From: an uncultured Planctomycetales bacterium | Lineage (GTDB): Bacteria > Omnitrophota > Gorgyraeia > Aquiviventales > Aquiviventaceae | Assembly: GCA_964373835.1 (NCBI GenBank) | Contig: CAYJWN010000003.1 | Coordinates: forward strand, 1-55,205 | Direction: 5' to 3' | Length of the DNA stretch: 55,205 nt | Part shown: positions 1-55,205 of the stretch, piece by piece | How positions within the stretch are numbered: the stretch's first letter is position 1 | How the letters are laid out: each line of letters begins with the position of its first letter | The notes under the pieces: model-generated | What the model saw: only the letters and a program-made list of their open reading frames with translations | What the model was told of the DNA's origin: nothing | Databases searched by the model: none | Position numbers and translations under genes: made by a program

Positions 1-27
1 TTCAGCCTTCAGCCTTCAGCCTTCAGC
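1..27. repeat. Tandem heptamer TTCAGCC x4 at window edge, probably one arm of a hairpin element whose partner lies outside the window
   Basis: Direct reading: ttcagcc ttcagcc ttcagcc ttcagcg. Same 7-nt periodic architecture as the complete elements below. Confidence 0.6.
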
Positions 28-46
28 GGCATTGGGCGTTTCTGGA

Positions 47-520
47 GTGCGCCGCATCGCCATTGGCGCCGACCACGGCGGCTTCGCGCTGAAAGCGCAC
101 CTGATTTCCTTGCTCCGGTCCAAGGGGCTCGAGGTGGCGGATCTCGGCACGCATTCGCCGGCACCCTGCGACTACCCGCAGATCGGGTACAAGGTGGCGT
201 CGGCGGTGGCACAAGGCCGGTTTGATCGAGGGGTTCTCTTATGCAAATCCGGCATCGGCATTGCGATCGCCGCCAACAAAGTCCCGGGCATCCGTGCCGC
301 GGTGTGCGCCGATCCGTTCGACGCCGAACGCAGCCGCAGCCACAACGACACCAACGTCGTCGTGCTCGGTGCCGAAAAACTCAGCGACGCGCGCGCGAAA
401 CGGATTTTGGACGCGTGGCTTGCCACCCCGTTTGAGTCCGGGGGGCGCCACGAGCGGCGGGTGAAGCAGATCGCTGCGATCGAACGCGCCGTCCTCAATA
501 AGAGGAAATTATCGCAATGA
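47..520 (+). CDS. rpiB: Ribose-5-phosphate isomerase B
   Basis: RpiB/LacAB motifs [48 protein letters not shown] at 47 gives the usual N-terminus; the ORF opens at TTG 32. Confidence 0.85.
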
Positions 521-652
521 CCAAGCTCCAATTTCCAAATCCCAAACAAGCACCAATGACCAAATTCCAAGCACCAAACAAGACAGTGTTTGGAATTTGG
601 GTATTGGAGTTTGGGATTTGTTTGGAATTTGGGATTTGGGATTTGGGATTTG
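521..652. repeat. Imperfect long hairpin built from 7-nt units (CCAAATC/GCACCAA arm versus GGGATTT/GGAATTT arm)
   Basis: Left arm 521-582 and right arm 589-652 are about 80% complementary around loop acagtg. It starts 1 nt after the rpiB stop and ends 5 nt before the glyA ATG. Sister copy at 9329-9464. Confidence 0.85.
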
Positions 653-656
653 CGTG

Positions 657-1901
657 ATGCAACGTCTGCGAGAGGTGGACCCAGAGGTTTATGAGGCAAT
701 CCAGCAAGAGATTCGGCGTCAGCACGGCCACCTGGAGCTGATCGCCTCGGAAAATTTCACGAGCCTGGCGGTCTTGGAAGCCCAGGGGTCCGTGCTGACC
801 AACAAGTATGCGGAAGGCTACCCGGGCGCGCGCTGGTACGGCGGCTGCGAGTTCGTGGACGTGGCCGAGCGGCTGGCGATTGAGCGGGTGAAGGCGCTCT
901 TCGGCGCCGAGCACGCCAACGTCCAGCCCCACTCCGGCACCCAGGCCAACATCGTCGTGTTCTACGCCATGCTCCAGCCGGGCGATACCATCCTCGCCAT
1001 GAGCCTCGCGCACGGGGGGCATCTGTCGCATGGCCATCCCAAGAACTTCTCAGGCCGTTTCTTCAGGATTGTGCCGTATGGGGTCAACCAGCGCACCGAA
1101 CAGATCGACTACGATGCGCTGGAGGCCCTCGCCAAAGAGCGCAAGCCGAAGCTCATCCTGGCCGGCTACTCGGCGTATCCGCGCGTGTTGGATTTTCCGC
1201 GCTTTCGCAAGATCGCCGACGCGGTGGGGGCGACGCTCCTCGTGGACATGGCGCATTTTGCGGGGCTGGTGGCCGCCGGCGTGTATCCCAACCCGGTGCC
1301 GCACGCGGAGTTCGTCACCTCGACGACGCACAAAACCCTGCGCGGCCCGCGGGGCGGCTTCATTCTCTGTCGGGCCCAGTATGCCAAGGCGATCGACTCA
1401 GCGCTCTTTCCCGGCACCCAGGGAGGGCCGCTCATGCACGTGATTGCAGCCAAGGCGGTGTGCTTCAAGGAGGCGCAGAGCGCTGAGTTCAAAGCCTATC
1501 AGCGCCAGGTGGTGGCGAATGCCCGGGCGCTGGCCGCCGCCTTAAGTGCGCACGGCTACCGGATTGTCTCCGGCGGGACGGATAACCACCTGCTGCTGGT
1601 GGACCTGACCCCAAAGGGGCTCACCGGCAAAGAGGCGCAAGAGGCGCTCGATCAGGCCAGGATCACCGTCAATAAAAACGCGATCCCGTTTGATTTGCTG
1701 CCGCCGGGGAAAGCGAGCGGGATTCGGCTTGGCACGCCCGCGCTGACTACGCGCGGCATGAAAGAGCCGGACATGCGCCAGGTCGCCGAGCTCATTGATG
1801 AGGTGCTGATGCGCCGCGGCGACGCGGCCGCTGTTGAGCACATCCGTTCGCAAGTCGCGGTATTGACGGCACGTTTTCCGCTGTATCCTGAGCTTGAGTA
1901 A
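657..1901 (+). CDS. glyA: Serine hydroxymethyltransferase
   Basis: [30 protein letters not shown]-lysine box [17 protein letters not shown] 657 chosen because codons 597-656 are just the translated hairpin repeat. Confidence 0.95.
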
Positions 1902-1904
1902 CTA

Positions 1905-2030
1905 AGAGCCTCTATCAAAATGACGTTCGTTCAAGGTTCAAGGCTGAAGGTTCAAGGGGGTGTCTCGTGCCTTGAGCCTTGAGCCTTGAGCCTACAACCG
2001 AGCGCCAACGGTCATTCTGATAGGCGCTCT
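1905..2030. repeat. MITE-like element: 20-nt terminal inverted repeats enclosing a heptamer hairpin
   Basis: agagcctctatcaaaatgac (1905-1924) pairs with gtcattctgataggcgctct (2011-2030). Inside, ttcaagg x4 (1930-1957) faces ccttgag x3 (1970-1992). The TIR is related to the pair at 48100/48367. Confidence 0.75.
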
Positions 2031-2045
2031 AAGAGCTCTAAGGGA

Positions 2046-2119
2046 TCAGATGTCAGAAGTCAGAAATCAGAAGTCAGATTTTGACCTCTGCTCTCTGACG
2101 TCTGCCCTCTGACTTCTGA
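2046..2119. repeat. Heptamer hairpin, TCAGAAG family
   Basis: tcagatg tcagaag tcagaaa tcagaag tcaga, loop tttt, then gacctct gctctct gacgtct gccctct gacttct ga. Ends 3 nt before the nrdR ATG. Confidence 0.85.
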
Positions 2120-2122
2120 ACG

Positions 2123-2584
2123 ATGAAATGTCCGTTTTGTGGTCATCAGGAAGATAAGGTGGTGGATTCGCGTGCCAGCTCAGACGGCGTGTCCATCCGC
2201 CGGCGGCGCGAGTGCCTGAGCTGCGCGAAACGCTTCACCACGTATGAGCATGTCGAAGAGCAGCCGCTCATGATCGTGAAGAAAGACGGCCGCCGCGAGC
2301 CCTTCGATCGCCACAAGCTGCTGGCGGGCCTCGTCAAGGCGTGCGAGAAGCGGCCCGTCAGCATGGATGACCTGGAGCGGCTGGTGGATGAGCTGGAGCG
2401 GGAGCTCTCCCAGCAGTTTGAGCGGGAAGCGCCCTCCCGCGAGGTCGGGGAGCGCGTCATGAAGCGGCTCCATGCGCTCGACCCGGTCGCCTACGTCCGC
2501 TTTGCGTCGGTCTATCGGGAATTCAAGGACGTCGAGCAGTTCATGCGCGAATTGAAAGACCTCCTGGCTCTCAAAGCGAAGTGA
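2123..2584 (+). CDS. nrdR: Transcriptional repressor NrdR
   Basis: Zinc ribbon [17 protein letters not shown]...CLSC followed by an ATP-cone ([22 protein letters not shown]). Confidence 0.95.
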
Positions 2585-3144
2585 TCGCCGTCGTGGACTT
2601 CGAGCGCGTATTACGGACCCTGCTGGCTGAATTCGAGCGTCTGCAGATCCGCTACGCCACCCTTGGCGGCTTCGCTCTCGGTGTCTTAGGAGTGGCACGG
2701 GCCACGATGGACATGGATTTTCTCGTGCATCGGGACGACCTGAATCGCCTGCGTGAAGTGTTAACCAAGCTAGGCTACCAACGATTCGCCCAGACAGAAA
2801 ACGTGTCCCATTACCGCCATCCAGAGGCGGTGTGGGGATCTGTGGATTTCATCCACGCCTTCAGAGGTCCTTCTCTGGCTGTCCTTGAACGCGCGAAGTC
2901 CTATCCTATTTTCAATCGCACGCAGCAAATTCGAGTGATCGATCCGGAAGACGTCATTGGCTTTAAAGTTCAGGCGATGGCGAATAACCCGCTGCGACGG
3001 ACAAAGGAGCTCGTTGATATCGAGGCCCTGATGGAGCTCCATGGAGCCCAGCTTCAGTGGCAGCGGATTCAGGAATACTTTGAGCTGTTTGAGCTGGGGA
3101 AGGAATTCACAGCACTGAAGGAACGTTTCGGCCATGCTCAGTGA
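2581..3144 (+). CDS. Putative minimal nucleotidyltransferase-fold protein (TA-like accessory gene)
   Basis: GTG start overlaps the nrdR stop (GTGA). Signature [22 protein letters not shown] (GG...DxD). GC falls to about 50% across ~2650-3450. Confidence 0.55.
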
Positions 3145-3346
3145 GGAAGAGAAAAGAGAATTGAGAGCCCTGGCGCGTTCGGGGCAAGTACGGGATGAGT
3201 TTGAGTTCATCCGGAGCGCTTCTCAACGGAAGCCAAGCGAGCGGTCAATCGACGCCTACATATCCTTTCTTACCTGTATGGGTCGCTTGCCAGCAGTGCA
3301 ACCCCCTCCCCGGCCTTTTCCGATTTACACCAACGTCCGCCTGTAA
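3134..3346 (+). CDS. Hypothetical small protein, possible partner of the nucleotidyltransferase
   Basis: 70-aa ORF overlapping the upstream gene by 11 nt within the same low-GC cassette. No motif recognised. Confidence 0.3.
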   Translation: MLSEEEKRELRALARSGQVRDEFEFIRSASQRKPSERSIDAYISFLTCMGRLPAVQPPPRPFPIYTNVRL

Positions 3347-3437
3347 CCATCGGGCACTCCAGCCTGCATCCCCTTCGCCAGCTGAGCCAGAGTGTCACCT
3401 ATGTCTGGGAACATTCTACGCACTGTGCTGGTGCGTC

Positions 3438-3467
3438 TTGACGAGCAGGAAGGGTATCAGGCACACT
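3438..3467 (+). promoter_or_regulatory. Candidate sigma70-type promoter of the structured leader
   Basis: TTGACG, 18 nt, CACACT. The -10 region caggcacacttga resembles caggtacacttaa in front of the riboswitch at 44.1 kb. Confidence 0.3.
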
Positions 3468-3473
3468 TGAACT

Positions 3474-3735
3474 GATAAAGGCAAACCTCCGCCACCCATG
3501 AACCTGCGAGGGGCGGACCCGCCAAGCAATGTGGCGGGCATCGCAAGATGGGGACGTCCCTCGATACGAGGGACCTGGACCCCGCACGCTTTGCTTCGCA
3601 AAGCGAAGCATGCGGGGGACAGGCAAAGCCGCGATCCCAACCACCTGTTTTGGGTCGGCGTAGCCGACCAGGATCGCAGAGCGATCCGGCCGATGGCCGA
3701 AAACAGGTGGTGGGATGTCGGGCTGCCGAAGCATG
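3474..3735 (+). promoter_or_regulatory. Expanded GEMM-I-like (c-di-GMP-I related) structured leader RNA
   Basis: Carries the three GEMM-I signature blocks: AAGGCAAACC (3478-3487), GCAAAGCC (3623-3630), GUCGGGCUGCCGAAG (3717-3731). They are spaced about 250 nt apart and separated by many GNRA- or triloop-capped hairpins. Shares a 26-nt hairpin tip with the riboswitch at 44174-44199. Confidence 0.45.
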
Positions 3736-3754
3736 GTTTTCAGCAGCCCTTTTT
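3720..3754 (+). terminator. Intrinsic terminator forming the expression platform of the leader
   Basis: gggctgc (3720-3726) pairs with gcagccc (3743-3749), followed by ttttt. The 5' strand overlaps the 3' aptamer motif GGGCUGCCGAAG. Confidence 0.55.
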
Positions 3755-3788
3755 GGTTCCGTGATGCGATGGCCAGCGATGAGGGACG

Positions 3789-4151
3789 ATGATTTCAACG
3801 ATACGCCGCATGCTCATCGTTGATGATGAGCCCGATATCTGCGAGTGTCTCAAGGACTTCTTTACCATGCGGGGATTTTCAGTGACCTCCGCGTTCAGCG
3901 GGGAAGAAGCGCTCGAGCGGCTCTCCGAGGAAGCCGCGGACGTGATTCTGCTTGATATCTTGCTGCCGGGCCTGTCCGGCATCGAGGTGCTCAAGCACGT
4001 GAAGGCCTTGAATCCGCAGGCGCGGGTGGTCATGGTCACCGGCCTCGATCAGGACGATCTGCGCACGCAAGCCTGCCGCTACGGCGCAGCCGCCTACATC
4101 ACCAAACCCTTCAACTTTTCCGACGAGACCTGGTCGTCGGTCCTCGCCTAA
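3789..4151 (+). CDS. Stand-alone CheY-like response regulator (receiver domain only)
   Basis: LIVDDEPD, VILLDILLPGLSG (phospho-acceptor Asp context), ITKPF. No output domain. ATG 3810 is an alternative start. Confidence 0.85.
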   Translation: MISTIRRMLIVDDEPDICECLKDFFTMRGFSVTSAFSGEEALERLSEEAADVILLDILLPGLSGIEVLKHVKALNPQARVVMVTGLDQDDLRTQACRYGAAAYITKPFNFSDETWSSVLA

Positions 4152-4158
4152 TTAAACC

Positions 4159-4228
4159 GCTCTAGGCTGTAGGCTCAAGGCTCTAGGCGACTGCCTTTGC
4201 CTAGAGCCTCCAGCCTCAAGCCTAGAGC
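4159..4228. repeat. Heptamer hairpin (CTCTAGG/CTCAAGG units) between convergent genes
   Basis: gctctagg ctgtagg ctcaagg ctctagg c, loop gactgcctttg, then cctagag cctccag cctcaag cctagag c. Confidence 0.85.
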
Positions 4229-4231
4229 GTT

Positions 4232-5821
4232 CTAGAAAGGAGAATCTACGAAGCTGCGGAGGGTCGCGCGGGCGCGCAGGTCGGTGAGCCACTGGTTGAC
4301 ACGGGCCGCCTGCTCTTCAGCAAGCGTCTCCTGCCGGAGCGCGGGTTCGACGGCGGCGAAGTTGGAAACGTCAGCGGGAATAGACTCCTCAGGGCGGATC
4401 AGGACAAAGCCGATGGGGGTTTCGAGCACGTCGGTGAGCGATCCCAAGGGCGTGCGAAAGGCCTCTTCGTTGACTGCGGGGAAGGTACCGATGGGGTCAA
4501 TGGGTCCGGTGCGCGTGAATGAAGCCGGCGTGATAGGGATCGTTCCGTGCGCGAGGACCGCCTCCTCAAACCGCGCGCCCGTCTTCAACTGTTCCTGAAG
4601 ATAGTCTCGGAGGGCGTTCGCCCGCGCGCGGGCCAGATCCTTCGTTTGAGCCTGGATGAGCTGCTCGCGGAGCTGTTCTTCTATTTCCTCAAACGGTTGC
4701 ACATGGGAAGGGATTCGCTTCGTCACGTGTGCGAGATACACACCACGGTCCGTCTCGATCACGTCGCTCATCTGGCCTTCTGCGAGTGAGGCAACCGCCT
4801 GACGGATCGCCGGATCGAGTCCTTCTCCGATCCCAGGATCGCCGACGCGGAAAGGACCGGCTTCTTCTATCAAGAGAGCGCGCACCTTGGCGATTTCCAC
4901 GAGAGGTCGCTTGCTCTTCATGTCCTCTTCTAGGTCGATGGCTAAGGCGACGAGCTGCTGACGGACCTGCGCGTCCGTCAGGCGCTGTCGCACTGTCTCC
5001 CGCACCTCGTCAAACGGCTTCAGGGAGCCGTCTTCTTTGGCGAAGTCGTCTGGGTGGGTCTCATAGAACGCGCGCAGGGTCTGATCATCCAGCTGGATAC
5101 GTGAGGCCAATGTGTCGTGCGAGACTCCAGCGTATTCGATGACGATCTGTTCAGGGACACGGAACACCTCAGGATGCGCATCGTAGGCAGCGCGGAGTTG
5201 GTCTTCACTGACCGCCGCGGAGGCTGCGGCATGGAAAGCGCTAGTTTCGAAGAACATCACTGTAGCCTTGAGCTGTTCATGCTGCCGCGCGTAGGCCTGC
5301 CGCACGTCGTCCTCGGTGATCACAACCGACGCCTTCACCGAGTTCACCAGCTTCTCGATGAGCAGATCGCTGCGGAGCAGCCGCTCAAACGCCTGGGGGC
5401 TTGAGCCGACGGCGCTCACGTAGCGGTGGTAACGCTCGGGGATGAATCGTCCCTCGTCCTGAAACGCGGGGATCGTGTGAATCACCGACGCCAGCTCGCG
5501 GTCGTCGACCCGCAGGCGGCGGCGTTTGGCTTCCTCGAGGAGGATCAGTCGATCCCAGGTGGACTGCGTGATGAGCGGGCCCAGTGTCTCCAGGTCGTTG
5601 CCGAACTGATTGCGCCACTGGGTGAGCAGCCAGGCCCGTTGTTCCTCAAACGTCGCCCAGGGAACCGCTTTGCCGAAGAGGACCCCGGCGCTGCCGCCGG
5701 ATCCCCGGCCGGGGGAGGCCTGAAACGCGCCGAAGATGGCAAACGGCAACAGCAGGATGCCGGCGATGATCCAGCTCGTCCGCCGGCGCAGCGCTTTGGA
5801 GGCGATCAACTTTCTGAACAT
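4232..5821 (-). CDS. ppiD: Periplasmic chaperone / peptidyl-prolyl isomerase, PpiD/SurA-like
   Basis: N-terminal TM WIIAGILLLPFAIFGAF, long SurA-N-like region, parvulin-like GQMSDVIETDRGVYLAHV. Start set at ATG 5821 (MFRKLIAS); the ORF opens at 5851. Confidence 0.7.
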   Translation of the reverse strand: MFRKLIASKALRRRTSWIIAGILLLPFAIFGAFQASPGRGSGGSAGVLFGKAVPWATFEEQRAWLLTQWRNQFGNDLETLGPLITQSTWDRLILLEEAKRRRLRVDDRELASVIHTIPAFQDEGRFIPERYHRYVSAVGSSPQAFERLLRSDLLIEKLVNSVKASVVITEDDVRQAYARQHEQLKATVMFFETSAFHAAASAAVSEDQLRAAYDAHPEVFRVPEQIVIEYAGVSHDTLASRIQLDDQTLRAFYETHPDDFAKEDGSLKPFDEVRETVRQRLTDAQVRQQLVALAIDLEEDMKSKRPLVEIAKVRALLIEEAGPFRVGDPGIGEGLDPAIRQAVASLAEGQMSDVIETDRGVYLAHVTKRIPSHVQPFEEIEEQLREQLIQAQTKDLARARANALRDYLQEQLKTGARFEEAVLAHGTIPITPASFTRTGPIDPIGTFPAVNEEAFRTPLGSLTDVLETPIGFVLIRPEESIPADVSNFAAVEPALRQETLAEEQAARVNQWLTDLRARATLRSFVDSPF

Positions 5822-5878
5822 GGGTTGTATTGTACGCCCCGCCGTCTGCATTCCGCAATCCGAAATTCACGTCGCTGA

Positions 5879-5907
5879 TTGACACTCCGAAAAGCCTCCT
5901 GTACAAT
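5879..5907 (+). promoter_or_regulatory. Near-consensus sigma70 promoter upstream of hisG
   Basis: TTGACA (5879-5884), 17 nt, TACAAT (5902-5907). Confidence 0.6.
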
Positions 5908-5919
5908 CGTGGAACGCTC

Positions 5920-6957
5920 ATGAACACCAAGCAGAGCAGACGAAAGTCGAGTCGTGCTCCATCGTCCTCCACAGGCCTCTTAAGCCGGCGGCCCCTCGAC
6001 TCCTCCCGAGCAAGGCGAAGCCGAACCGAAGGACTCGCTCGGGGCCGTCTCGAGCGAGCGGAGCGAGTCGAGAGACGGCTGAAGATCGGCCTGCCGACAG
6101 GCAGCCTCCAAGAGGCCACGGTCAAGCTCTTTGACCGCGCCGGCTTTAAGGTGCTCATCAGCGAGCGCTCCTACGCCCCCTCCGTCGACGATCCAGAGCT
6201 GGAGCCCATGCTCCTGCGGGCGCAGGAGATGTCGCGCTACGTGGAGCAAGGGGTCCTTGACTGCGGGATCACCGGCAACGACTGGGTGCTGGAAAACCGC
6301 TCGCGGGTTGAGCGCGTGGCGGAGCTGGTCTACGCCAAGCGGACCCGCCACCCGGTTCGCTGGGTGATCGCGGTGCCGGCCGCCTCGCCCATCCGCACCC
6401 TGAAAGGCTTGCAGGGCAAGCGGCTGGCAACGGAGCTGGTCAACGTGACCAAAGAGTACCTTGCCAAGCACGGGGTGAGCGCGGATGTGGAGTTCTCCTG
6501 GGGCGCGACGGAAGGCAAGATCCACGCGGGCCTGATCGACGCCATCGTGGAGCTGACGGAAACCGGCCAGACGCTCGTGGCCAACGGCCTGCGGATTTTG
6601 GAGACGGTCTGTGAGTCGACGACCCAGTTCATTGCCAACGCGTCGGCCTTGGCAGATCCCTGGAAGCGGCGCAAGATCGACGACCTCAAGACGCTGCTTT
6701 CCGGCGCCGTCGAGGCGGACGGAAAGGTGGGGGTCAAGCTCAATGTGCCGGAGTCCAAGCTGCTCCAGGTCGTCAAGGTCCTGCCGGCGATGAAGCGGCC
6801 GACGGTGTCCAAGCTGTGGTCGAAGGACGGCGGGGATCCGTGGTGGGCGGTTGAGATCGTCGTCGAGGAACGCCGGATCAAAGCGCTCATTCCCCAGTTG
6901 AAAGAAGCCGGGGCGCAGGACATCATCGAGTACCCCTTGAACAAGGTCATCTATTGA
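5920..6957 (+). CDS. hisG: ATP phosphoribosyltransferase, long form
   Basis: LKIGLPTGSLQEATVKLFDRAG, CGITGNDWVLE, ELTETGQTLVANGL, C-terminal regulatory domain. Conserved core starts near 6079; the ~50 preceding Arg/Ser-rich codons come from a GC-rich palindromic repeat, so the start is uncertain. Confidence 0.8.
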   Translation: MNTKQSRRKSSRAPSSSTGLLSRRPLDSSRARRSRTEGLARGRLERAERVERRLKIGLPTGSLQEATVKLFDRAGFKVLISERSYAPSVDDPELEPMLLRAQEMSRYVEQGVLDCGITGNDWVLENRSRVERVAELVYAKRTRHPVRWVIAVPAASPIRTLKGLQGKRLATELVNVTKEYLAKHGVSADVEFSWGATEGKIHAGLIDAIVELTETGQTLVANGLRILETVCESTTQFIANASALADPWKRRKIDDLKTLLSGAVEADGKVGVKLNVPESKLLQVVKVLPAMKRPTVSKLWSKDGGDPWWAVEIVVEERRIKALIPQLKEAGAQDIIEYPLNKVIY

Positions 6958-8462
6958 GCGCGTTGCCGCTCTGCTCCCTCACGACGCTCGGCGTCGTAGC
7001 CCTGACGCTCGCCAGTGGGTGCGCCACCAGTCACCGGGTGATGCGCCGCGATACGGCGCACGCGGCGTACGGCGCCTACCTGCGGGGGTTGATGCTGGAG
7101 CGCTCCTCGCAGCTGCCGGATGCGCTGGAGGCCTATCGTCTGGCGCTTGAGTATGATCGCCGATCGCCGCTCCTCCATGTGCGCATGGGGGCCACGTACA
7201 TCAAGCTCGGCGACATGGAGCGGGCGCTGCAGGCCTTCAACAAGGCGCTGGCGATCGATGCTCAGCAGCCGGATGCGCTGCGGTGGGTGGCGATGCTGTA
7301 CGCCTCCCAGGGGCGGTTGGAGCAGGCGGTCGCCTCGTATGAGCGGCTCTTGCAGCGCGATCCAAACGACCAGTTTGTGCTGAGCACCCTGGCGGATCTG
7401 TACGTCTTGCAGGGGGAGCTGGCGCAGGCCATCGCGCTGTATCAGCGCCTCATCACCGAGACCGGCCCATCCAGCCAGCTCCATTTCAACCTGGGCGTGC
7501 TCTACGGGCGGATCGGCCGATTTGACGAGGCGGTGCAGGAGCTGTCGCGCGCCTTTGAGCTGTCTCCGGATTCGTTGGACATTCGCGTGGCGCTCGGCTT
7601 GACGTATGAGCTGAGCGACCAGTTTGACAAAGCCGCGGCGCACTACGAAGAGGCGATCCGGCTTGATCCGTTTAACCCGCGGCTGTACCACCACGCCGCG
7701 CGGGCCTCCCTGAGCGGCAAGCGCTACAGCCAGGCGGTCGCGAACTACCAGGCGGTGCTCGATCTCACGCCGCACGATACCGAGGCGATCATGGGCCTTG
7801 TGCGGGTGTGGGTGGCCCAGAACCGGTACGACGAGGCCACGCAGTTTCTCGCCAAAAAGCTCAAGGAGCTCGGCGACCCGCCGGAATTGTACGTCGCGCT
7901 GGGCATCGTCTATCGGGAAGCGAAACAGGCCCAGGAGGCGATGCGCGCCTTTGAGCGGGCCGTTGCGCTGAAAGACAATTACCCCCAGGCGCATTTCTAC
8001 CTGGCAGCGCAGCTGGATCAGCTCGGTCGCAAAGATGAGGCGAGGATCCGCTTGCGCCGCACCTTGGAGCTGGAAGCGAACCACTCGGATGCCATGAATT
8101 ACCTCGGGTACCTGGATGCGGAAGCGGGCGTCAATTTGGGGGAAGCCAAGGCGCTGATTGAGCGCGCGCTCCAGCTCGATCCGGATAACGGCGCCTATGT
8201 GGACAGCCTCGGCTGGGTCTACTATAGGATGGGCCGGATCGACGAAGCGATTGCGCACTTGGAGCGCGCGGGCCAGCTCCTGGATACGGACCCGGTGATC
8301 TTCGACCATCTCGGCGACGCGTATTTCAAACGGCAGGATCTCGACAGCGCCCGTCGCAACTGGCAGCGCGCCCTTGCGCTCAACCCCGACCAGGCGTCTA
8401 TAAAGAGGAAGCTGGACCAACTGGCGCCGCAACATCACGAGGTCACCGTCACAGCGCCATGA
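6954..8462 (+). CDS. TPR-repeat lipoprotein
   Basis: Lipobox LTLASGC near the N-terminus, then more than 10 TPR-like 34-aa repeats (A..Y..AL..DP.N..A...LG). TTG start overlaps the hisG stop. Confidence 0.7.
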   Translation: MSALPLCSLTTLGVVALTLASGCATSHRVMRRDTAHAAYGAYLRGLMLERSSQLPDALEAYRLALEYDRRSPLLHVRMGATYIKLGDMERALQAFNKALAIDAQQPDALRWVAMLYASQGRLEQAVASYERLLQRDPNDQFVLSTLADLYVLQGELAQAIALYQRLITETGPSSQLHFNLGVLYGRIGRFDEAVQELSRAFELSPDSLDIRVALGLTYELSDQFDKAAAHYEEAIRLDPFNPRLYHHAARASLSGKRYSQAVANYQAVLDLTPHDTEAIMGLVRVWVAQNRYDEATQFLAKKLKELGDPPELYVALGIVYREAKQAQEAMRAFERAVALKDNYPQAHFYLAAQLDQLGRKDEARIRLRRTLELEANHSDAMNYLGYLDAEAGVNLGEAKALIERALQLDPDNGAYVDSLGWVYYRMGRIDEAIAHLERAGQLLDTDPVIFDHLGDAYFKRQDLDSARRNWQRALALNPDQASIKRKLDQLAPQHHEVTVTAP

Positions 8463-8486
8463 AAAACCGGGGTCAGACCCCTTCAG

Positions 8487-9314
8487 ATGATGCCTGATAT
8501 TCAAGCGTTTCGGAAGCTGGCGGCGGAGCTGCGCCAGGCGATTCTACGGATGATCGCCAAGGCCGGCAGCGGCCATCCAGGCGGGTCGCTCTCTATGGTG
8601 GAGCTGCTCATCGGCTTGTATTGGCACACGCTCCGCCACGACCCGAAGCGACCCGACTGGCCGGACCGCGATCTGTTCCTGCTCTCAAAAGGGCACGGCT
8701 GTCCCGCGCTCTACGCCGCGCTGGCCTACCAAGGCTACTTTCCGAAAGAGGAACTGATGACGCTCCGCCGGTATCCGACCCGGCTGCAAGGCCACCCGGA
8801 GCGCTGGTCGGTGCCGGGCGTTGAAATCGCCGCCGGCTCGCTCGGCCAGGGCTTGTCGATGGCCAATGGGATCGCGCTCGCCGACCGTCTCGATGGGCGC
8901 CGGCGCCGGATCTTCTGCCTCCTGGGCGACGGGGAAATCCAGGAAGGCCAGGTGTGGGAGGCGGCGATGACCGCCCACCACCACCAGCTCGATGCGGTGT
9001 GCGCGATCATCGACGCGAATCAGCTCCAGCAGAACGGGCCGGTCAAAGAGATTCAGGACATCGAACCGCTGCCGGAGAAATGGCGGGCGTTCGGCTGGCA
9101 TGCGATTGAGATCGACGGGCATGACATTGCGCAGGTGGTGAAGGCCTACGATGAGGCGGAGACGATCAAAGGCAAGCCGCAAGTCATCGTCGCGCGCACG
9201 GTGAAGGGGAAGGGCGTTTCATTTATGGAGCTCAACCCCGCCTGGCACGGTGTGGCCCCCAAGCCCGATGAGCTAGAGAAGGCGCTGAAGGAACTCGACG
9301 CGAGTCTCACATGA
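8487..9314 (+). CDS. Transketolase, N-terminal subunit (split form)
   Basis: GSGHPGGSLSMVELL, LSKGHGCPALYA, TPP-binding LLGDGEIQEGQVWEA. Confidence 0.9.
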   Translation: MMPDIQAFRKLAAELRQAILRMIAKAGSGHPGGSLSMVELLIGLYWHTLRHDPKRPDWPDRDLFLLSKGHGCPALYAALAYQGYFPKEELMTLRRYPTRLQGHPERWSVPGVEIAAGSLGQGLSMANGIALADRLDGRRRRIFCLLGDGEIQEGQVWEAAMTAHHHQLDAVCAIIDANQLQQNGPVKEIQDIEPLPEKWRAFGWHAIEIDGHDIAQVVKAYDEAETIKGKPQVIVARTVKGKGVSFMELNPAWHGVAPKPDELEKALKELDASLT

Positions 9315-9328
9315 AGCAGCACAACACC

Positions 9329-9464
9329 GCAAATTCCAAGCTCCAAATCCCAAGCACCAAACAAGCACCAAATCCCAAGCACCAAGCACCAAACCGTTTG
9401 GAACTTGGAGCTTGGAACTTGGAATTTGTTTGGAATTTGGGATTTGGAATTTGGTGCTTGGAAC
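9329..9464. repeat. Heptamer hairpin, CCAAAT/GCACCAA family (sister of 521-652)
   Basis: Left arm ...ccaagctccaaatcccaagcaccaaacaagcaccaa... and right arm cttggag cttggaa cttggaa ... ggaattt gggattt ggaattt ggtgctt. Separates the two transketolase subunit genes. Confidence 0.85.
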
Positions 9465-9476
9465 GAGGTGTCTGTC

Positions 9477-10427
9477 ATGGCCGACCTTAAACCTACACGC
9501 GACGGGTTCGGCGAAGGGCTGCTCGAGCTGGGCAAGACCCACTCCCACGTCGTCGCGCTCTCCGGCGATTTGGAGGATTCGGCGCGGGCGATCTGGTTCA
9601 AGAAGGAGTACCCGAACCGGTTTTTCTCCGTCGGCATCGCCGAGCAGGACATGATCGGCACCGCGGCGGGCCTCGCCATCGCCGGGAAGATCCCGTTCGC
9701 CTGCTCCTTCTCGCAGTTCGTGACCGGCAAGGGGCTTGAGCAGATGCGCCTGGCGGTCTGCTACCAGAAGCTGAACGTCAAGATCGTGGGGTCGCACGGC
9801 GGCCTCTCGGTGGGGGCGGACGGCGCGACGGCAGAAGCGCTCGAAGAGCTGACGGTGATGCGCTCGCTCCCGAACATGGCGGTCGTGGTGCCGTGTGACG
9901 CCCTTGAGGCGAAGAAGGCGACGATCGCCGGCGCCGATTACCCCGGACCGGTTTATCTGCGCCTGGGGCGCGTCCCGACGCCGATCATCACCAAGCCCTC
10001 GGATCCGTTTCAGATCGGCCGGGCCAATGTCCTGCGTGAGGGCGATGATCTCACCATCGTGGCGTGCGGGGTTATGGTGAGCCATGCCCTGCAGGCCGCC
10101 GACCAGCTGGCGCAAGAAGACATTCAGGCTCGTGTGATCAATCTCCACACGATCAAGCCGATTGATCAGCCCACGCTCATGACGGCGGCCAAAGAGACCG
10201 GGGCGATCGTGACCGCGGAAGAGCACACCGTGATAGGAGGACTGGGTGGCGCGGTCGCCGAGGTGCTGGTGCAGACGCACCCGGTGCCGATGCGGTTCGT
10301 CGGCATGCAGGATCGCTTCGGCACCTCCGGCGATCCGGCGGATCTCTTGAAGGCGTTCCACCTCATGCCTGATGATATTGTCAAAGCCGCGAAAGACGCC
10401 CTCCGCCTCAAACAAGCCGCCTTCTAA
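9477..10427 (+). CDS. Transketolase, C-terminal subunit (split form)
   Basis: MADLKPTRDGFGEGLLELGK, GIAEQDMIGTAAGLA, pyrimidine-binding and C-terminal domains. ATG 9477 lies after the translated repeat. Confidence 0.9.
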   Translation: MADLKPTRDGFGEGLLELGKTHSHVVALSGDLEDSARAIWFKKEYPNRFFSVGIAEQDMIGTAAGLAIAGKIPFACSFSQFVTGKGLEQMRLAVCYQKLNVKIVGSHGGLSVGADGATAEALEELTVMRSLPNMAVVVPCDALEAKKATIAGADYPGPVYLRLGRVPTPIITKPSDPFQIGRANVLREGDDLTIVACGVMVSHALQAADQLAQEDIQARVINLHTIKPIDQPTLMTAAKETGAIVTAEEHTVIGGLGGAVAEVLVQTHPVPMRFVGMQDRFGTSGDPADLLKAFHLMPDDIVKAAKDALRLKQAAF

Positions 10428-10441
10428 AACAGGTATCGCGA

Positions 10442-11302
10442 ATGATCCGTCTGCGCGCTCCCGCCAAGCTCAACCTCTACCTGCGTGTCGTGGGCCGGCG
10501 GCCGGACGGTTACCACGAGATTGAGACGCTCTTTGAGCGGGTTGATCTGGCCGATGAGTTGGCGTTTGAACCCCACCCGACGGACGTCCGCCTCACCTGT
10601 ACCGATCCTGACCTGCCGTGTGGAGAGGAGAACTTGGTGGTGAACGCCGCGCGCCTCCTCCAGCAGACAAGTGGCACAAGGCGCGGAGCCGAGATTCACT
10701 TGACCAAGCGCATCCCCATCGCGGCCGGATTGGGGGGCGGCTCTTCGGATGCGTCGGCGACGCTTGTCGGCCTCAATGAGCTGTGGGGTCTCGGCCTCGG
10801 GCGCCCCAAGCTGCTGGAACTTGCGGCCACCTTGGGCTCGGATGTCTCGTTCTTCCTTTATGATGCGCCGTTTGCAGTGGGCCGGGGACGGGGGGAGATG
10901 TGCGAACCGCTGGCCGAGGCCATCACACTGTTCCACGTCCTGGTAGTGCCTGAGGCTCGTTTGTCGACGAAAGACATGTACACCGGGACTCAATTCGACT
11001 TGACAGCCCCGAAGCCCTCCATTAGGATGGTGGAGCACGCCTTACGCAACGGCTCGCTCGGCGAGCTCGCTAAGGGGTTGTGGAACGACCTCGAACCTGA
11101 AGCGATCCGGCGTTGTCCTGCGATCTCACTGATCCAGTTACAGCTGCAACAGCGTGGGTGTCTTGCAGCCCGTGTCTCCGGCAGCGGTCCCTCCGTGTTT
11201 GGCCTGTGCCGCGACGCCGCCCACGCCGAGGAAGTTGCCGCGCGGCTGCGCCGGGATGCCACGCAGCCATGGCGTGTCGAGGTGCTCAAGACCCGTTGTT
11301 AG
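10442..11302 (+). CDS. ispE: 4-diphosphocytidyl-2-C-methyl-D-erythritol kinase
   Basis: APAKLNLYLRVVGRRPDGYHEIETLF and GHMP kinase motif PIAAGLGGGSSDASATL. Confidence 0.9.
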   Translation: MIRLRAPAKLNLYLRVVGRRPDGYHEIETLFERVDLADELAFEPHPTDVRLTCTDPDLPCGEENLVVNAARLLQQTSGTRRGAEIHLTKRIPIAAGLGGGSSDASATLVGLNELWGLGLGRPKLLELAATLGSDVSFFLYDAPFAVGRGRGEMCEPLAEAITLFHVLVVPEARLSTKDMYTGTQFDLTAPKPSIRMVEHALRNGSLGELAKGLWNDLEPEAIRRCPAISLIQLQLQQRGCLAARVSGSGPSVFGLCRDAAHAEEVAARLRRDATQPWRVEVLKTRC

Positions 11303-11320
11303 TTCTACCGCATCCTGGAT

Positions 11321-11391
11321 TGGGGAGTAGTGTAACGGCAGCACAAGAGCCTTTGGAGCTCTCCGTCCAGGTTCGAGTCCTGGCTCCCCAG
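11321..11391 (+). tRNA. tRNA-Gln (anticodon TTG)
   Basis: Manual cloverleaf: acceptor TGGGGAG/CTCCCCA, anticodon stem AGAGC/GCTCT with loop CT-TTG-GA, T arm CCAGG-TTCGAGT-CCTGG, discriminator G, no encoded CCA. Confidence 0.85.
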
Positions 11392-11495
11392 CGCTTCTCA
11401 TGGAGACAGGATGTGAATCCCTCGATGACATGATGACCGATGACTGTCACATTCACGACATCATGTATGCAGCATAACCAGACGGGGCACAGACG

Positions 11496-12863
11496 ATGAG
11501 AACACTGCACGCGATTATCCTGGCGGCCGGGGAAGGCACGCGGATGAAGTCGGAGACCCCGAAAGTCCTCCACCCCATCTGCGGCCGTCCGATGATCGCG
11601 TATGCGCTCAGCCTCGTCGCCTCCGTCGGCGTCAAGCAGCCGGTCGTCGTGCTGGGCCACGGCGCCGAGTTGATCAAGCCGCATCTGCCGAAAGAGGCGA
11701 AGGCCGTCATCCAGACCACACGCGTCGGGACGGGCGATGCGGTGTTGGCCGCCAAGCGTTCGCTCGGAGCGCTCATCGGCGAGATCCTCATCCTGTATGG
11801 CGACACGCCGCTCTTGCGGCGCACGACGGTCCAAAAGCTCGTGGAGACGCACTTCAAGACCAGCGCCACCTGCACCCTCTTGACGGCGCATCTCGCCGAC
11901 CCCAGCGGCTACGGACGGATCGCCCGCAATGAGACCGGCCAGATCGTCGGGATCGTTGAAGAGGCGGAAGCCAACGCCGCCCAGCGCGCGGTGCGCGAGA
12001 TCAACGTCGGGCCGCTCGTGTGTCACACCCAGGCGCTCATGGAAGCCCTGGCGACCGTCACGCCGAGCGCATCGAAGAAAGAACTGTACCTGACCCAGGT
12101 CATCGCGCACCTGGCACGCCAGGAGGGTGCTAAGATCCAGGCCACGCGGGTCGAAGAGGTCTCTGAGGCGCTGGGGATCAATTCCCGCGGCGAACTGGCG
12201 CGGGCGATCGGCGTGATCCGGCGACGGATCGTCGACGCGCACCTGCACGGCGGGGTCACGATCGAAGATCCCGACACCACCTTCATCGACTACGGCGTGA
12301 GCATCGGGACGGACACCACCATTCATCCCTACACCGTGATCGAGACCGGCGTGTCGATCGGCAAGCGCTGTTCCATCGGTCCCTTCGCCCGGTTGCGCAC
12401 GGGCGTGACGATTGCCGATGAGGTGCGGGTCGGCAACTTCACCGAACTGGTGCGGACCAAAGTCGGGCCGCGGGTGCGGATCAACCATGTGAGCTATCTC
12501 GGTGACGCGACGATTGAGGAGGGAGCGAACATCGGGGCCGGCACGATCACCGCCAACTACGACGGCAAAAATAAGCACCCGACGCACATCGGCAAGGGAG
12601 CGTTCATCGGCTCTGACACGGTGCTCATCGCTCCCGTGAAGGTGGGCGCCGGGGCGGTGACAGGCGCCGGCAGCGTCGTGACGAAAGCGCACGATGTGCC
12701 GCCGAAGGGGCTCGTCATGGGCGTGCCGGCGAGGCCGGTGGGGCCCGACACACGGCCGAGTCGAGGGACTCGCTCGGGACGATCCCGAGCGAGGCCGAAG
12801 GCCGAATCGAGGCGGCGGGGGGCGCGAACCGTGCGGGCGAAGTCGAAAGCCAGACGGCGATAG
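11496..12863 (+). CDS. glmU: Bifunctional GlcNAc-1-P uridyltransferase / GlcN-1-P acetyltransferase
   Basis: LAAGEGTRMKS, PKVLHP, C-terminal hexapeptide beta-helix. Ends in a ~45-aa Arg/Ser-rich tail encoded by a GC-rich palindromic repeat (12755-12860). Confidence 0.9.
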   Translation: MRTLHAIILAAGEGTRMKSETPKVLHPICGRPMIAYALSLVASVGVKQPVVVLGHGAELIKPHLPKEAKAVIQTTRVGTGDAVLAAKRSLGALIGEILILYGDTPLLRRTTVQKLVETHFKTSATCTLLTAHLADPSGYGRIARNETGQIVGIVEEAEANAAQRAVREINVGPLVCHTQALMEALATVTPSASKKELYLTQVIAHLARQEGAKIQATRVEEVSEALGINSRGELARAIGVIRRRIVDAHLHGGVTIEDPDTTFIDYGVSIGTDTTIHPYTVIETGVSIGKRCSIGPFARLRTGVTIADEVRVGNFTELVRTKVGPRVRINHVSYLGDATIEEGANIGAGTITANYDGKNKHPTHIGKGAFIGSDTVLIAPVKVGAGAVTGAGSVVTKAHDVPPKGLVMGVPARPVGPDTRPSRGTRSGRSRARPKAESRRRGARTVRAKSKARRR

Positions 12864-13838
12864 GTGATGCCCAGAGCTTCCCAGTCGCTCGCGAAAGAAC
12901 TTGCGGTGGTCGCCGGCAATGCGAACCCCGCGCTCGCCAAGGCGATCTGCCGGCGGCTCCGCCTCCCATTGACGGATTCGTTGGTCGGTCGCTTCAGCGA
13001 AGGGGAGATCCGCGTCAAGATTAACGAGAACGTGCGCGGCAAGGACGTGTTCGTGGTGCAGCCGACGTGCCCGCCGACGAACGACAACCTCATGGAGCTG
13101 TTGATCATGCTCGATGCGCTGCGTCGAGCCTCAGCCCGACGGGTCACCGCGGTGATCCCGTATTACGGCTACGCGCGGCAGGACCGGAAGGATCAGCCCC
13201 GCGTGCCGATTACCGCCAAGCTCGTCGCGAATCTCATCACGACGGCGGGCGCCGATCGTGTCCTGACGATGGACCTGCACGCCGGACAGATCCAAGGGTT
13301 CTTCGACATCCCCCTCGACCATCTCTATGCCATCACGGTGTTTGAGCAGTACATCCGGCGCAAGCGGTTGAAGTCGCTGGTCGTGGTGTCGCCTGATGTC
13401 GGCGGCATCAAGCTGGCTCGGGCCTATGCGAAACGGTTTGGGGCAGGGCTGGCCATTGTGGACAAGCGGCGCACCAGCCCTGAGGCGACCGAAGTCATGC
13501 ACATCCTGGGGGAGGTGAAGGGCCAGACATGCTTCCTCGTGGATGACCTGATCGCCACGGGCAGCTCGCTGGTGGAGGCGGCCGAGGCCATCCAGCAAGC
13601 TGGTGCCACCGCCATCTACGCCTGCGTGACCCATCCGATTCTGTCGGGGCCGGCGAAAAGCCGGATCGCCTCCTCCCCCCTGAAAGAGCTGATCGTCACC
13701 GACACCATCCCCTTGGAGGCGCAGAAGCGCCACCCGAAGATGACCGTGTTGTCGGTGGCCACGCTGTTGAGCGAAGCGATCGAGCGGATTCACTACGAGC
13801 AGTCCATCAGTTCGCTGTTTGATGGCATGCCCGGCTAG
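12864..13838 (+). CDS. prs: Ribose-phosphate pyrophosphokinase
   Basis: DLHAGQIQGFFDIPLDHL and PRPP-binding loop FLVDDLIATGSSL. GTG 12864 or ATG 12867. Confidence 0.95.
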   Translation: MMPRASQSLAKELAVVAGNANPALAKAICRRLRLPLTDSLVGRFSEGEIRVKINENVRGKDVFVVQPTCPPTNDNLMELLIMLDALRRASARRVTAVIPYYGYARQDRKDQPRVPITAKLVANLITTAGADRVLTMDLHAGQIQGFFDIPLDHLYAITVFEQYIRRKRLKSLVVVSPDVGGIKLARAYAKRFGAGLAIVDKRRTSPEATEVMHILGEVKGQTCFLVDDLIATGSSLVEAAEAIQQAGATAIYACVTHPILSGPAKSRIASSPLKELIVTDTIPLEAQKRHPKMTVLSVATLLSEAIERIHYEQSISSLFDGMPG

Positions 13839-13854
13839 CGAAAGGACCAAGTGC

Positions 13855-14637
13855 ATGGCGAAGACGGGCGTCCAGCAAGAGCTGATTGTCACGCGGCGCA
13901 GCACGGCGGGGACCCGGCCCGTGCGACGGCTGCGTGGAGCCGGTGCGGTGCCGGGTGTCGTGTACGGTCGAGGCATGGAGCCGGTGCCGGTTACCGTCGA
14001 CCATAAAGCGCTGGTGAAAGTGCTGCGCTCCACAGCGGGCGAGCATGCGCTGGTGAAGCTGCGGCTTGAGGACGGCGCCTCGTGGGAGAAGCCGGCATTG
14101 GTGAAGGCGGTGCAACACCATCCGGTGCACGGGCATGTTCTGCACGTGGATTTTCATGCGATTGCGCTCACCGAACGGTTGAAGGTCAAGGTGCCGCTGA
14201 TCCTGAAAGGGGAGCCGGTCGGCGTCAAGCAGGATGGCGGTATCCTGGAGCATTTCCTCCGCGAGGTCGAGGTGGAATGTCTGCCGACCGAGATGCCCGC
14301 CAGCGTGGAGTTCGATGTCAGCGCGATGACAATCGGCGAGACCATTCATGTGCGGGACCTCACGCCCCCCAGCAACACCCGCATCACCAGCGATCCCGAC
14401 GGCGCGATCGCCTCCATCCAGATGCCGAAAGCGGAGAAGCCGGAAGAGGAGGCGGCCGCCGTGACAGAACCCGAAGTGCTCCGCGAGAAGAAGGAAGAAG
14501 GCGAAGCGCCAGCGGCTGCCCGCCCAGGCACTGGCGAGGGTCGGGCCGGGGAAGGCGAGAAGGGCCAGAAGGGCGAAGCGCCCGCCCGCCACGCCTCTAG
14601 CGAAAGTCGGGTCGGGGAGCCGAAGAAAGAAGCGTGA
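13855..14637 (+). CDS. rplY: 50S ribosomal protein L25 / general stress protein Ctc
   Basis: RGAGAVPGVVYGRG, HPVHGHVLHVDF. Acidic/Gly-rich C-terminal tail. ATG 13855 chosen. Confidence 0.85.
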   Translation: MAKTGVQQELIVTRRSTAGTRPVRRLRGAGAVPGVVYGRGMEPVPVTVDHKALVKVLRSTAGEHALVKLRLEDGASWEKPALVKAVQHHPVHGHVLHVDFHAIALTERLKVKVPLILKGEPVGVKQDGGILEHFLREVEVECLPTEMPASVEFDVSAMTIGETIHVRDLTPPSNTRITSDPDGAIASIQMPKAEKPEEEAAAVTEPEVLREKKEEGEAPAAARPGTGEGRAGEGEKGQKGEAPARHASSESRVGEPKKEA

Positions 14638-15215
14638 ACGTCCTTGTCGGGTTGGGCAATCCGGGCCGTACCTATCACGAGACCCGGCACAACGCAGGAT
14701 TTATGGTCATCCAGCTCCTGGCCGAGCGGCACCGTGTGTCGTTGACCAATCGCCTGGTCAACCCGGTGGATGAGCGGCCGGCAGGCGTGTACGGCGACTA
14801 TCAAGATGGGTCGAAGACCGTTCGCCTGTTGATGCCGTTGACCATGATGAATGAGTCCGGGGAGGCGTTGCACGCCTTGGGGGCGTCCATCAAGGACCTC
14901 CTCGTCGTCTGTGACGATGTGAATCTCCCCCCGGGCGTCATCCGCCTGCGACCCCAGGGCAGCGCGGGCGGCCATCACGGGTTGCAATCATGTCTTGAGG
15001 CGTTGGGGACGGACGAGGTCGCGCGCCTGCGCATCGGGGTGGGCATCGATCCGCTGCCGCGCGACCTGCATGATTTTGTCCTCTCGCCGTTTACCAGCGC
15101 GGAACGTCCGCGCATGAAACGCACCCTTGAACAGGCGGCGGACGCCTGTGAGGCGTGGGTGAAGGAAGGGATTGGGGTGGCCATGAACCGATACAACACA
15201 GCGCAGGACGAATGA
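14634..15215 (+). CDS. pth: Peptidyl-tRNA hydrolase
   Basis: VGLGNPGRTYHETRHNAGFMV. GTG start overlaps the rplY stop. Confidence 0.9.
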   Translation: MNVLVGLGNPGRTYHETRHNAGFMVIQLLAERHRVSLTNRLVNPVDERPAGVYGDYQDGSKTVRLLMPLTMMNESGEALHALGASIKDLLVVCDDVNLPPGVIRLRPQGSAGGHHGLQSCLEALGTDEVARLRIGVGIDPLPRDLHDFVLSPFTSAERPRMKRTLEQAADACEAWVKEGIGVAMNRYNTAQDE

Positions 15216-15544
15216 TGACACGAGAGTACGAAGCCCTCATGATTTTGCGGGCCGGCGGCACGGAGCAGGACGTGGCGCAGCACGCGGCGCGGCTGGAGGA
15301 GCCGATCAAGAAGCTCGGCGGCCGCATTGAGAACGTCCAGCCGATGGGCCGTCGCCGGCTGGCCTTCAAGATCGGCCGGCAGTCCGAGGGCTACTACTAT
15401 CTGGTGCGCTTTCACGCTCCGACGGAGCAGATCGGGGAATTGGACCGGCTCTTCCGCCTCAACGAGATGATTGTGCGGTTTATCATTTTGACTGAAGAGG
15501 AGCTGGCGCCACTGCCGACGGCGCCGGCAGCCGCGCGGTCCTGA
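15212..15544 (+). CDS. rpsF: 30S ribosomal protein S6
   Basis: MMTREYEALMILR..., GYYYLVRF. ATG overlaps the pth stop. Confidence 0.9.
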   Translation: MMTREYEALMILRAGGTEQDVAQHAARLEEPIKKLGGRIENVQPMGRRRLAFKIGRQSEGYYYLVRFHAPTEQIGELDRLFRLNEMIVRFIILTEEELAPLPTAPAAARS

Positions 15545-15549
15545 CAGCC

Positions 15550-16032
15550 ATGGCGAGCCTCAACCGCGTGCTCCTCATCGGGAACCTCACGAAAGACCCG
15601 GAACTGCGCTATACACCCAGCGGCACGCCGGTCGCCAACCTGCGCCTGGCGGTCAACTCGTCCTTCAAAGACCAGTCCGGCCAGCGCAAAGAAGACACCT
15701 GCTTTGTCACCATTGTCGTGTGGAGCCGGCAGGCCGAGTTGTGCCACCAGTACCTCAAGAAGGGCCGCTCGGTGTTTATTGAAGGCCGTCTGATCTACCG
15801 CAGTTGGGAGGCCGAAGGCAAAACCCGTTCGACCATGGAGGTGCGGGCGGATCGGGTGCAGTTCCTCGGCCCGCCCAGCGGGGCCTCACGCGAGGGCGCG
15901 GCCGGCGGGGCGCCCGAGGCAGAGTCCCGGGAAGTGTTCGGGCAGGGTGAGGCCGCCGCGGAGCCGCGTGCGGAGGAGTCCGTGTCCGAGCCGGTGCCGG
16001 AGAGCGGCCAAGACGCCGACGTCCCCTTCTAA
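15550..16032 (+). CDS. ssb: Single-stranded DNA-binding protein
   Basis: OB fold MASLNRVLLIGNLTKDPELRYTPSGTPVANLRLAV, Gly/Ala/Glu-rich linker, acidic tip DADVPF. Confidence 0.9.
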   Translation: MASLNRVLLIGNLTKDPELRYTPSGTPVANLRLAVNSSFKDQSGQRKEDTCFVTIVVWSRQAELCHQYLKKGRSVFIEGRLIYRSWEAEGKTRSTMEVRADRVQFLGPPSGASREGAAGGAPEAESREVFGQGEAAAEPRAEESVSEPVPESGQDADVPF

Positions 16033-16036
16033 AAAT

Positions 16037-16275
16037 GATTACGCAGATTCGCAGAGAAAAAACGCAGATTCACTGCAGATAAAACCGGTTTTATCTGTGT
16101 AATCAGCTCGTCGAGAATCGGCTAACTCGCAATCTGTGTAGAACCCGTTTCATAAATGCCGGTAAGCAGTGATTACGGTGATTTTGAACTGAGATGACGG
16201 TGATACTGCGTCGGGAACGCCCTATCACTGTAATCATGTTCTGAATCACTGTAATCCATGCAGGGTTTATGAAAC
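16037..16275. repeat. AT-rich (~42% GC) block of nested hairpins (GATTACGCAGAT / GATTACGGTGAT units) inside the rpsF-ssb-rpsR operon
   Basis: gattacgcagat (16037) pairs with atctgtgtaatc (16093). Perfect 22-nt palindrome cagataaaaccggttttatctg at 16076-16097. Outer stem cccgtttcataaa (16144) / gggtttatgaaac (16263) encloses cagtgattacggtgat / atcactgtaatc. Confidence 0.7.
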
Positions 16276-16314
16276 CAGTTCTAATCAAACTCATGTTGTG
16301 ACGGAGGAATTCAG

Positions 16315-16542
16315 ATGCCGCCGATACGACGGGTGTTCGTCAAAAAACCCTGCCGGTTCTGCTCCGAAAAGGTGGAGCATATTGATTACAAGGATCTGGA
16401 TCGCATCGGGCGCTATGTCACGGACCGCGGAAAGATCCTGCCGTCGCGACTCACGGGCACCTGCGCCAGGCACCAGCGGGCGCTGACCCGCGCGATCAAG
16501 CGCGCGCGGTTCATGGCGCTCCTTCCCTATGTCTCGGCTTAG
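16315..16542 (+). CDS. rpsR: 30S ribosomal protein S18
   Basis: [43 protein letters not shown]. Confidence 0.9.
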
Positions 16543-16566
16543 CGAGAAAGCGCCTGGAGCCGTGCG

Positions 16567-17010
16567 ATGGACGTGATCCTTTTGAGGGACGTTGAGAAGC
16601 TCGGCCCCGAGGGGGCCGTGATCCACGTCAAACCGGGTTTTGCCCGCAACTATCTCCTGCCCCAGGGTCTTGCGGTGGCGGCCACGCCGCAGCAGGTCAA
16701 GGCGGTGGAAGACATCATGCGCCGGCGGCTTCAACAGGCCCAGCGGATTCAGGCGGACGCGGACGCGTTGAAACGAACGATCGAGGGGCGCTCGCTCTCG
16801 CTCACGCTCAATCTGGGCGCCGAGGACAAGGCGTTTGGATCGGTCACCGCGCATGATATCGTCGAGGCGCTGAAGCGGGACGGCATCGAGGTCGAGCGGC
16901 ACGCCGTCCAACTGCCGGAGCCGATCAAAACCCTGGGGATTTACGACGTGCCGGTCCGGCTGCACCCGAACGTGACCGCGACACTGAAACTGTGGATCGT
17001 GAAAGCCTGA
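16567..17010 (+). CDS. rplI: 50S ribosomal protein L9
   Basis: MDVILLRDVEKLGPEGAVIHVKPGFARNYLLPQGLA. Confidence 0.9.
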   Translation: MDVILLRDVEKLGPEGAVIHVKPGFARNYLLPQGLAVAATPQQVKAVEDIMRRRLQQAQRIQADADALKRTIEGRSLSLTLNLGAEDKAFGSVTAHDIVEALKRDGIEVERHAVQLPEPIKTLGIYDVPVRLHPNVTATLKLWIVKA

Positions 17011-17018
17011 CAAGAGAT

Positions 17019-18362
17019 ATGGATTTGACAGAATTGTCTACGATTGAACGACTGCCGCCGCAGAATCTTGACGCGGAGCAGGCGGTGCTGGGCTCGATGC
17101 TGCTCGAAGAGGACGCGATCGTCCGCGCCGCTGAACTCCTTGAGGAAGCGGCATTCTACAAAGACGCCCACCGCAAGATCTTCGCCACGCTCCTCACCCT
17201 CTATCGGGCCAGCGTCCCCGTCGACCTGGTCACCATCACCGATGAGCTCGGAAGGCGCAACCTCCTTGACGGCATCGGCGGCCCCAGCTACCTCGCGACG
17301 TTGACCAGCGTGGTGCCGACGGCGGCCAACGTCGAGCACTACTGCCGCATCGTCAAACAGAAAGCCATCCTGCGCAGCCTGATCCGGGCCTCGACCCAAA
17401 TTGCCACGGACTGCTATGAAGGCGCCCACGATCCGGATCGGCTGCTTGATAAAGCCGAATCATTGATCTTTGACATCGCCTCCAAAAAACTCAAGCGCGA
17501 CGCGGTCGCGATGAAGGAGATCATCAAAAGCTCCATTGAGATGATCGATGCGCTCTACCAGCGCAAGGGGGCGATCACCGGCCTGCCGACGGGCTTCATC
17601 GAACTGGATCAGCAGCTGGCGGGGCTGCAGCCGGCGGAGCTGATCGTCGTGGCGGGCCGGCCGGCGATGGGCAAGAGCAGCTTCGCCTTGTGCGTCGCCG
17701 AGCATGTCGCCCTCCTGGAGAAGGCGGGCGTGGCGATCTTCAGCATGGAGATGTCGAAGGAAAATCTCGTGCAGCGCATGCTCTGCTCGCATGCGCGCGT
17801 CAACGCCCACAGCGTGCGCTCCGGCATGCTCTCGATGAGCGACTGGCCGAATCTCACCAAAGCCGCCGGCAAGCTCTCGGAAGCCCCGATCTTCATCGAT
17901 GACTCACCCAGCATCTCCATCCTGGAGCTGCGCGCGAAGGCGCGGCGGCTCAAGAGCCGGCACGACATCAGCCTCGTCATCCTCGACTACCTGCAGTTGA
18001 TGGACGAGTCGGCCTCATCGGAAAACCGCCAGCAGGAGATCTCCGTGATTTCACGCAGCCTGAAGGCCCTGGCGCGTGAGCTGGGGGTGCCGGTGATTGC
18101 GGTGAGCCAGCTGTCGCGGGCCCCCGAGCGGCGCGAATCGTTTCGTCCACGCCTCTCGGATCTGCGCGAATCCGGGGCGATTGAGCAGGACGCCGATGTG
18201 GTGCTCATGCTCTTCCGCGAGGATTACTATAACCTGACCGACGAGAACAAGGGCATCGCCGAGGTGATCATCGCCAAGCAGCGCAACGGCCCGACGGGCA
18301 CCGTGAAGCTCGCGTTCATCAAAGAGTACACGCGGTTTGAGATGCTGGCCCAGGCCTCATGA
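17019..18362 (+). CDS. dnaB: Replicative DNA helicase
   Basis: PPQNLDAEQAVLGSMLL, Walker A AGRPAMGKSSFAL, IIAKQRNGPTG. GTG 16992 is an alternative start. Confidence 0.9.
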   Translation: MDLTELSTIERLPPQNLDAEQAVLGSMLLEEDAIVRAAELLEEAAFYKDAHRKIFATLLTLYRASVPVDLVTITDELGRRNLLDGIGGPSYLATLTSVVPTAANVEHYCRIVKQKAILRSLIRASTQIATDCYEGAHDPDRLLDKAESLIFDIASKKLKRDAVAMKEIIKSSIEMIDALYQRKGAITGLPTGFIELDQQLAGLQPAELIVVAGRPAMGKSSFALCVAEHVALLEKAGVAIFSMEMSKENLVQRMLCSHARVNAHSVRSGMLSMSDWPNLTKAAGKLSEAPIFIDDSPSISILELRAKARRLKSRHDISLVILDYLQLMDESASSENRQQEISVISRSLKALARELGVPVIAVSQLSRAPERRESFRPRLSDLRESGAIEQDADVVLMLFREDYYNLTDENKGIAEVIIAKQRNGPTGTVKLAFIKEYTRFEMLAQAS

Positions 18363-20710
18363 GGGAGCTAGCCGCTAAACCGGTACCAGGTACCGGTCTA
18401 CCGTCTCGGTACCTGGTACCGGTCCTGGTCGGTGCCGCGGCGCTCCTGTTGGTGGTTCCTGCGACCGCGCGGGCCGCTGAAGGGGATCGGGTCGTCGCGG
18501 TGGAGGTCAGCGGCGCGAAGACGATCGCCACAGAAACCATCCTCGCGAAAGTCCAAACCAAACCCGGCTCGCCCTATCAGGATACGATCGTGAGCGAGGA
18601 CATCCGCCGGCTGTTCGCCCTCGGCTACTTCACGGATGTGAAGGCCGATGTGGAACAGCTGCCGGAGGGGCTCAAGCTGGTCTTCGTCGTGAAAGAAAAG
18701 CCGACGATCGCCGCCATCCGCGTTGAGGGCCAGCGGGTGCTGGGTAAGGCGAGGGTGTTGGAGCTCTTCGACGTCAAGGCAGGCGCCCTGTACGACGCCC
18801 GAACGGTCAAGCAAGGAGTGGACGTGCTGAAAGCCGAGTACGCCCGCAGAGGGTTTTCGCAGGTTGAGATCGTCTCACAGGTCGAGGTGGATGCGGCGGT
18901 GAACACCGCCACGCTCTATCTCGCCATTGATGAAGGGCCCCGCATGCGAATTCGGCAGGTGCTCGTCGAGGGCAACCAGGCCTTTTCGGATCGACGGATC
19001 CGCAAGCTGCTCAAGACGAAGCGCAAGTGGTGGTTTGCCGCCGGCACCTATGACGAACAGGCGCTGGACGAGGACCTGGAGCGCGTCAGAGCCTTCTATC
19101 GCAAGCACGGCTACCAGGACGTCGAGGTCACGAAGTCGGTCTCCCGCGATCCGACGGGTCGCGGGCTCTATGTGCATCTCACAATCGCCGAAGGGTTGCA
19201 GCACCGCGTGGGCCAGGTGGCGGTCGAGGGGGCGGTGCTGTTTCCTGAGCGCGAGATTCTGCGCGTCGTGACGTTGAAACCCGGCGCCGTCTACAGCACG
19301 GAGGCGCTGCAGGACGATCTGCGGCTGATCAAGCAGTATTACGGGGACCGCGGCTACATCCATGCCGAGGCGACGCCGGATGTGCGGCTGGACCCGGAGA
19401 GCAAGCGGGTCAACCTCACCTACCGTTTGGCGGAGAAGGAGCTGGTGTCCGTCAATCGCGTCGACGTGCAGGGCAACCTGCGGACGAAGGACGTCGTAGT
19501 ACGGCGCGAGCTGCGCATCTATCCCAGCGACCAGTTTGACGGGGCGAAGATCCGCAAGTCGATCGAGCGGCTCTACAACCTCGGCTATTTCGAAGAGGTG
19601 AGCGTCGACACAGAGCCCACGCCGAGTCCCGAGCACGAAGACCTCATCGTGAAGGTGAAGGAGTCGAAGACCGGCAGCTTCAGTTTCGGCGGCGGGTTTT
19701 CCTCAGTGGACCGGCTGGTGGGGCTCATCGAGCTTGAGCAGCGCAACTTCGATCTCAACGGCTTTCCGCACTTTACGGGAGCGGGGCAGGACCTGCGGTT
19801 CCGCGTCGAGGTGGGGACGGTGCGGCGCTTCTTCGACATGTCGTTCACAGAGCCCTGGGCGTTCGGCTACCCGGTGTCGGTGGGGGTGGATGCCTACAAC
19901 CGGACGCGCCTGCGCAGCCGCAACCTGGGGCTTGCCTTTGAGGAAGACCAGCGGGGAGCGGGTCTTCGACTTGTGAAAGAGTTCCTCGATCTCATCAAGG
20001 CGGGCCTGAGCTACCAGCTCTTCCGCACGGAGATTTCCGACGTGGTGGACGAGGCCTCGGCCGATTTGAAAGCAGAGCAGGGGCGCAACACGATCAGCGT
20101 GGGCGGCGTCAGCGTGTCATTCGACAGCCGTGACAACCGGTTTGATCCGACGAAGGGGGTCTTCGCGTTTACCTCCTCGGATCTGGCCGGCGGCATCGTT
20201 GCCGGCGACAAGGATTTTTACCGGGCGCAAGCCGGGGCGAGCCACTACGTCCCGCACGGGGATCGGTTCGTCCTGGAATCGCGCGTGCGGGCCGGTCTCG
20301 TCAAGGCGTATGGCGATTCCGATGAGGTGCCGATTTTCGAGCGGTTCTTCGGCGGCGGCGCCGGGACGATCCGAGGTTTTGAGGAACGGCGCGTGGGCCC
20401 GCGCGATCCCAATTCGAACGATCCCATTGGCGGTGAGGCGATCTTCGTGGGCACGCTGGAAGAGGTGATGACGATCGTGAAGGATGAGCGGGGCCGCTCG
20501 ATTTTGAAGGGGTCGACGTTCGTTGACGTCGGCAATGTCTGGCGCCGCGTGAATGAGTTCGGCGAGAGCTTCAAATCCGGGGCGGGGGTGGGCGCGCGGG
20601 TCAACACCCCCATCGGCCCGCTCCGGCTTGACCTGGGCTTCCCGCTCAACCAGATTGACGATAAGAAGCGCCGGCCGCGGTTTCACTTTAATATCAGCCG
20701 GTCATTCTGA
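18359..20710 (+). CDS. bamA: Outer membrane protein assembly factor BamA
   Basis: Signal peptide LLLVVPATARA-AEG, five POTRA-like repeats, Omp85 barrel ending in ...RFHFNISRSF. ATG overlaps the dnaB stop (ATGA). Confidence 0.9.
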   Translation: MRELAAKPVPGTGLPSRYLVPVLVGAAALLLVVPATARAAEGDRVVAVEVSGAKTIATETILAKVQTKPGSPYQDTIVSEDIRRLFALGYFTDVKADVEQLPEGLKLVFVVKEKPTIAAIRVEGQRVLGKARVLELFDVKAGALYDARTVKQGVDVLKAEYARRGFSQVEIVSQVEVDAAVNTATLYLAIDEGPRMRIRQVLVEGNQAFSDRRIRKLLKTKRKWWFAAGTYDEQALDEDLERVRAFYRKHGYQDVEVTKSVSRDPTGRGLYVHLTIAEGLQHRVGQVAVEGAVLFPEREILRVVTLKPGAVYSTEALQDDLRLIKQYYGDRGYIHAEATPDVRLDPESKRVNLTYRLAEKELVSVNRVDVQGNLRTKDVVVRRELRIYPSDQFDGAKIRKSIERLYNLGYFEEVSVDTEPTPSPEHEDLIVKVKESKTGSFSFGGGFSSVDRLVGLIELEQRNFDLNGFPHFTGAGQDLRFRVEVGTVRRFFDMSFTEPWAFGYPVSVGVDAYNRTRLRSRNLGLAFEEDQRGAGLRLVKEFLDLIKAGLSYQLFRTEISDVVDEASADLKAEQGRNTISVGGVSVSFDSRDNRFDPTKGVFAFTSSDLAGGIVAGDKDFYRAQAGASHYVPHGDRFVLESRVRAGLVKAYGDSDEVPIFERFFGGGAGTIRGFEERRVGPRDPNSNDPIGGEAIFVGTLEEVMTIVKDERGRSILKGSTFVDVGNVWRRVNEFGESFKSGAGVGARVNTPIGPLRLDLGFPLNQIDDKKRRPRFHFNISRSF
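18379..18423. repeat. GGTACCA/GGTACCG hairpin inside the bamA 5' codons
   Basis: accggtaccaggtaccgg (18379-18396) pairs with cggtacctggtaccggt (18407-18423). Read in frame as KPVPGTGLPSRYLVPVL. Same family as 46066-46106. Confidence 0.8.
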
Positions 20711-20725
20711 GTCGTTACAACACAG

Positions 20726-21298
20726 ATGGAGTCTCAGATGTCAGAGGTCAGAGGTCAGAGGTTAGAGGTTAGGCGTCGGATTTTCGCTGTTAGTCTCCTG
20801 GTCTGGGGATTCTGTCTTCTGACATCTGACTTCTGTCCTCTGCTTCACGCGGATGAGCTCAAGATCGGGTATGTGAGCCTGGCGAAGGTGTTTGACAGCT
20901 ATGAGCGGACCAAGGCGACAGAGGCGAGCCTCGAGCAGAAGGCCAAGCAGAAAGACGAGGAGCTGCGCGGACGCGTCGCGGAGCTGAAAAAGTTGCGCGA
21001 GAGCCTGGAGCTGCTGAGCGACCAGGCCCGGGAAACGAAAGCCCGCGAAGCGGAGCAGAAAGCGGATGACCTGCAGCGGTTTCGCGCCAACACCGCACGG
21101 GACCTCACGCGTGAGCGCGACACGTTCGCCAAAGCGATCTTCCAGGATATCCAGCAGGCGATCGATGCGTACGCGAAGGCCAACGGCTTTGCCCTCATCC
21201 TGAAAAAAGAGGACACGGTCCTGTATGCCCAGACAGCCTACGATGTCACCGACGGGGTGCTGCAGCTGTTGAACAGCAAGCAACCCGCCAAACCATGA
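20726..21298 (+). CDS. skp: Periplasmic chaperone Skp (OmpH family)
   Basis: Signal-peptide-like N-terminus ending LLHA-DE, then a coiled-coil Lys/Glu/Ala-rich OmpH body. Canonical position after bamA. Confidence 0.75.
   Translation: MESQMSEVRGQRLEVRRRIFAVSLLVWGFCLLTSDFCPLLHADELKIGYVSLAKVFDSYERTKATEASLEQKAKQKDEELRGRVAELKKLRESLELLSDQARETKAREAEQKADDLQRFRANTARDLTRERDTFAKAIFQDIQQAIDAYAKANGFALILKKEDTVLYAQTAYDVTDGVLQLLNSKQPAKP
20734..20842. repeat. Heptamer hairpin, TCAGAGG family, overlapping the skp signal-peptide codons
   Basis: tcagatg tcagagg x3 ttagagg ttagg (20734-20773), then tctgtct tctgaca tctgact tctgtcc tctg (20811-20842). Confidence 0.8.
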
Positions 21299-22614
21299 GT
21301 GAGCCACAGCGGGCCATCGCCAAAGAAGTGGTGTTGAGCGGGGTGGGCATTCACACCGGAATGCCTGTGTCCATCCGCGTGCTGCCCGCCCCGCCGGATA
21401 CGGGCGTCGTGTTCATCCGAACCGACCTGCCGCACCGTCCGGCCATTCCGGTCAAGTCATCTCAGGTTGTGGATGTGGAGAAGAGCGTCCGCCGCACCAC
21501 GCTCTCCAAGGACGGGGTCGAGGTGCAGACGGTGGAGCACTTCATGGCCTCATTGTGGGGGGCGGGGATTGACAACGCCTACGTGGAGGTGAGCGGCCCT
21601 GAAATCCCGGGATTGGACGGTTCCGCCATCCAATTCCTGGAGCCGTTGACCGCTGCGGGGACCACGGAGCAGCCGAAACCCCGGCGCTACTTCTCGTTGC
21701 GCGAGCCGGTCTCGGTTGAGGAAGAGGAGGCCTGCGTCGTCGTGTTCCCCAACCGGGCGCTGCGCATTTCCTATCTGCTCAGCTATCCGCATCCGCTTTT
21801 GAAATCGCAGTACGTCTCCTACACCGTGAACGGCCCCGCCTCGTTTGCGGACACCATTGCGCCGGCGCGGACCTTCTGCCTCAAGGAAGAAGCCGAGGCG
21901 CTTCGGACAGCCGGGTTCGGGAAGGGCGCCAGCTTCGAGAACACGCTGGTGCTGGGGGAACAGGGCGTGATCAACAACACGCTGCGGTTTGAGGATGAGT
22001 TCGCGCGCCACAAGATTCTGGATCTCTTGGGCGACCTCTACCTGCTCGGGGCGCACCTCTGCGCGCACGTGATCGCCGTCAAGAGCGGACATCCGTTGAA
22101 CGTCAAGTTGTTGAAGAAGCTGGGACAGGCGCTGGAGCAGTGGAAGCTGGGCTCGCTGCAGTCCCCGACGTCTGAGGTGATGGTAGGACCCCAGCTTGAC
22201 ATCACGCAGATCGAGAAGATTCTGCCGCATCGCTACCCGTTTCTGCTCGTTGACCGGATCATCGAGCTCACCGAGACGAAGGCGGTGGGGCTCAAGTGCG
22301 TGACGATCAACGACTACTTCTTCCGCGGACACTTCCCGGGCCGGCCCGTGATGCCGGGCGTCCTCATCGTGGAGGCGATGGCGCAGGTGGGCGGCATTAT
22401 CATGCTCAACAAGCGCGAGCATCTGGGGAAGCTGGCGTACTTTATGGCGGTGGACAAGGTGAAGTTCCGCAAGCCGGTCGTGCCCGGCGATGTCTTGGTG
22501 ATTGAGGCGGAGCTGGGCAAACTGCGCTCGCGGACCGGCCAGCTCACCGCCCGGGCGCTGGTGGATGGAAAAGTGGTGTGTGAAGGGGAGTTGATGTTCG
22601 CCATCAGCGAGTAG
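21295..22614 (+). CDS. lpxC/fabZ: Fused UDP-3-O-acyl-GlcNAc deacetylase / 3-hydroxyacyl-ACP dehydratase
   Basis: LpxC part: GVGIHTG, TVEHFMASL, HKILDLLGDL. FabZ hotdog part: LPHRYPFLLVDRI, GHFPGRPVMPGVLIVEAMAQ. Confidence 0.9.
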   Translation: MSEPQRAIAKEVVLSGVGIHTGMPVSIRVLPAPPDTGVVFIRTDLPHRPAIPVKSSQVVDVEKSVRRTTLSKDGVEVQTVEHFMASLWGAGIDNAYVEVSGPEIPGLDGSAIQFLEPLTAAGTTEQPKPRRYFSLREPVSVEEEEACVVVFPNRALRISYLLSYPHPLLKSQYVSYTVNGPASFADTIAPARTFCLKEEAEALRTAGFGKGASFENTLVLGEQGVINNTLRFEDEFARHKILDLLGDLYLLGAHLCAHVIAVKSGHPLNVKLLKKLGQALEQWKLGSLQSPTSEVMVGPQLDITQIEKILPHRYPFLLVDRIIELTETKAVGLKCVTINDYFFRGHFPGRPVMPGVLIVEAMAQVGGIIMLNKREHLGKLAYFMAVDKVKFRKPVVPGDVLVIEAELGKLRSRTGQLTARALVDGKVVCEGELMFAISE

Positions 22615-22616
22615 AC

Positions 22617-23444
22617 ATGGCGCTCATGACCACCTCCCCTCCACGGAAGCGAGTCGCTGCAGGGCCTCAGGACGTTCATCCCACCGCGCTCGTGCACCCC
22701 AACGCGCGTGTGGCCGAGGCAGTGTCCATCGGACCCTACACCGTCATTGAGGAGCACGTTACGGTGGGCCCCAGGACCAAGGTGGGCGCCCACTGCGTGC
22801 TTGAGGGGCGGACGACGATCGGAGCGGACTGCGAGATCTTTACGGGCGCGGTGATCGGCAGCATCCCCCAGGATCTCAAGTACGAGGGGGAAGAGAGCGT
22901 GCTTGTCATCGGCGACCGGAACAAAATCCGCGAGTATGTGACGATCAACCGCGGCACCAAGGGCGGGGGCGGCCAGACGGTCATCGGATCGGACTGCCTG
23001 CTGATGGCCTACTCCCATGTGGCTCACGACTGCCTCATCGGCGATCACGTGGTGATCGCCAACAGCGCGGCGCTGGCCGGCCATATCACCGTTGAGGATC
23101 GGGCGATTATCGGCGGGCTGGTCGGCATTCACCAGTTCGTCCGCGTGGGCACGCTGTCCTTCATCGGGGGCTGCTCGCGGGTGGCGCAAGACGTCCCCCC
23201 GTACGCCACCTGTGTCGGCTATCCCGCCAAGGTGTTCGGGCTCAACAGCGAAGGGATGCGCCGGGCCGGCGTGTCGAACGAGGCCAAGCAGCATCTGCAT
23301 CGCGCGTTCAAGATCCTGTTCCATTCGAAGCTCTCCATGAGCCACGCGCTGGAGCAGGCGGCACAGGATGCCAATCAGAGTCCGGAAGTCCAGCATCTCA
23401 TCGCCTTCATCCGCCAATCCAAGCGCGGCGTCTGCCGCGCCTAA
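22617..23444 (+). CDS. lpxA: Acyl-ACP--UDP-GlcNAc O-acyltransferase
   Basis: Hexapeptide beta-helix (HPTALVHPNARV...) plus C-terminal helical domain GGCSRVAQDVPPY. Confidence 0.9.
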   Translation: MALMTTSPPRKRVAAGPQDVHPTALVHPNARVAEAVSIGPYTVIEEHVTVGPRTKVGAHCVLEGRTTIGADCEIFTGAVIGSIPQDLKYEGEESVLVIGDRNKIREYVTINRGTKGGGGQTVIGSDCLLMAYSHVAHDCLIGDHVVIANSAALAGHITVEDRAIIGGLVGIHQFVRVGTLSFIGGCSRVAQDVPPYATCVGYPAKVFGLNSEGMRRAGVSNEAKQHLHRAFKILFHSKLSMSHALEQAAQDANQSPEVQHLIAFIRQSKRGVCRA

Positions 23445-23474
23445 CCCCGCTTCTCTTAAGATGATCGTCCCTCG

Positions 23475-24332
23475 ATGAGTTCGAGTATTGCTATTATCGC
23501 CGGAGCCGGGCGGTTTCCGTTCTATGTCGCACAGGAAGCCAGGCGCCAGGGCTTCGGCGTCGTGGCTGTTGGCATCCGGGGGTGGGCCGATCCCACGTTG
23601 GCCGGACAGGTGGACGCCTATGAGGAGGTGACCGTCGGACAGTTGGGACGGCTCATTGAGCGGCTGACCTCGCACGGCGTCCATCAGGCGATCATGGCGG
23701 GGAAAGTCACCAAGGAAGCGTTGCTGGATCAGCGGACCGAGTTTGACGCCGAGGCGCTCGAGGTGCTTCGTCACGTGCGCGAGGCGTCCGTGCCGGCGCT
23801 GTTGGGGGCGATCGGGACGCGGCTTGCCAAAGAAGGGATCACGCTGCTGGACTCTTCGACGTTTTTGAAAGCCAACCTGTGCCCTGCCGGAGTCCTCACG
23901 ACCCGGGGGCCCACGGCTGTAGAACAGGAGGACATTCGGGTCGGCCTCGAGGCGGCTCGGAGACTCGCGGCGCTTGACATCGGCCAAACGGTGGTGGTGA
24001 AACATCGAGTCGTGGTGGCGGTGGAGGCGCTGGAGGGCACCGATGCCGCGATTCGACGGGCGCACAGCCTCGCCGGGGATGGATTGGTGGTCGTGAAAAC
24101 GGCTTCGCCGGCTCATGACCGTCGCTTTGATCTGCCCGTCATCGGCGCCGACACGCTCACGACGCTGACGACATCCGGCGTGTCCTGTCTCGCCGTTGAG
24201 GCGGACACCACGTTGCTGTTGGAACGGGACGCCCTGATCGCTTCGGCCAACGCGGCCTCGCTCTGTATTATCGGTATCGCCATGCCACCTGCCCCTGATA
24301 AGAAGAGTTCAGAGTTCAGAGTTGAGAGTTGA
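23475..24332 (+). CDS. lpxI: UDP-2,3-diacylglucosamine pyrophosphatase LpxI (DUF1009)
   Basis: IAIIAGAGRFPF and LDIGQTVVVKHRVVVAVEALEGTDAAIRRA, matching the LpxI core as I recall it from Caulobacter LpxI. The last ~9 codons are read from the heptamer repeat. Confidence 0.8.
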   Translation: MSSSIAIIAGAGRFPFYVAQEARRQGFGVVAVGIRGWADPTLAGQVDAYEEVTVGQLGRLIERLTSHGVHQAIMAGKVTKEALLDQRTEFDAEALEVLRHVREASVPALLGAIGTRLAKEGITLLDSSTFLKANLCPAGVLTTRGPTAVEQEDIRVGLEAARRLAALDIGQTVVVKHRVVVAVEALEGTDAAIRRAHSLAGDGLVVVKTASPAHDRRFDLPVIGADTLTTLTTSGVSCLAVEADTTLLLERDALIASANAASLCIIGIAMPPAPDKKSSEFRVES

Positions 24333-24386
24333 GAATTGTTTTTCTTAGCGTCGAACCCTGAACTCGCAACTCTCAACTCACAACTC
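24305..24386. repeat. Heptamer hairpin (GAGTTCA/GAGTTGA units)
   Basis: gagttca gagttca gagttga gagttga gaattg, loop, then gaaccct gaactcg caactct caactca caactc. Spans the lpxI stop and ends 6 nt before the rhomboid ATG. Confidence 0.85.
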
Positions 24387-24391
24387 AGACG

Positions 24392-25069
24392 ATGATTCCC
24401 ATCCGTGATACGGTTCCCTCCCGCCGCGCGGCCTGGGTGACGCGCATCGTGCTGGTGGCCAATCTCGCCGCCTTTATCATGGAGCTTCGGCAAGGCCACA
24501 CGCTGGAAGCGTTCCTCTATCGGTTTGGGGTCGTGCCCGCTCATTGGCTCGTGGGAAGCGCAAGCGACTTTCTCGATTGGCCCCGCCTGTTTCTCAGCCT
24601 CGTCACGTCTCAATTTCTCCACGGCAGCGTCCTGCATGTGGCCTCGAACATGCTGTATCTGTGGATCTTTGGAGACAATGTGGAAGACCGGTTGGGCCAT
24701 GCGCGCTTTCTCCTGCTGTACCTGGCGAGCGGCGTGATGGCCGCGGTCTCCCAGATCCTCGTGAGCCCCCATTCGTCCATCCCCATGGTGGGCGCGAGCG
24801 GCGCCATCGCAGGCGTCTTAGGCGCCTACCTCTTGATGTTTCCCTCGGCCCGCATTGTCACGCTGGTGCCGATGGGACTCTTCTGGCAGACCGTCGAGCT
24901 GCCGGCGTTTCTCTTTTTGGGGCTCTGGTTTCTGCTGCAGTGGGTCCAGGGGCTCACCGCGATCGGCCAGGTGGCCGATGTGGGCGGGGTGGCGTTCTGG
25001 GCGCATATCGGCGGCTTCGTGAGCGGCATGCTTGGCGTCGCCGCCCTTCGACCGCGTCGCCGGTGGTAA
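24392..25069 (+). CDS. Rhomboid family intramembrane serine protease
   Basis: HGSVLHVASNMLYLWIFG, catalytic GASGAIAGVLGAY, AHIGGF. Six TM segments. Confidence 0.85.
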   Translation: MIPIRDTVPSRRAAWVTRIVLVANLAAFIMELRQGHTLEAFLYRFGVVPAHWLVGSASDFLDWPRLFLSLVTSQFLHGSVLHVASNMLYLWIFGDNVEDRLGHARFLLLYLASGVMAAVSQILVSPHSSIPMVGASGAIAGVLGAYLLMFPSARIVTLVPMGLFWQTVELPAFLFLGLWFLLQWVQGLTAIGQVADVGGVAFWAHIGGFVSGMLGVAALRPRRRW

Positions 25070-25073
25070 CGAT

Positions 25074-25185
25074 AAGTCAAAAGGCAAAAGTCAAAACGCA
25101 AAACCACAAGTCAAAATTCAAAACCCAGTTGCCTATGGACACTTTTGACTTTTGGGTTGTGGTTTTGCCTTTTGAGTTTTGACTT
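25074..25185. repeat. Heptamer hairpin (AAGTCAA/AAGGCAA units)
   Basis: aagtcaa aaggcaa aagtcaa aacgcaa aaccaca agtcaaa attcaaa accc, loop, then acttttg acttttg ggttgtg gttttgc cttttga gttttga ctt. Confidence 0.85.
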
Positions 25186-25193
25186 CCCGAGCG

Positions 25194-26402
25194 ATGGCAG
25201 CATCGACCTTACTCACACGGGAGAAGGCGGCGTATGCGAAGGTGACGCCGCCGTGCCCGTATTTCGGGACGTGCGGCGGCTGTGCGATCCAGGACCTCGC
25301 CTACGAGGATCAACTGGCGCTCAAGCGCGAACGGCTCCGCCGCGCATTCGCGTCGCTGCCGGAGGCTCCGGCCATTGAGGTGATCGGCTTGGATGATCCG
25401 TGGCGGTATCGCAATAAGGCGGAACTCACCTTTGGCGAAACCGGCGGCCAGTTGACGCTGGGATTTCACGCGGCACGCTCATTCTGGCGCGTCGTGGATC
25501 TCGAGGATTGTCTGCTGTTGCCGGACCCGCTGGTTCCGATCCTCCGTGATCTTCGCGCGCTGGCGGCTGCGTCCGGCCTTCCGGCCTATCGGCCCCGCAC
25601 GCACCAGGGATTCTTCCGGTACGTGCTCGCGCGGCACAGCCGCGCCACGCAACAGGTGCTCCTCTGCGTGATGACTGCTGCAGGATCCCGCGACGTGGTC
25701 GAACGGTTGGCTCGCGATCTGACCGCCCGTCATCCCGGCATCAGCAGTGTGTTCTGGGGAGTCACCGACAAGCTCGCCGATATTGCGGTGCCGGAGACGC
25801 TCGTCCATCTAGAGGGAGCGGAGTCCCTCGAGGATCAGATCGGCCCGTTTCGTCTGCGCGTGCATCCGCTCAGCTTCCTTCAGTCGGAGAGCCGGCAGGC
25901 GGATCGGATGTACAGGGCGCTCCGCCGCGCCGTCAGCGAGCCATCAGGCGGGATCGCGTGGGATCTCTACTGCGGGATCGGGCTGGCGGGATTCTATCTC
26001 TCGAAGCAGTTCCGGAAGATCTACGGGATCGACAGCGAGCCCCACCACCTTGAGCTCGCCCGGCTCAACGCGTCACTCAATGGGGTGGACAACATCGAGT
26101 TTCGGCAGGGCCGCGTGGAGGCGCTGCTTGCGGACCGGCGGTTCTGGCTCCAAGAGGCGGCGCCCGATGTGATCGTCGTAGACCCGCCGCGCGCGGGGCT
26201 GCATCCGCAGGCGCTCTCCTCGCTGCTGGCCGCTCGGCCCAGGATGATCGCCTACGTGTCGTGCAATGTGCAGACGCTCGTTCGGGATCTTGCGGTCCTC
26301 GTCTCGAGCTTTCCTCGGTACCGCCTCTCCACCGCGCAGGCCTTCGACATGTTTCCCCAGACGAATCACGTCGAAGCGCTGGTCATCCTTCAACGACGCT
26401 AA
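25194..26402 (+). CDS. rlmD: 23S rRNA (uracil-5)-methyltransferase, RlmD/RumA family
   Basis: Fe-S cluster cysteines CPYFGTCGGCAIQDL, SAM fold DLYCGIGLAG, VVDPPRAG, catalytic YVSCN. ATG 25194 lies after the repeat; the ORF opens at TTG 25179. Confidence 0.8.
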   Translation: MAASTLLTREKAAYAKVTPPCPYFGTCGGCAIQDLAYEDQLALKRERLRRAFASLPEAPAIEVIGLDDPWRYRNKAELTFGETGGQLTLGFHAARSFWRVVDLEDCLLLPDPLVPILRDLRALAAASGLPAYRPRTHQGFFRYVLARHSRATQQVLLCVMTAAGSRDVVERLARDLTARHPGISSVFWGVTDKLADIAVPETLVHLEGAESLEDQIGPFRLRVHPLSFLQSESRQADRMYRALRRAVSEPSGGIAWDLYCGIGLAGFYLSKQFRKIYGIDSEPHHLELARLNASLNGVDNIEFRQGRVEALLADRRFWLQEAAPDVIVVDPPRAGLHPQALSSLLAARPRMIAYVSCNVQTLVRDLAVLVSSFPRYRLSTAQAFDMFPQTNHVEALVILQRR

Positions 26403-26410
26403 CCCATCCT

Positions 26411-27202
26411 TCATCGGCGCCGTCGCAAGATCCGCAGCATCTGGTCGTGAATGAGACCGTTGGTCGCCAGCAGTTGGCCCGTGTTCAGGTTGGGTGGGCC
26501 GCCGTCAAGGTTGCTGATACGACCCCCCGCTTCTTCCACGAGCAGCATGCCTGCCGCCATATCCCACGGCCAGAGGTCCCGCTCGTAGAACCCTTCCAAT
26601 CTGCCGGCGGCGATGGCGGCGAGGCAGAACACGGTTGAGCCGATGCGCCGCACCCCATGCGACCGGCACTGAAAGTCCTGGAACCATCCCAGGTACGGCT
26701 GCGGGCGCTTCCTGAAGTTGAAGGCAAACCCTGTGGCGAGGAGGCTCAGGGCAAGCCGTCGCGTCCGGGAGACCTTGATCCGCGTGCCGTTGAGGAAAGC
26801 ACCCCCGCCCCGCGCGGCGGCGAAGAGCTCCCGCCGCATCGGATCGTAGATCACTCCGACAACCATCCTGCCGCGATGCTCCAGCGCGATGGAGACCCCG
26901 AAAATCGGCAGGCCATGGACGAAGTTGTTGGTGCCGTCAATCGGGTCCACGATCCAGCGGTAGAGCGAGCGTTGGTGCTCCTGCCCGTGTTCTTCGCCGA
27001 GGAAGTCGAAGTCAGGGTGCGCCCGGTGCAGGATGGCGTAGATGAGCCGCTCGGCGGCCCGGTCGACTTCAGTGACCAGGTCAATCATGCTGCGCTTGGT
27101 CTCGACCGTCTTCGGCTTTCCCGCATAGCGGACGAGCAGGCTGCCGGCTTCGCGTGCTGCGCGGGACGCCACACGGACGTAGGCGTTCAATGAAGCAGCC
27201 AT
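26411..27202 (-). CDS. suhB: Inositol monophosphatase family protein (SuhB-like)
   Basis: FLGEE, WIVDPIDGTNNFVHG, WDMAAG. Confidence 0.85.
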   Translation of the reverse strand: MAASLNAYVRVASRAAREAGSLLVRYAGKPKTVETKRSMIDLVTEVDRAAERLIYAILHRAHPDFDFLGEEHGQEHQRSLYRWIVDPIDGTNNFVHGLPIFGVSIALEHRGRMVVGVIYDPMRRELFAAARGGGAFLNGTRIKVSRTRRLALSLLATGFAFNFRKRPQPYLGWFQDFQCRSHGVRRIGSTVFCLAAIAAGRLEGFYERDLWPWDMAAGMLLVEEAGGRISNLDGGPPNLNTGQLLATNGLIHDQMLRILRRRR

Positions 27203-27322
27203 GTCGACGCTACATTATAAACCAATGTGCAGGAGATTGTCGTTGCAGTTGTGAGGAAATCGTGGTATCTGAGAAAGGGCATTGCGGTCAGAGGCAGGAG
27301 GCTTGAGCGCAGAGGAGGACGT

Positions 27323-27763
27323 ATGCGGACCTCACACGTGCGGGGAACCTATAAGCGACGTCGATTGATCGTCAATCCGGTTTTCCAGTACCGGTTCGTC
27401 GGCGTGATGCTCCTGGTGCTGCTCCTCTTGACGGCCGGCGCCCTCGCCAGCGTCTACCTGGCGCTCTGGGTCACGCTCCGGACATTCGATGTGGCGCAGG
27501 AGCCGTTGGCAGTAGCCCAACTGAGCACGGTGGGGCTGCTCGTGACGGTGCAGCTCCTGGTCTTGGCGCCCGCGGTCATTTGGATCGGCATCCGTCTGAC
27601 GCACAAAGTGGTGGGGCCCCTGGCGCGCATCAACGCGGCGCTCCAACAGATGGCGCGGGGCGACTTCAACGTTCGTCTGAAACTGCGCAAGGGCGATTCC
27701 CTCATCGAGGTGGCGGATGCCATCAATGCTCTTGCCGAGGCCCTGCGGTCACGCGGGCCGTGA
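27323..27763 (+). CDS. Small membrane protein: two TM helices plus HAMP-like domain, no output domain
   Basis: SD agaggagga before ATG 27323. RRRLIVNPVFQYRF, two TM segments, then THKVVGPLARINAALQQMARGDFNVRLKLRKGDSLIEVADAINAL. Paralog at 28319. Confidence 0.6.
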   Translation: MRTSHVRGTYKRRRLIVNPVFQYRFVGVMLLVLLLLTAGALASVYLALWVTLRTFDVAQEPLAVAQLSTVGLLVTVQLLVLAPAVIWIGIRLTHKVVGPLARINAALQQMARGDFNVRLKLRKGDSLIEVADAINALAEALRSRGP

Positions 27764-27788
27764 TGCCCTCCACCCGCGGCGCCTGGTC

Positions 27789-28289
27789 GTGAAGCGGGGG
27801 TTGGTGGCTTCGCGCGCACCCTTTGCTCCGAGCGTCGATCATGGCCGCACTCGCGGTTTCACCCTCGTCGAGATCCTGGTCGTTGTCGCCATTCTCTCGA
27901 TGCTGGCGGGGGTAGCGGTCCATCAGCTCCTGCGGGCGCGGATCACCATCCATGAGCACCTGGCATTAAATTCGCTGCGGCTCATTGCCAAGTCATGCCA
28001 CTTCTTCTATCTGATGCGCCAGGAGTTTCCCAGCGACCTGACCGAGCTGGGTCCTCCCACGTCGGATCCCCCCTTCCTTGAATCGGCCCTCCTGCAGGGG
28101 AGCCCGCCGGCGAAGCAAGGCTACGTCTTCGAGTACCTGCGGCCGACGATGTCCACATTTACCTTGCGAGCCAATCCGCAGATGCATGGAGTGACGGGCG
28201 AGCGCCATTTTTTCGTTGACCAAGACCTCGTCATCCACGCGACGACTGCGGACCAGGACGCGACGGCCGCCGATCCGCCCATCTCATGA
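27789..28289 (+). CDS. Prepilin-type N-terminal cleavage/methylation domain protein (pseudopilin-like)
   Basis: Class III signal G-FTLVEILVVVAILSMLAGVAV. Start uncertain: GTG 27789, TTG 27801 or GTG 27804; the ORF opens at 27717. Confidence 0.6.
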   Translation: MKRGLVASRAPFAPSVDHGRTRGFTLVEILVVVAILSMLAGVAVHQLLRARITIHEHLALNSLRLIAKSCHFFYLMRQEFPSDLTELGPPTSDPPFLESALLQGSPPAKQGYVFEYLRPTMSTFTLRANPQMHGVTGERHFFVDQDLVIHATTADQDATAADPPIS

Positions 28290-28318
28290 CGCCTAGCGGA
28301 CGAAAGGAGGAACCGCGC

Positions 28319-28759
28319 ATGGCGGCGTCACGCAAGCCGCCGTGCCGCCGCAGGCAATGGGTCGTGAATCGGCCGCTCCAGTTTCGGTTCGTGAAGGTGA
28401 TGGTGCTTGTGCTCGGCGGGACGGCGGCTGGCGCGCTGGGAGCCGTGTATGTGGCGGTGCGGCTGACGCTCTCATCGTTTGACCTCGCGCGCGATCCGGT
28501 CATTATGTCGCTCTTAGCCAGCATTTGCTGGACGATTGTCCTGGAGCTCGTCATCATGACCCCGATCGTCGTGTGGCTCGGCATCCGGCTGACCCACCGG
28601 GTGGCAGGGCCGCTGGTCAGGATCCGCGCGGCGCTCGCCAAGCTTGCAGCTGGAGATTACAACGTTCGGATCCAACTGCGCAAAGGGGATGAGCTGGTCG
28701 AGTTCGCCGACATGATGAACACCCTTGCCGCCTCACTACGCGCCAGGCGCAGACCGTAG
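28319..28759 (+). CDS. Small membrane protein with HAMP-like domain (paralog of 27323-27763)
   Basis: SD aaaggagga before ATG 28319. RRRQWVVNRPLQFRF, two TM segments, THRVAGPLVRIRAALAKLAAGDYNVRIQLRKGDELVEFADMMNTL. Confidence 0.6.
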   Translation: MAASRKPPCRRRQWVVNRPLQFRFVKVMVLVLGGTAAGALGAVYVAVRLTLSSFDLARDPVIMSLLASICWTIVLELVIMTPIVVWLGIRLTHRVAGPLVRIRAALAKLAAGDYNVRIQLRKGDELVEFADMMNTLAASLRARRRP

Positions 28760-28847
28760 CAGTGCCTTCACTCCCGTCGCTCGCTTCGCCCTCCCGCTTA
28801 ATTTCGCGTAACGGCGCGTAAGGTCCTTCAGGTATACTTGTGCAGGG

Positions 28848-30332
28848 ATGATTCTCTCGATCGACCAGGGCACGACAGGAACCACGGCGCTGATTATTGA
28901 CCGCCGGGGTCGTGTCATCTCCCACGCCTATGCCGAGCTCCCCCAACACTATCCGCACCCGGGGTGGGTGGAGCACGACCCTCACGAGATCCTTCGAGTC
29001 ACGTATGCGGTGATGAGGCACGCCTTGAAGGCCGGGCGCATTCCCGCCGCGCGCATCCTGGCCGTCGGGATCACCAACCAGCGGGAGACCACGATTCTCT
29101 GGGATCGACGCACGGGGAGGCCCGCGGCCAACGCGATCGTCTGGCAGTGCCGCCGGACAGCCCCCCTGTGTGATCGGTTGAAGGCCTCCGGTCATGGACG
29201 CGCGTTTCGCCGCAAGACCGGCCTCGTGCTGGATGCCTACTTTTCCGGAACCAAAATCCGATGGCTGTTGGATCATGTGCCCGGCGTGCGCCGGCGGGCC
29301 CAGCAAGGAGCGTTGGCGTTCGGAACGGTGGATAGCTGGCTCATCTGGAACCTGACAGGGGGGAAGACCCACGCGACCGATTTCACCAACGCCTCCCGCA
29401 CGCTCCTCTACAACATTCGGACGCATCGATGGGACCACGCGCTGTTGCAGGTGATGGGTGTGCCCGCGTCGCTGTTGCCCGAGGTGCGGCCGCCGAGCGG
29501 ATCGTTTGGCGTCACGAAGGGCAAGAGTCCGCTCCCCGACGGCATTCCGATTCTGGGCGTCGCCGGAGACCAGCAGGCCTCCATGGTCGGCCACGGCTGC
29601 CTGGCCCCCGGCGCCGCGAAGAACACGTACGGCACCGGATGTTTCTTGCTGCTGCACACAGGCTCTCGGCTCGTCGAAAGCCGGCATGGTTTACTGACGA
29701 CGCTGGTCTATGGGGGAAGCCGGAAGCCCGCGTACGCCTTAGAGGGGAGCGTGTTTATCGCGGGGGCCGCCATCCAGTGGCTGCGCGATGAGCTCAAGCT
29801 GATTCACGCGGCTGCCGACACCGAAGCGATCGCGCGACGCCTCAAGGACACCGGCGGCGTCTATGTGGTGCCGGCCTTCGTCGGTCTTGGGGCGCCGTAT
29901 TGGGATATGCAGGCTCGGGGGGCCGTCATCGGCCTGACGCGGGGTTCCAATCGGGAGATCGTGGTCCGGGCCACGTTGGAGTCGCTCGCCTACCAGACGC
30001 GCGACGTCGTCGAGGCGATGGCGCAAGACAGCCGCATCCGGCTGCGCCGGCTGCAGGTCGACGGGGGTGCTGCGCGCAATGACTGGCTCATGCAGTTTCA
30101 GGCCGACATCTTAGGCATCCCTGTCGTGCGACCCGCCATGATCGCCAACACCGGCAAGGGCGTAGCACTTCTGGCCGGCATGGGTCTGGGGTGGTGGACG
30201 CCGCAGGATCTCTCACGATTGGTGGGACAGCCGGAGCGGGTGTTTACGCCGCGCATGTCGGCCGCCGAACGCGCCCGCCGCTACGAAGGATGGCAGGAGG
30301 CGGTGGCTCGGGTGAGGACGACGGCGGGATGA
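28848..30332 (+). CDS. glpK: Glycerol kinase
   Basis: ILSIDQGTTGTTALI, GITNQRETT, FGTVDSWLIWNLTGG. Confidence 0.95.
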   Translation: MILSIDQGTTGTTALIIDRRGRVISHAYAELPQHYPHPGWVEHDPHEILRVTYAVMRHALKAGRIPAARILAVGITNQRETTILWDRRTGRPAANAIVWQCRRTAPLCDRLKASGHGRAFRRKTGLVLDAYFSGTKIRWLLDHVPGVRRRAQQGALAFGTVDSWLIWNLTGGKTHATDFTNASRTLLYNIRTHRWDHALLQVMGVPASLLPEVRPPSGSFGVTKGKSPLPDGIPILGVAGDQQASMVGHGCLAPGAAKNTYGTGCFLLLHTGSRLVESRHGLLTTLVYGGSRKPAYALEGSVFIAGAAIQWLRDELKLIHAAADTEAIARRLKDTGGVYVVPAFVGLGAPYWDMQARGAVIGLTRGSNREIVVRATLESLAYQTRDVVEAMAQDSRIRLRRLQVDGGAARNDWLMQFQADILGIPVVRPAMIANTGKGVALLAGMGLGWWTPQDLSRLVGQPERVFTPRMSAAERARRYEGWQEAVARVRTTAG

Positions 30333-31978
30333 TCTCAACGTTGCGCGCGCAACAGCTCGCCCTCCTGGCGGGGGGTCCGTTTGATCTCCTGATCATCGGC
30401 GGGGGGATCGTCGGGGCAGGCATCGCGCGGGATGCCGCGATGCGCGGCCTGAAAGTCGCGCTCGTGGAGCAGGGCGATTTCGCCGGCGGCACGAGCTCCA
30501 AGACCTCCAAGCTCATTCACGGGGGTCTGCGGTATTTGGAGCATGGGCGTCTGCGTCTCGTGTTCGAAAGCCTGCGCGAGCGCCGCGTCTTGAGAACGAT
30601 CGCGCCGGAGCTCGTCCATCCGCGTTCCCTCATGATTCCGGTGTATCAGGGCAGCGCGCGGCCCGCATGGACAGTGCGCCTCGGCCTTTCGCTGTACGAC
30701 CTCCTGGCGTGCGGGCGCAACATGCGCCCGCACCGGATGGTGTCCATGCGCGGGGCGCTGGCGCTGGAGTCCGAGTTGCGCCGTGATGGATTGCGGGCGG
30801 CGGGGGTGTTTCAAGACTGTCAGATGGACGATGCGCGCCTGTGCCTGGCGAACATCCTGCAGGCGGTCCACTTCGGCGCGGTGTGCTGCAATTATGTGAG
30901 ACTCCAGGCGCTGTTGAAGAGCGGCGGACGCGCCTGCGGCGGAGCGGTGGAGGATCTCATCACCGGCCGCTCCCTCGACGTGCAGGCGCGGGTGGTGGTC
31001 AACGCCACCGGCCCGTGGGCCGATCGCGTCCGACAACTCAGTGACGCCTCCGCCGCGCAGCGGTTGGCTCCTACGAAAGGCAGCCATCTCATTGTCCCCC
31101 GTCTGACACAGCAGGCGCTTTTCGTTGAAGCGCGCCAAGACCGGCGGATGTTCTTCATCCTTCCCTGGGGCGACTATTCGCTGGTCGGAACGACCGAATG
31201 GTTGGTGGATGGTGCGTTGGATGCGCTGCGCGCCACGTCGGATGAGGTCGGATACCTCTTAGAAGAGGTCCATCACGTCTTGCCGGGTCGCCGTCTCACC
31301 GAGGACGACGTGATTGCCACCTACGCCGGGGCGCGCCCCCTGTTGGCCTATGCCGGCGCGTCGAGCCGGGCGTCGCGCGAACACCGCATCGAGGTGGATC
31401 CTGCGGGCCTCGTCAGCGTCATGGGAGGCAAGTACACGACCTACCGTGTGATGGCGCAGCAGACCGTTGACCTGCTGATGCGCCGGCACCGATGGACGGG
31501 GGATCGGTGCCTCACGGATCAGGTGAGTGTGCTGGAATCCGTTCACCCGATCACGTTGGATCACTGGCAGGACGTGACGCGCATGATTGGCCCGGATCTT
31601 CTGGCGCGGCTGCTGACCCGCTACGGGACGTCGGCCACGCACATGCTGCAGCTCATCGCTCATGAGCCGGCTCTGGGCCGGCGCGTGTGCCTGCATCATG
31701 AGGACACCGCGGCCGAGCTCGTCCATGCGTTTCAGCAGGAGCTGGCCTGTACCGTCACGGATGTCCTGGCTCGCCGCACGCGGATCGCGTGGAGCTCATG
31801 CCAAGGGTTGGACCTGCTCTCCATGGTTGCCGATCTCTTTCAACGCTATGGCGGCCTCACCCAGCAGCAGGTGGCGGAGCAGATGGCGGCCTATCATCAA
31901 TTTCTCGCCGCGAGCTTAGCCTTCCGCCCCTCAGTAGCCGGCTCGCGGCGCTGGGCCGGCGCAGGGGAGACTGAGTAA
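30329..31978 (+). CDS. glpD: FAD-dependent glycerol-3-phosphate dehydrogenase
   Basis: Rossmann DLLIIGGGIVGAGIARDAAMRG. ATG 30329 overlaps the glpK stop (ATGA). Confidence 0.9.
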   Translation: MISTLRAQQLALLAGGPFDLLIIGGGIVGAGIARDAAMRGLKVALVEQGDFAGGTSSKTSKLIHGGLRYLEHGRLRLVFESLRERRVLRTIAPELVHPRSLMIPVYQGSARPAWTVRLGLSLYDLLACGRNMRPHRMVSMRGALALESELRRDGLRAAGVFQDCQMDDARLCLANILQAVHFGAVCCNYVRLQALLKSGGRACGGAVEDLITGRSLDVQARVVVNATGPWADRVRQLSDASAAQRLAPTKGSHLIVPRLTQQALFVEARQDRRMFFILPWGDYSLVGTTEWLVDGALDALRATSDEVGYLLEEVHHVLPGRRLTEDDVIATYAGARPLLAYAGASSRASREHRIEVDPAGLVSVMGGKYTTYRVMAQQTVDLLMRRHRWTGDRCLTDQVSVLESVHPITLDHWQDVTRMIGPDLLARLLTRYGTSATHMLQLIAHEPALGRRVCLHHEDTAAELVHAFQQELACTVTDVLARRTRIAWSSCQGLDLLSMVADLFQRYGGLTQQQVAEQMAAYHQFLAASLAFRPSVAGSRRWAGAGETE

Positions 31979-31994
31979 TGTTCGCTGCGGTTCC

Positions 31995-33116
31995 ATGAGT
32001 ATTCTGGTTGTGCAGAATCCGGAAGAGGCGCGGCGGTATGCGCGCATCCGCTACCGGCTGCTGCTCATCGACCTGGCCGTCTCGCTGCTGGCGCTGGCCG
32101 CCATGCAGGCGACGGGTGCCTCGCTCGCCGCGGCGCGCTGGTGGCGCGCACGGGTCGCCAGCGAACCGCTGGTGGTGCTGGGCTATCTCGCCGTCTTCGG
32201 CGCCGTCTTCTACCTCGTGATGCTGCCGCTGCATGTGTACAGCAGCTTCGTGCTCGAGCACCGGTTTGGTCTTTCTCGCATGACGCTGAAGGGCTGGGCG
32301 ATCCGCGAAGCGAAGCAGATCGGCGTCAGCGCCGTGCTGGGTGCGCTGCTCATCGAAGGGCTCTACGCGCTGCTACGTCTCGCGCCGGCCCACTGGCCGG
32401 TCTGGGCGACGGTTGGATGGGTGGCCTTCAGCGTCGTGTTGGCGCGCGCATTCCCGACGGTGCTCCTGCCGATCTTTTACAAGACGACGCCGCTGCAGGA
32501 TGATCCGCTCGTGAACCGGTTGCTGGCTCTGTGTCAGCGCGCGGGCCTGTCCGCTCTAGGCGTCTTTCGGTTCAACCTGGGCGCGGAGACGCGGAAAGCC
32601 AATGCCGCGCTGGCGGGCCTGGGCAAGACTCGACGGGTGCTGTTATCCGATACGCTCCTTGAAGCGTTTACCCCAGAGGAGATCGAGGGCGTGTTGGCCC
32701 ACGAACTGGCGCACCACCGCTACCGCCACATCACCAAGCTGTTGATCATCAGCGCCGTCGGATCGTGGATCGCGTTCCTGCTCACCGATGCGGTGGGGCA
32801 GCGATGGGTGGAGCGGCTGGCGCTTGGCGGCCTGTCGGATGTCGCGGGCTTTCCGATGCTGATGCTGTGGCTGTCCCTGCTGGGGCTGATCGGGCTGCCG
32901 CTGCAGAATGGCCTCTCGCGCTATTTCGAATGGCAGGCGGATCGCTTTGCGGTCGCGACCACGACGCTGCCGAGAGCGTTTGCCGATGCCCTGCGCCGGC
33001 TGGCGTCCCTCAACCTCGCCGATCCCCACCCGCCGCGATGGGTGGTGTGGCTGTTCTACGACCATCCGCCGATCGTCGAGCGGATCAACGCGGCGGAGCG
33101 GGCAGCCGCGAACTGA
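31995..33116 (+). CDS. M48 family zinc metallopeptidase (Ste24/HtpX-like)
   Basis: Multi-TM N-terminal half and HELAHHRYRH (HExxH) in the C-terminal half. Confidence 0.8.
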   Translation: MSILVVQNPEEARRYARIRYRLLLIDLAVSLLALAAMQATGASLAAARWWRARVASEPLVVLGYLAVFGAVFYLVMLPLHVYSSFVLEHRFGLSRMTLKGWAIREAKQIGVSAVLGALLIEGLYALLRLAPAHWPVWATVGWVAFSVVLARAFPTVLLPIFYKTTPLQDDPLVNRLLALCQRAGLSALGVFRFNLGAETRKANAALAGLGKTRRVLLSDTLLEAFTPEEIEGVLAHELAHHRYRHITKLLIISAVGSWIAFLLTDAVGQRWVERLALGGLSDVAGFPMLMLWLSLLGLIGLPLQNGLSRYFEWQADRFAVATTTLPRAFADALRRLASLNLADPHPPRWVVWLFYDHPPIVERINAAERAAAN

Positions 33117-33128
33117 TTTCGAGGAACC

Positions 33129-33725
33129 ATGGACGAGCCTTCGGTGTCTCATCAGGAAGAACCCGCACTCATCGAGCGGGCCCGCAACGGGGACGCGGAG
33201 GCGCTGGACCACCTCATCCGGCGGCACCAGCAGCAGGTCTTCGCGGTGGCGCTGCGGATGCTCGGCGACCGTGATGAGGCGCAGGATGTCGCGCAGGACG
33301 TGTTCGTGCGGGCGTACCAGGGGCTGGGCGGATTCCGGCAGGAGGCGAAGTTGTCCACGTGGCTGATTGCCATTACGATGAACCTCTGCCGCAATCGGCG
33401 CCGCTGGTGGGCCCGTCGGCGCCGCGTCATTGTCGCGTCGCTGGATGAGCCTCTTGAGCACGGGGAGGGGACGCTGGGCCACCAGGTGGAGGATCCGGCT
33501 CCGCGGCCGTCGGCGGTCGCCCAGTCGCGCGAGCGGCAACAGCAATTGGCGGCTGCGCTGGCGCAGCTGGATGAGCCCTCCCGCGCGGTCGTGGTCTTGC
33601 GCGATGTGCAGGGCTACGCCTATGAAGAGATCGCTCAGGTGTTGGAGATCCCGGTTGGGACGGTGCGATCCCGGCTCAGCCGGGCGAGGCTCCAATTGCG
33701 GGCGCTGCTGGACGGGAAGCTATGA
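33129..33725 (+). CDS. ECF-type RNA polymerase sigma factor
   Basis: Region 2 DVAQDVFVRAY...STWLIAITMNLCRN and region 4 YEEIAQVLEIPVGTVRSRLSRAR. Confidence 0.9.
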   Translation: MDEPSVSHQEEPALIERARNGDAEALDHLIRRHQQQVFAVALRMLGDRDEAQDVAQDVFVRAYQGLGGFRQEAKLSTWLIAITMNLCRNRRRWWARRRRVIVASLDEPLEHGEGTLGHQVEDPAPRPSAVAQSRERQQQLAAALAQLDEPSRAVVVLRDVQGYAYEEIAQVLEIPVGTVRSRLSRARLQLRALLDGKL

Positions 33726-34966
33726 TGACGTGCACGGACTATCGGCACTGGTTGTCTCCATACATCGACGGGCTGCTCACGCCGCCGCAGCGGGCTGAGC
33801 TTGAGGCGCACCTTCAGCCGTGCGCGGGCTGCCGTCAGGAGCTGGCCTCGCTGCAGCAGATGCTGCGCGCCCTGCACACGATGGAGGCACCTGAGGCGCC
33901 GGACCTCATCGCCGGCGTGCATGCCAAGCTGCATCGCCAGCCCTGGTGGCAGCGCATGCCGGCGGTGCTGCCGGTGACGGCCCCGTGGCGCGGGGCGGCG
34001 CTCGCCGCCACGGCGCTGCTGGTCGTCGCGGTGGTCGGTCTTCCACGCATGCTCCAGCGAGGGAAAGCGGACGTGTCGTCTCTCCAGGTTGCCTCGGCAC
34101 CGGCGGGTTCTTTCGATCGGGTCGCACGCAAGCAAAAGGACGTGGCGCTCGATGAGCGTCGGGCGACGAACGTGTTCCTCCAGCGCGTTGAGGAAACTGA
34201 CCGACTAGAACGCGATGACAAGCCCATGCAGCTCGCCAAGGAAGGCGTCCCTCCTGCCCGTGAGGATCGCGTGGCGGACGCCAAACCATCGGTCGCTGCC
34301 ACCCGCGCTGCGACAGCCCACGCTCTTGGTGGGGGAGGGCTGGCCGGCGAGTCGGCTCAGAACGTCGGCGCGCTCACGGTCGCGGCGGCGCCCGCCGGAG
34401 AGCCTGCCGTATCGCAGCCCGTCACACGAGCCGATGTCCCGACGCTGATTCAGGTGCAATGGCGCGTTCCGGACTTTGGCCAGGCGGCCGCCCAGGTAAG
34501 CCAATGGGTGAGCGCCCAGGGCGGATTTGCCGTCGCGACGAATGAGCGCCATCTCTCCATCAAACTGCCCGCCGCAGCGGTGCCGGCGTTTCTCCAGCAG
34601 TTTTCAAGTGGTCCATCTGGAGAGCTGCCCACCGAACCCTACTCACCGTGGGTCAACATTTCACTCGACCTCATGTCTGTGCAGCCGGTCGATCCTGCAC
34701 CGCAGGCAGGTGCCGAGCAGTTGCTTGTGTCCGCGGAGGATCAGGCATGCGACGCCGATGCCGACTGCACGGATATCCAGACCACGTGCAACGGCTGCGC
34801 GTGCAACGAGCCGGTGAACGTCATCCATAAGGCGGCCTACGTCAAACGCCTCCATGCGTTGTGCGCGGACTTTCACGAGCCGATGTGCGACTACTACTGC
34901 CGGACGCCCTACGTCCGGTGCCTCGATCACCAGTGCACCATGAGCGCCTCGCCACCCACTCCGTAA
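33722..34966 (+). CDS. Anti-sigma factor (zf-HC2) with TM segment and Cys-rich extracytoplasmic C-terminus
   Basis: ATGA overlap with the sigma gene. CTDYRHWLSPYIDG...HLQPCAGC. TM AALAATALLVVAVVGL. C-terminal 70 aa carry 12 Cys. Confidence 0.7.
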   Translation: MMTCTDYRHWLSPYIDGLLTPPQRAELEAHLQPCAGCRQELASLQQMLRALHTMEAPEAPDLIAGVHAKLHRQPWWQRMPAVLPVTAPWRGAALAATALLVVAVVGLPRMLQRGKADVSSLQVASAPAGSFDRVARKQKDVALDERRATNVFLQRVEETDRLERDDKPMQLAKEGVPPAREDRVADAKPSVAATRAATAHALGGGGLAGESAQNVGALTVAAAPAGEPAVSQPVTRADVPTLIQVQWRVPDFGQAAAQVSQWVSAQGGFAVATNERHLSIKLPAAAVPAFLQQFSSGPSGELPTEPYSPWVNISLDLMSVQPVDPAPQAGAEQLLVSAEDQACDADADCTDIQTTCNGCACNEPVNVIHKAAYVKRLHALCADFHEPMCDYYCRTPYVRCLDHQCTMSASPPTP

Positions 34967-35084
34967 CTCCTCCCGAACCCGCACGGCCAGATCGCCAGGA
35001 CTGCTCCGGGAACTTTTTCTGACCTCCGGTGTCTCATTGGGCAACGGTGGACTGCCATGGGACATCAACGCAAAGGAGGAGACG

Positions 35085-37625
35085 ATGGGACGCTGGAACC
35101 GAACTGGAATGAGCGTTGTCGGGCTCATCGGGGGATGGTGTTTGGCGGCAAGCCTTGCGGAGGCCAGCTGTGATCGCCCGACGCAGGGCGCGTTGTGTGT
35201 CTCGTTGCCAGAGAAGAACGGCACCGTCGAGGTGCCGCTGAAGCATACCAAGGTGGAGGCAGAGGTCTCCGGACTCATCGCATCGGTCCAGGTCACGCAG
35301 ACATTTACGAACCCGTACGAGCAGCCGATCGAAGCGATCTACGTCTTTCCCTTGCCGGACAGCGCCGCGGTGAACGACATGGTCATGCAGGTCGGCGACC
35401 GGACGATCCGCGGGCTCATCAAGGAGCGCCGGGAGGCCCGCAAGATCTATGAAGCGGCCAAAGCGAGGGGTCACGTCACCGGCTTGCTCGAACAGGAGCG
35501 GCCGAATATCTTCACGCAGTCGGTGGCCAACATCGAACCGGGCAAGGACATCCTCATCACCATCCGCTACCTCCAGGATCTGCGATACGACCGCGGGGAG
35601 TACGAGTTTGTCTTTCCGATGGTGGTGGGACCTCGGTACATTCCAGGCGAGCCCACAGGTCAGCAGGCCGGCGGCTGGTCGCCCGATACGGACCGGGTGC
35701 CTGATGCCTCACGGATCACGCCGCCGGTCTTGAAACCGGGCACCCGCTCAGGCCATGACATCAGCGTCACCGTGAAGCTTGATGCGGGGGTCCCCATCCA
35801 GGGGATCCACTCGACGTCGCACCAGGTCGACATTGACCAGCGCGATGCCCATCGGGCGCAGATCACGCTGCGCCCCTCCGACACGATCCCGAACAAAGAC
35901 CTCATCGTGCGCTACGCGGTGGCCGGCAAACGGCCGGAGATGGCGTTGTTGGCCCATCGCGGCGACCTGGGCGGGTATTTCCTGCTGATGGTTCAGCCGC
36001 AGGCGGACTTCGACCTGGGTGAGATCACGCCCAAGGAAATGATTTTCGTCCTCGACACCTCCGGATCCATGAGCGGGGAGCCGATCGCCAAGGTGAAGGA
36101 GGCGATGCGCAAGGCGCTGCGCGCCATGAATCCTAATGACACGTTTCAGATCGTTCAGTTCAACTCCGGGTTGGAGATCTTCCCGGAGCAGCCGATGGCC
36201 AACACGCCGGAGAACGTGCACCGCGGCCTGTCCTACATCAATGGGATCGATGCGCGCGGCGGCACGCAGATGCTACCGGGGATCGAAGCGGCCCTGAAGG
36301 CCCCCAAAGATCCCAAGCGGCTGCGGATCGTCTGTCTGATGACGGACGGCTATATCGGCAACGAACGGGAGATCTTCGCGGCGATCCAACAGCACGTGGA
36401 GACAGCCCGGGTGTTTGCCTTTGGCGTTGGCTCCTCCGTGAACCGTTACCTCGTCACCCAGGCGGCGAAACTGGGACGGGGAGATGCCCACGTCATCCGG
36501 CAGGATGAACCCACGGATGCCGCTGTGAGGCGCTTCTATGACCGGATTGCGCGACCGTATCTCACCGACATCGAGATCGACTGGGGATCCCTTGACGTGC
36601 GTGATCTGTACCCGGCGGCGATTCCCGACCTATTCGCGGAACAACCGGTCATCGTCAAGGGGCGCTACGAAACACCCGGGAGTGCCACGATCGCCATCAA
36701 AGGAACGATCGCCAACCGCGAAGTGACATTCACGCTTCCCGTGACCTTGCCGGCACACGACACGGCTCATGAGGCGCTCGCGAGCCTCTGGGCGCGCGCC
36801 CGGATCGACGCGCTTGAAGATGAGCAGCACCGCGGGGAGCAGGCCGACGTCGTCAAGGACATCACCGAGCTGGCGCTCACGTTCCGGCTCATGTCGCAGT
36901 ACACAGCCTTTGTGGCTGTCGAAGAGCGCTCCGTCATCGACACCAATGGCCAGTTGAAAACTGTTCAGGTCCCGGTCGAAATGCCAGAAGGGGTCAGCTA
37001 TGAGGGAGTCTTTGGCAAAGACGGCGCGCGGTCCGAGGGATATTCCGCGACGGACAGTCGGCTCGGTAGCGTCGCGAGGCAAGGGCTGCAACTTGCGTGG
37101 GCCAATGGACCGGGGAGGCGGGAGACCCGGGGGCAGCTCGGCGTCGGCGCCGGGGCTCCCGCGGATCACTCCACGGCGTTAGCGGCTCAGCCGGTCCCCG
37201 GCTTCAGTCTGACGTTGAGCACCGCCGGCCCTGATGGCAAGCATCGGTTCCTTGAACTCCAGTCCTCTGGTGAGCTGTGGCTCACCGAGCGAGAGTCCTC
37301 GGGGACCAGCACGCACCGGCGGCTTGTGCGCAGGTTGACGCGTGCGCAGCGTCGCGAGCTGTGGGGACTCCTCGACACATCCGGCATGGCTCGCGGCTCG
37401 AATCAGCGGTTTGGCAGCGCGACACCGGTCGCGACGCTCACGCTGGCGGTTGACGGGCGCACCGTGACCTGGGAGTTCGGAGCGCAGACTGAGCCCGCCG
37501 GACCGCCGATCGCTCTCCAAACGTTGCTCGATCGGCTCGGGGCCAGTGAACTGTTAGGGATGCCGCAGCTCATTCGGACACCGAGTGAACCCGCGCAGCT
37601 CCTGATGTACCAACCGGCACGCTGA
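35085..37625 (+). CDS. Secreted VIT plus von Willebrand factor A domain protein
   Basis: SD aaaggagga, signal peptide, VIT-like VEAEVSGLIASVQVTQTFTNPYEQPIEAIYVFPLP, MIDAS IFVLDTSGSMSG. The ~300-aa C-terminal region has no recognised motif. Confidence 0.8.
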   Translation: MGRWNRTGMSVVGLIGGWCLAASLAEASCDRPTQGALCVSLPEKNGTVEVPLKHTKVEAEVSGLIASVQVTQTFTNPYEQPIEAIYVFPLPDSAAVNDMVMQVGDRTIRGLIKERREARKIYEAAKARGHVTGLLEQERPNIFTQSVANIEPGKDILITIRYLQDLRYDRGEYEFVFPMVVGPRYIPGEPTGQQAGGWSPDTDRVPDASRITPPVLKPGTRSGHDISVTVKLDAGVPIQGIHSTSHQVDIDQRDAHRAQITLRPSDTIPNKDLIVRYAVAGKRPEMALLAHRGDLGGYFLLMVQPQADFDLGEITPKEMIFVLDTSGSMSGEPIAKVKEAMRKALRAMNPNDTFQIVQFNSGLEIFPEQPMANTPENVHRGLSYINGIDARGGTQMLPGIEAALKAPKDPKRLRIVCLMTDGYIGNEREIFAAIQQHVETARVFAFGVGSSVNRYLVTQAAKLGRGDAHVIRQDEPTDAAVRRFYDRIARPYLTDIEIDWGSLDVRDLYPAAIPDLFAEQPVIVKGRYETPGSATIAIKGTIANREVTFTLPVTLPAHDTAHEALASLWARARIDALEDEQHRGEQADVVKDITELALTFRLMSQYTAFVAVEERSVIDTNGQLKTVQVPVEMPEGVSYEGVFGKDGARSEGYSATDSRLGSVARQGLQLAWANGPGRRETRGQLGVGAGAPADHSTALAAQPVPGFSLTLSTAGPDGKHRFLELQSSGELWLTERESSGTSTHRRLVRRLTRAQRRELWGLLDTSGMARGSNQRFGSATPVATLTLAVDGRTVTWEFGAQTEPAGPPIALQTLLDRLGASELLGMPQLIRTPSEPAQLLMYQPAR

Positions 37626-37644
37626 GCAAGCGGTCGAACGCACG

Positions 37645-37685
37645 AGCCCCGCACCGACGACTGGTGCGGGGCTTTTGTTTGTTTT
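37645..37685 (+). terminator. Canonical intrinsic terminator
   Basis: agccccgcacc, loop gacgact, ggtgcggggct, followed by ttttgtttgtttt. Confidence 0.8.
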
Positions 37686-37712
37686 GACGCCGCCAAGAGC
37701 CGTTGGTATAGT
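37684..37712 (+). promoter_or_regulatory. Sigma70-type promoter
   Basis: TTGACG, 17 nt, TATAGT. SD gggagg and ATG 37735 follow. Confidence 0.6.
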
Positions 37713-37734
37713 GATGACGACAGGGAGGTGACGG

Positions 37735-38049
37735 ATGTTGGCAGAACTCGAGGTGATTCCGATCGGCACGGAGAGCCCGAGCCTCAGTTCCGTCTTGGCT
37801 GAGGTGGCGAAATTGATCGATCAAAGCGGCCTGGACTATCGCGTGGGGGCCATGGGGACCGTCGTCGAGGGTGATTGGGACCGCATCATGCTGTTGGCCA
37901 AACAGTGCCACATGGCGGTCCTCCGGTCGGCCAGCCGCGTGATGACCTCTATCCGTATCGATGACCGGAAAGATAAGCCGGCGAACGGGCGCATCGTCCA
38001 GAAGGTCCAGTCGCTGGAAGCCAAAGTCGGCCGGCCGCTGAAACGCTGA
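37735..38049 (+). CDS. MTH1187/YkoF-like (DUF77) small ligand-binding protein
   Basis: MLAELEVIPIGTESPSLSSVLAEVAKLIDQSGLDYRVGAMGTVVEGDWD pattern typical of the family. Size 104 aa. Confidence 0.65.
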   Translation: MLAELEVIPIGTESPSLSSVLAEVAKLIDQSGLDYRVGAMGTVVEGDWDRIMLLAKQCHMAVLRSASRVMTSIRIDDRKDKPANGRIVQKVQSLEAKVGRPLKR

Positions 38050-38117
38050 CGCGCGCCCCGCCGCTCGCCCGTCCCCGCTCTACCGTCCGCCGCCCCCTCA
38101 TCCTCTGCGCCGCACTG

Positions 38118-38567
38118 GTGTGGCTGACAAGTTGCGGCGCCGCTCCGACCGACGAGCGTGTCATCCGCCGCGTGGTGGACGGCGACACCGTTGAGCTCTC
38201 CGACGGCCGCCTCCTCCGCTACATCGGGATCGACGCGCCGGAAGTGCGCCGCAGAGTCGGTGACCAATGGATCGTGGCTCCGGAACCGATGGGGCAGGAG
38301 GCGACGGACTTCAATCGCCGGTTGGTGGAAGGCCGTCGCGTGCGTCTGGAGTTCGACGTCCAGTCACACGACCGGTTCGGGCGGTTGCTGGCGTACGTCT
38401 ACGTGGCCGACGGCGGGGCCGGCGAGGTGATGGTCAATGCCGAGATGCTCCGCGCCGGCATGGCGCAGCCGCTGACCATCCCGCCCAATGTGAAATATGC
38501 GGAACACTTCCGCGCGTTGGCTGAGGAGGCGCGCCAAGAAGGCCGCGGCCTGTGGGAGGATCGCTGA
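38118..38567 (+). CDS. Thermonuclease (staphylococcal nuclease homolog), probable lipoprotein
   Basis: VVDGDTVEL...YIGIDAPE...DRFGRLLAYV. Lipobox LTSCG. The frame is open upstream to 38049 and would encode a better signal peptide, but lacks a standard start codon. Confidence 0.7.
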   Translation: MWLTSCGAAPTDERVIRRVVDGDTVELSDGRLLRYIGIDAPEVRRRVGDQWIVAPEPMGQEATDFNRRLVEGRRVRLEFDVQSHDRFGRLLAYVYVADGGAGEVMVNAEMLRAGMAQPLTIPPNVKYAEHFRALAEEARQEGRGLWEDR

Positions 38568-38590
38568 ATGACGCTGCTCGATACGCTGAT

Positions 38591-38995
38591 CTACGCCGAA
38601 GGGCTGGTCGGTTGAGGCCGTATGGCGGCGTACGATTCAAGCAGCGGTCGATATTTTGGAGATTGGCGCACGTTCGTAAGGTCCGGATCCTTCTGCGCGT
38701 GGCTCACATCCGCATAGCCGAGCTCGAAGGAGCGCCGCAGGGCCTCCAGCGCTTCATCAATCCGCTTGAGGAGCGAGTAGCTGCAGGCGAGGTTGTACCA
38801 CGTCAAGGGATCGTGGCCTCGCACTTGGGTCAGCCGAAGATCGAGCTCCAGCCCCTTCTCATGAAGGCCGCGGCGGGTGTAGGCTTCGGCAAGCGGCATG
38901 AGCACGTCGATAAAATGAGGGTAGGCGGTGAGGAGTTTCTCGTAGAAGTGAATTTCAAAATCGAGGAGCTCTTGAGATTTCGAACGTCGCGACAT
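38591..38995 (-). CDS. Small TPR-like protein
   Basis: MSRRSKSQELLDFEIHFYEKLL...WYNLACSYSLLKRIDEALEALRRSFELGY. Preferred over the antisense 190-aa ORF. ATG at 38995. Confidence 0.55.
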   Translation of the reverse strand: MSRRSKSQELLDFEIHFYEKLLTAYPHFIDVLMPLAEAYTRRGLHEKGLELDLRLTQVRGHDPLTWYNLACSYSLLKRIDEALEALRRSFELGYADVSHAQKDPDLTNVRQSPKYRPLLESYAAIRPQPTSPSA

Positions 38996-39134
38996 AATGA
39001 TAATGGATGTAACGATGGTGCCTATGATGCCTTCTATTGTGCCAGACCATCCCGCGTTGTCAAGTTTCTCTACGGAGTCTCGTTCCCCCGCGCTCCACAC
39101 GCCATGTTCTACGCTGCGCTATAATGCATCCATC

Positions 39135-40613
39135 ATGGTGCCGTGCGAGATGCCCTCAGCGCTGATCGAGACGCTCGCACGCGTCCAGTCCTTTGCCCAG
39201 GCGCGGGGACTGTCATGCTATCTTGTCGGCGGCTTGCTGCGCGACCAGCTGCTGGGGCGACCGCTGAGATATCTGAACGTCGACCTCGCCGTGCCTCGGC
39301 GCGCCGTGGAGGTGTCGCGCGCGCTCGCCGAGTCCCTGCGCGGGGCGTTCGTGCCGCTGGATGACGCCGCGGGCTCCGCCCGCGTGGTTGTCACGGTGGA
39401 TGGCGCGCGTTGCGAACTCGACGTCAGCGAGTTTCGCGGGCCGACGCTTGACGCCGACTTGGGCCGGCGGGACTTTACAATCAACGCGATGGCGATCGCC
39501 TTAGAGGACTGGCTCAAGGATCCTCACCACCCACACCCGCTCATCGATCCCCTGCAAGGACAACAGGCGCTCAAGCGCCGGCAGCTTATCGCCTGTTTTC
39601 CCGGCGCGTTTGAAGAAGACCCGGTGCGAATTCTCCGCGCGTTTCGGTTCGCGGCGCAGCTCGCGTTCACCTTGGATGCCGCCGCCACGGCGTTGATGAC
39701 CCGAGGGCTTGCGGCGCTGCCCCAGGTCTCAGGCGAGCGCGTTCGCGATGAGCTGGGCGCCATCTTCGAAACCGATCGGGCTGCCGATGCGCTCCGGGCG
39801 CTTGATCGGGTCGGGGCGCTTGACATCGTGTTCCCGGAGCTTGCGCCGGGCCGCGGCCTTGACCAGGGGGACTTCCATCATCTCGATGTGCTCGGCCATC
39901 AACTGGAAGCGGTGGCGCAGGCCGATCGGTTCCTGACTGACTTCGCCGAATTTTCCGAGCCGCTGCGCCGGCCCCTTGCGGCCTATTGCGCGGAGCAGTT
40001 GGTTGAGCGGCGCTCGCGCAAAAGCCTGATCAAGCTGGCCGCCCTCCTGCACGATGTGGGCAAACCGAGCAGCCGTCAGGTCCACCCGGATGGCGAGATC
40101 TGGTTTCTGGGCCACGAGCAGACAGGGGTCACGTTGGCGAAAGGGATTGTCGAGCGGCTGCGGCTGTCTAAGCGTGAGTCGGAGATGGTCTGCCAACTCG
40201 TGCTGCATCACCTGCGGCCTGGGTTTTTGAGCCGGGAGCCGCAGCTCACGCGCCGAGCCGTCTACCGATTCTTCAAAGAGCTGGGAGACCACGGGCCCGG
40301 GTGTCTCTTGGAGTGGTGGGCCGATCGGATGGCGACGCGCGGATCGAAATCCCGCCTCGATCAGAAGGACCAGCAGCGCCAATGTGTGGAAGAGCTGCTC
40401 AACGCCTATTTCTTCAAAGCCGAGGAGGTGGTCAAGCCGCGCCGCCTGGTCGATGGCCACCGGTTGATGCAGACGTTCCATCTCGCGCCCGGGCGCCTCA
40501 TCGGCGAGCTGCTGGCGGCGATCGAAGAGGCGCAGGCCGAAGGGCGCGTCCGCACGTCAGAGGAGGCGTTGGCGTTGGCACGGGCGCATATGACCCAACA
40601 GAAGAAGGCGTAG
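39135..40613 (+). CDS. cca: CCA-adding enzyme / poly(A) polymerase family with HD domain
   Basis: YLVGGLLRDQLLGR, NVDLAV, RDFTINAMA, HD motif LLHDVGK. Start is ATG 39135 or 39150. Confidence 0.8.
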   Translation: MVPCEMPSALIETLARVQSFAQARGLSCYLVGGLLRDQLLGRPLRYLNVDLAVPRRAVEVSRALAESLRGAFVPLDDAAGSARVVVTVDGARCELDVSEFRGPTLDADLGRRDFTINAMAIALEDWLKDPHHPHPLIDPLQGQQALKRRQLIACFPGAFEEDPVRILRAFRFAAQLAFTLDAAATALMTRGLAALPQVSGERVRDELGAIFETDRAADALRALDRVGALDIVFPELAPGRGLDQGDFHHLDVLGHQLEAVAQADRFLTDFAEFSEPLRRPLAAYCAEQLVERRSRKSLIKLAALLHDVGKPSSRQVHPDGEIWFLGHEQTGVTLAKGIVERLRLSKRESEMVCQLVLHHLRPGFLSREPQLTRRAVYRFFKELGDHGPGCLLEWWADRMATRGSKSRLDQKDQQRQCVEELLNAYFFKAEEVVKPRRLVDGHRLMQTFHLAPGRLIGELLAAIEEAQAEGRVRTSEEALALARAHMTQQKKA

Positions 40614-40640
40614 GCCAATGCGACAGCGTGGAGACGCCAG

Positions 40641-40716
40641 GAATTTCGGATTTCGGATTTCGGATTTCGGAGTCCGCGTTTTTCAATCCGCAATCCGCAA
40701 TCCGCAATCCGCAATC
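40641..40716. repeat. Heptamer hairpin (ATTTCGG x4 versus AATCCGC x4.5)
   Basis: gaatttcgg atttcgg atttcgg atttcgg ag, loop tccgcgttttt, then caatccg x4 caatc. 6 of 7 positions per unit are complementary. Related fragment ttccgcaatccgaaattc at 5851-5868. Confidence 0.85.
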
Positions 40717-40728
40717 TCCCCTCTTGCG

Positions 40729-41982
40729 ATGGCTCTCGTGTGCGGTGGTGTGATCGGGACGGTCCTCTTCCTGAGTCCAAGCGACGGGGCAGCGAACGAG
40801 GTCCGGGCTGGTGTCGCGCGCGAAGAATTCATCTTGCCGAAGGGCGTGCCGTTGGCCGGGTTCAGCCGTCGGAAAGGCAAGCCATCGAGCGGCCAGCATG
40901 ATCCGGTCGGCGTGCGGGCCTTGGTGGTGCAGGACGCCGACACCACCGTCGCGCTTGTCAGCTGCGATCTCTTGATTGTGGATGAGCGGCTCTTCGAGGC
41001 CGTGCACCGCCGTCTCACGGAGCAGGGCCTCCCGCACGACCTGACGCTGATCCTCGCCGCGACGCACACCCACTCAGGGCCGGGAGCCTATGGGAAGAAG
41101 TTTTTTGAAAAAGTCTCGATGGGCCATTTTGATCCGCGTGTGTTTGACGCGATTGCCGAGTCGGCTGCGCGCGCCGTCGTTCGCGCGCACGCCGGGCTTG
41201 TGCCGATCCACATGGTCTGCCGCAGCGGCACGGCGGATCACCTCGTGACCAATCGCGTTGGACCGCATGGGCCGGTCGATCCGGAGCTGCCGGCGTGCGC
41301 GTTCTATCCGGTGGAGGAGCGCACGCCGATGGCCGTGATCGTGAGCTTCGCCGCGCATCCGACGACGCTGGGGGCATGGAATCAGGAGCTCTCGGCGGAC
41401 TATCCCGGCGTGATCGTCAGGGAAGTGGAGCGCCGCTTTCCGACGGCGACCTGCCTGTTTTTCGCCGGCGCGGTGGGCGATCAAGGGCCGCTCAAGTCGG
41501 GCGAGGGATTCGAGCGGCCCGAGCGCGTCGGCCTTCCCCTGGCCCAACAGGCGATCGCCCTGCTGGAGAACGCCGACCCTGCGCCAGCGCAGGACGTGCG
41601 CGTCCTTCAAGAACGGATGAGGTTACCGCCGGCGGAGGTGCGTCTTGGGCGGCTGACGTTTCCGCGCTGGCTGGGCGCGCAGTTCGTCGATGACGATGCC
41701 ACGCTCTCGCTCCTGACGATGGGCAACGCCGTCTTTTTCGGCGCGCCCTGCGACTTGGCGTCAGCCCTCGGCCAGGAGCTCAAGGCCGCCGCGCGGTCGC
41801 GTGGCCTTGAGCCGGTCATCGTCGGCTTTGCCAGTGACTATGTCGGCTACTGTGTCCCTGAAGCGCTCTACGAGGCGAAGAAATATGAGTCGTCGATGGC
41901 CTTCAACGGTCCGAGAGCCGGCGAGCTCATCGTGCATCGCCTCATAGAAATGCTGGCGCGCGTAATGACACGTGACACGTGA
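40729..41982 (+). CDS. Neutral/alkaline ceramidase-like hydrolase
   Basis: GVPLAGFSRRKG...HDPVGVRALVV, LVSCDLLIV, ATHTHSGPG. ATG 40729 with signal-like MALVCGGVIGTVLFLSP; the ORF opens at 40618 inside the repeat. Confidence 0.65.
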   Translation: MALVCGGVIGTVLFLSPSDGAANEVRAGVAREEFILPKGVPLAGFSRRKGKPSSGQHDPVGVRALVVQDADTTVALVSCDLLIVDERLFEAVHRRLTEQGLPHDLTLILAATHTHSGPGAYGKKFFEKVSMGHFDPRVFDAIAESAARAVVRAHAGLVPIHMVCRSGTADHLVTNRVGPHGPVDPELPACAFYPVEERTPMAVIVSFAAHPTTLGAWNQELSADYPGVIVREVERRFPTATCLFFAGAVGDQGPLKSGEGFERPERVGLPLAQQAIALLENADPAPAQDVRVLQERMRLPPAEVRLGRLTFPRWLGAQFVDDDATLSLLTMGNAVFFGAPCDLASALGQELKAAARSRGLEPVIVGFASDYVGYCVPEALYEAKKYESSMAFNGPRAGELIVHRLIEMLARVMTRDT

Positions 41983-43252
41983 CATGATGGACATCTGCAG
42001 GGTTGTGACAGGTAACACGAAGGTGCTCATCTCCATTGCGTTTTTACTTGTCACCTGCCACCTGCCACCTGTCACCACTGATGCGGCTCAGGTTGAATAC
42101 CACGAGGGCCTGCCCATCGTCCATCTTACCGGCAGTCCCTACGAGTTGGGCCGTCAGCATGGCGAGGCGCTGCGGGAGGAAGTGCGCCGGTCGATCGGCC
42201 AGGTGTTGCGGTACTTTAGAAGCTACTTGAAGATCCCCCTCGTGCGCTCCATGGCGGCGAACTGGTGGCTCGATACCGCGTGGGCCAAGGCCGCGTCCTT
42301 CATCCCATTGGACTACGTGGAAGAGCTCAAAGGGCTGTCCGATGGATCAGGGGTGCCGCTGCGCGAGCTGTACCGGCTGCATGCCATCCCGGATCGCACC
42401 TACTCCTGCTCCAACTTTGCCGCGTGGGGGCGAGCGACGGCAGGCGGAGGGCTCATCCACGTCCGCAACCTGGACTGGAACATTGGCGCGGGCATCCAGC
42501 AATTCGCCGCCATCTTTGTCGTGCAGCCGACCGGCAAACACGCGTTTGTCAACGTCGGGTGGGCAGGATTTGTCGGAGTGCTCACCGGGATGAACGACGC
42601 GACAATCTCCATCGGCCAGATCGGCGCGGACACGGTCGATGCGACCTTCAGGGGCGAGCCCATGGTGTTTCTCATGCGTCGGGTCCTTGAAGAAGCCGAT
42701 GATCTCGAGGAAGCCGCCTCGCTGATCGTGAAGGCCCGTCGCACCGTCGGCGTCAACTACGTGGTCGCTGATGCCAAGGCGAAAGGAGCCATCGCGCTTG
42801 AGACCACGCATCAGCATGCCCGCGTCTTTCGTGCCGACGATGTCGCGGAACATGCAATCCCCTACGCGCGGCCGATCCGCGACGCCGTGTTCAGAGCCGA
42901 TACCGCCATCGATCCCACGATCCGCGACCGGCAACTCGCCTCTGAGGGAGATCCTGCGCGTGCGGGCTTGGAAGAGCCGGGGGGATCAGCCTACAGCATC
43001 CGCTATCTCGGCCAGGCCGCCGGGATCCTGGCCCACTACGGAACCCTTGATGCGACGACCGCCCAAGACATCGCGCGGAACGTCGCGCCAAGCTCCAACA
43101 TCCAAAGCGTGGTGTTCGCCTGGCCGGCTCTGTGGGTCGCCAACGCCCAGGGCACTCAGCCTGCAGCGCAGCGGCACTACCATCAGCTTGACGTGCGGCG
43201 GCTCTTGGAACGAGCAAAGCAGTCGGTGAGGAAGGCGATCAGCTCAGGCTGA
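41972..43252 (+). CDS. Peptidase C45 / acyl-CoA:6-APA acyltransferase-like Ntn hydrolase
   Basis: GSPYELGRQHGEALREEV, nucleophile context YSCSNFAAWG, IHVRNLDW. Start is GTG 41972 or ATG 41984/41987. Confidence 0.65.
   Translation: MTRDMMDICRVVTGNTKVLISIAFLLVTCHLPPVTTDAAQVEYHEGLPIVHLTGSPYELGRQHGEALREEVRRSIGQVLRYFRSYLKIPLVRSMAANWWLDTAWAKAASFIPLDYVEELKGLSDGSGVPLRELYRLHAIPDRTYSCSNFAAWGRATAGGGLIHVRNLDWNIGAGIQQFAAIFVVQPTGKHAFVNVGWAGFVGVLTGMNDATISIGQIGADTVDATFRGEPMVFLMRRVLEEADDLEEAASLIVKARRTVGVNYVVADAKAKGAIALETTHQHARVFRADDVAEHAIPYARPIRDAVFRADTAIDPTIRDRQLASEGDPARAGLEEPGGSAYSIRYLGQAAGILAHYGTLDATTAQDIARNVAPSSNIQSVVFAWPALWVANAQGTQPAAQRHYHQLDVRRLLERAKQSVRKAISSG
42047..42076. repeat. Tandem heptamer CACCTGC/CACCTGT inside the signal-peptide codons of the C45 gene
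   Basis: cttg tcacctg ccacctg ccacctg tcacc, read as LVTCHLPPVTT. Only a weak partner arm upstream (gtgacaggt at ~42005). Confidence 0.6.
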
Positions 43253-43300
43253 TCCAACGCGCGGGACAGCGCACGGACGCTCTCCGTGAGGTAGCGCCGG

Positions 43301-43655
43301 TCAAGGCGAGCGGCCCTGGTGGCGCACGATCGCCCGGACGTCCTCCCGGTCTTTGGGCCGCTCCGAGACGATCTTGTGGATGACCAAGTCCTCAGGTCGG
43401 CACACCCGAACACGGCGAGTGCCCACCTCTTCGACGACCGCGCGGGCAATCGCCTTGTGTTCATACGGCAGCGTGGCCCAGATGAGGTCGATTGGCACCG
43501 CCTCGGCAGTGTCAAGAGGCAGGACGTGCGTGTCTCGGAGGAACGTGATCGGATTGCGAGGAATCACGTGAAACACGCGTGATGAGCATGTAGGGGATGC
43601 GGTGTGCCTCGAGGAAGGCGGCGAGGAGACCGACCGCGCGTTCGAGGGCGTTCAT
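43301..43655 (-). pseudogene. Decayed nucleotidyltransferase gene (frameshift plus loss of the GG...DxD segment)
   Basis: ATG 43655 overlaps the RHH stop (ATGA) and encodes MNALERAVGLLAAFLEAHRIPYMLI, which parallels [24 protein letters not shown] of the 2581 protein. The frame then shifts at ~43577 into the 91-aa ORF whose RPEDLVIHKIVSERPKDREDV parallels [25 protein letters not shown]. Confidence 0.4.
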
Positions 43656-43954
43656 GCCGCGAGGTGCTTGAGCCGGTCGTGCAGCCGCCGGATGCCGCGC
43701 GCGCGCTCACGCAACGCCGACTCGCTGGGCGCTCGCGTCGCGACGCGCTGGCGGTGGAGCTCCGCCAGCTCGCCGACACGCGACAGCCGGGTGCCGGCTC
43801 CGAACGCGAGCGGTTGACCGGCTTGGGCCACGTAGTGGCGAAGCGCCTCCCGCACCAGCTCGCTCTTCGTCCGATGCTCCCGCCTGGCAAGCTGCTGTGC
43901 TAAGTCGCTCAGGGCCGGTGGGAGCGAAATCGTCCACGTCCTCGTCGCTCGCAT
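43652..43954 (-). CDS. Ribbon-helix-helix (CopG-like) DNA-binding protein, antitoxin-like
   Basis: TISLPPALSDLAQQLARREHRTKSELVREALRHY. The palindrome ttactaagtaa lies just upstream. Confidence 0.65.
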   Translation of the reverse strand: MRATRTWTISLPPALSDLAQQLARREHRTKSELVREALRHYVAQAGQPLAFGAGTRLSRVGELAELHRQRVATRAPSESALRERARGIRRLHDRLKHLAA

Positions 43955-44064
43955 TGGGTTTGATTACTTTGTCTTACTAAGTAACATACCATGCCGTCCC
44001 CTCGTTGTCAAGGCCTCAAGACCCATGTCATCTTGTGGATCACACGCAAAAATATGGCCGTCTC

Positions 44065-44094
44065 TTGCCTCTCTCACGGCTCCTCAGGTACACT
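44065..44094 (+). promoter_or_regulatory. Candidate promoter of the riboswitch transcript
   Basis: TTGCCT, 18 nt, TACACT. Lies in a low-GC spacer. Confidence 0.35.
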
Positions 44095-44123
44095 TAACGT
44101 GTTAGGAAAGAGTACCATCTCCC

Positions 44124-44223
44124 GATAAGGGCAAACCCGGAGCAATCCGGGGACGCAAAACCACCGGCCCCAGACGCTTTGCTTCGCAAAGCGAAGCATC
44201 TGGGGTAGCGGGGTTACCGAAGG
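44124..44223 (+). promoter_or_regulatory. GEMM-I (c-di-GMP-I) riboswitch aptamer
   Basis: Block-by-block match to the Vibrio Vc2 aptamer as I recall it: AAGGGCAAACC, CGGA-GCAA-UCCG (GNRA-capped P2), GGGACGCAAAACC, long P3 hairpin, GUAGCGGGGUUACCGAAGG. SD GAAGGAG (44219-44225) sits in the 3' strand. Confidence 0.85.
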
Positions 44224-44230
44224 AGTCGCG

Positions 44231-45868
44231 ATGGATCACCAGACGCCACGCCGAGTGGGGGGGATTCCCCTCCAGCATGACCACGGCGCGGCCTTGTTGT
44301 TGGCGGTGTACCTCGTCTCGCTGACCCTCCTCCTCTTAGGCGGCGTCTCGCTTCAGCGCACCACCACCGAAGTCCGCTCCGCCGAAGTCTCCCGCGATCT
44401 GCACCAGGCGTTCTGGCTGGCAGAGGGCGCGCTGGATAGCTATACCGCCAACACCAAGCGGGGCACGGCGGACGACCTCAAAGGTAACATCATGTCCACC
44501 CCCCTGGGGACCTGGGAGGTGAACGAGGTGGTCCCGCGACCAGATCAGCCATTTTACTCCGAGATCTTCGACAAGAACGACGGGCAGGTCATCACCTCCG
44601 GCAAACAGCGCGCGCTGAACCTGTACCAGCGCTCGACGAAACAGGTCGTTGGAGAGGGGATCGCGGAGGGCCGCACGCAGCGGGTGAGCGCCTCCGTCGT
44701 CGAAGAGGCGCCGCTGCGTGGCATCTGGGCCAACGGGACGATCGCGGTGGGCGGCGGGCGCGGGATCAACCCCGGGCAGATGTTCCTCTCCGGCGATCTC
44801 CACTCCCAGCTCGGCACGGTGGTCTCGACGATCGAATCGGCCACGCCGTTCGACAAGCTGATGTTCGACGGCCTCATTAAAGTGCCGCCGGAAAAGGCGG
44901 CAGCCCCGCTTGCAGAGAAGTTGGAGGACTGGGCCGGTAAAGCCAGCAACGAACTGAAGAGCATCAAGGAGGGGTACAAGCTCATCGAGGGGTTCCTGCA
45001 GGAGGACCTATCGGAGGTCGGCGGGAGCTACAGCGACGTCGATTTCATCTCCAGCGCGGCCACGTCGACGTCCGAGCACATCAAGGGCAGCCTCTCGGTC
45101 GGGCTGTCGGGGAAGCTGGCCTCCTTCAAGGGCTATACCCCAAGTTTGTGCGCGAATACCGTGTACCTCACGAGCTCCAAGGTGGTGGTGAAGGATAACT
45201 TTCAATGCAACAACGGCTCCAGCAATACCCCGGGGTTGAGCTGTGGCAGCGGAACGGTGTCCGATCTTGATCCAGCGATTGGCAGCATCTGGATGTGCGC
45301 CAATGCGGTCGTCCCCGCATCCCCCCGCATGTGGGTCGATACGATGATGGGCAGCGAGCCGGAGCTCGTCTTCCAGCAACCCACCACCCTGGTCCTCAGC
45401 GGCGGGGCACAGATCAACACGGTTGACCCGACGACGGGCAAGGGGACCCCGCTGGCGTCGCCCTTCTCGTTCCTCACGACGGATATCGTGGAAACGGCCT
45501 TTCACGTCCAAGCCAACTGGAATGTCAGTTTTGGGGCGAAGCTATCAGGGATGGACTACTTCGGCAAGCCCCTGCCGGTGAATCTGTACCAGCAGGAGAA
45601 TAGCGTCCTGCCGGGCGTGAAACCTGGCCTGGTGTTTCTCAAGCCCGGCGATCAATTCCAGGGCTCGGTCTATGCGCCCAACTCGTTGGTCCTGGTGCGG
45701 TCCAGGACCTGCGCGGCAGCGAACACCTGCTCCGGCCTCCTGCAGATGCCGTACATCGTGGGCAACGAAGTGGTGATCGAGTTGGAGTCCGATCAGCTGC
45801 AAATCGGCTCGCAGGAGCCCAAGCCAGAAGACGTCACCACGAGCCTCTTGAGCTGGTCCAATCAATAG
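44231..45868 (+). CDS. Large secreted protein with PilX-N-like (minor pilin-like) N-terminus
   Basis: HGAALLLAVYLVSLTLLLLGGVSLQRTTTEVRSAEVSRDLHQAFWLAEGAL matches the PilX N-terminal pattern. C-terminal FQGSVYAPNSLVLV motif resembles that of TadG/PilX-like proteins. The rest is unassigned. Confidence 0.55.
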   Translation: MDHQTPRRVGGIPLQHDHGAALLLAVYLVSLTLLLLGGVSLQRTTTEVRSAEVSRDLHQAFWLAEGALDSYTANTKRGTADDLKGNIMSTPLGTWEVNEVVPRPDQPFYSEIFDKNDGQVITSGKQRALNLYQRSTKQVVGEGIAEGRTQRVSASVVEEAPLRGIWANGTIAVGGGRGINPGQMFLSGDLHSQLGTVVSTIESATPFDKLMFDGLIKVPPEKAAAPLAEKLEDWAGKASNELKSIKEGYKLIEGFLQEDLSEVGGSYSDVDFISSAATSTSEHIKGSLSVGLSGKLASFKGYTPSLCANTVYLTSSKVVVKDNFQCNNGSSNTPGLSCGSGTVSDLDPAIGSIWMCANAVVPASPRMWVDTMMGSEPELVFQQPTTLVLSGGAQINTVDPTTGKGTPLASPFSFLTTDIVETAFHVQANWNVSFGAKLSGMDYFGKPLPVNLYQQENSVLPGVKPGLVFLKPGDQFQGSVYAPNSLVLVRSRTCAAANTCSGLLQMPYIVGNEVVIELESDQLQIGSQEPKPEDVTTSLLSWSNQ

Positions 45869-45901
45869 CCGCGCGCGCCCGTCGGCGCAGCCGCTGGGCT
45901 T

Positions 45902-46066
45902 CCCCCCGATCATCTTGACGACGACCCGTGTCCTGCGCCGGCCGTCAAGCGCTGCATAGCAGATCCGCTCCCACGGGCCGAGATCAAGCTTGCCGTTGGT
46001 GATCGGGAGCACGGCCTGGTGGCCGATGAGCGTGCGCTTCAGATGCGCGCTGCTTCGTGTGCTCAC
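45902..46066 (-). pseudogene. 5'-truncated remnant of a YjbQ/UPF0047 family gene
   Basis: SSAHLKRTLIGHQAVLPITNGKLDLGPWERICYAALDGRRRTRVVVKMIGG aligns with only the last ~50 aa of the ~138-aa family. There is no room for the N-terminal part before hairpin 46066-46106. Confidence 0.5.
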
Positions 46067-46106
46067 GGTACCAGGTACCGACCAAGGGCGTCGGTACCTG
46101 GTACCG
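46066..46106. repeat. GGTACCA/GGTACCG hairpin (same family as 18379-18423)
   Basis: cggtaccaggtaccgac, loop caagggc, gtcggtacctggtaccg. Perfect 17-bp stem 4 nt beyond the ispH stop, with no T-tract. Confidence 0.85.
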
Positions 46107-46109
46107 GTT

Positions 46110-47054
46110 TCATGGTACCGGTTTCAGGGTGAGCTCCGCAGGCAGGCCGAAGCTGACGTCTTCGCGGGTGAGCTCCCATTCCTCCACCTGGGTGGCGCCC
46201 AGGCGCTTGAGCGCTTCCACCACTTCTTGGACCAGATGCTCCGGCGCGGAGGCGCCGGAGGTGACCCCGACGCAGCGCACACCCTCAAACCAGGCCGGGT
46301 TAATCTCGCGGGCGTCGTTGATGAGGTAGGCGCGGCGTCCGGCGTCTTCCGCCACTTCGGTCAGGCGGATGGAGTTGGAGCTGTTCTTCGCGCCGATCAC
46401 GAGGATGGCCTCCGCTTCCTTGGCGATGGCCTTGACGGCGTTCTGCCGGTTCTGCGTGGCGTAGCAGATGTCGTCCTTGGACGGCGCAACGAGCTTCGGA
46501 AACCGCGCCTTCAGGACGTCGATGATGGCGCGGGTGTCGTCGACGCTGAGCGTGGTCTGCGTGATCACCGCGACCTTGTCGGGGTTGGGCACGCTGACCG
46601 TCTTGGCATCGTCGACGGTCTGGATGAGCCGGATCGCCTCCGGCGCCTCGCCCATAGTACCTTCGACCTCCTCATGGCTTTCATGCCCGATCAGCAGCAT
46701 GGTGTAGCCCTCGTGGGCGAACCGCTTGGCCTCCACATGGACCTTCGTGACGAGCGGGCACGTCGCATCGATGACGTTGAGCCGCCGGGCCTTGGCCGCC
46801 TGGTGGACAGCCGGCGACACCCCGTGGGCGCTGAAAATGGTGGTGGAGTCCGCGGGCACGCTCGTCAGTTCATCGACGAAGATCGCGCCCTTTTGCCGCA
46901 GCGCATTCACCACATGCGGGTTGTGCACGATCTCTTTGCGGACGTAGACCGGACCCGGGAACCGCTCAAGCGCTCGCTCGACCACCTCGATGGCCCGCTC
47001 GACGCCCGCGCAGAACCCCCTGGGTTTGGCCAAAATCACTTTGGTGATAGCCAT
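46110..47054 (-). CDS. ispH: 4-hydroxy-3-methylbut-2-enyl diphosphate reductase
   Basis: MAITKVILAKPRGFCAGVERAIEVVERALE, HNPHVV, conserved Cys triad context. Confidence 0.95.
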   Translation of the reverse strand: MAITKVILAKPRGFCAGVERAIEVVERALERFPGPVYVRKEIVHNPHVVNALRQKGAIFVDELTSVPADSTTIFSAHGVSPAVHQAAKARRLNVIDATCPLVTKVHVEAKRFAHEGYTMLLIGHESHEEVEGTMGEAPEAIRLIQTVDDAKTVSVPNPDKVAVITQTTLSVDDTRAIIDVLKARFPKLVAPSKDDICYATQNRQNAVKAIAKEAEAILVIGAKNSSNSIRLTEVAEDAGRRAYLINDAREINPAWFEGVRCVGVTSGASAPEHLVQEVVEALKRLGATQVEEWELTREDVSFGLPAELTLKPVP

Positions 47055-47072
47055 AGAGGCATTATACCAGTT

Positions 47073-47126
47073 CCGGTATCAGATACGGTCGAAACACCAT
47101 GGTTATTTGGCCGTATCTGATACCGG
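47073..47126. repeat. Perfect 16-bp hairpin GGTATCAGATACGG type
   Basis: ccggtatcagatacgg, 22-nt loop, ccgtatctgataccgg. Lies between the hydrolase stop and the ispH start. Confidence 0.8.
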
Positions 47127-47129
47127 TCG

Positions 47130-48113
47130 TCAGTTCGTCGGCGCGAGTCTTTCTCTAAAGAAACGCAGGCTGGCGTACTTGAGATACGGCAGCGAGCAGT
47201 AGGCGGTGTAATGGCCGAACGGCAGGAACACGATTTCGGGCCGGCCGAGCGCCCGCCAGAGCCGAAGCGAATTGGCTCTCCCAATCGTCCGATCGGCGAG
47301 GGCGATGAACATCAACAGGTTTCGGGGATCGACGTAGGGCGCCAGACGGATCGGATCGGTCTGCACGTGCTCGCGGAGCAGCCGTTCCATCGTCGCAAGA
47401 TCCATCTGATTGCGGGCTAAATACGTGGTCCGGGGTTTTGTGATGAGGCGGTCTGTTGACGTGATGAGGATGTCCGGGATGCTCCCGCCGGCAAGCGCCA
47501 CGACGTGCACCCGCAGGCGCGGCTCAACCGCCGCGGCCATCACGCTGGCGATGCCCCCCATGCTGACGCCGAAGCTTCCCATCCGCCGGGGATCCACGCG
47601 CTCATGGGAGGCCATCCAGTCGACCACCTGCCGAATTCGAATCACCCCCTGCCGCAAGAGCAGTTCCAGATGCGCCACCTCGTGGTCCGGCGAAATCTTC
47701 AGCGTCTTGCGGTGGATGAGTGCGACGTGAAACCCGCGGCGGGCCAGGTAGCGGCAGATGCCGCGTTCGAGCGGATAGTCACCCCCGAGAATCGCATTGA
47801 ACACGATGGCAGGACGGCGGCCCGGTGCCGTCGATTCAAACCACTCCACCTCGACGGTCGGTTCCGCCGGCTCAAACCCGGAGACGGACAGCGGAAACCG
47901 AACGAGATATTCCCGAAACGCTCCGCGGTCCGTCACCAGTTCCTGCGTGGCGGCCGGCGCGTGGACTGGATAGTCATAATACGCCGCGAGTTCAGGAGGC
48001 AGCGGGTGGGGCGTGGGCGCGGTCTTCCGCAGCGGCGCGTAGGCGCAGCCATCAGCACTAAGCACCAGGCCAGCACTAAGCACTAAGCAATAAGCACTTA
48101 GAGCTCCTATCAA
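47130..48113 (-). CDS. Alpha/beta hydrolase (dienelactone hydrolase / prolyl oligopeptidase-like), probably exported
   Basis: Nucleophile elbow GVSMGG, ...IALADRT..., FGHY. Start proposed at in-frame TTG 48113, giving MIGALSAYCLVLSAGLVLSADGC. The 569-aa ORF upstream of that is translated repeat. Confidence 0.65.
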   Translation of the reverse strand: MIGALSAYCLVLSAGLVLSADGCAYAPLRKTAPTPHPLPPELAAYYDYPVHAPAATQELVTDRGAFREYLVRFPLSVSGFEPAEPTVEVEWFESTAPGRRPAIVFNAILGGDYPLERGICRYLARRGFHVALIHRKTLKISPDHEVAHLELLLRQGVIRIRQVVDWMASHERVDPRRMGSFGVSMGGIASVMAAAVEPRLRVHVVALAGGSIPDILITSTDRLITKPRTTYLARNQMDLATMERLLREHVQTDPIRLAPYVDPRNLLMFIALADRTIGRANSLRLWRALGRPEIVFLPFGHYTAYCSLPYLKYASLRFFRERLAPTN

Positions 48114-48523
48114 AATACCCCGCGGCCGCGCTGGGCCGAGATGCCAGGCCCGCAAGGCGCGAGGAGCGTGGCGTACTCGAAGAGGAGTACGCGAGCGACG
48201 AGCAACGTGGCGGGCCGACGCAGATCGGCCCAGCCTGTTGTCGACCAATGGGTTGCGGCGGCCGGGCCCGCGGCCGGCGTTGCTCCTCCTCGGCGTAGTG
48301 CTGCGACTACGCCGTCGTCGTCGCGCCTCGGCCGCGAGGCCCGGGCGCGCGCAACGCGGCTCGCGCGGTATTTTGATAGGAGCTCTAAGTAAGAGCCACG
48401 AGGGGCCTCTTTGGGAGCCGAACAACCTGACCCGCCCTCCCTTCTTAGTGCTTAGTGCTGTGTGCTGAGTGCTTGATGGTGCTGTGTGCTGAGTGCTTGA
48501 TGGTGCTGTGTGCTTAGTGCTGA
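48051..48523. repeat. Composite ~470-bp palindrome: heptamer arms, 20-nt TIR pair and 247-bp GC-rich core
   Basis: cactaag-type heptamers (48051-48099) face ttagtgc-type repeats (48445-48523, including a 24-nt unit x2.9). agagctcctatcaaaatacc (48100-48119) pairs perfectly with ggtattttgataggagctct (48367-48386). The core halves are themselves imperfectly complementary. Confidence 0.8.
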
Positions 48524-49776
48524 CGGGCATTCGTTCCGTCGTGCAAAGGGCTGTCGACGGTGACCGCGGCCGGCCGGACGTAAATCGGGTTGGAGAAGAT
48601 CCATGGCTTGCCGTGGCGCGCGGCCTCCAGGCGATACACGCCCGGCGTCGTGACGGGAATCCGCCACACCTGCCCGATGGTGGTCTCGATCGGCCGCCCG
48701 TCTTTGAACAACGTGAGGTTGGCCGGGGCCGGCAGGTACGTGGTGAGCTGCAGCCCAGGCGCGAGCGCCACCTCATCCCCCATGACGCCGAGCACGCGCT
48801 CGCCGTCCTCCGCGGCGAAGGAGAAGTCTTTGGCATCACCGATGATGCTCATGGTGAAATAGGCGTGCCCGCGGCGCAGCGCCGAATAGATGCCCTGAGG
48901 AGTCAGCGTCTTCGACGGAATGAGCAGGTGGGTGCGGACGAGCTGGAACATGTCCCGATAGGGCGCGAACTTCAGTCCCATGAGATGAAACTCGTGCGCG
49001 TCGGTTGAGCCGATCCCGACCACCTGCCCATGCTGCCGGATCAGCTCATCCCATTTGGCCAGCGGGTCATACGGCCGGTCGAGGATGGAAAAATAAAACG
49101 GCTCGGCCGGCGCGGTGAGCGTCCAGAGCACCAGGCGCGCGCGGTTCTCATCGAGCGTATCATGGGCCACATTGTACGCTTCGATGCCGGTGAACCCGAT
49201 GACCGACCAGTTCTTCCACCGCCCATTCGCGAAGTAGGGGTGCGCGATGAAGCCCAGGCCTCCCTGCCGTGTGACCTCGTCGATGACCTGCTGGGTGGTG
49301 AGCTTATGGCGGTCGATCTCCTGCGTGACGTTCAGCGCCAGGTAATGGCCGTCCTTCGCGGAGACCTCCATACCGACCAGGACGAGGGTGCCGCCGTGCC
49401 AGCCCTGCCGGCCATCGCGCAGCGCCTGGAGGTTGTTGTGCTCGGTCACGATCACGTAGTCCAGACGCTGCGCGTTGGCGGTGCGCACGACGTCCTCAAA
49501 CGTCCCGTGGGCATCATGGGAGTACGTCGTGTGGACGTGGATCACGCCGGCATAGTCGGCGTAGCCGTCATCCAGCAGGTCGGTCGCTTTGGCGCCTCCC
49601 TGGGGCAGCGGTTTTCCGCGTGGCTGCGTGAGCACCGCGCAGCCCGTTGTGACGAGGCCAAGTAGGAAGCATAGCGTCAACCAACGGACAGAAGTCAGAA
49701 GACAGAAGTCAGAAATCAGAAAGTTCTGACCTCTGACCTCTGACCTCTGACCTCTGAATCTGGCGATGGACCTCAT
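48514..49776 (-). CDS. PHP-domain metallophosphoesterase-like protein, probable lipoprotein
   Basis: PHP motif VIHVHTTYSHDAHG...VIVTEHNN. Lipobox LVTTGC. ATG 49776 overlaps the pmbA stop (ATGA). Confidence 0.75.
   Translation of the reverse strand: MRSIARFRGQRSEVRGQNFLISDFCLLTSVRWLTLCFLLGLVTTGCAVLTQPRGKPLPQGGAKATDLLDDGYADYAGVIHVHTTYSHDAHGTFEDVVRTANAQRLDYVIVTEHNNLQALRDGRQGWHGGTLVLVGMEVSAKDGHYLALNVTQEIDRHKLTTQQVIDEVTRQGGLGFIAHPYFANGRWKNWSVIGFTGIEAYNVAHDTLDENRARLVLWTLTAPAEPFYFSILDRPYDPLAKWDELIRQHGQVVGIGSTDAHEFHLMGLKFAPYRDMFQLVRTHLLIPSKTLTPQGIYSALRRGHAYFTMSIIGDAKDFSFAAEDGERVLGVMGDEVALAPGLQLTTYLPAPANLTLFKDGRPIETTIGQVWRIPVTTPGVYRLEAARHGKPWIFSNPIYVRPAAVTVDSPLHDGTNARQH
49687..49757. repeat. Heptamer hairpin, TCAGAAG/TCAGAGG family, inside the PHP gene 5' codons
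   Basis: gacagaag tcagaag acagaag tcagaaa tcagaa, then ttctgac ctctgac x3 ctctga. On the - strand most mismatches become G-U pairs. Confidence 0.85.
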
Positions 49777-51176
49777 GCTTCGGAGCGCCCGGTAAACGTG
49801 AACGTCGCCAGATGCAGCGTCGGCATGACCGTGCAGCCGAGGTCCTGGCTGGGATCGGCCACGAGCCGGCGCTCCTTCGAGATCCCCACCACCCGGCTGA
49901 ACGCTTCAAGCACGCTCTGGGTAAACCGCATGGTGGTGAGGGGGCTTGTGAGGCGTCCGTCTTCAATCAGGAACGTCCCTTCGCGTGTCAGTCCGGTCAT
50001 CAGCGCCTCGCGTGGATTGAGCAGGCCGTTCACGTAGTGAAAGCGGGGAATCAGCAGGCCGCGCCGACAGCGGCGGATCATCTCGGCGGTTGTCTGTTTC
50101 CCCGGGCTCATGCCAAGATGCAGGGGAACGGGCCCCTCCGTGTCATCAGCCGGCATGGCATGCCCGGTCGAGGGATGGCCGAAGCGCGCCCCGTACGTGG
50201 AATCATAGACGATATTCGCAGCCGTGCCGCGGTCGATCAACACCACCCTCTGTTTGGGGGCGCCCTCAAAGTCAAATGGCATGCGCAGGGCGGAGGGATC
50301 GTTGCCGTCGTCGTAGATGGTGATCTGCCGGTCCATGACCTGCTCGCCCATCCGGCCGGCCATGAGGCTGGTGCGCTCCTCCACGCTCTTCGCGCCAAAC
50401 GCGGTAGACCCCAGCCAGCCGACCAGCTCGCCGACCGCTTCGGGCTCGAGGATGACCTCATAGGTGCCCAGCGGCAGGGTGACGGGCTGCTCTTGACGCA
50501 GCGCCTGGGTGAGCGAGCGCCTGAGCAGCTCCTCAAGGTCGAGCCGCTCCACATCCTGGTGCGTCCCGCTGGCGTAGCCGGAGAGCTTCCGGTACATGGT
50601 CACCAGCTTCGCGCCGGCCACCGTCGAGGCGGCGTAGGAGGCGACGCCGGCGGAGTTGACCACGGCAAACTCATCTTCGCCGGTGATCATGGAGCCCGCC
50701 AATGCCGCGCCGGCTCCCTGACAGAGCTGGAACAGCCGCTTGAGCGACGCCACGCACGCGGCCGGGCTTGAGCGGGCGGTGGCGGGAAGATAATCGTCGT
50801 GTCTCCGAATGCGATGCTTCGCCGGCAGCTCCGGCAGGTCGTTTTGCGGCGGGGAGTGCCGGGCGATTTCAAGCGCCGCGCCCAGGCAGCGCGCCAGACT
50901 CGTCGGATCCAAGGTGTCAACGCTGGCGACCCCGGCGCGCTCATCCTCAATGACCTTCACGGTGATGTTGACGCTCTCTTGGATAAGGTTCTGGTGGATG
51001 GCCTCGTAGGCGAAGCGAAAGACGCGCCGGGCTCTTGCGTGCGCGCAGGCGCTGACGCCGTCGGCCTTCGTCCGCTTGACCAGTTTGGAGAGCGCCGAGA
51101 GCAGCGTTGCTTCACCGACCCTCGCTTGTGGCGTCCCCCGCGCCCCGCGCCCCACGCCCCGCGCCCCGTGCTTCAT
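49773..51176 (-). CDS. pmbA: TldE/PmbA family metalloprotease subunit
   Basis: TldD/PmbA fold-length protein (467 aa) with ...GTFLIEDG... and C-terminal TFTGRS. ATG overlaps the tldD stop (ATGA). Confidence 0.75.
   Translation of the reverse strand: MKHGARGVGRGARGTPQARVGEATLLSALSKLVKRTKADGVSACAHARARRVFRFAYEAIHQNLIQESVNITVKVIEDERAGVASVDTLDPTSLARCLGAALEIARHSPPQNDLPELPAKHRIRRHDDYLPATARSSPAACVASLKRLFQLCQGAGAALAGSMITGEDEFAVVNSAGVASYAASTVAGAKLVTMYRKLSGYASGTHQDVERLDLEELLRRSLTQALRQEQPVTLPLGTYEVILEPEAVGELVGWLGSTAFGAKSVEERTSLMAGRMGEQVMDRQITIYDDGNDPSALRMPFDFEGAPKQRVVLIDRGTAANIVYDSTYGARFGHPSTGHAMPADDTEGPVPLHLGMSPGKQTTAEMIRRCRRGLLIPRFHYVNGLLNPREALMTGLTREGTFLIEDGRLTSPLTTMRFTQSVLEAFSRVVGISKERRLVADPSQDLGCTVMPTLHLATFTFTGRSEA
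51135..51169. repeat. Tandem heptamer GCCCCGC x5 (single arm) in pmbA 5' codons
   Basis: cccccgc gccccgc gccccac gccccgc gccccgt, read on the - strand as HGARGVGRGARG. Confidence 0.75.
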
Positions 51177-52636
51177 CGAGCGGCGGCGACGGTGACGCCG
51201 TCGAACTTGGCGTAGGAGCTGCCGTGGCCGACGTGCATCAGCTGCATCGGCTCGCCCTTAGCGCAGTTCGACACGCCCCACAGCTGCCAGTCTTCCCGGC
51301 GTCCCACGCCGGTGCAGCGGCCCCAGAACGCCGGCGTGATGCCGGTGTAGAGGGGGTTCTTGACGATCGCACCCCGCCGGCCGTGTTCAATCTCCCAGCC
51401 GATTTCAGTGGTGAACTGAAAGTTCAAGCGCCGGTCGTCGATGGACCAGCTCTTATTGGTCGACAGGAGGTAGCCGTGCTTGACATCGCGCATCAACTCC
51501 TCCAGCGTGCCCTCGCCCGGCTCAAGATTGACGTTGGTCATCCGAACAAGCGGCGGGACACTCCACCCCTCGGCCCGCATCGCCCCGCCGCTTGCGGGCA
51601 GATTGAGTCGAGCGGCTGATTCGCGTGAGCTCAGATAGCCGACGAACAGACCGTTGCGCACGAGGTCAACCCGCTGGGCCGGCACCCCCTCGTCGTCGAA
51701 TCCGAAACTGCCGACGCCGCCGGGCACGGTGGCATCCGCCACGATGTGCACGAGCCGCGATCCGTAGTGCGTGCGGTTGAGACAGTCGGGGGTCAGGAAG
51801 CTGCCGCCCGCGTAGCTCAGCTCCTGGCCGAGGGCACGGTCCAGCTCGACCGGATGCCCGCATGATTCGTGGAGCTGCATCACGACCTGCGTCGGATGCA
51901 GGATGATCGTGGTCTCTCCCGCCTTCGGGGGATCGGCCCGCAGCAAGAGCCGTACCTCCTCCTGGGCGGTTTTGGCGCCACCGACGAGATCTAGCTGCTT
52001 CACATACTCAAACCCTGCTTGGGCCAGCGCCCCATGGTGCGAGTTGGGGAAGCTCCGGTGCTGCACATCCCCGCCGTTTTGGGCGACGACTTCAAGACCG
52101 GCGCCGCTTTCAATCATATGTTGCTCGATCTGGGCGCCCTCGGTGGAACAGAACAGCTGATGGCGCTTGTGGAAGTCCATGTGGCTGGTCGCCCGCTTGA
52201 TGGCATCGGGTCCCATCAGTGCCGTGTTCGACCACAGGAGGTAGTCGAGCTTTTTTGACAACGGCACCTCGAACGGATCGATGGTGAACGGGGAGGTGTA
52301 GCGCGCCTTGACCGGCTTGACAGGCGCGAGCGGTCGTGGCTGCTTGTTGATCGCCGCGGAGGCCTTCGCCAGTCCGATCGCCTGGCTGACGGCACGCGTG
52401 AGGTGGGGCCGCGTCAGGTGCGGCGTTGACGCGAAACCCCATGAACCCTTGATGAGCACCCGGATGCCGATCCCCGCGCTTTCGGAGAGGCTGATGGAGG
52501 AGGCGCGGCCCTGCTCAGCGACGAGGCTTTCATGCAGCAGCCGCTCCACGCGGACATCGGCATAGTCGACCCCGCGGCGTTTGAGATCGCGGATGAGAGA
52601 CGCGGCAAGGTCGCGAGGGAGGGTCCGGTCAGCCAT
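51173..52636 (-). CDS. tldD: TldD family metalloprotease
   Basis: VDYADVRVERL...GIGIRVLIKGSWGFAST, HESCGHP (HExxxH-type site), ...GSSYAKFDG. Confidence 0.85.
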   Translation of the reverse strand: MADRTLPRDLAASLIRDLKRRGVDYADVRVERLLHESLVAEQGRASSISLSESAGIGIRVLIKGSWGFASTPHLTRPHLTRAVSQAIGLAKASAAINKQPRPLAPVKPVKARYTSPFTIDPFEVPLSKKLDYLLWSNTALMGPDAIKRATSHMDFHKRHQLFCSTEGAQIEQHMIESGAGLEVVAQNGGDVQHRSFPNSHHGALAQAGFEYVKQLDLVGGAKTAQEEVRLLLRADPPKAGETTIILHPTQVVMQLHESCGHPVELDRALGQELSYAGGSFLTPDCLNRTHYGSRLVHIVADATVPGGVGSFGFDDEGVPAQRVDLVRNGLFVGYLSSRESAARLNLPASGGAMRAEGWSVPPLVRMTNVNLEPGEGTLEELMRDVKHGYLLSTNKSWSIDDRRLNFQFTTEIGWEIEHGRRGAIVKNPLYTGITPAFWGRCTGVGRREDWQLWGVSNCAKGEPMQLMHVGHGSSYAKFDGVTVAAAR

Positions 52637-52759
52637 GGACGCTCACTTTACCACAATCGGAGTTCAGGCCACAAGCGCAGGCTTCAGGCGTTTGGGTGCA
52701 GCCTGCAGCCAGTGGAGAAGTTTGTGTCGCAGGCACACCTTAGTATAAAATGGCGCCTG

Positions 52760-54151
52760 ATGGATTACATCCCTCGCTCGGTGCTTGACCGCGCGTTTGG
52801 CCGTCTCGGACGCCGCACCCTGCGCGACCGGCTGCACGCCATGCGCGCGCTGGCCGAGGTGCGGGGCGTCCGGTATCTCGATGACAGCGGGCGGCCCCGC
52901 ACGATTGAAATCGCGCTCAAGCCCTGGGTCCTGACAAGCGAGCAGCTGTGGTGTTTTCACCACATGGCCCAAGACCTTACCGGCGCGCTCCTGCGGGTGT
53001 CCCAGCTCTATGCCCAGATCCCCGCCATCCGGTCGGTCGTGCCGTTTGAGCCGGCGCGGGAAGCGTGGATGCGATTGACCACGCACCCTCGCAGCCATCC
53101 GCTCGCGGTGATCGGTCGGCTCGACTCGACGGCGATTTACGACCACGCCGGCTGGCAGCGCGCGTTCCGGATGCTGGAGCCCAACGCGGTCGGGGTGGGC
53201 GGCGTCCACTACGCGCCGACCAGCTGCTCGATCACCATGGATGTGGTCGGGGACGTGCTCATGGACGCCTTGCCGGGGCGCGCCATCACCGCAACCCCGG
53301 ATCCCAGGCAGCTGCTCGTCGATGAACTGCGCGCGGTCGCGCGGCGGCTGGGCCGTCCGCTGCGCGGCATCGCGCTGATTGAGAATACCGACTACACGAC
53401 CGGCACCGACGAGTTTCAAGAACTGGCGCGCTATCTCATCAGCCGCGGCCTGCGGGCGGTGGTGGTCGATCCGCGCGCGCTGCGCCTGTCGCGCGGACAG
53501 CTCCTGGTCGGGCGCACGCCGGTGGATCTGCTCTACCGCGACTCGGAGCTCGCGGAGTTCGTGGAGATGGAAGCCGGTGGCCATCGACTGACGGCGCTGC
53601 GTGAGGCGATTCGGCAGGGTCGGCTCATTTCAGGCCTGACCTGGGAATTCGATCAAAAATCGGCATGGGAGATTTTCACCGACCGGCGCTACGCTCGCCA
53701 TTTCACCGCGTCGCAGCGTCGGCTCTTCCGCAACCATCTCCTCTGGACGCGATTGGTCCGTGAGGACAAGGTATCTGATCCCGCCGGACGCCTGGTGGAT
53801 TTGCCGTCGTTCATTCGCCGCCACCGCGCGCGGCTGGTGCTGAAGCCCAACACGCTCTTCGGCGGGGAAGGGGTGGTCATTGGGCGCACCGTCAGCCAGC
53901 GCGCCTGGGAACAGGAGCTGCATCGGGCGCTGCGCGGCCGCAAGCGGTATGTCGTGCAGGCGCTGGCCAGGATCCCGTCAGACTATTTTCCATCGTTGGC
54001 CGATGGCGGCGTGCGATGGCACAAGCGGCACGTCGTCTCCGGCTTCTTCTTCAGCTCCTCAGGGATCGGCCTCATCGGGCGGTTCTCCGGCCGTCCCGTC
54101 GTGAACGTCTCGCAGGGCGGCGGCCTCATTCCTGCGCTCTGGGTGCATTAA
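52760..54151 (+). CDS. ATP-grasp superfamily amidoligase-like protein (glutathionylspermidine synthase / circularly permuted type)
   Basis: Pre-ATP-grasp-like GRLDSTAIYD...FRMLEPNAVGVGG and LVLKPNTLFGGEGVVIG. Divergent from tldD. -10 TATAAA at ~52744. Confidence 0.5.
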   Translation: MDYIPRSVLDRAFGRLGRRTLRDRLHAMRALAEVRGVRYLDDSGRPRTIEIALKPWVLTSEQLWCFHHMAQDLTGALLRVSQLYAQIPAIRSVVPFEPAREAWMRLTTHPRSHPLAVIGRLDSTAIYDHAGWQRAFRMLEPNAVGVGGVHYAPTSCSITMDVVGDVLMDALPGRAITATPDPRQLLVDELRAVARRLGRPLRGIALIENTDYTTGTDEFQELARYLISRGLRAVVVDPRALRLSRGQLLVGRTPVDLLYRDSELAEFVEMEAGGHRLTALREAIRQGRLISGLTWEFDQKSAWEIFTDRRYARHFTASQRRLFRNHLLWTRLVREDKVSDPAGRLVDLPSFIRRHRARLVLKPNTLFGGEGVVIGRTVSQRAWEQELHRALRGRKRYVVQALARIPSDYFPSLADGGVRWHKRHVVSGFFFSSSGIGLIGRFSGRPVVNVSQGGGLIPALWVH

Positions 54152-54152
54152 G

Positions 54153-54193
54153 TGCAGTGACTGGGTGACTGAGTGACTGCGTAACTGGGTGAC
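54153..54193. repeat. Tandem octamer TGGGTGAC x5 (single arm)
   Basis: tgcagtgac tgggtgac tgagtgac tgcgtaac tgggtgac, directly after the ATP-grasp stop. Confidence 0.75.
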
Positions 54194-54425
54194 TCCTGCT
54201 ACGATGAGACCATCAAAGAGACGGCCACGTAGGTTCCGGGCCGCTCTCCGTCGTGTCAACAAGCGGCATGGAAGGACCCTCCAATCTCTCGCCGGCTTTC
54301 AAGCGGAAGTAAGACGCCTTCTCATTCAGGATGAGAAGCTCCTGAGGCGGCCCACGGAGGAACGCCTCCGGAGTCCCCAGTTAGGACGGCACCGGTTTTC
54401 CGGGATGCTGACAGGGCAGGGCTGA
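54189..54425 (+). CDS. Hypothetical highly basic small protein
   Basis: 78-aa ORF (GTG 54189 or ATG 54204), about 25% Arg/Lys. No motif recognised. Confidence 0.25.
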   Translation: MTPATMRPSKRRPRRFRAALRRVNKRHGRTLQSLAGFQAEVRRLLIQDEKLLRRPTEERLRSPQLGRHRFSGMLTGQG

Positions 54426-54432
54426 TGCGTGA

Positions 54433-54765
54433 ATGATTCATTTACTAAGCCGACCCGCGGCCGCGCAGCAGATCAAGGAGATGCTCGAAGTCCACAGCTC
54501 CTACGTCAAGCTAGCCGTCGATATTCGGCGAGGCGTGTTGGCAGGCGGCGGCGAGTTTCACGCAGATTGTGAGGCGGTCCTCATTGAAGACGGCAGTCGG
54601 AAGGAAGATATCTGGGGTGCTGACTGGATTCCTGAGCAGAAGCAGGTTCGTTGCTCAGCCCTCATCAATATTCGACCTCGGCTGAATCCAGCGATGGAGA
54701 TCCAAGATCACACTACCCAGGCACGAGTCGAGGAGATCACCCGAACGCTGTTGGGACAGGCATGA
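54433..54765 (+). CDS. DUF5674-like small protein
   Basis: Pattern YVKLAVDIRRGVLAGGGEFHADCEAVLIEDGSRKEDIWGADW...INIRP resembles what I recall of DUF5674. Confidence 0.5.
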   Translation: MIHLLSRPAAAQQIKEMLEVHSSYVKLAVDIRRGVLAGGGEFHADCEAVLIEDGSRKEDIWGADWIPEQKQVRCSALINIRPRLNPAMEIQDHTTQARVEEITRTLLGQA

Positions 54766-55097
54766 AGGACGTGGCGGCGCTCAAAGCCCGTTACGAACAG
54801 GACGAGCCCGCGGTGCGGCTTGGGGGATTGGCGTCAAACCTCTCGCGGATCGCCTGGTTTGCCGACCAGGCGAAGCTGGCCCACGCCACGCCAGTCTTCA
54901 GGGAAAGCAAGTACTTTGCGGAGTGGGCCGCCCCAGGGTGCTCCGCGGACCTGCAGGGGTTGCTCGCAGAGCTTCAAGTTGAATTAGCCCTGTGGGAACG
55001 ACGCTGGGAACGTGGCAGCCAACCTTCACGAATAGCCCAAGACGCTCAACACTGGTCGGCCACATTACTCGAAGCCTCCGGGTTACTGAGCCGCTGA
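54762..55097 (+). CDS. Hypothetical helical protein
   Basis: ATG overlaps the preceding stop (ATGA). 111 aa, no motif recognised. Confidence 0.4.
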   Translation: MKDVAALKARYEQDEPAVRLGGLASNLSRIAWFADQAKLAHATPVFRESKYFAEWAAPGCSADLQGLLAELQVELALWERRWERGSQPSRIAQDAQHWSATLLEASGLLSR

Positions 55098-55099
55098 AA

Positions 55100-55205
55100 A
55101 TGGGCGAGAAGCTGGTATTGGATCTAGAGACGCAGCGGGATTTCAACGAGGTCGAGGGCCGCAAGCCGGAGCTGCTTGGCGTCTCGGTCGCGGGCATCTA
55201 CAGCT
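55100..55205 (+). CDS. Partial CDS, RNase H-like / DEDD 3'-5' exonuclease N-terminus
   Basis: MGEKLVLDLETQRDF...LLGVSVAGIY resembles an ExoI (DxE) motif. Truncated by the window end. Confidence 0.35.
   Translation, partial: MGEKLVLDLETQRDFNEVEGRKPELLGVSVAGIYS

Follow-up and report, generated by a model that had tools for sequence, protein, structure and literature searches.

Palindromic heptanucleotide-repeat elements at gene boundaries and inside reading frames in a 55-kb stretch of an Omnitrophica-type genome

Hairpins with both arms built of tandem 7-nt units raise the question of what generates them and whether they act in the RNA. This was examined in a 55-kb stretch of DNA (55,205 nt; hereafter the window) from a 63% G+C 'Candidatus Omnitrophica'-type MAG of an uncultured groundwater bacterium. 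The original prediction had placed such hairpins at most gene boundaries, each with its own unit, and had proposed a common generating mechanism or a structure-specific function, not a single mobile sequence.

Repeat searches with TRF and our own period scan identified 16 strong period-7 tracts in the window. No strong tract was found at any of the periods 4-6 and 8-12, and 100 block shuffles of the window produced approximately zero tracts at every period, which placed the shared 7-nt architecture far beyond chance. A complementary partner array was present within 250 nt for 14 of 18 arrays in the window compared to 1.9 expected with shuffled units, and pairing was also found for 11 of 18 arrays in relatives (2.6 expected) and 47 of 70 in unrelated environmental loci (9.6 expected). 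Among the tandem repeats of 1.7 Mb of unrelated loci, a period of 7 was likewise the most frequent, and the array density of the window was 5-16 times that of the comparison loci. At least 10 distinct units were identified, many of them occurring just once.

Folding produced 12 simple hairpins, each with a left array, a short loop and a roughly complementary right array of near-equal length, and with a dG of -30 to -65 kcal/mol where flanking sequence was left out of the fold (Table 1). Of the other elements, 51136-51168, 1-27 and 54157-54194 were single arrays without a hairpin, 41966-42076 was a degenerate pair and the arrays 48041-48098 and 48447-48523 were 350 nt apart. The array 54157-54194, which has a period of 8, is listed because the end coordinate of the original prediction covers it. 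Approximately 15 of some 53 gene boundaries (about 28%) were occupied, not most of them. The elements did abut stop and start codons in strings of co-directional genes, fitting the stop-to-start gaps precisely, with 0-15 nt left on the stop side and 3-12 nt on the start side, but several were located inside reading frames. As had been stated, they were without T-tracts while the genome has ordinary terminators, one of which was confirmed at 37644-37684.

Table 1. Repeat elements of the window with their strand and gene context (H, one of the 12 simple hairpins)
Positions	Strand	Fold	Element	Context
1-27	+		single array (TTCAGCC)x3.9	contig start; 19 nt upstream of likely rpiB GTG at 47 (RpiB Pfam match)
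521-652	+	H	CCAAATC/TTTGGGA hairpin, 132 nt	0 nt after rpiB stop; 4 nt before glyA ATG at 657
1929-1993	+	H	(GTTCAAG)n / (GCCTTGA)n hairpin	downstream of glyA
2046-2119	+	H	TCAGARG/CYTCTGA hairpin	3 nt before nrdR ATG at 2123
4159-4228	.	H	(GCTCTAG)n / (CTAGAGC)n hairpin	fills gap between convergent genes
9330-9464	+	H	CCAAATC-family hairpin, 135 nt	between split transketolase genes; 15 nt past stop 9314, 12 nt before ATG 9477
18379-18429	+	H	GGTACC-type hairpin in BamA frame	encodes signal-peptide n-region (MRELAAKPVPGTGLPSRYLVPVLVGAAALLLVVPATARA)
20734-20846	+	H	TCAGAGG-family hairpin	encodes most of Skp/OmpH signal peptide (MSEVRGQRLEVRRRIFAVSLLVWGFCLLTSDFCPLLHA, followed by DELKIGY)
24304-24387	+	H	(AGAGTTC)n / (AACTCNC)n hairpin	lpxI frame ends in left arm at 24332
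25074-25185	+	H	(AAGTCAA)n / (ACTTTTG)n hairpin	4 nt past rhomboid stop; 8 nt before ATG 25194 (TrmA-like methyltransferase)
40643-40716	+	H	(ATTTCGG)x4 / (CAATCCG)x4.7 hairpin	5' end of ORF 40618-41982 (ceramidase-like)
41966-42076	+		degenerate pair (TGACACG)x2.7 + (CACCTGC)x3.6	straddles gene boundary
46066-46130	.	H	GGTACC-type hairpin 46066-46105, then period-14 array	between convergent genes
48041-48523	-		composite nested palindrome: (AGCACTA)n 48041-48098; complementary array 48447-48523	
49689-49757	-	H	TCAGAGG-family hairpin	between ATG 49776 and lipoprotein-like signal sequence of PHP-domain protein
51136-51168	-		single array (CGGGGCG)x4.7, gene sense, no partner	just after ATG 51176 of PmbA/TldD-like gene
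54157-54194	+		period-8 array (GTGACTGG)x4.8; neither heptamer nor hairpin	5 nt after stop 54151

For the elements between genes, the array at the contig start probably represents a 3' arm whose element is truncated by the contig end. A second inverted repeat with the motif AGAGCyyCTATCAAAAT (1905-1921 / 2014-2030) enclosed the hairpin at 1929-1993, and 4 nt separated the right arm of 24304-24387 from the rhomboid ATG at 24392. Two elements were located between convergent genes. The one at 4159-4228, a terminator-like site, was located between the 3' ends of a response regulator gene (4151) and a SurA-like PPIase gene (4232), while the genes converging on 46066-46130 were a plus-strand gene ending at 45868 and the minus-strand ispH/LytB ending at 46110.

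The elements in coding sequence left the frame open and were called as part of the protein. The dnaB stop and the BamA ATG at 18359 share bases (ATGA), and for Skp/OmpH no in-frame start codon other than those at 20726 and 20738 was present ahead of the hydrophobic region. The hairpin 40643-40716 had arms that were 100% homogeneous internally with one mismatch per unit between them; an alternative ATG at 40729 would put it 12 nt upstream of the gene. In the degenerate pair, the upstream gene takes its stop codon from (TGACACG)x2.7, in which each of the three frames contains TGA, while (CACCTGC)x3.6 codes for a portion of the hydrophobic N-terminus of the protein that follows. The two outer arrays of the composite palindrome flanked an inner inverted repeat (48096-48124 / 48362-48390, 97% complementary), and the 48041-48098 array codes on the minus strand for the hydrophobic signal-peptide region of an S9-like peptidase (ALSAYCLVLSAGLVLSA). 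The upstream stop and the ATG at 49776 share bases (ATGA). The minus-strand hairpin 49689-49757 was oriented to its gene in the same way as the plus-strand TCAGAGG copies. The array 51136-51168 translates as GARGVGRGARG and was the sole G-quadruplex-capable array in the window. An element occupied the Skp signal peptide in the window and in the relatives L161 and L162, and in-frame elements were found in two PurL loops of relatives. The arms in the L161 Skp gene had no retained complementarity (z = -0.4), and arms in coding sequence can apparently lose it.

The units had been described as specific to each locus. Many units were present, but three unit families recurred two or three times within the window and families also recurred at unrelated loci of other clade MAGs. 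Elements 521-652 and 9330-9464 were paralogues with 84% identity and shared both period-breaking irregularities and a 25-nt higher-order unit; their CCAAATC family was also found in L163 at lpxA/lpxI. The ATTTCGG/AATCCGC hairpin, arm mismatch included, was present at three unrelated loci in three genomes (window 40643, L163 ssb/rpsR and L002 PurL). TCAGARG had three window copies and was also found in L002, L004 and L161; in each of the six copies that were aligned (three from the window, three from L002/L004) the purine-rich arm came first. A GGTACC stem sequence was common to 18379-18429 and 46066-46105, and PurL of L003 carried two near-identical in-frame hairpins with an identical loop. 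The 5' arm was A-rich in 14 of 16 hairpins, and single-arm arrays of hairpin families existed. No transposase or RAYT was found in the 55 kb, no target-site duplication, TIR or terminal motif was seen around the heptamer elements, and no conserved GTAG-like tetranucleotide was seen.

Comparison with relatives showed little constancy at orthologous sites. Elements at rpiB/glyA and glyA/nrdR were present in just 2-3 of 6 relatives, with different units, and the syntenic L082 had none. At lpxI/rhomboid, L161 had an orthologous right-arm array alone while the window had the full hairpin, approximately 55 nt longer. The hairpin appeared dispensable because boundaries occupied in the window were compact or overlapping in close relatives. 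These comparisons indicate that the elements turn over fast at orthologous boundaries, in presence or absence, in unit replacement and in one- versus two-arm state. Several boundaries were repeatedly occupied in different genomes (lpxI/rhomboid, rhomboid/trmA, dnaB/bamA and the Skp 5' end), and palindromes at shared boundaries in other clade genomes were unrelated in sequence. Repeated occupation of the same boundaries together with family-consistent orientation could instead reflect selection for a hairpin there.

Overall, a common generating mechanism was the best reading, and the statement that no single mobile sequence is involved was supported. The elements are rather probably fast-evolving, dispersed, REP/STRR-like palindromic heptanucleotide-repeat DNA, of the same kind as the cyanobacterial STRR hairpins and the Xanthomonas GGGAATC pairs, grown by slippage, made palindromic via template switching and tolerated at gene junctions and in permissive coding regions. 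Expansion and contraction of 7-nt units by replication slippage would homogenise each arm separately, as suggested by arms that are fully uniform internally with one mismatch per unit to the partner. Inverted duplication of a single array, or intrastrand template switching of the kind known from quasipalindrome correction, may then supply the second arm of the palindrome; the one- and two-arm states at one orthologous boundary and the pairing rule across phyla argue for this step. Mirror-image matching of variant units between arms was only weakly better in register than shifted by 7 nt, and whole-arm copying is thus not proven. Whole elements would also be copied to new sites, dispersal being evident from families with shared irregularities at non-orthologous loci within and between genomes. 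The occupied sites were observed directly, and copies would persist only where harm is small, presumably at operon stop/start junctions, convergent gene ends, signal-peptide and other N-terminal coding regions, and surface loops. At an operon junction, a self-folding insert would keep the stop near the next start in the mRNA. Stem-loops in polycistronic mRNA would be a by-product, as would the effect on protein, in which the purine-rich 5' arm may give a charged n-region and the pyrimidine-rich 3' arm a hydrophobic h-region. Some by-products, for example the Skp signal peptide, may have been co-opted.

The structure-specific function of the original prediction corresponds to selected RNA elements in polycistronic mRNAs, acting as RNase III or processing sites, 3' exonuclease barriers, U-tract-independent terminators or pause sites, or holders of stop and start for translational coupling; units would differ because structure and not sequence is selected. 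The very stable stems, the exactly filled stop-to-start gaps, the two elements at convergent gene ends where terminators are expected, the unrelated palindromes at the same boundaries in other clade genomes and the family-consistent orientation relative to transcription all agree with such a role, and STRR hairpins of cyanobacteria have been suggested to stabilise transcripts or to couple translation (PMC2670836). However, folding was better for the sense strand in five cases, better for the antisense strand in four and equal in two, and no G-U enrichment was found in the sense RNA, so that RNA-level selection was not evident. An intergenic RNA role is also inapplicable to the in-frame copies in purL, bamA, skp and other frames, and the single-arm arrays of the same families, the missing T-tracts in a genome with canonical terminators, and the lack of conservation at orthologous boundaries, compact or overlapping in close relatives, likewise argue against it. 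This function is considered unlikely, although it deserves some weight. A purely local origin, in which a resident heptamer slips and is then duplicated in inverted form without any copy moving, and in which shared units reflect mutational or compositional preference, is a good deal less probable. It would agree with the many unit types occurring once, the lack of target-site duplications and transposase, the apparent one-arm to two-arm transition in situ at lpxI/rhomboid and a general polymerase-level bias, as tandem repeats of unrelated phyla are most often heptamer arrays, likewise in Mrazek 2007 as summarised in PMC4679880. Against it stand the non-periodic irregularities and 25-nt unit shared by 521 and 9330, the two same-loop hairpins in L003 PurL, the mismatched ATTTCGG/AATCCGC arms in three genomes and the GGTACC stem at both 18379 and 46066.

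Two further explanations received very little weight. A 7-nt period kept strictly across many sequences and phyla might reflect a fixed molecular ruler, and the elements might be DNA-level binding sites for a nucleoid, replication or repair factor reading 7-nt repeats or a cruciform or G4, as REP/BIME do with gyrase and IHF. One array was G4-capable, a heptamer-binding partner has been speculated in a Nostoc preprint, and in heptamer repeats bound by CspB each heptamer takes up one protein (cited in PMC4679880). The families, however, share no conserved sequence for a protein to read, no candidate protein was identified and the elements are dispensable between close relatives, which leaves such binding improbable indeed. 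An artefact of short-read metagenome assembly is hardly credible: the contig starts within an array and one L002 element lies at a scaffold gap with duplicated flanks, but the arms (30-70 nt) are below sequencing-read length, the same architecture recurs in MAGs that different studies and assemblers produced independently, and coding-sequence elements keep the frame open.

Arm-complementary versions had been thought undescribed, but hairpin-forming heptamer arrays are already known, as is a general heptanucleotide excess. In filamentous cyanobacteria, 7-bp STRR arrays that form hairpins have been called 'not unusual' between genes transcribed together, for example hupS-hupL (PMC2670836); STRR are also present in nif intergenic regions, with transcript stability or translational coupling proposed (PMC2670836; also Jackman & Mulligan 1995, by its title as cited there). 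They resemble the present elements in tandem 7-nt units, several families per genome, location mainly between co-transcribed genes, hairpin folding of complementary arrays, and variability between close relatives with the structure kept. The host there is a heterocystous cyanobacterium and not an Omnitrophica-type MAG, and elements here are also found in frame, encoding signal peptides. None of three published STRR consensus units was found in tandem here. Xanthomonas genomes have approximately 70-75 inverted pairs of GGGAATC arrays each, which are transcribed and intergenic (Rehm et al. 2015, PMC4692102). The likeness includes a high-GC host, heptamer arrays mostly arranged as convergent inverted pairs with the potential for stem-loops or cruciforms, and length and sequence that vary between related species while the single or paired type is usually kept. 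However, the Xanthomonas arrays are built essentially of one G-rich unit that could form G-quadruplexes, compared to at least 10 units and one G4-capable array here, and 83% of its sites are conserved between two species while turnover here is much higher.

As summarised in PMC4679880 and PMC4692102, Mrazek, Guo & Shah (2007) found period 7 to be the most abundant long SSR class in many phyla and blamed polymerase slippage, with 7 nt as a proposed contact length; our 1.7-Mb scan agrees on the period, while those summaries describe direct repeats and do not mention the paired-palindrome architecture or family dispersal. REP, REPIN and BIME elements (and MITEs) are similarly short imperfect palindromes in dispersed families at gene ends inside operons, and form nested mosaics with other palindromes. 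REP elements can stabilise upstream mRNA. The arms here differ in being tandem heptamers and not unique 20-40 nt sequence, the elements also occur inside coding sequence, and no RAYT or transposase, GTAG-like tetranucleotide or TIR/TSD was seen. The TAACTGA repeats of Beggiatoaceae and Microcystis, for which a role in translation was suggested (MacGregor 2015, PMC4679880), are heptamer arrays that also end a few nt from start codons, and a few are in ORFs and translatable. They have a single unit, nearly always direct (one inverted case) and oriented with the gene, while many units and a paired palindrome are the rule here. No description of in-frame heptamer elements encoding signal peptides was found in the literature, and this coding for export signal peptides is the interesting twist of the present elements compared to the known heptamer hairpins.

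Tandem repetition at a period of 7 nt was strongly enriched in the window over shuffled sequence, as the original prediction had expected. TRF produced dozens of period-7 rows, and a scored period scan showed 16 strong period-7 tracts and zero tracts for periods 4-6 and 8-12, compared with approximately no tracts of any period in 100 block shuffles of the window. Heptamers in at least three head-to-tail copies were thus more frequent than expected by chance and than repeats of other periods, and at least 10 different unit types were present, which amounts to several units in one genome. The complementary-arm architecture was also confirmed. Twelve loci folded as one long stem with a left array, a short loop and a complementary right array, the arms being of nearly equal length and the folding energy −30 to −65 kcal/mol with flanks excluded. 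For 14 of 18 arrays a complementary array was located on the same strand within 250 nt compared to 1.9 expected with shuffled units, an arrangement as in the hairpin STRR (short tandemly repeated repetitive heptamer arrays) and the Xanthomonas-type inverted pairs. At least 15 loci had been predicted to share this architecture; the twelve hairpins do, and three single arrays, one degenerate pair and one nested composite do not. Mirroring of variant units between arms, assessed by in-register against 7-nt-shifted identity, was weak and not decisive.

Coordinates of heptamer elements and other repeat features in the window and in loci from related MAGs (L numbers)
Feature	Locus	Position (strand)	Remark
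Single array	window	1-27	no hairpin
Single array	window	51136-51168	no hairpin
Single array	window	54157-54194	no hairpin; period 8
Degenerate pair	window	41966-42076	
Nested composite	window	48041-48523	two arrays 350 nt apart, enclosing another 29-nt inverted repeat
CCAAATC family	window	521-652; 9330-9464	
TCAGARG/CYTCTGA family	window	2046; 20734; 49689	
GGTACC stem	window	18379; 46066	
ATTTCGG/AATCCGC hairpin	window	40643-40716	
(CTT)AGAGCyyCTATCAAAAT inverted pair	window	1905-1921/2014-2030	encloses heptamer hairpin
(CTT)AGAGCyyCTATCAAAAT inverted pair	window	48100-48116/48370-48386	inside heptamer arrays; flanks 237-nt G+C-rich stretch
G-quadruplex motif	window	51143-51167 (-)	
G-quadruplex motif	window	20579-20600 (+)	
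GATCCCACCACCTG-type palindrome	L082	9600-10010; 10660-10900	
GATCCCACCACCTG-type palindrome	L081	150-330	
GATCCCACCACCTG-type palindrome	L161	1190-1370	
GATCCCACCACCTG-type palindrome	L002	11370-11480	

The unit sequence had been described as differing from locus to locus, but families recurred within the window and in L002, L004, L161 and L163. The two CCAAATC copies showed 84% identity over approximately 130 nt, which extended to irregularities in the period and to a higher-order unit of 25 nt, and the family was also found at the lpxA-lpxI boundary of L163. In all three window copies of TCAGARG/CYTCTGA, the purine-rich arm preceded the other arm in the direction of the gene, and the family was present twice in L002 and in L004 and L161. 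The GGTACC stem was found at two window sites. The ATTTCGG/AATCCGC hairpin was found again at the ssb-rpsR boundary of L163 and the family occurred in L002 as a single array within purL, while one gene of L003 contained two near-identical copies of the same hairpin. The heptamer elements are dispersed repeat families rather than independent inventions.

A second repeat family, (CTT)AGAGCyyCTATCAAAAT, formed two inverted pairs in the window, and its nesting with heptamer arrays is reminiscent of BIME mosaics. Only two canonical G-quadruplex motifs were identified in the window, and the minus-strand one is the heptamer array (CGGGGCG)n, in the sense orientation of a PmbA/TldD-like gene.

Elements occupied approximately 15 of the 53 or so gene boundaries, which does not amount to the "most" originally claimed. 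About nine of the 17 listed elements were fully intergenic and the remainder overlapped reading frames. Open reading frames through the elements were rejected as a statistical surprise because most random heptamers are free of stop codons in all frames, and the argument for coding therefore rests on the Skp starts, the PurL alignments and the signal peptides of BamA, Skp and a peptidase. For the window Skp, 20726 and 20738 were the only positions before the hydrophobic core with a start codon in frame, so that the TCAGAGG hairpin encodes most of the signal peptide (MSEVRGQRLEVRRRIFAVSLLVWGFCLLTSDFCPLLHA followed by DELKIGY). The Skp signal peptides of L161 and L162 were partly encoded by heptamer arrays with differing units, and Skp of L082 and L163 had ordinary N-termini without a heptamer array. 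In BamA, the signal-peptide n-region comes from the GGTACC hairpin, which was missing from a BamA of 88% identity. The AGTGCTT array is coding for the hydrophobic core of the signal sequence of an S9-like peptidase, four further reading frames carried arrays in their 5' ends, and the lpxI frame terminated within an element arm. In the PurL proteins of L002, L003 and L004, arrays were in frame at the same two loop positions and added 10-30 residues compared to PurLs with short loops there. On translation, the purine-rich arm produced charged residues and the pyrimidine-rich arm hydrophobic ones, an order that matches the n-region/h-region layout of signal peptides and, judged from sequence, may be linked to function.

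The PurL of L003 (71-3886) was 1271 aa long, approximately 500 aa longer than that of L004, and its extra segment had a Cys at the start and ended with ...VTHN and then Cys, a pattern as in inteins. The array (TGACACG) x2.7 at 41966-41982 provided TGA in all three frames at the end of a ceramidase-like gene, which stopped at the third TGA; a heptamer array containing a stop codon acts as a three-frame stop. The transketolase was split into N- and C-terminal genes (8487-9314 and 9477-10427) that share a reading frame, with nothing between them but a TGA stop and a 135-nt hairpin without in-frame stop. At this split, the genes of relatives overlapped or had a spacer of 9-23 nt.

Comparison with relatives showed that many window element sites were empty. 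At the rpiB-glyA boundary a heptamer hairpin was confined to the window and L002, and at glyA-nrdR to the window, L002 and L004; the junctions of L001, L003 and L005 were compact. L082, syntenic over 20 kb with approximately 76% aa identity, had zero heptamer arrays and showed unrelated CCCACCACCTG-type palindromes at several boundaries occupied in the window. At lpxI-rhomboid, L161 had solely an array orthologous to the right arm of the window, where the extra 55 nt were the left arm and loop. At rhomboid-trmA, the window and L163 had hairpins with differing units and the genes overlapped in L161. Sites that retained an element with altered units were the Skp 5' end (window, L161 and L162) and the right arm at lpxI-rhomboid. 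Exact-protein look-ups with three window proteins found no strain-level variants, and the closest relative in a metagenome scan for such variants had at most 79% aa identity.

A different palindrome family, with arms like GATCCCACCACCTG, was found at gene junctions of relatives. The start/stop junction sequence GATGATCCC was duplicated at both ends of these palindromes in the manner of a target-site duplication, and one L082 copy surrounded an insert of approximately 300 nt with a possible small ORF. In L002, a scaffold gap (N run, approximately 9810-9910) was located exactly at a heptamer hairpin with identical right-arm sequence on either side, and the window contig begins inside an array. 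The heptamer elements disrupt short-read scaffolding.

The elements did not have the features of several known classes. Intrinsic terminators have a G+C-rich stem of 5-15 bp and a U-tract, whereas the elements had 38-65% G+C, stems of 17-50 pairs and, as predicted, no T-tract. The sole terminator-scan match inside any element was a partial stem within 40647-40676, and ordinary terminators are indeed used, with a canonical one at 37644-37684. A cmscan of the whole window against Rfam at the gathering threshold matched a tRNA and a c-di-GMP-I-GGC riboswitch and no element. Compared to REP/REPIN (non-periodic, strictly extragenic palindromes of 20-40 nt with a 5' tetranucleotide), the arms were periodic heptamers without a common terminal motif and several copies were inside coding sequence; Pfam scans of approximately 55 ORFs in this one 55-kb contig showed no Y1 transposase, transposase or RAYT. 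The combination of terminal inverted repeats and target-site duplication that defines MITEs was not found: no duplication flanked the two CCAAATC or the TCAGARG copies, and the GATGATCCC duplication resembling a target-site duplication was confined to the different CCCACCACCTG palindromes in relatives. ACGATG after several right arms was considered as a conserved flanking motif and is probably start-codon context, and GGTCATTCTGA at 2010 and 20700 was dismissed as a chance or coding match.

The best-supported mechanism would begin with slippage at a 7-nt register, followed by palindromisation through template switching or inverted duplication; whole elements would then disperse to other sites, and copies would survive at permissive sites only. 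By folding on itself, an insert between a stop and the next start would keep both codons adjacent in the folded mRNA, and palindromes would for that reason be tolerated there. The main rival is that the hairpins are RNA elements under selection for function, as the repeated occupation of particular boundaries and the consistent orientation within a family would suggest. However, the hairpins are dispensable, elements occupy coding sequence and folding has no strand bias. Of 11 hairpins whose sense strand is defined, five were more stable as sense RNA, four as antisense RNA and two equally stable as either, and the comparison of G-U with A-C pairs over the hairpins showed no consistent strand preference of G-U. 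In addition, arms in coding sequence can lose complementarity (L161 Skp, z = −0.4).

On a broader reading, which we consider unlikely, heptamer-armed palindromes would be a structurally defined class of mobile elements found across the clade and perhaps in several phyla. A machinery that measures 7 nt would spread them, and they would regularly give rise to new coding sequence. With a purine-rich 5' arm and a pyrimidine-rich 3' arm on the sense strand, an in-frame copy yields a charged and then a hydrophobic segment; such a copy would be a ready-made Sec signal peptide (Skp, three genomes) or alternatively a loop insertion (PurL, three genomes). The most interesting residue is the translation of these repeats into signal peptides. 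Arrays here code for parts of the signal peptides of Skp, BamA and the peptidase and lengthen PurL at two loops, which offers a concrete case, open to test, of repeat DNA taken up as coding sequence for signal peptides. Heptamer elements within N-termini and loops should be anticipated in gene calling and annotation, and a stable intergenic stem-loop should not always be taken as regulatory RNA.

The window, a whole contig of 55,205 bp, has 63% G+C. Its closest relatives were groundwater MAGs (GlyA 78-85% aa, BamA up to 88% aa) labelled Candidatus Omnitrophica/Omnitrophota, with some records stating Planctomycetales. Generally, the genes were ordinary housekeeping genes: rpiB, glyA, nrdR, hisG, the split transketolase, ribosomal proteins, dnaB, bamA, skp, lpxC/fabZ, lpxA, lpxI, rhomboid, ispH and tldD/pmbA. 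The c-di-GMP-I-GGC riboswitch aptamer (44121-44222, plus strand; RF03167, 69.6 bits, E = 1.7e-14) was directly upstream of a 545-aa ORF without Pfam match (44231-45868). The ORF at 2581-3144 (plus strand), right after nrdR, showed similarity to NTP_transf_5/AbiEii (type IV toxin nucleotidyltransferase) over only the C-terminal two thirds of these profiles, and is perhaps a truncated toxin gene. An RHH/VapB-like ORF for a small antitoxin (43652-43954, minus strand) adjoined a fragmentary DUF6036 nucleotidyltransferase-like ORF (43301-43576, minus strand), a possible degraded toxin-antitoxin pair.

STRR were originally defined in heterocystous cyanobacteria with the consensus units STRR1-3. The window falls outside this definition, as its nearest relatives are Candidatus Omnitrophica/Planctomycetales MAGs and not heterocystous cyanobacteria, and the STRR units CCCCAGT, TTGGTCA and CAACAGT were never tandem in the window, nor was any unit named for the other heptamer systems. 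Arm-complementary arrays, of which the original prediction knew no description with locus-specific units, have been reported. In filamentous cyanobacteria, hairpin-forming 7-bp STRR arrays between co-transcribed genes are 'not unusual' and were proposed to act in transcript stabilisation or translational coupling (PMC2670836), Xanthomonas has 70-75 inverted GGGAATC array pairs per genome (PMC4692102), and (GATAGRA)n satellites are dispersed in Chloroflexus (PMC6749651). Among the long SSRs of many prokaryotes, heptanucleotides outnumber every other class and were ascribed to polymerase slippage, according to Mrazek 2007 as summarised in PMC4679880 and PMC4692102. Period 7 likewise prevailed among the tandem repeats (50 of 80 tracts) in 1.7 Mb of loci from unrelated environmental bacteria, at a heptamer-array density that the window exceeded 5-16 times. 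A nearby complementary partner was found there for 47 of 70 arrays compared to 9.6 expected, and since about two thirds of unrelated arrays are inverted pairs, an explanation of "why seven?" must also cover palindrome formation. Similar paired arrays were present in loci of MAGs labelled Acidobacteriota and Vicinamibacterales. Overall, the window elements are of an already described kind but come from a new lineage, and the range of hairpin-forming heptamer repeats now extends beyond cyanobacteria and Xanthomonas to uncultured Omnitrophota.

What the first reader, a model, noticed from the sequence alone, without database searches (positions are those of the whole stretch)
3474..3754. Giant GEMM-I-like leader with terminator platform upstream of a stand-alone response regulator
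The three signature blocks of GEMM-I are present in the right order: AAGGCAAACC (3478), GGGGGACAGGCAAAGCC (3613-3630) and GUCGGGCUGCCGAAG (3717). The P2 position holds ~125 nt folding into about five hairpins, including CAUC-GCAA-GAUG and GUCCCUCG-AUAC-GAGGGAC. The P3 position holds an 88-nt arm with a 16-bp stem (CCCAACCACCUGUUUU/GAAAACAGGUGGUGGG) capped by three triloop hairpins. The 3' block overlaps the 5' strand of a terminator (3720-3754, followed by UUUUU), the classic riboswitch layout. If it binds ligand, it would be a much expanded aptamer variant and would link c-di-GMP to a CheY-like protein. It could instead be a different RNA that reuses GEMM modules.
Basis: partly seen in the sequence, partly recalled or inferred. 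Interest (0 to 1): 0.7.

Follow-up and report, generated by a model that had tools for sequence, protein, structure and literature searches.

The report
Oversized c-di-GMP riboswitch with inserted hairpins
The leader in front of a small response-regulator gene is a known type of c-di-GMP-sensing RNA switch, swollen from about 80 to about 260 bases by extra hairpins at three sites; this is unusual in form and is missed by standard annotation, but it is not a new kind of element.

Summary
All three GEMM-I blocks, five hairpins between blocks 1 and 2, an 88-nt P3 arm and a terminator hairpin plus U5 are at the stated coordinates (0 of 100 shuffles match the blocks).

Rfam misses the element (16.9 bits against a threshold of 59). 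Orthology identifies it. The same 120-aa stand-alone response regulator in other Omnitrophota (NrdR–leader–RR–PpiD–HisG) has a GEMM-I aptamer and terminator in 10 of 12 distinct leaders. Three of those are compact and pass Rfam (61–65 bits).

The window's leader is the consensus aptamer plus three insertions:
- 3488–3538, in the 5' strand of P2 (shared with a 95% relative).
- 3556–3622, between the conserved GAC bulge and the closing G-C pairs. This two-hairpin site recurs in three other orthologs.
- A P3 arm, with a counterpart in one ortholog.

The true distal P2 is CAUC-GCAA-GAUG and the true GGGGAC is at 3550–3555.

G20, A47 and C92 equivalents are canonical, so c-di-GMP is the predicted ligand. 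The terminator shares its 5' arm with P3/P1, which predicts an ON switch.

Ligand binding is untested, and the insertions are recent. Verdict: a new variant of a known kind, of moderate interest.

The parts
3438..3467 (+). Putative promoter: -35 TTGACG (3438-3443), 18-nt spacer, -10-like CACACT (3462-3467)
   Evidence: CTTGACG-N13-(A/G)TCAGGCA(C/T)A(C/G)TT is conserved upstream of all orthologous leaders, including those that lost the riboswitch. The simple sigma-70 scan does not flag it. Function is inferred.
3473..3487 (+). P1 5' strand (3473-3474), J1/2 with G3480 (the G20 equivalent), G3481-C3482 closing pairs, AAA internal loop, and C3486-C3487 (start of P2)
   Evidence: Matches the GEMM-I consensus AAAGGCAAACC at 11 of 11 positions. 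Pairs G3481-C3624 and C3482-G3623 are invariant in 10 orthologs.
3488..3538 (+). Insertion site 1: 51 nt with two hairpins (H1 3489-3516, H2 3518-3538) inside the 5' strand of P2
   Evidence: Absent from compact orthologs. Present, with 3 substitutions, in L001, whose RR is 95% identical. Folds at -24.7 kcal/mol, z = -2.3.
3539..3555 (+). Distal P2 hairpin CAUC-GCAA-GAUG (3539-3550, GNRA loop), P2 3' strand G3551-G3552, and the conserved bulge G3553-A3554-C3555 (C3555 is the C44 equivalent)
   Evidence: Aligned by MAFFT with the P2 3' strand and bulge of all orthologs. All six P2 pairs covary across 10 sequences and are 100% paired.
3556..3622 (+). Insertion site 2: 67 nt with two hairpins (H4 3556-3574, H5 3580-3617) between the GAC bulge and the closing G-C pairs
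   Evidence: A clean indel relative to L001. Folds at -47.3 kcal/mol, z = -8.9. Two-hairpin insertions of 47-55 nt sit at the same site in L086, L169 and L005.
3586..3611 (+). Apex of H5: 26 nt identical to the P3 apex of the second GEMM-I aptamer in the window (44174-44199)
   Evidence: blastn 26/26, E 4e-9, the only significant repeat of the leader in the window. The flanking stems CCCCGC/GCGGGG and CCCCAG/CUGGGG differ by two compensatory pair changes.
3623..3637 (+). G3623-C3624 (pair with C3482, G3481), A3625 (the A47 equivalent), AAA linker, and the P3 5' strand 3627-3637
   Evidence: GCAAAGCC is invariant in orthologs. The P3 basal pairs covary.
3638..3712 (+). P3 arm: stem with a bulged A and three apical triloop hairpins.
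   Evidence: Region 3631-3720 folds at -57 kcal/mol, z = -7.9. L004 has the same architecture, a long stem plus three apical hairpins of which the first has a GUA loop. L001 has a short GCAA-capped P3 instead.
3713..3731 (+). P3 3' strand 3713-3724 with bulge U3716-G3717 (G3717 is the G83 equivalent), J3/1 G3725-C3726 (C3726 is the C92 equivalent), and the P1 3' strand CGAAG 3727-3731
   Evidence: GGGCUGCCG is invariant in 10 orthologs. R1, a covariance model built without the window, hits 3602-3731 at 31.7 bits, E 3e-6.
3720..3754 (+). Intrinsic terminator: stem GGGCUGC (3720-3726) / GCAGCCC (3743-3749) with an inner 4-bp stem, then U5 (3750-3754). The 5' arm is shared with P3, J3/1 and P1.
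   Evidence: Forms in the MFE of the full leader while basal P3 and P1 open. The stem and U-run are present in all 10 orthologs, 91% paired against at most 59% when slid.
3781..4151 (+). RBS GAGGGA (3781-3786) and the stand-alone response regulator CDS (3789-4151, 120 aa)
   Evidence: PF00072 only. There are 300 homologs at E <= 1e-20, the named ones from Candidatus Omnitrophica, and synteny NrdR-leader-RR-PpiD(-)-HisG is conserved.
44121..44222 (+). Paralogous compact GEMM-I aptamer that carries the same 26-nt hairpin apex in its P3 (context, not part of the leader)
   Evidence: RF03167 at 69.6 bits, above the gathering score of 59. R1 scores it at 68.8 bits.

Best explanation
The leader 3472-3754 is the ortholog of a class I c-di-GMP (GEMM-I) riboswitch that controls a conserved stand-alone response regulator in Omnitrophota. 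Autonomous hairpin modules at three sites have expanded it to a ~260-nt aptamer: the 5' strand of P2, the 3' side of the P2 internal loop, and the tip of P3.

Shown:
- Homology to orthologous GEMM-I leaders.
- The mapping of the core nucleotides.
- Covariation of P2 and P3.
- A conserved terminator that overlaps the aptamer.

Inferred:
- Transcription starts near 3473 from the conserved TTGACG/CACACT promoter.
- Without ligand, GGGCUGC (3720-3726) pairs with GCAGCCC (3743-3749) and transcription stops at U5.
- With c-di-GMP bound at the junction (G3480, A3625 and C3726, with the C3555-G3717 interhelical pair), basal P3 and P1 hold that segment. The terminator then cannot form and the regulator gene is transcribed, making this an ON switch.
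- The inserted hairpins are tolerated peripheral elements, possibly helping the fold, and are not the sensor.
For: 1. Orthology. 10 of 12 distinct orthologous RR leaders carry a GEMM-I aptamer plus terminator at the same place. Three pass Rfam gathering (L167 65.0, L166 64.6, L002 60.9 bits). None of 158 non-orthologous RR loci has one.

2. Alignment. Two MAFFT runs on untrimmed sequences align the window's 3477-3487, 3539-3555, 3623-3637 and 3713-3731 with the ortholog cores and leave three insertion blocks. With the two internal insertions removed, the window reads CUGAUAAAGGCAAACCCAUCGCAAGAUGGGGACGCAAAGCCGCGAUCC...GGAUGUCGGGCUGCCGAAG, which matches every invariant column.

3. Covariation. 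98% of cells are paired, 10 of 20 pairs change on both sides, and 0 of 500 shuffles reach this. Slid controls give at most 42.5%.

4. Energetics. Its 9.1 kcal/mol gap to the MFE lies within the ortholog range of 0.4-10.3, which includes the Rfam-passing orthologs.

5. Every insertion has a counterpart. Site 1 is in L001. Site 2 is in L169, L086 and L005, each folding into exactly two hairpins (z = -2.1 to -6.2). The P3 arm architecture is in L004.

6. The ligand-contact and tertiary-pair nucleotides are those named for Vc2 (G20, A47, C92, C44-G83; PMC4744006).

7. A terminator overlapping the 3' hairpin, read as an ON mechanism, is the layout originally described for GEMM (PMC1950547).
Against: - Rfam scores the window at only 16.9 bits (E 0.21), with a partial and partly wrong alignment. 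My ortholog-trained model finds it only as two pieces, 31.7 and 12.3 bits.
- Site 2 splits the universally conserved C44 from G45, inside the hairpin described as the most conserved part of GEMM.
- The window differs from its 95% relative by two clean indels in an otherwise near-identical leader. An intact core here therefore says little about selection since the insertions.
- The riboswitch has been lost in two orthologous lineages, L168 and L170-173, so it is dispensable.
- P1 is only 2-3 bp.
- Covariation was counted on an alignment I trimmed according to the model.
- No GGDEF, EAL or PilZ gene was found in the window.
- There are no binding or termination data.
Confidence: 0.65

Rival explanations
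1. Decaying riboswitch. The element descends from GEMM-I, but the recent 67-nt insertion next to C44, with or without the P3 arm, has abolished ligand-dependent folding. The leader now acts as a constitutive attenuator, or is on its way to loss.
For: - The insertions are recent, clean indels relative to a 95% relative. Core conservation therefore cannot show selection.
- Two orthologous lineages have already lost the aptamer. L170-173 keep only the 5' block and L168 keeps nothing.
- The full-leader MFE forms the terminator.
- Scores against curated and custom models are far below threshold.
Against: - Three older lineages carry two-hairpin insertions at the same site together with an intact core, terminator and promoter (L169, L086, L005).
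- The inserted segments are self-contained hairpins that do not compete with core pairs in the predicted folds.
- The nearest-neighbour cost of the aptamer fold is no higher than in compact orthologs.
Confidence: 0.2
2. P2 is CCUCCGC (3486-3492) paired with GCGGGGG (3612-3618) and encloses all five hairpins as one giant P2. GGGGGACAG-GCAAAGCC is then the functional second block.
For: - The 7 pairs are possible.
- The second GGGGAC (3615-3620) lies only 2 nt from GCAAAGCC.
- Rfam's own partial alignment also uses GCGGGGGAC as the P2 3' strand, paired with 3579-3585.
Against: - This fold is 8.2 kcal/mol less stable than the homology fold, because it must break H1 and H5.
- L001 has an identical 5' half and only the first GGGGAC.
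- L169, L086 and L005 have no GAC at the 3' end of their insertions.
- It would detach the GCAA hairpin from P2.
Confidence: 0.07
3. The extra domains carry a function of their own. For example, H5, whose 26-nt apex is identical in two separate c-di-GMP riboswitches of this genome, could be a docking site for the GCAA loop, a protein-binding site or an RNA-RNA pairing site. It would then add a second input or coordinate the two switches.
For: - The apex is 26/26 identical while the flanking stem shows two compensatory pair changes.
- The two-hairpin site-2 domain recurs in 4 of 10 orthologous leaders.
- L006 also repeats its P3 apex hairpin next to the RBS.
Against: - There are only two copies, in one genome. 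Identity may simply reflect a recent copy or gene conversion.
- H4 and H5 show no sequence conservation among the four insertion-bearing leaders.
- No Rfam family matches the inserts.
- The motif is absent from all 173 fetched loci and from viral contigs.
Confidence: 0.08

Closest known systems
Class I c-di-GMP riboswitch (GEMM-I; Rfam RF01051, clan CL00126; Vc2 of Vibrio cholerae, PDB 3IRW)
   Same: - AAAGGCAAACC, GGGAC, GC-AAA-GCC and GGGCUGCCGAAG blocks in the right order.
- P1/P2/P3 junction.
- GNRA-capped P2.
- G20, A47, C92 and C44/G83 equivalents.
- Terminator whose 5' arm overlaps the 3' strand of P3.
   Different: The aptamer is about 260 nt instead of about 75-110. There are 51 nt inside the 5' strand of the 6-bp P2 stem, 67 nt between C44 and G45, and a branched 75-nt P3 tip. 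It scores 16.9 bits against a 59-bit threshold.
c-di-GMP-I-GGC variant (Rfam RF03167)
   Same: This is the best-scoring Rfam model for the window's two aptamers and for all orthologs.
   Different: From my own knowledge of Weinberg et al. 2017, and consistent with the model consensus GCGAAgCc, the variant is defined by G at the A47 position. The window has A3625 (GCAAAGCC), and so do the 44121 aptamer and all orthologs. By its key nucleotides it is the canonical type.
3',3'-cGAMP riboswitch (GEMM-Ib, Geobacter)
   Same: Same fold and clan.
   Different: From my own knowledge, this type is marked by A at position 20. The window has G3480. One ortholog, L086, does have A there (CAAAAGCAAACC).
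Compact orthologous leaders in other Omnitrophota (L167, L166, L002)
   Same: Same promoter, same core, same terminator and same downstream RR, in the same NrdR-RR-PpiD-HisG neighbourhood.
   Different: These are 75-121 nt, have a contiguous 2-bp + 3-nt loop + 6-bp + GNRA hairpin, and pass Rfam gathering.

Membership tests
c-di-GMP-I / GEMM-I (RF01051, clan CL00126) | Curated covariance-model score at or above the gathering threshold | tested here: not met
   No hit in gathering mode. The best permissive hit is 16.9 bits against 59, covers 3565-3731 and has a wrong 5' half. Only 3 of 10 orthologous leaders pass.
c-di-GMP-I / GEMM-I | Conserved core nucleotides: AAAGGCAAACC, GG-GAC, GC, AAA linker, GCC... 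and ...GGCUGCCGAAG | tested here: met
   All columns invariant in 10 orthologs are matched by the window once the insertions are set aside. The ordered block pattern occurs once, against 0 of 100 shuffles.
c-di-GMP-I / GEMM-I | P2 and P3 helices supported by covariation, closed by P1 | tested here: met
   98% of cells paired. 6 of 6 P2 pairs and 4 of 10 P3 pairs change on both sides. 0 of 500 shuffles reach this. Caveats: the alignment was trimmed, and P1 is only 2-3 bp.
c-di-GMP-I / GEMM-I | Compact first hairpin: 2 bp + 3-nt internal loop + 6 bp + GNRA loop, described as highly conserved (PMC1950547) | tested here: not met
   All the pieces are present (2 bp, AAA/GAC loop, CC+CAUC / GAUG+GG, GCAA). 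They are interrupted by 51 nt in the 5' strand and by 67 nt between the GAC and the closing G-C pairs.
c-di-GMP-I / GEMM-I | Ligand-contacting nucleotides G20, A47 and C92, and the interhelical C44-G83 pair (PMC4744006) | tested here: met
   G3480, A3625, C3726, C3555 and G3717 are present at the aligned positions. The three-dimensional contacts cannot be tested.
c-di-GMP-I / GEMM-I | Binds c-di-GMP and changes expression in response | not testable with these tools
c-di-GMP-I / GEMM-I | Expression platform: terminator whose 5' arm competes with the 3' strand of the second hairpin | tested here: met
   Hairpin 3720-3749 plus U5 shares 3720-3731 with P3, J3/1 and P1. It is conserved in 10 of 10 orthologs.
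c-di-GMP-I-GGC variant (RF03167) | G at the A47-equivalent position | tested here: not met
   The window has A3625 (GCAAAGCC). The 44121 aptamer has GCAAAACC.
cGAMP riboswitch (GEMM-Ib) | A at the G20-equivalent position | tested here: not met
   The window has G3480 (AAAGGC).

The most novel reading that the evidence does not exclude
The two-hairpin domain between C44 and G45, seen in 4 of 10 orthologous leaders, would define a functional subclass of GEMM-I rather than neutral baggage. The H5 apex, kept identical in two separate c-di-GMP riboswitches of one genome, supports this reading. Under it, an accessory module docks the GCAA loop, or binds a shared factor or partner RNA. That would tune or couple c-di-GMP responses in Omnitrophota.
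Probability: 0.12. Interest if true: 0.65.

Novelty: new variant of a known kind. Interest (0 to 1): 0.4.

Why it matters
- The hairpin regarded as the most conserved part of the c-di-GMP-I aptamer can carry large structured insertions at two internal positions, including right next to the nucleotide that makes the universal interhelical pair.
- Such variants escape curated covariance models. Here 7 of 10 orthologous leaders fall below the Rfam threshold, so riboswitch counts in uncultured phyla are probably too low.
- The locus shows riboswitch architecture changing fast. Modules of about 70 nt were gained or lost within 5% protein divergence, and some lineages lost the aptamer outright.
- A natural 260-nt version of a well-understood aptamer could be a convenient subject for cryo-EM and for folding studies.
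- It does not reveal a new ligand, a new mechanism or a new regulatory link. GEMM upstream of cheY-type genes has been known since 2007.

Tried and rejected
- Both large collection scans went on the response regulator. The peptide patterns mostly hit generic regulators, and each scan gave only one ortholog (L006, L086). The other 158 loci served only as a negative control.
- Exact-protein look-ups returned no DNA for the 88% relative P0002 or for P0024, and nothing for the window's own protein.
The alignment from model R1 swallows P2 plus the insert as a local end, so it could not train insert states.
- The 26-nt hairpin is absent from all 168 loci fetched by that point and from viral contigs.
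- The 545-aa ORF behind the second riboswitch and the 548-aa ORF behind the L004 riboswitch are unrelated.
- The single GGEEF motif in the window is not a GGDEF domain.
- The simple promoter and terminator scan found nothing.
- The R1 hit at 25079-25160 is an AT-rich palindrome, not an aptamer.
- Coding explanations are rejected: the overlapping ORFs have no family match.
- The miRNA, snoRNA and lncRNA matches from Rfam are chance-level.
- Literature searches found no description of these insertions or of Omnitrophota riboswitches.

Full report
**Observation.** An ordered search for AAAGGCAAACC, GCAAAGCC and GGGCTGCCGAAG with the observed spacings finds this one site and nothing in 100 shuffles.

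The 296 nt around the element fold far better than shuffled sequence (-160.7 kcal/mol, z = -8.85). The described hairpins are all predicted:
- Five hairpins lie between blocks 1 and 2.
- A long P3 stem (15 bp plus one bulged A) carries three triloop hairpins.
- A hairpin at 3720-3749 is followed by UUUUU.

The downstream gene (3789-4151) encodes a 120-aa protein with only a receiver domain. ORFs overlapping the region on either strand match no protein family.

**What curated models say.** Rfam in gathering mode finds no family at 3474-3754. It does find a clear GEMM-I aptamer elsewhere in the window, at 44121-44222 (69.6 bits). In permissive mode the best match at the finding is 16.9 bits (E 0.21). 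It covers 3565-3731 and treats hairpin H5 as if it were P2. A second fragment, 3471-3527, scores 11.7 bits. On its own this is not evidence of membership.

**Orthology settles the identity.** The regulator has about 300 close homologs, and the named ones come from Candidatus Omnitrophica. The contigs I could fetch show a conserved neighbourhood: SHMT, NrdR, leader, regulator, PpiD-like gene on the other strand, HisG.

Twelve distinct orthologous leaders were recovered, counting the window.
- Ten have a GEMM-I aptamer followed by a terminator.
- Three of these are compact and pass Rfam's threshold: L167 65.0, L166 64.6 and L002 60.9 bits.
- The others score 57.5 (L006), 41.8 (L004), 41.2 (L001), 34.3 (L169) and 21.6 (L086). 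L005 has no hit.
- Two lineages have lost the aptamer. L168 has none, and L170-173 keep only the 5' block.

All of them share a promoter-like CTTGACG-N13-TCAGGCACAGTT just upstream. A covariance model I built from nine orthologs without the window (R1) finds no aptamer in 158 non-orthologous regulator loci from other phyla. The association is therefore specific to this gene family.

**Anatomy of the window's leader.** Two MAFFT alignments of the untrimmed leaders agree. The window equals the consensus aptamer plus three insertions.

- Site 1 (3488-3538) is two hairpins inside the 5' strand of P2. The 95% relative L001 shares them with three substitutions.
- The hairpin CAUC-GCAA-GAUG (3539-3550) is the real distal P2 with its GNRA loop. 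G3551-G3552 pair with C3487-C3486, and G3553-A3554-C3555 is the conserved bulge.
- Site 2 (3556-3622) is two hairpins, H4 and H5, between that bulge and G3623-C3624, which close the 2-bp stem with C3482-G3481.
- Site 3 is the branched P3 tip (3638-3712).

With sites 1 and 2 removed, the window matches every invariant column of the ortholog alignment. On that alignment:
- 98% of cells are paired.
- All six P2 pairs and four P3 pairs change on both sides.
- No shuffle in 500 reaches these values, and slid controls drop to 29-43%.

The alignment was trimmed according to my model, which is a caveat. However, the untrimmed alignments place the same blocks together.

Pairing CCUCCGC with GCGGGGG costs 8.2 kcal/mol relative to the homology fold (-131.8 against -140.0). 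It also requires breaking H1 and H5. L001 has the same 5' half and only the first GGGGAC. The other site-2 insertions do not end in GAC.

**Are the insertions tolerated?** Each has a counterpart elsewhere.
- L169, L086 and L005 carry insertions of 55, 47 and 50 nt at exactly site 2.
- These are unrelated in sequence, except for short similarities between the window and L169.
- Each folds into exactly two adjacent hairpins, and each sits in a leader with an intact core, terminator and promoter.
- L004 has a P3 arm of the same design: a long stem and three apical hairpins, the first with a GUA loop.

The nearest-neighbour cost of adopting the aptamer fold is 9.1 kcal/mol above the MFE in the window. 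This is inside the 0.4-10.3 range of the orthologs, and the three that pass Rfam cost 8.4-10.3.

Against this, the window and L001 differ by two clean indels in a leader that is otherwise almost identical. The events are recent, and the intact core of the window is not in itself evidence of selection after the insertions.

**Ligand and mechanism.** The positions that contact c-di-GMP in Vc2 (G20, A47, C92) and the universal interhelical pair (C44-G83) are cited from PMC4744006. They map to G3480, A3625, C3726, C3555 and G3717.

The best Rfam model is the 'GGC' variant. Its consensus, however, has G where the window and all orthologs have A. By its key nucleotides this is the canonical c-di-GMP type.

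The terminator's 5' arm (3720-3726, extended by the inner stem to 3731) is the 3' strand of basal P3, then J3/1 including C3726, then P1. Aptamer and terminator therefore exclude each other. In the full-leader MFE the terminator forms and basal P3 and P1 open. The stem and U-run are present in all ten orthologs.

This is the layout described for GEMM in 2007, with the same prediction that ligand increases expression (PMC1950547). That paper also lists cheY among GEMM-associated genes, so the link to a CheY-like protein is not new.

**The shared hairpin.** The 26-nt apex of H5 (3586-3611) is identical to the apex of P3 in the second aptamer (44174-44199). It is the only significant repeat of the leader in the window. 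The stems beneath it (CCCCGC/GCGGGG and CCCCAG/CUGGGG) differ by two compensatory pairs.

This points either to copying of a module between two riboswitches or to a sequence-specific role. I could not fetch orthologs of the second riboswitch to decide between these. L006 shows a comparable duplication of its P3 apex hairpin next to the ribosome-binding site.

**Verdict.**
- I put about 0.95 on descent from GEMM-I.
- I put about 0.65 on a still-working c-di-GMP ON switch.
- I put about 0.2 on a recently disabled one.

It is a new variant of a known kind. It is interesting for RNA structure, for annotation sensitivity and for riboswitch evolution. It is not categorically new.

Noticed in passing
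window 44121-44222 (with the ORF at 44231-45868): A second, compact GEMM-I aptamer (RF03167 69.6 bits; R1 68.8 bits) lies upstream of a 545-aa ORF that has an N-terminal hydrophobic segment and no Pfam match. Its P3 apex is the same 26 nt as H5 of the finding.
   Followed up: partly
L086 1324-1466: This orthologous leader has A at the G20-equivalent position (CAAAAGCAAACC), the signature associated with cGAMP-selective GEMM-Ib. It also carries a 47-nt two-hairpin insertion at site 2.
   Followed up: no
L168 1-178; L170-L173 upstream of the RR: These orthologous regulator loci keep the conserved promoter but have lost the riboswitch. L170-173 retain only ACAAGGGCAAAUUCGCC, and L168 retains nothing.
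   Followed up: partly
L004 550-2455: The riboswitch, with a long branched P3, is followed by an extra 548-aa ORF (only a weak DUF4992 hint) inserted before the regulator gene. It is unrelated to the window's 545-aa ORF.
   Followed up: partly
L006 1339-1380 and 1423-1487: The P3 apex hairpin arms (CAATCCCGGTGTCTGGCTC / GTGCCTGACACCGGGAGG) are repeated downstream of the terminator and end in the GGGAGG ribosome-binding site. This could be an extra translational hairpin or a segmental duplication. A second receiver-domain gene lies just upstream of this leader.
   Followed up: partly
window about 4158-4230; L002 1482-1556: An imperfect palindrome built of 7-nt units (CTCTAGG CTGTAGG CTCAAGG ...) lies between the convergent regulator and PpiD-like genes. 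It is conserved in L002/L003, where it gave a spurious miRNA match. It is likely a bidirectional terminator.
   Followed up: no
window 25074-25185: An AT-rich (38% GC) long palindrome of GTCAAAA-like units sits in an intergenic gap of a 63% GC genome. It produced a chance hit to my GEMM model (17.2 bits).
   Followed up: partly
window 2581-3346: An AbiEii-like nucleotidyltransferase gene (PF14907/PF08843) and an overlapping 70-aa ORF are inserted between nrdR and the leader. The end of the 70-aa ORF is also present upstream of the leader in L001, but the cassette is absent from L002, L167 and L005.
   Followed up: no
window, L001-L006, L086, L166, L167, L169: Every aptamer of this group scores best against the 'c-di-GMP-I-GGC' Rfam model, although all have A, not G, at the position that defines that variant. 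Annotation by best clan member would mislabel them.
   Followed up: partly
window 43652-43954 (-): A ribbon-helix-helix / VapB-like antitoxin gene lies just upstream of the second riboswitch.
   Followed up: no

What the first reader, a model, noticed from the sequence alone, without database searches (positions are those of the whole stretch)
20726..20842. A palindromic repeat is read in frame as the Skp signal peptide
The TCAGAGG arm is translated as SEVRGQRLEVRRR, a basic n-region. The complementary CTTCTGA arm is translated as FCLLTSDFCPLLHA, a hydrophobic h-region ending in an AxA-like site before DELKIGY. No in-frame ATG, GTG or TTG lies between ATG 20738 and the mature domain. The next one, GTG near 20872, would remove the signal peptide that a periplasmic Skp needs. 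One arm of this family naturally encodes Arg-rich sequence and the other Leu/Phe/Cys-rich sequence, so the element seems pre-adapted to supply export signals. The same reading recurs in the PHP protein (RGQRSEVRGQNFLISDFCLLTS). Analogous cases are bamA (18379), the hydrolase (48051-48113) and the C45 peptidase (42047).
Basis: partly seen in the sequence, partly recalled or inferred. Interest (0 to 1): 0.7.

Follow-up and report, generated by a model that had tools for sequence, protein, structure and literature searches.

The report
Heptamer-repeat hairpin encodes Skp signal peptide
In this Omnitrophota genome, a hairpin-forming pair of 7-base tandem repeats between bamA and skp is very probably translated as the export signal of the periplasmic chaperone Skp, and many relatives show the same thing in two unrelated exported proteins.

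Summary
A (TCAGAGG)n array at 20734-20772 and a degenerate complementary (TCTGNCN)n array at 20810-20846 lie inside the only reading frame that can give Skp a signal peptide. The only in-frame starts are ATG 20726 and ATG 20738, and ATG 20738 has a GGAG 6 nt upstream. The peptide MSEVRGQRLEVRRR-IFAVSLLVWGFCLLT-SDFCPLLHA|DELK has a standard n/h/c layout.

Where the perfect complement would give an in-frame TGA, the unit reads TGT. TGA survives only out of frame.

Relatives support translation. At least 19 of 43 non-redundant Omnitrophota skp loci carry a heptamer array or array pair at this site, with different units. In two of them (L044, L026) both arms encode essentially the whole signal peptide from a single start codon. 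Seven-residue periodicity is also enriched at the N-termini of an unrelated lipoprotein hydrolase family (23/120 versus 0/120 internally).

Most of the h-region here comes from the non-repeat spacer. Outgroups have ordinary signal peptides, so the repeat overwrote an existing signal rather than supplying one. The arm also needed point edits.

The closest precedent is the Neisseria opa CTCTT repeat in the leader-peptide coding region. I found no published description of this case. I rate it a new variant of a known kind.

The parts
20728..20731 (+). Shine-Dalgarno-like GGAG, 6 nt upstream of ATG 20738
   Evidence: Sequence. Start-candidate table. It is paired in the predicted hairpin.
20738..20740 (+). 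Most likely skp start codon. It lies in a variant repeat unit, TCAGATG. An in-frame ATG at 20726 has no SD.
   Evidence: These are the only two in-frame starts upstream of the mature domain. The database gene call P0001 (186 aa) starts here.
20734..20772 (+). 5' arm, (TCAGAGG)n heptamer array, translated as (M)SEVRGQRLEVR, the n-region
   Evidence: TRF period 7, 5.1 copies, 93% matches. Period-7 run. Inverted repeat.
20773..20809 (+). Non-repeat spacer or loop. It encodes RRR and most of the hydrophobic core, IFAVSLLVWG.
   Evidence: residue-to-codon mapping; Kyte-Doolittle profile.
20810..20846 (+). 3' arm, degenerate (TCTGNCN)n array, translated as FCLLTSDFCPLL. This is the end of the h-region plus the c-region.
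   Evidence: TRF period 7, 5.4 copies, 77% matches. In-frame units are TGT and out-of-frame units keep TGA.
20738..20851 (+). Predicted 38-residue Sec signal peptide with the cleavage site LHA|DELK
   Evidence: n/h/c layout. The xxA|(A/E/Q/D)ELKIGYV junction is conserved in 42 homologs. The Pfam OmpH domain starts at residue 42.
20852..21298 (+). Mature Skp (OmpH family) with stop codon
   Evidence: PF03938, E = 2.7e-27. Gene order bamA-skp-lpxC/fabZ-lpxA.
18359..20710 (+). bamA, ending 27 nt before the skp ATG. Its own n-region contains a GGTACC-type palindrome at 18379-18429.
49689..49757 (-). Second copy of the TCAGAGG / TTCTGA palindrome. It is read in frame in the leader of a PHP-domain putative lipoprotein, whose start ATG 49776 overlaps the upstream stop as ATGA.
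2046..2119 (+). Third copy of the same unit family, untranslated. It ends 3 nt before the nrdR ATG at 2123 and keeps TGA in the nrdR frame.
41966..42076 (+). (TGACACG)n ... (GTCACCT)n pair at the 5' end of the C45/AAT-family peptidase. The ATG lies in the variant unit TGACATG, and the 3' arm reads VTCHLPPVT in the signal peptide.
   Evidence: L060 has the same unit family at its skp.
48041..48098 (-). (TAGTGCT)n array read as LSAYCLVLSAGLVLSA, the h-region of a conserved lipoprotein hydrolase. The in-frame TAG is replaced by TAT.

Best explanation
The window comes from an Omnitrophota lineage whose genome is littered with hairpin-forming pairs of 7-nt tandem repeats. They sit in gene junctions. 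At the bamA-skp junction such an element has become part of the skp coding sequence.

Translation starts at ATG 20738. This codon is itself a variant repeat unit and is preceded by GGAG. The three parts of the signal peptide are encoded as follows:
- The purine-rich 5' arm is read as the basic n-region, MSEVRGQRLEVR(RR).
- The spacer plus the first units of the pyrimidine-rich 3' arm are read as the hydrophobic core, IFAVSLLVWGFCLLT.
- The rest of the arm is read as the c-region, SDFCPLLHA.

Signal peptidase I would cut after LHA, and mature Skp starts at DELKIGYV.

Seven is not a multiple of three, so three successive units are read in all three frames and give a 7-residue periodic peptide. 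The array must therefore lack stop codons in every frame that is actually used. This was achieved by point edits: TGA to TGT exactly in the in-frame units, and C-to-T changes that turn Pro/Leu into Leu/Phe.

In evolutionary terms, a signal peptide needs only charge and hydrophobicity. Its coding region therefore tolerates these fast-evolving repeats much as intergenic DNA does. The repeats overwrote an ancestral ordinary signal peptide and have been homogenised and turned over since.

Shown: the sequence anatomy, the lack of other starts, the stop avoidance, and the recurrence in orthologs and in a second protein family. Inferred: actual initiation at 20738, export and cleavage, and the overwriting scenario.
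For: - Only two in-frame starts exist, both upstream of the 5' arm, and ATG 20738 has an SD.
- The OmpH domain begins at residue 42.
- The junction xxA|xELKIGYV is conserved in 42 homologs, while everything N-terminal to it is unalignable.
- The peptide has a net positive n-region, a 15-residue core with mean Kyte-Doolittle 2.35, Pro at -5 and Ala at -1.
- Stop avoidance: in-frame TGN is TGT in skp (2/2), PHP (1/1), L026 (3/3), L044 (4/4) and L004 (2/2). TGA remains in 7 of 15 out-of-frame units. The untranslated nrdR copy has TGA in frame. The hydrolase arm has TAT in frame and TAG three times out of frame.
- Orthologs: 19 of 43 non-redundant skp loci have period-7 runs within 200 nt upstream of the mature start. 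Further cases were seen by eye in L001, L019, L053, L058 and L060.
- L044 (MSEVRSQKSDVRSQKSEIRCQKSNFFCPLSSVLCPLFFVICLLSSVLCPLVRA) has a single start with a GGAGG SD. L026 has a single usable start. In both, the two arms encode essentially the entire signal peptide.
- Loci whose skp has an ordinary signal peptide (L002, L007, L013, L016, L018) have no heptamer runs at all in up to 20 kb.
- In the window, 6 of about 11 exported proteins carry an element in the leader-coding region, against at most 1 of about 35 cytoplasmic proteins (Fisher p = 3e-4).
- In an unrelated lipoprotein hydrolase family, 23/120 homologs have strong 7-residue periodicity in the first 60 residues and 0/120 internally. 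Period 7 stands out against periods 5, 6, 8 and 9.
Against: - There is no experimental start-site or cleavage data, and no SignalP-type predictor was available.
- The predicted mRNA hairpin (-61.5 kcal/mol) buries both the SD and the AUG. Taken at face value this should hinder initiation at 20738.
- The stop-avoidance statistic is modest (Fisher p = 0.05) and partly circular, because an open frame was the starting point.
- Gene callers make spurious ORFs across the same repeat in many phyla, so translation through such repeats cannot be assumed in general.
- The classification of exported versus cytoplasmic proteins in the window was done by eye.
Confidence: 0.75

Rival explanations
1. The hairpin is a functional cis-regulatory RNA, and its coding role is secondary. 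The 5' arm, which holds or adjoins the SD and AUG, pairs with the leader-coding 3' arm and masks the skp initiation region. Skp would then be made only when ribosomes finishing bamA (27 nt upstream here, 0-5 nt in many orthologs) open the stem, or after RNase III processing, as in the Haemophilus hmw heptamer hairpin.
For: - The SD and AUG lie in a stem of -61.5 kcal/mol, z = -3.8.
- In L003, L011, L001, L008, L012, L031, L043, L052 and L028 the 5' arm starts at or within 5 nt of the bamA stop and itself contains AGGAG and the ATG.
- The skp site is occupied even in loci with almost no other heptamer runs.
- Both arms differ between lineages yet stay related to each other.
- Elements in untranslated leaders end 3-12 nt before the ATG, often without an SD.
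- A heptamer-repeat 5'-UTR hairpin processed by RNase III is documented in H. influenzae (PMC12721329).
Against: - Complementarity is poor in several orthologs. Fold z-scores are about +0.5 to +1.3 for L001, L003, L004 and L058.
- G-U versus A-C asymmetry does not consistently favour the sense strand.
- RNase III cutting here would sever the coding sequence.
- Strict coupling to bamA fits poorly with Skp normally being far more abundant than BamA (general knowledge).
- Persistence at skp can equally be explained by lock-in once the element is coding.
Confidence: 0.3
2. The arrays are contingency loci. Slipped-strand changes of one or two 7-nt units shift the frame between the ATG and the mature domain and switch the envelope protein off and on, as the CTCTT repeats do in the leader-peptide coding region of Neisseria opa genes.
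For: - The unit length is not a multiple of 3, and the array lies between the start codon and the mature domain.
- The arrays concentrate in exported and envelope proteins.
- The opa precedent is documented (PMC3960869; bioRxiv 10.1101/2020.09.16.300947).
- Some Omnitrophota are thought to be host-dependent (general knowledge).
Against: - The tracts are short: 3-5 units here, against 7 or more for typical phase-variable tracts.
- The array sequences, and hence unit numbers, are identical or differ by single substitutions in near-identical sequences from different samples (L038, L040, L042), and the arm lengths are equal in L003 and L011 at about 5% divergence.
- Skp is a housekeeping chaperone of envelope biogenesis.
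- Assemblies give only consensus sequences, so this evidence is weak either way.
Confidence: 0.12
3. Only the 3' arm is translated. Initiation occurs at a non-canonical codon in the spacer (ATT 20780 or CTG 20798), using the GAGG motifs of the 5' arm as Shine-Dalgarno sequences. The 5' arm would then be a leader, as it is in L060, L014 and L015.
For: - The 5' arm contains repeated GAGG, and the last one lies about 12 nt before ATT 20780.
- In several orthologs the start clearly lies after the 5' arm.
Against: - The product MFAVSLLVWGF... would have no basic n-region.
- ATT and CTG starts are rare.
- A canonical ATG with GGAG at 6 nt is available.
- L044, L026, L004 and L005 show the same 'ATG before the 5' arm' layout with strong SDs (AGGAG or GGAGG) and no usable later start.
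Confidence: 0.07
4. The element is purely intergenic. Skp starts at GTG 20872, or the ORF extension is an annotation artefact.
For: Gene callers produce many spurious short ORFs across TCAGAGG arrays. They also mis-place starts at such repeats: P0002 and P0221 are truncated calls.
Against: - GTG 20872 lies inside the invariant KIGYV motif of the OmpH domain.
- The product would lack any signal peptide.
- The reading frame is kept open through the arm by targeted substitutions.
Confidence: 0.02

Closest known systems
Neisseria opa 'coding repeat': CTCTT pentamers in the leader-peptide coding region (PMC3960869; bioRxiv 10.1101/2020.09.16.300947)
   Same: In both cases a pyrimidine-rich short tandem repeat, with a unit length that is not a multiple of three, lies between the start codon and the mature domain of an exported protein. 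It is translated as part of the signal peptide.
   Different: The unit is a pentamer rather than a heptamer. The opa repeat is a single long array (about 7-28 units) with no complementary partner array. It is a proven high-frequency phase-variation switch in surface adhesins. Here there are two short complementary arrays forming a hairpin around the start of a housekeeping chaperone gene, and no length variation was seen.
Haemophilus influenzae hmw1A 5'-UTR (ATCTTTC)n hairpin processed by RNase III (PMC12721329)
   Same: In both, heptanucleotide tandem repeats form one arm of a long hairpin at the 5' end of the mRNA of an exported protein.
   Different: The hmw repeat is untranslated, its right arm is a non-repeat G-rich region, and its function has been shown experimentally. 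Here both arms are heptamer arrays and, in skp, both are inside the ORF.
Paired heptanucleotide repeat sites of Geobacter metallireducens, class 3, consensus MTYCTGA (PMC2700814)
   Same: The unit is practically the same (the reverse complement of MTYCTGA is TCAGRAK, compared with TCAGAGG/TCAGAAG). The layout is also the same: about five tandem units, paired on opposite strands with a variable spacer, in gene junctions.
   Different: The Geobacter sites were described as putative IHF/HU or global-regulator binding sites. No coding role or signal-peptide overlap was reported. The phylum is different.
Cyanobacterial STRR heptamers and Xanthomonas/Nostoc GGGAATC-type heptamer repeats (PMC4692102)
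   Same: These are also lineage-specific over-representations of intergenic heptanucleotide tandem repeats. Some occur as inverted pairs, and they vary in length and sequence between close relatives at conserved positions.
   Different: They have G-quadruplex-prone or other units, are mostly non-coding, and have not been reported to encode signal peptides.
Rickettsia palindromic elements (RPE) and other in-frame MITEs (PMC10969869)
   Same: These are palindromic repeat elements that survive inside ORFs because they are read in frame and sit in tolerant parts of proteins.
   Different: RPEs are elements of about 100-150 bp with a family-wide consensus and a conserved encoded peptide, inserted at many positions in proteins. 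The elements here share only the 7-nt unit, not a full-length consensus, and are confined to gene junctions and leader peptides.

Membership tests
Sec-type (signal peptidase I) signal peptide | Positively charged n-region directly after the initiator Met | tested here: met
   In MSEVRGQRLEVRRR the side chains sum to +3 (5 Arg, 2 Glu). tabulates +3 including the N-terminus because its detected core starts one residue earlier, at R14.
Sec-type (signal peptidase I) signal peptide | Uncharged hydrophobic core of about 7-15 residues | tested here: met
   IFAVSLLVWGFCLLT has 15 residues with mean Kyte-Doolittle 2.35.
Sec-type (signal peptidase I) signal peptide | c-region with small or neutral residues at -1 and -3, before the mature domain | tested here: met
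   In L-H-A|D-E-L-K, Ala is at -1, Leu at -3 and Pro at -5. The junction aligns with xxA|xELKIGYV in 42 homologs. That Leu is acceptable at -3 rests on the established (-3,-1) rule, not on a predictor.
Sec-type (signal peptidase I) signal peptide | Recognition by a trained predictor (SignalP, LipoP) or experimental cleavage and export | not testable with these tools
Skp / OmpH periplasmic chaperone | OmpH domain and a bamA-skp-lpx gene neighbourhood | tested here: met
   PF03938, E = 2.7e-27, residues 42-178. bamA lies upstream and lpxC-fabZ and lpxA downstream.
Heptanucleotide tandem repeats (STRR-like SSRs) | At least 3 head-to-tail copies of a 7-nt unit, over-represented in the genome | tested here: met
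   The window holds 19 period-7 runs in 55 kb, with many different units. The pattern count is 14 against 0.37 expected.
Heptanucleotide tandem repeats (STRR-like SSRs) | STRR in the strict sense: the specific units of heterocystous cyanobacteria | tested here: not met
   The relatives are Omnitrophota MAGs and the units are different.
Phase-variable contingency locus (opa type) | A repeat tract, with unit not divisible by 3, between the start codon and the functional domain | tested here: met
Phase-variable contingency locus (opa type) | Tract-length heterogeneity within or between closely related populations | tested here: inconclusive
   Array sequences are identical or differ only by single substitutions in near-identical contigs from different samples (L038, L040, L042), and arm lengths are equal in L003 and L011. 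Only consensus assemblies were available, not reads.
RPE-like or MITE in-frame insertion | Full-length consensus shared by dispersed copies (terminal inverted repeats, target duplications) | tested here: not met
   The three TCAGAGG-family copies in the window (2046-2119, 20734-20846, 49689-49757) share the unit but not the spacer or flanks. L060 skp and the window C45 element share units but have unrelated loops.
REP/BIME elements | 20-40 nt imperfect palindrome with a GTAG/CGTC head, associated with a RAYT transposase | not tested
   The arms are tandem heptamers of 25-70 nt. I did not search for a RAYT gene.
Rfam-curated RNA family | Match to a covariance model at the gathering score | tested here: not met
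   Only a c-di-GMP-I-GGC riboswitch and one tRNA were found in the window. Nothing matched at any repeat element.

The most novel reading that the evidence does not exclude
The heptamer hairpins could be an actively maintained system of this Omnitrophota lineage rather than tolerated junk. Paired arrays that enclose the ribosome-binding site and the leader-peptide codons of envelope genes would be continually rewritten in concert, for example by transcription- and RNase III-dependent slippage as at the Haemophilus hmw locus. This would set or switch the translation and export of periplasmic and outer-membrane proteins. Signal peptides would then be by-products of a nucleic-acid-level device. 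The wholesale replacement of the element between alleles whose flanks are 90-95% identical would be its signature.
Probability: 0.15. Interest if true: 0.8.

Novelty: new variant of a known kind. Interest (0 to 1): 0.6.

Why it matters
- **How little a signal peptide requires.** A signal peptide can be written, in part or entirely, by a self-complementary 7-nt tandem repeat read successively in all three frames. This is a natural, recurrent demonstration of how little sequence information export signals need. It also shows how the complementarity of the genetic code (purine-rich codons hydrophilic, pyrimidine-rich codons hydrophobic) can yield an n-region and an h-region from the two arms of one hairpin.
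- **Fast evolution of leader regions.** The leader-coding regions of essential envelope genes can evolve much faster than their flanks.
- **Annotation.** Gene callers truncate or mis-start such genes (for example P0002 and P0221) and invent ORFs across the repeats. Secretome predictions for Omnitrophota and other repeat-rich uncultured phyla will be affected.
- **A possible regulatory link.** If the hairpin has an RNA-level role, it would link translation initiation to the leader-peptide codons of exported proteins.

Tried and rejected
- **Gene calls for the window.** A look-up of the window's own Skp in the contig index to obtain gene calls found nothing on record. Gene boundaries in the window therefore rest on ORFs, a crude GC3-based caller that made some errors, Pfam and inspection.
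- **Rfam.** No family matched any repeat element.
- **Promoter and terminator scan around skp.** It gave nothing meaningful.
- **Test for RNA-level selection.** Comparing sense and antisense folding energies and G-U content was inconclusive. Skp, PHP and the glyA leader favour the sense strand, while nrdR, tkt and C45 favour the antisense strand. Across orthologs the sense bias is also present in repeat-free outgroups. The first attempt timed out.
- **Automated test of element ends against gene starts.** It was uninformative because internal Met codons inflated the control to 10.7%. The adjacency I describe rests on manual inspection.
- **Search with a synthetic repeat-encoded peptide.** It returned mostly short, domain-less ORFs from several phyla. 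This shows that the unit is widespread and often mis-called, not that it is commonly a signal peptide.
- **Lipoprotein reading.** I considered and rejected it for the window's Skp because WGFC and SDFC are not lipoboxes. L003 does have LAAC.
- **Wholesale cassette replacement in L060.** I considered this reading and kept it only as a possibility. The 3' arms of all orthologs form a continuum of CTGTCNN units, which is compatible with rapid concerted evolution in place.
Full report
**1. What is at the coordinates**

bamA (18359-20710) ends with TGA at 20708-20710. An ORF of 190 codons runs from 20726 to 21298. Within it, Tandem Repeats Finder reports two heptamer arrays:
- TCAGAGG at 20734-20769: 5.1 copies, 93% matches.
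- TTCTGAC at 20810-20846: 5.4 copies, 77% matches.

The two arrays are an inverted repeat. The arms are 32 nt long, 78% complementary and 44 nt apart. The 14-mer TCAGAGGTCAGAGG with up to two mismatches occurs 14 times in the window against 0.37 expected by chance. As RNA, 20711-20860 folds into one long hairpin of -61.5 kcal/mol, z = -3.8 against dinucleotide shuffles.

**2. The reading frame and the start**

The protein is an OmpH/Skp family member (PF03938, E = 2.7e-27). The domain starts at residue 42 of the 186-residue product. The gene order bamA-skp-lpxC/fabZ-lpxA is the classical one.

Between the upstream in-frame stop and the mature domain, the only ATG/GTG/TTG codons are ATG 20726 and ATG 20738. 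The next is GTG 20872, inside the invariant KIGYV motif. ATG 20738 has GGAG six bases upstream, and ATG 20726 has nothing. The public gene call also starts at 20738.

The leader from ATG 20738 reads MSEVRGQRLEVRRR / IFAVSLLVWGFCLLT / SDFCPLLHA | DELKIGYV:
- The n-region is basic.
- The core has 15 uncharged residues, mean Kyte-Doolittle 2.35.
- Pro is at -5, Leu at -3 and Ala at -1.

The junction aligns with xxA|xELKIGYV in 42 homologs.

Mapping codons to DNA shows which part encodes what. The 5' arm encodes SEVRGQRLEVR. The non-repeat spacer (20773-20809) encodes RRR and IFAVSLLVWG. The 3' arm encodes FCLLTSDFCPLL. The arm supplies the last third of the core and the c-region.

**3. Evidence that the arm is read**

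A heptamer array is read in all three frames over three units. The perfect complement (CCTCTGA)n would read PLTSDL-stop.

In the skp arm, the two units where TGN falls in frame are TGT. The two units where it falls out of frame are still TGA. The same holds elsewhere:

| Arm | In-frame units | Out-of-frame units |
|---|---|---|
| PHP leader | TGT (1/1) | TGA x3, TGT x1 |
| L026 | TGT (3/3) | TGA x1, TGT x3, TGG x1 |
| L004 | TGT (2/2) | TGA x1, TGT x2 |
| L044 | TGT (4/4) | TGT x5, TGG x1 (no TGA) |
| Hydrolase arm | TAT (1/1) | TAG x3 |

The untranslated copy of the same unit family in front of nrdR keeps TGA in the nrdR frame. Pooled over the arms that contain both forms, TGA occupies 0 of 8 in-frame units and 7 of 15 out-of-frame units (Fisher p = 0.05). 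This is modest and partly circular.

The other departures from perfect complementarity are C-to-T changes (CCT to CTT, CTC to TTC). They raise hydrophobicity and still allow G-U pairing.

**4. Relatives**

Skp homologs are from Omnitrophota. I collected 61 loci.

In 19 of 43 non-redundant loci where the mature start could be located automatically, period-7 runs lie within 200 nt upstream of it. L001, L019, L053, L058 and L060 show them on inspection.

The units differ between loci. The 5' units are GAGACAG, GAGACAT, GTGACAC, GCGACAG, GGCAGCA/GGCAGAA (L005), CAGCAGG (L058) and TCAGARG. The 3' arms form a continuum of CTGTCNN-type units. They are always translated into Cys/Leu/Ser/Pro/Val-rich sequence ending in CPxxxA just before the mature domain.

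Two layouts exist:
- **Layout A.** In most loci the 5' arm starts at or within 5 nt of the bamA stop. It supplies the SD (AGGAG from GACAGGA units) and the ATG (a variant unit such as GACATGA). Only the 3' arm is fully coding.
- **Layout B.** In the TCAGARG group (the window, L004, L026, L044; proteins P0005, P0006, P0012) and in L005 (GGCAGCA/GGCAGAA units), the ATG with its own SD precedes the 5' arm, so both arms are translated.

L044 has a single in-frame start (SD GGAGG) and a leader of about 53 residues that is encoded almost entirely by the two arms. L026 is similar.

Outgroup loci (L002, L007, L013, L016, L018, L021 and others) have ordinary signal peptides of normal length. Most of them (L002, L007, L013, L016, L018) have no heptamer run anywhere in up to 20 kb. 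L021 has a single run elsewhere. So the trait belongs to a sub-lineage, and the ancestor already had a signal peptide.

**5. Rate of change**

L060 is 90.5% identical to the window in the end of bamA and 94.6% identical in mature skp plus the start of lpxC. Between the bamA stop and GCGGATGAG the two cannot be aligned. L060 has (GTGACAC)n, then an SD and ATG, then (GTCACCT)n read as VTCHLSPVT.

L058 is about 85% identical in the flanks. It keeps the window's 3' arm but has (CAGCAGG)5 as its 5' arm. It lacks the elements the window has in front of rlmD and has only half of the one in front of the rhomboid gene.

The leader region therefore turns over far faster than its flanks. Rapid concerted evolution of arrays in place can explain this, since the units differ at 2-3 of 7 positions. 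Replacement by recombination is not excluded.

Unit numbers look stable in near-identical sequences from different samples. The L038, L040 and L042 arrays differ only by single substitutions, and the L003 and L011 arms are equal in length.

**6. The wider class in the window**

The window has 19 period-7 runs and at least 14 paired elements, with many different units. They fill gene junctions.

- In front of the cytoplasmic or membrane proteins GlyA, NrdR, transketolase, rhomboid and RlmD, they end 3-12 nt before the ATG. The context is often CGATG, with no SD.
- Two elements lie between convergent genes (4159-4223 and 46070-46130).
- Where an element overlaps a coding region, it is the leader of an exported protein:
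  - BamA: a GGTACC palindrome in the n-region. The only start, ATG 18359, overlaps the dnaB stop.
  - Skp.
  - The C45/AAT peptidase, with layout A.
  - A PHP-domain putative lipoprotein. Its start ATG 49776 overlaps the upstream stop as ATGA, and both arms lie in the n-region.
  - A ceramidase-like protein, whose start is ambiguous.
  - An S9-like hydrolase.

By my manual classification this is 6 of about 11 exported proteins against at most 1 of about 35 others (Fisher p = 3e-4).

**7. A second protein family**

The hydrolase belongs to a conserved Omnitrophota lipoprotein family. Its homologs share a lipobox ...GC followed by AYAPLR. Many have heptad-periodic cores such as LLTAYCLLLTAYC, LTASCFLLTAS, FTVHCTLFTV and LSAYCLVLIA.

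Strong 7-residue periodicity occurs in the first 60 residues of 23/120 homologs. It occurs in 0/120 in internal or C-terminal windows. Period 7 stands out against periods 5, 6, 8 and 9 (23 against 8, 3, 6 and 0). For Skp the figures are 29/120 N-terminal, 12/120 internal (a coiled coil) and 0/120 C-terminal.

The TAYCLLP peptide occurs in leaders of both families in different genomes. All homologs examined that retain an N-terminal leader have a lipobox, so here too the repeats overwrote an existing signal.

**8. How it most likely works**

Shown:
- the anatomy;
- the absence of other starts;
- frame-specific stop avoidance;
- recurrence in orthologs and in another exported family;
- confinement to junctions and leaders.

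Inferred:
- Translation starts at 20738.
- The Sec system exports the precursor, and signal peptidase I cuts after LHA.
- Signal-peptide coding regions are permissive for these fast-evolving arrays because only charge and hydrophobicity are required.
- The purine-rich then pyrimidine-rich order of the arms happens to match the n-then-h order.

What the hairpins do at the nucleic-acid level is open. The predicted stem buries the SD and AUG. This suggests either translational coupling to bamA or processing, by analogy with the Haemophilus hmw heptamer hairpin (PMC12721329). However, complementarity is weak in several orthologs and strand asymmetry is inconsistent. Phase variation as in opa (PMC3960869) is possible in principle but unsupported.

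**9. Comparison with what is known, and novelty**

- The nearest precedent for a short tandem repeat translated as part of a leader peptide is the opa CTCTT coding repeat.
- The nearest precedent for heptamer hairpins at 5' ends is hmw.
- The nearest for paired heptamer arrays with virtually the same unit is Geobacter metallireducens class 3 sites, consensus MTYCTGA (PMC2700814).
- Heptamer arrays in Xanthomonas and Nostoc (PMC4692102) and in-frame Rickettsia palindromic elements (PMC10969869) are looser relatives.
- My literature searches found nothing on such repeats in Omnitrophota, nor on palindromic heptamer arrays encoding signal peptides.

I classify the finding as a new variant of a known kind. 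It is of moderate to good interest, mainly for signal-peptide evolvability, repeat biology and the annotation of uncultured phyla.

Noticed in passing
window 522-652, 2046-2119, 9330-9464, 24304-24387, 25074-25185; also L001 7549-7641, L008 14322-14348, L017 2207-2233 and 6223-6249, L028 1600-1657: Heptamer hairpins in untranslated leaders end only 1-12 nt before the start codon of the next gene. They usually leave no room for a Shine-Dalgarno sequence, and the start context is often CGATG (nrdR, rhomboid, rlmD, possibly ceramidase, L028). This suggests an unusual initiation mode or processing of the hairpins.
   Followed up: partly
window 20711-20845 versus L060 190-319: Between alleles whose flanks are 90.5% and 94.6% identical, the whole stretch from the bamA stop to the signal-peptide cleavage site cannot be aligned. 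It carries a different heptamer unit and a different start-codon position.
   Followed up: partly
window 48041-48098 and 48444-48523: Two complementary arrays, (AGCACTA)n and (AGTGCTN)n, lie about 350 nt apart. One lies just after the PHP gene stop, and the other encodes the hydrolase lipoprotein core. The 350 nt between them has no convincing ORF. This is a long-range inverted repeat of unknown meaning.
   Followed up: no
window 18379-18429 and 46070-46130: The same GGTACC-rich palindrome (ACCGGTACCAGGTACCG...CGGTACCTGGTACCGGT) occurs twice. One copy is translated in the BamA n-region. The other lies between the convergent genes ispH and ORF 44231-45868.
   Followed up: partly
window 24304-24332: The lpxI-like ORF (23475-24332) runs into the 5' arm of the next element, so its C-terminal residues are repeat-encoded. 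The relative L058 stops earlier and has only the 3' arm of this element.
   Followed up: partly
window 51136-51168 (- strand gene 49773-51176): An unpaired (CCCCGCG)n array lies at the 5' end of a PmbA/TldD-family gene. If the ATG at 51176 is used, it would be read as GARGVGRGARG. The true start was not resolved.
   Followed up: no
window 44121-44222: A c-di-GMP-I-GGC riboswitch (Rfam RF03167, 69.6 bits) lies directly upstream of ORF 44231-45868. That ORF is a 545-residue protein with an N-terminal hydrophobic segment and no Pfam match.
   Followed up: no
window 21295-22614: lpxC and fabZ are fused into one 439-residue ORF (LpxC plus FabA/FabZ domains). The same fusion is present in the relative L058.
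   Followed up: no
proteins P0121-P0220: SEVRGQR-repeat peptides, that is (TCAGAGG)n arrays, occur in short domain-less ORF calls from Pseudomonadota, Thermodesulfobacteriota, Deltaproteobacteria and Acidobacteria MAGs. This unit is therefore widespread across phyla (compare Geobacter MTYCTGA) and commonly produces spurious gene calls.
   Followed up: partly
L003 10019-10045 (and some other skp orthologs): In L003 the first Cys encoded by the 3' arm follows LAA, giving a perfect lipobox (ILAAC). Skp could be a lipoprotein there. Most orthologs have T or other residues at -1, so this is not general.
   Followed up: no
P0002 (L060) and P0221 (window hydrolase): Public gene calls start too far downstream at these repeats (MAFLGL... 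and MLSADGC...), cutting off the n-region or the whole core. Secretome predictions based on such calls would miss these proteins.
   Followed up: partly
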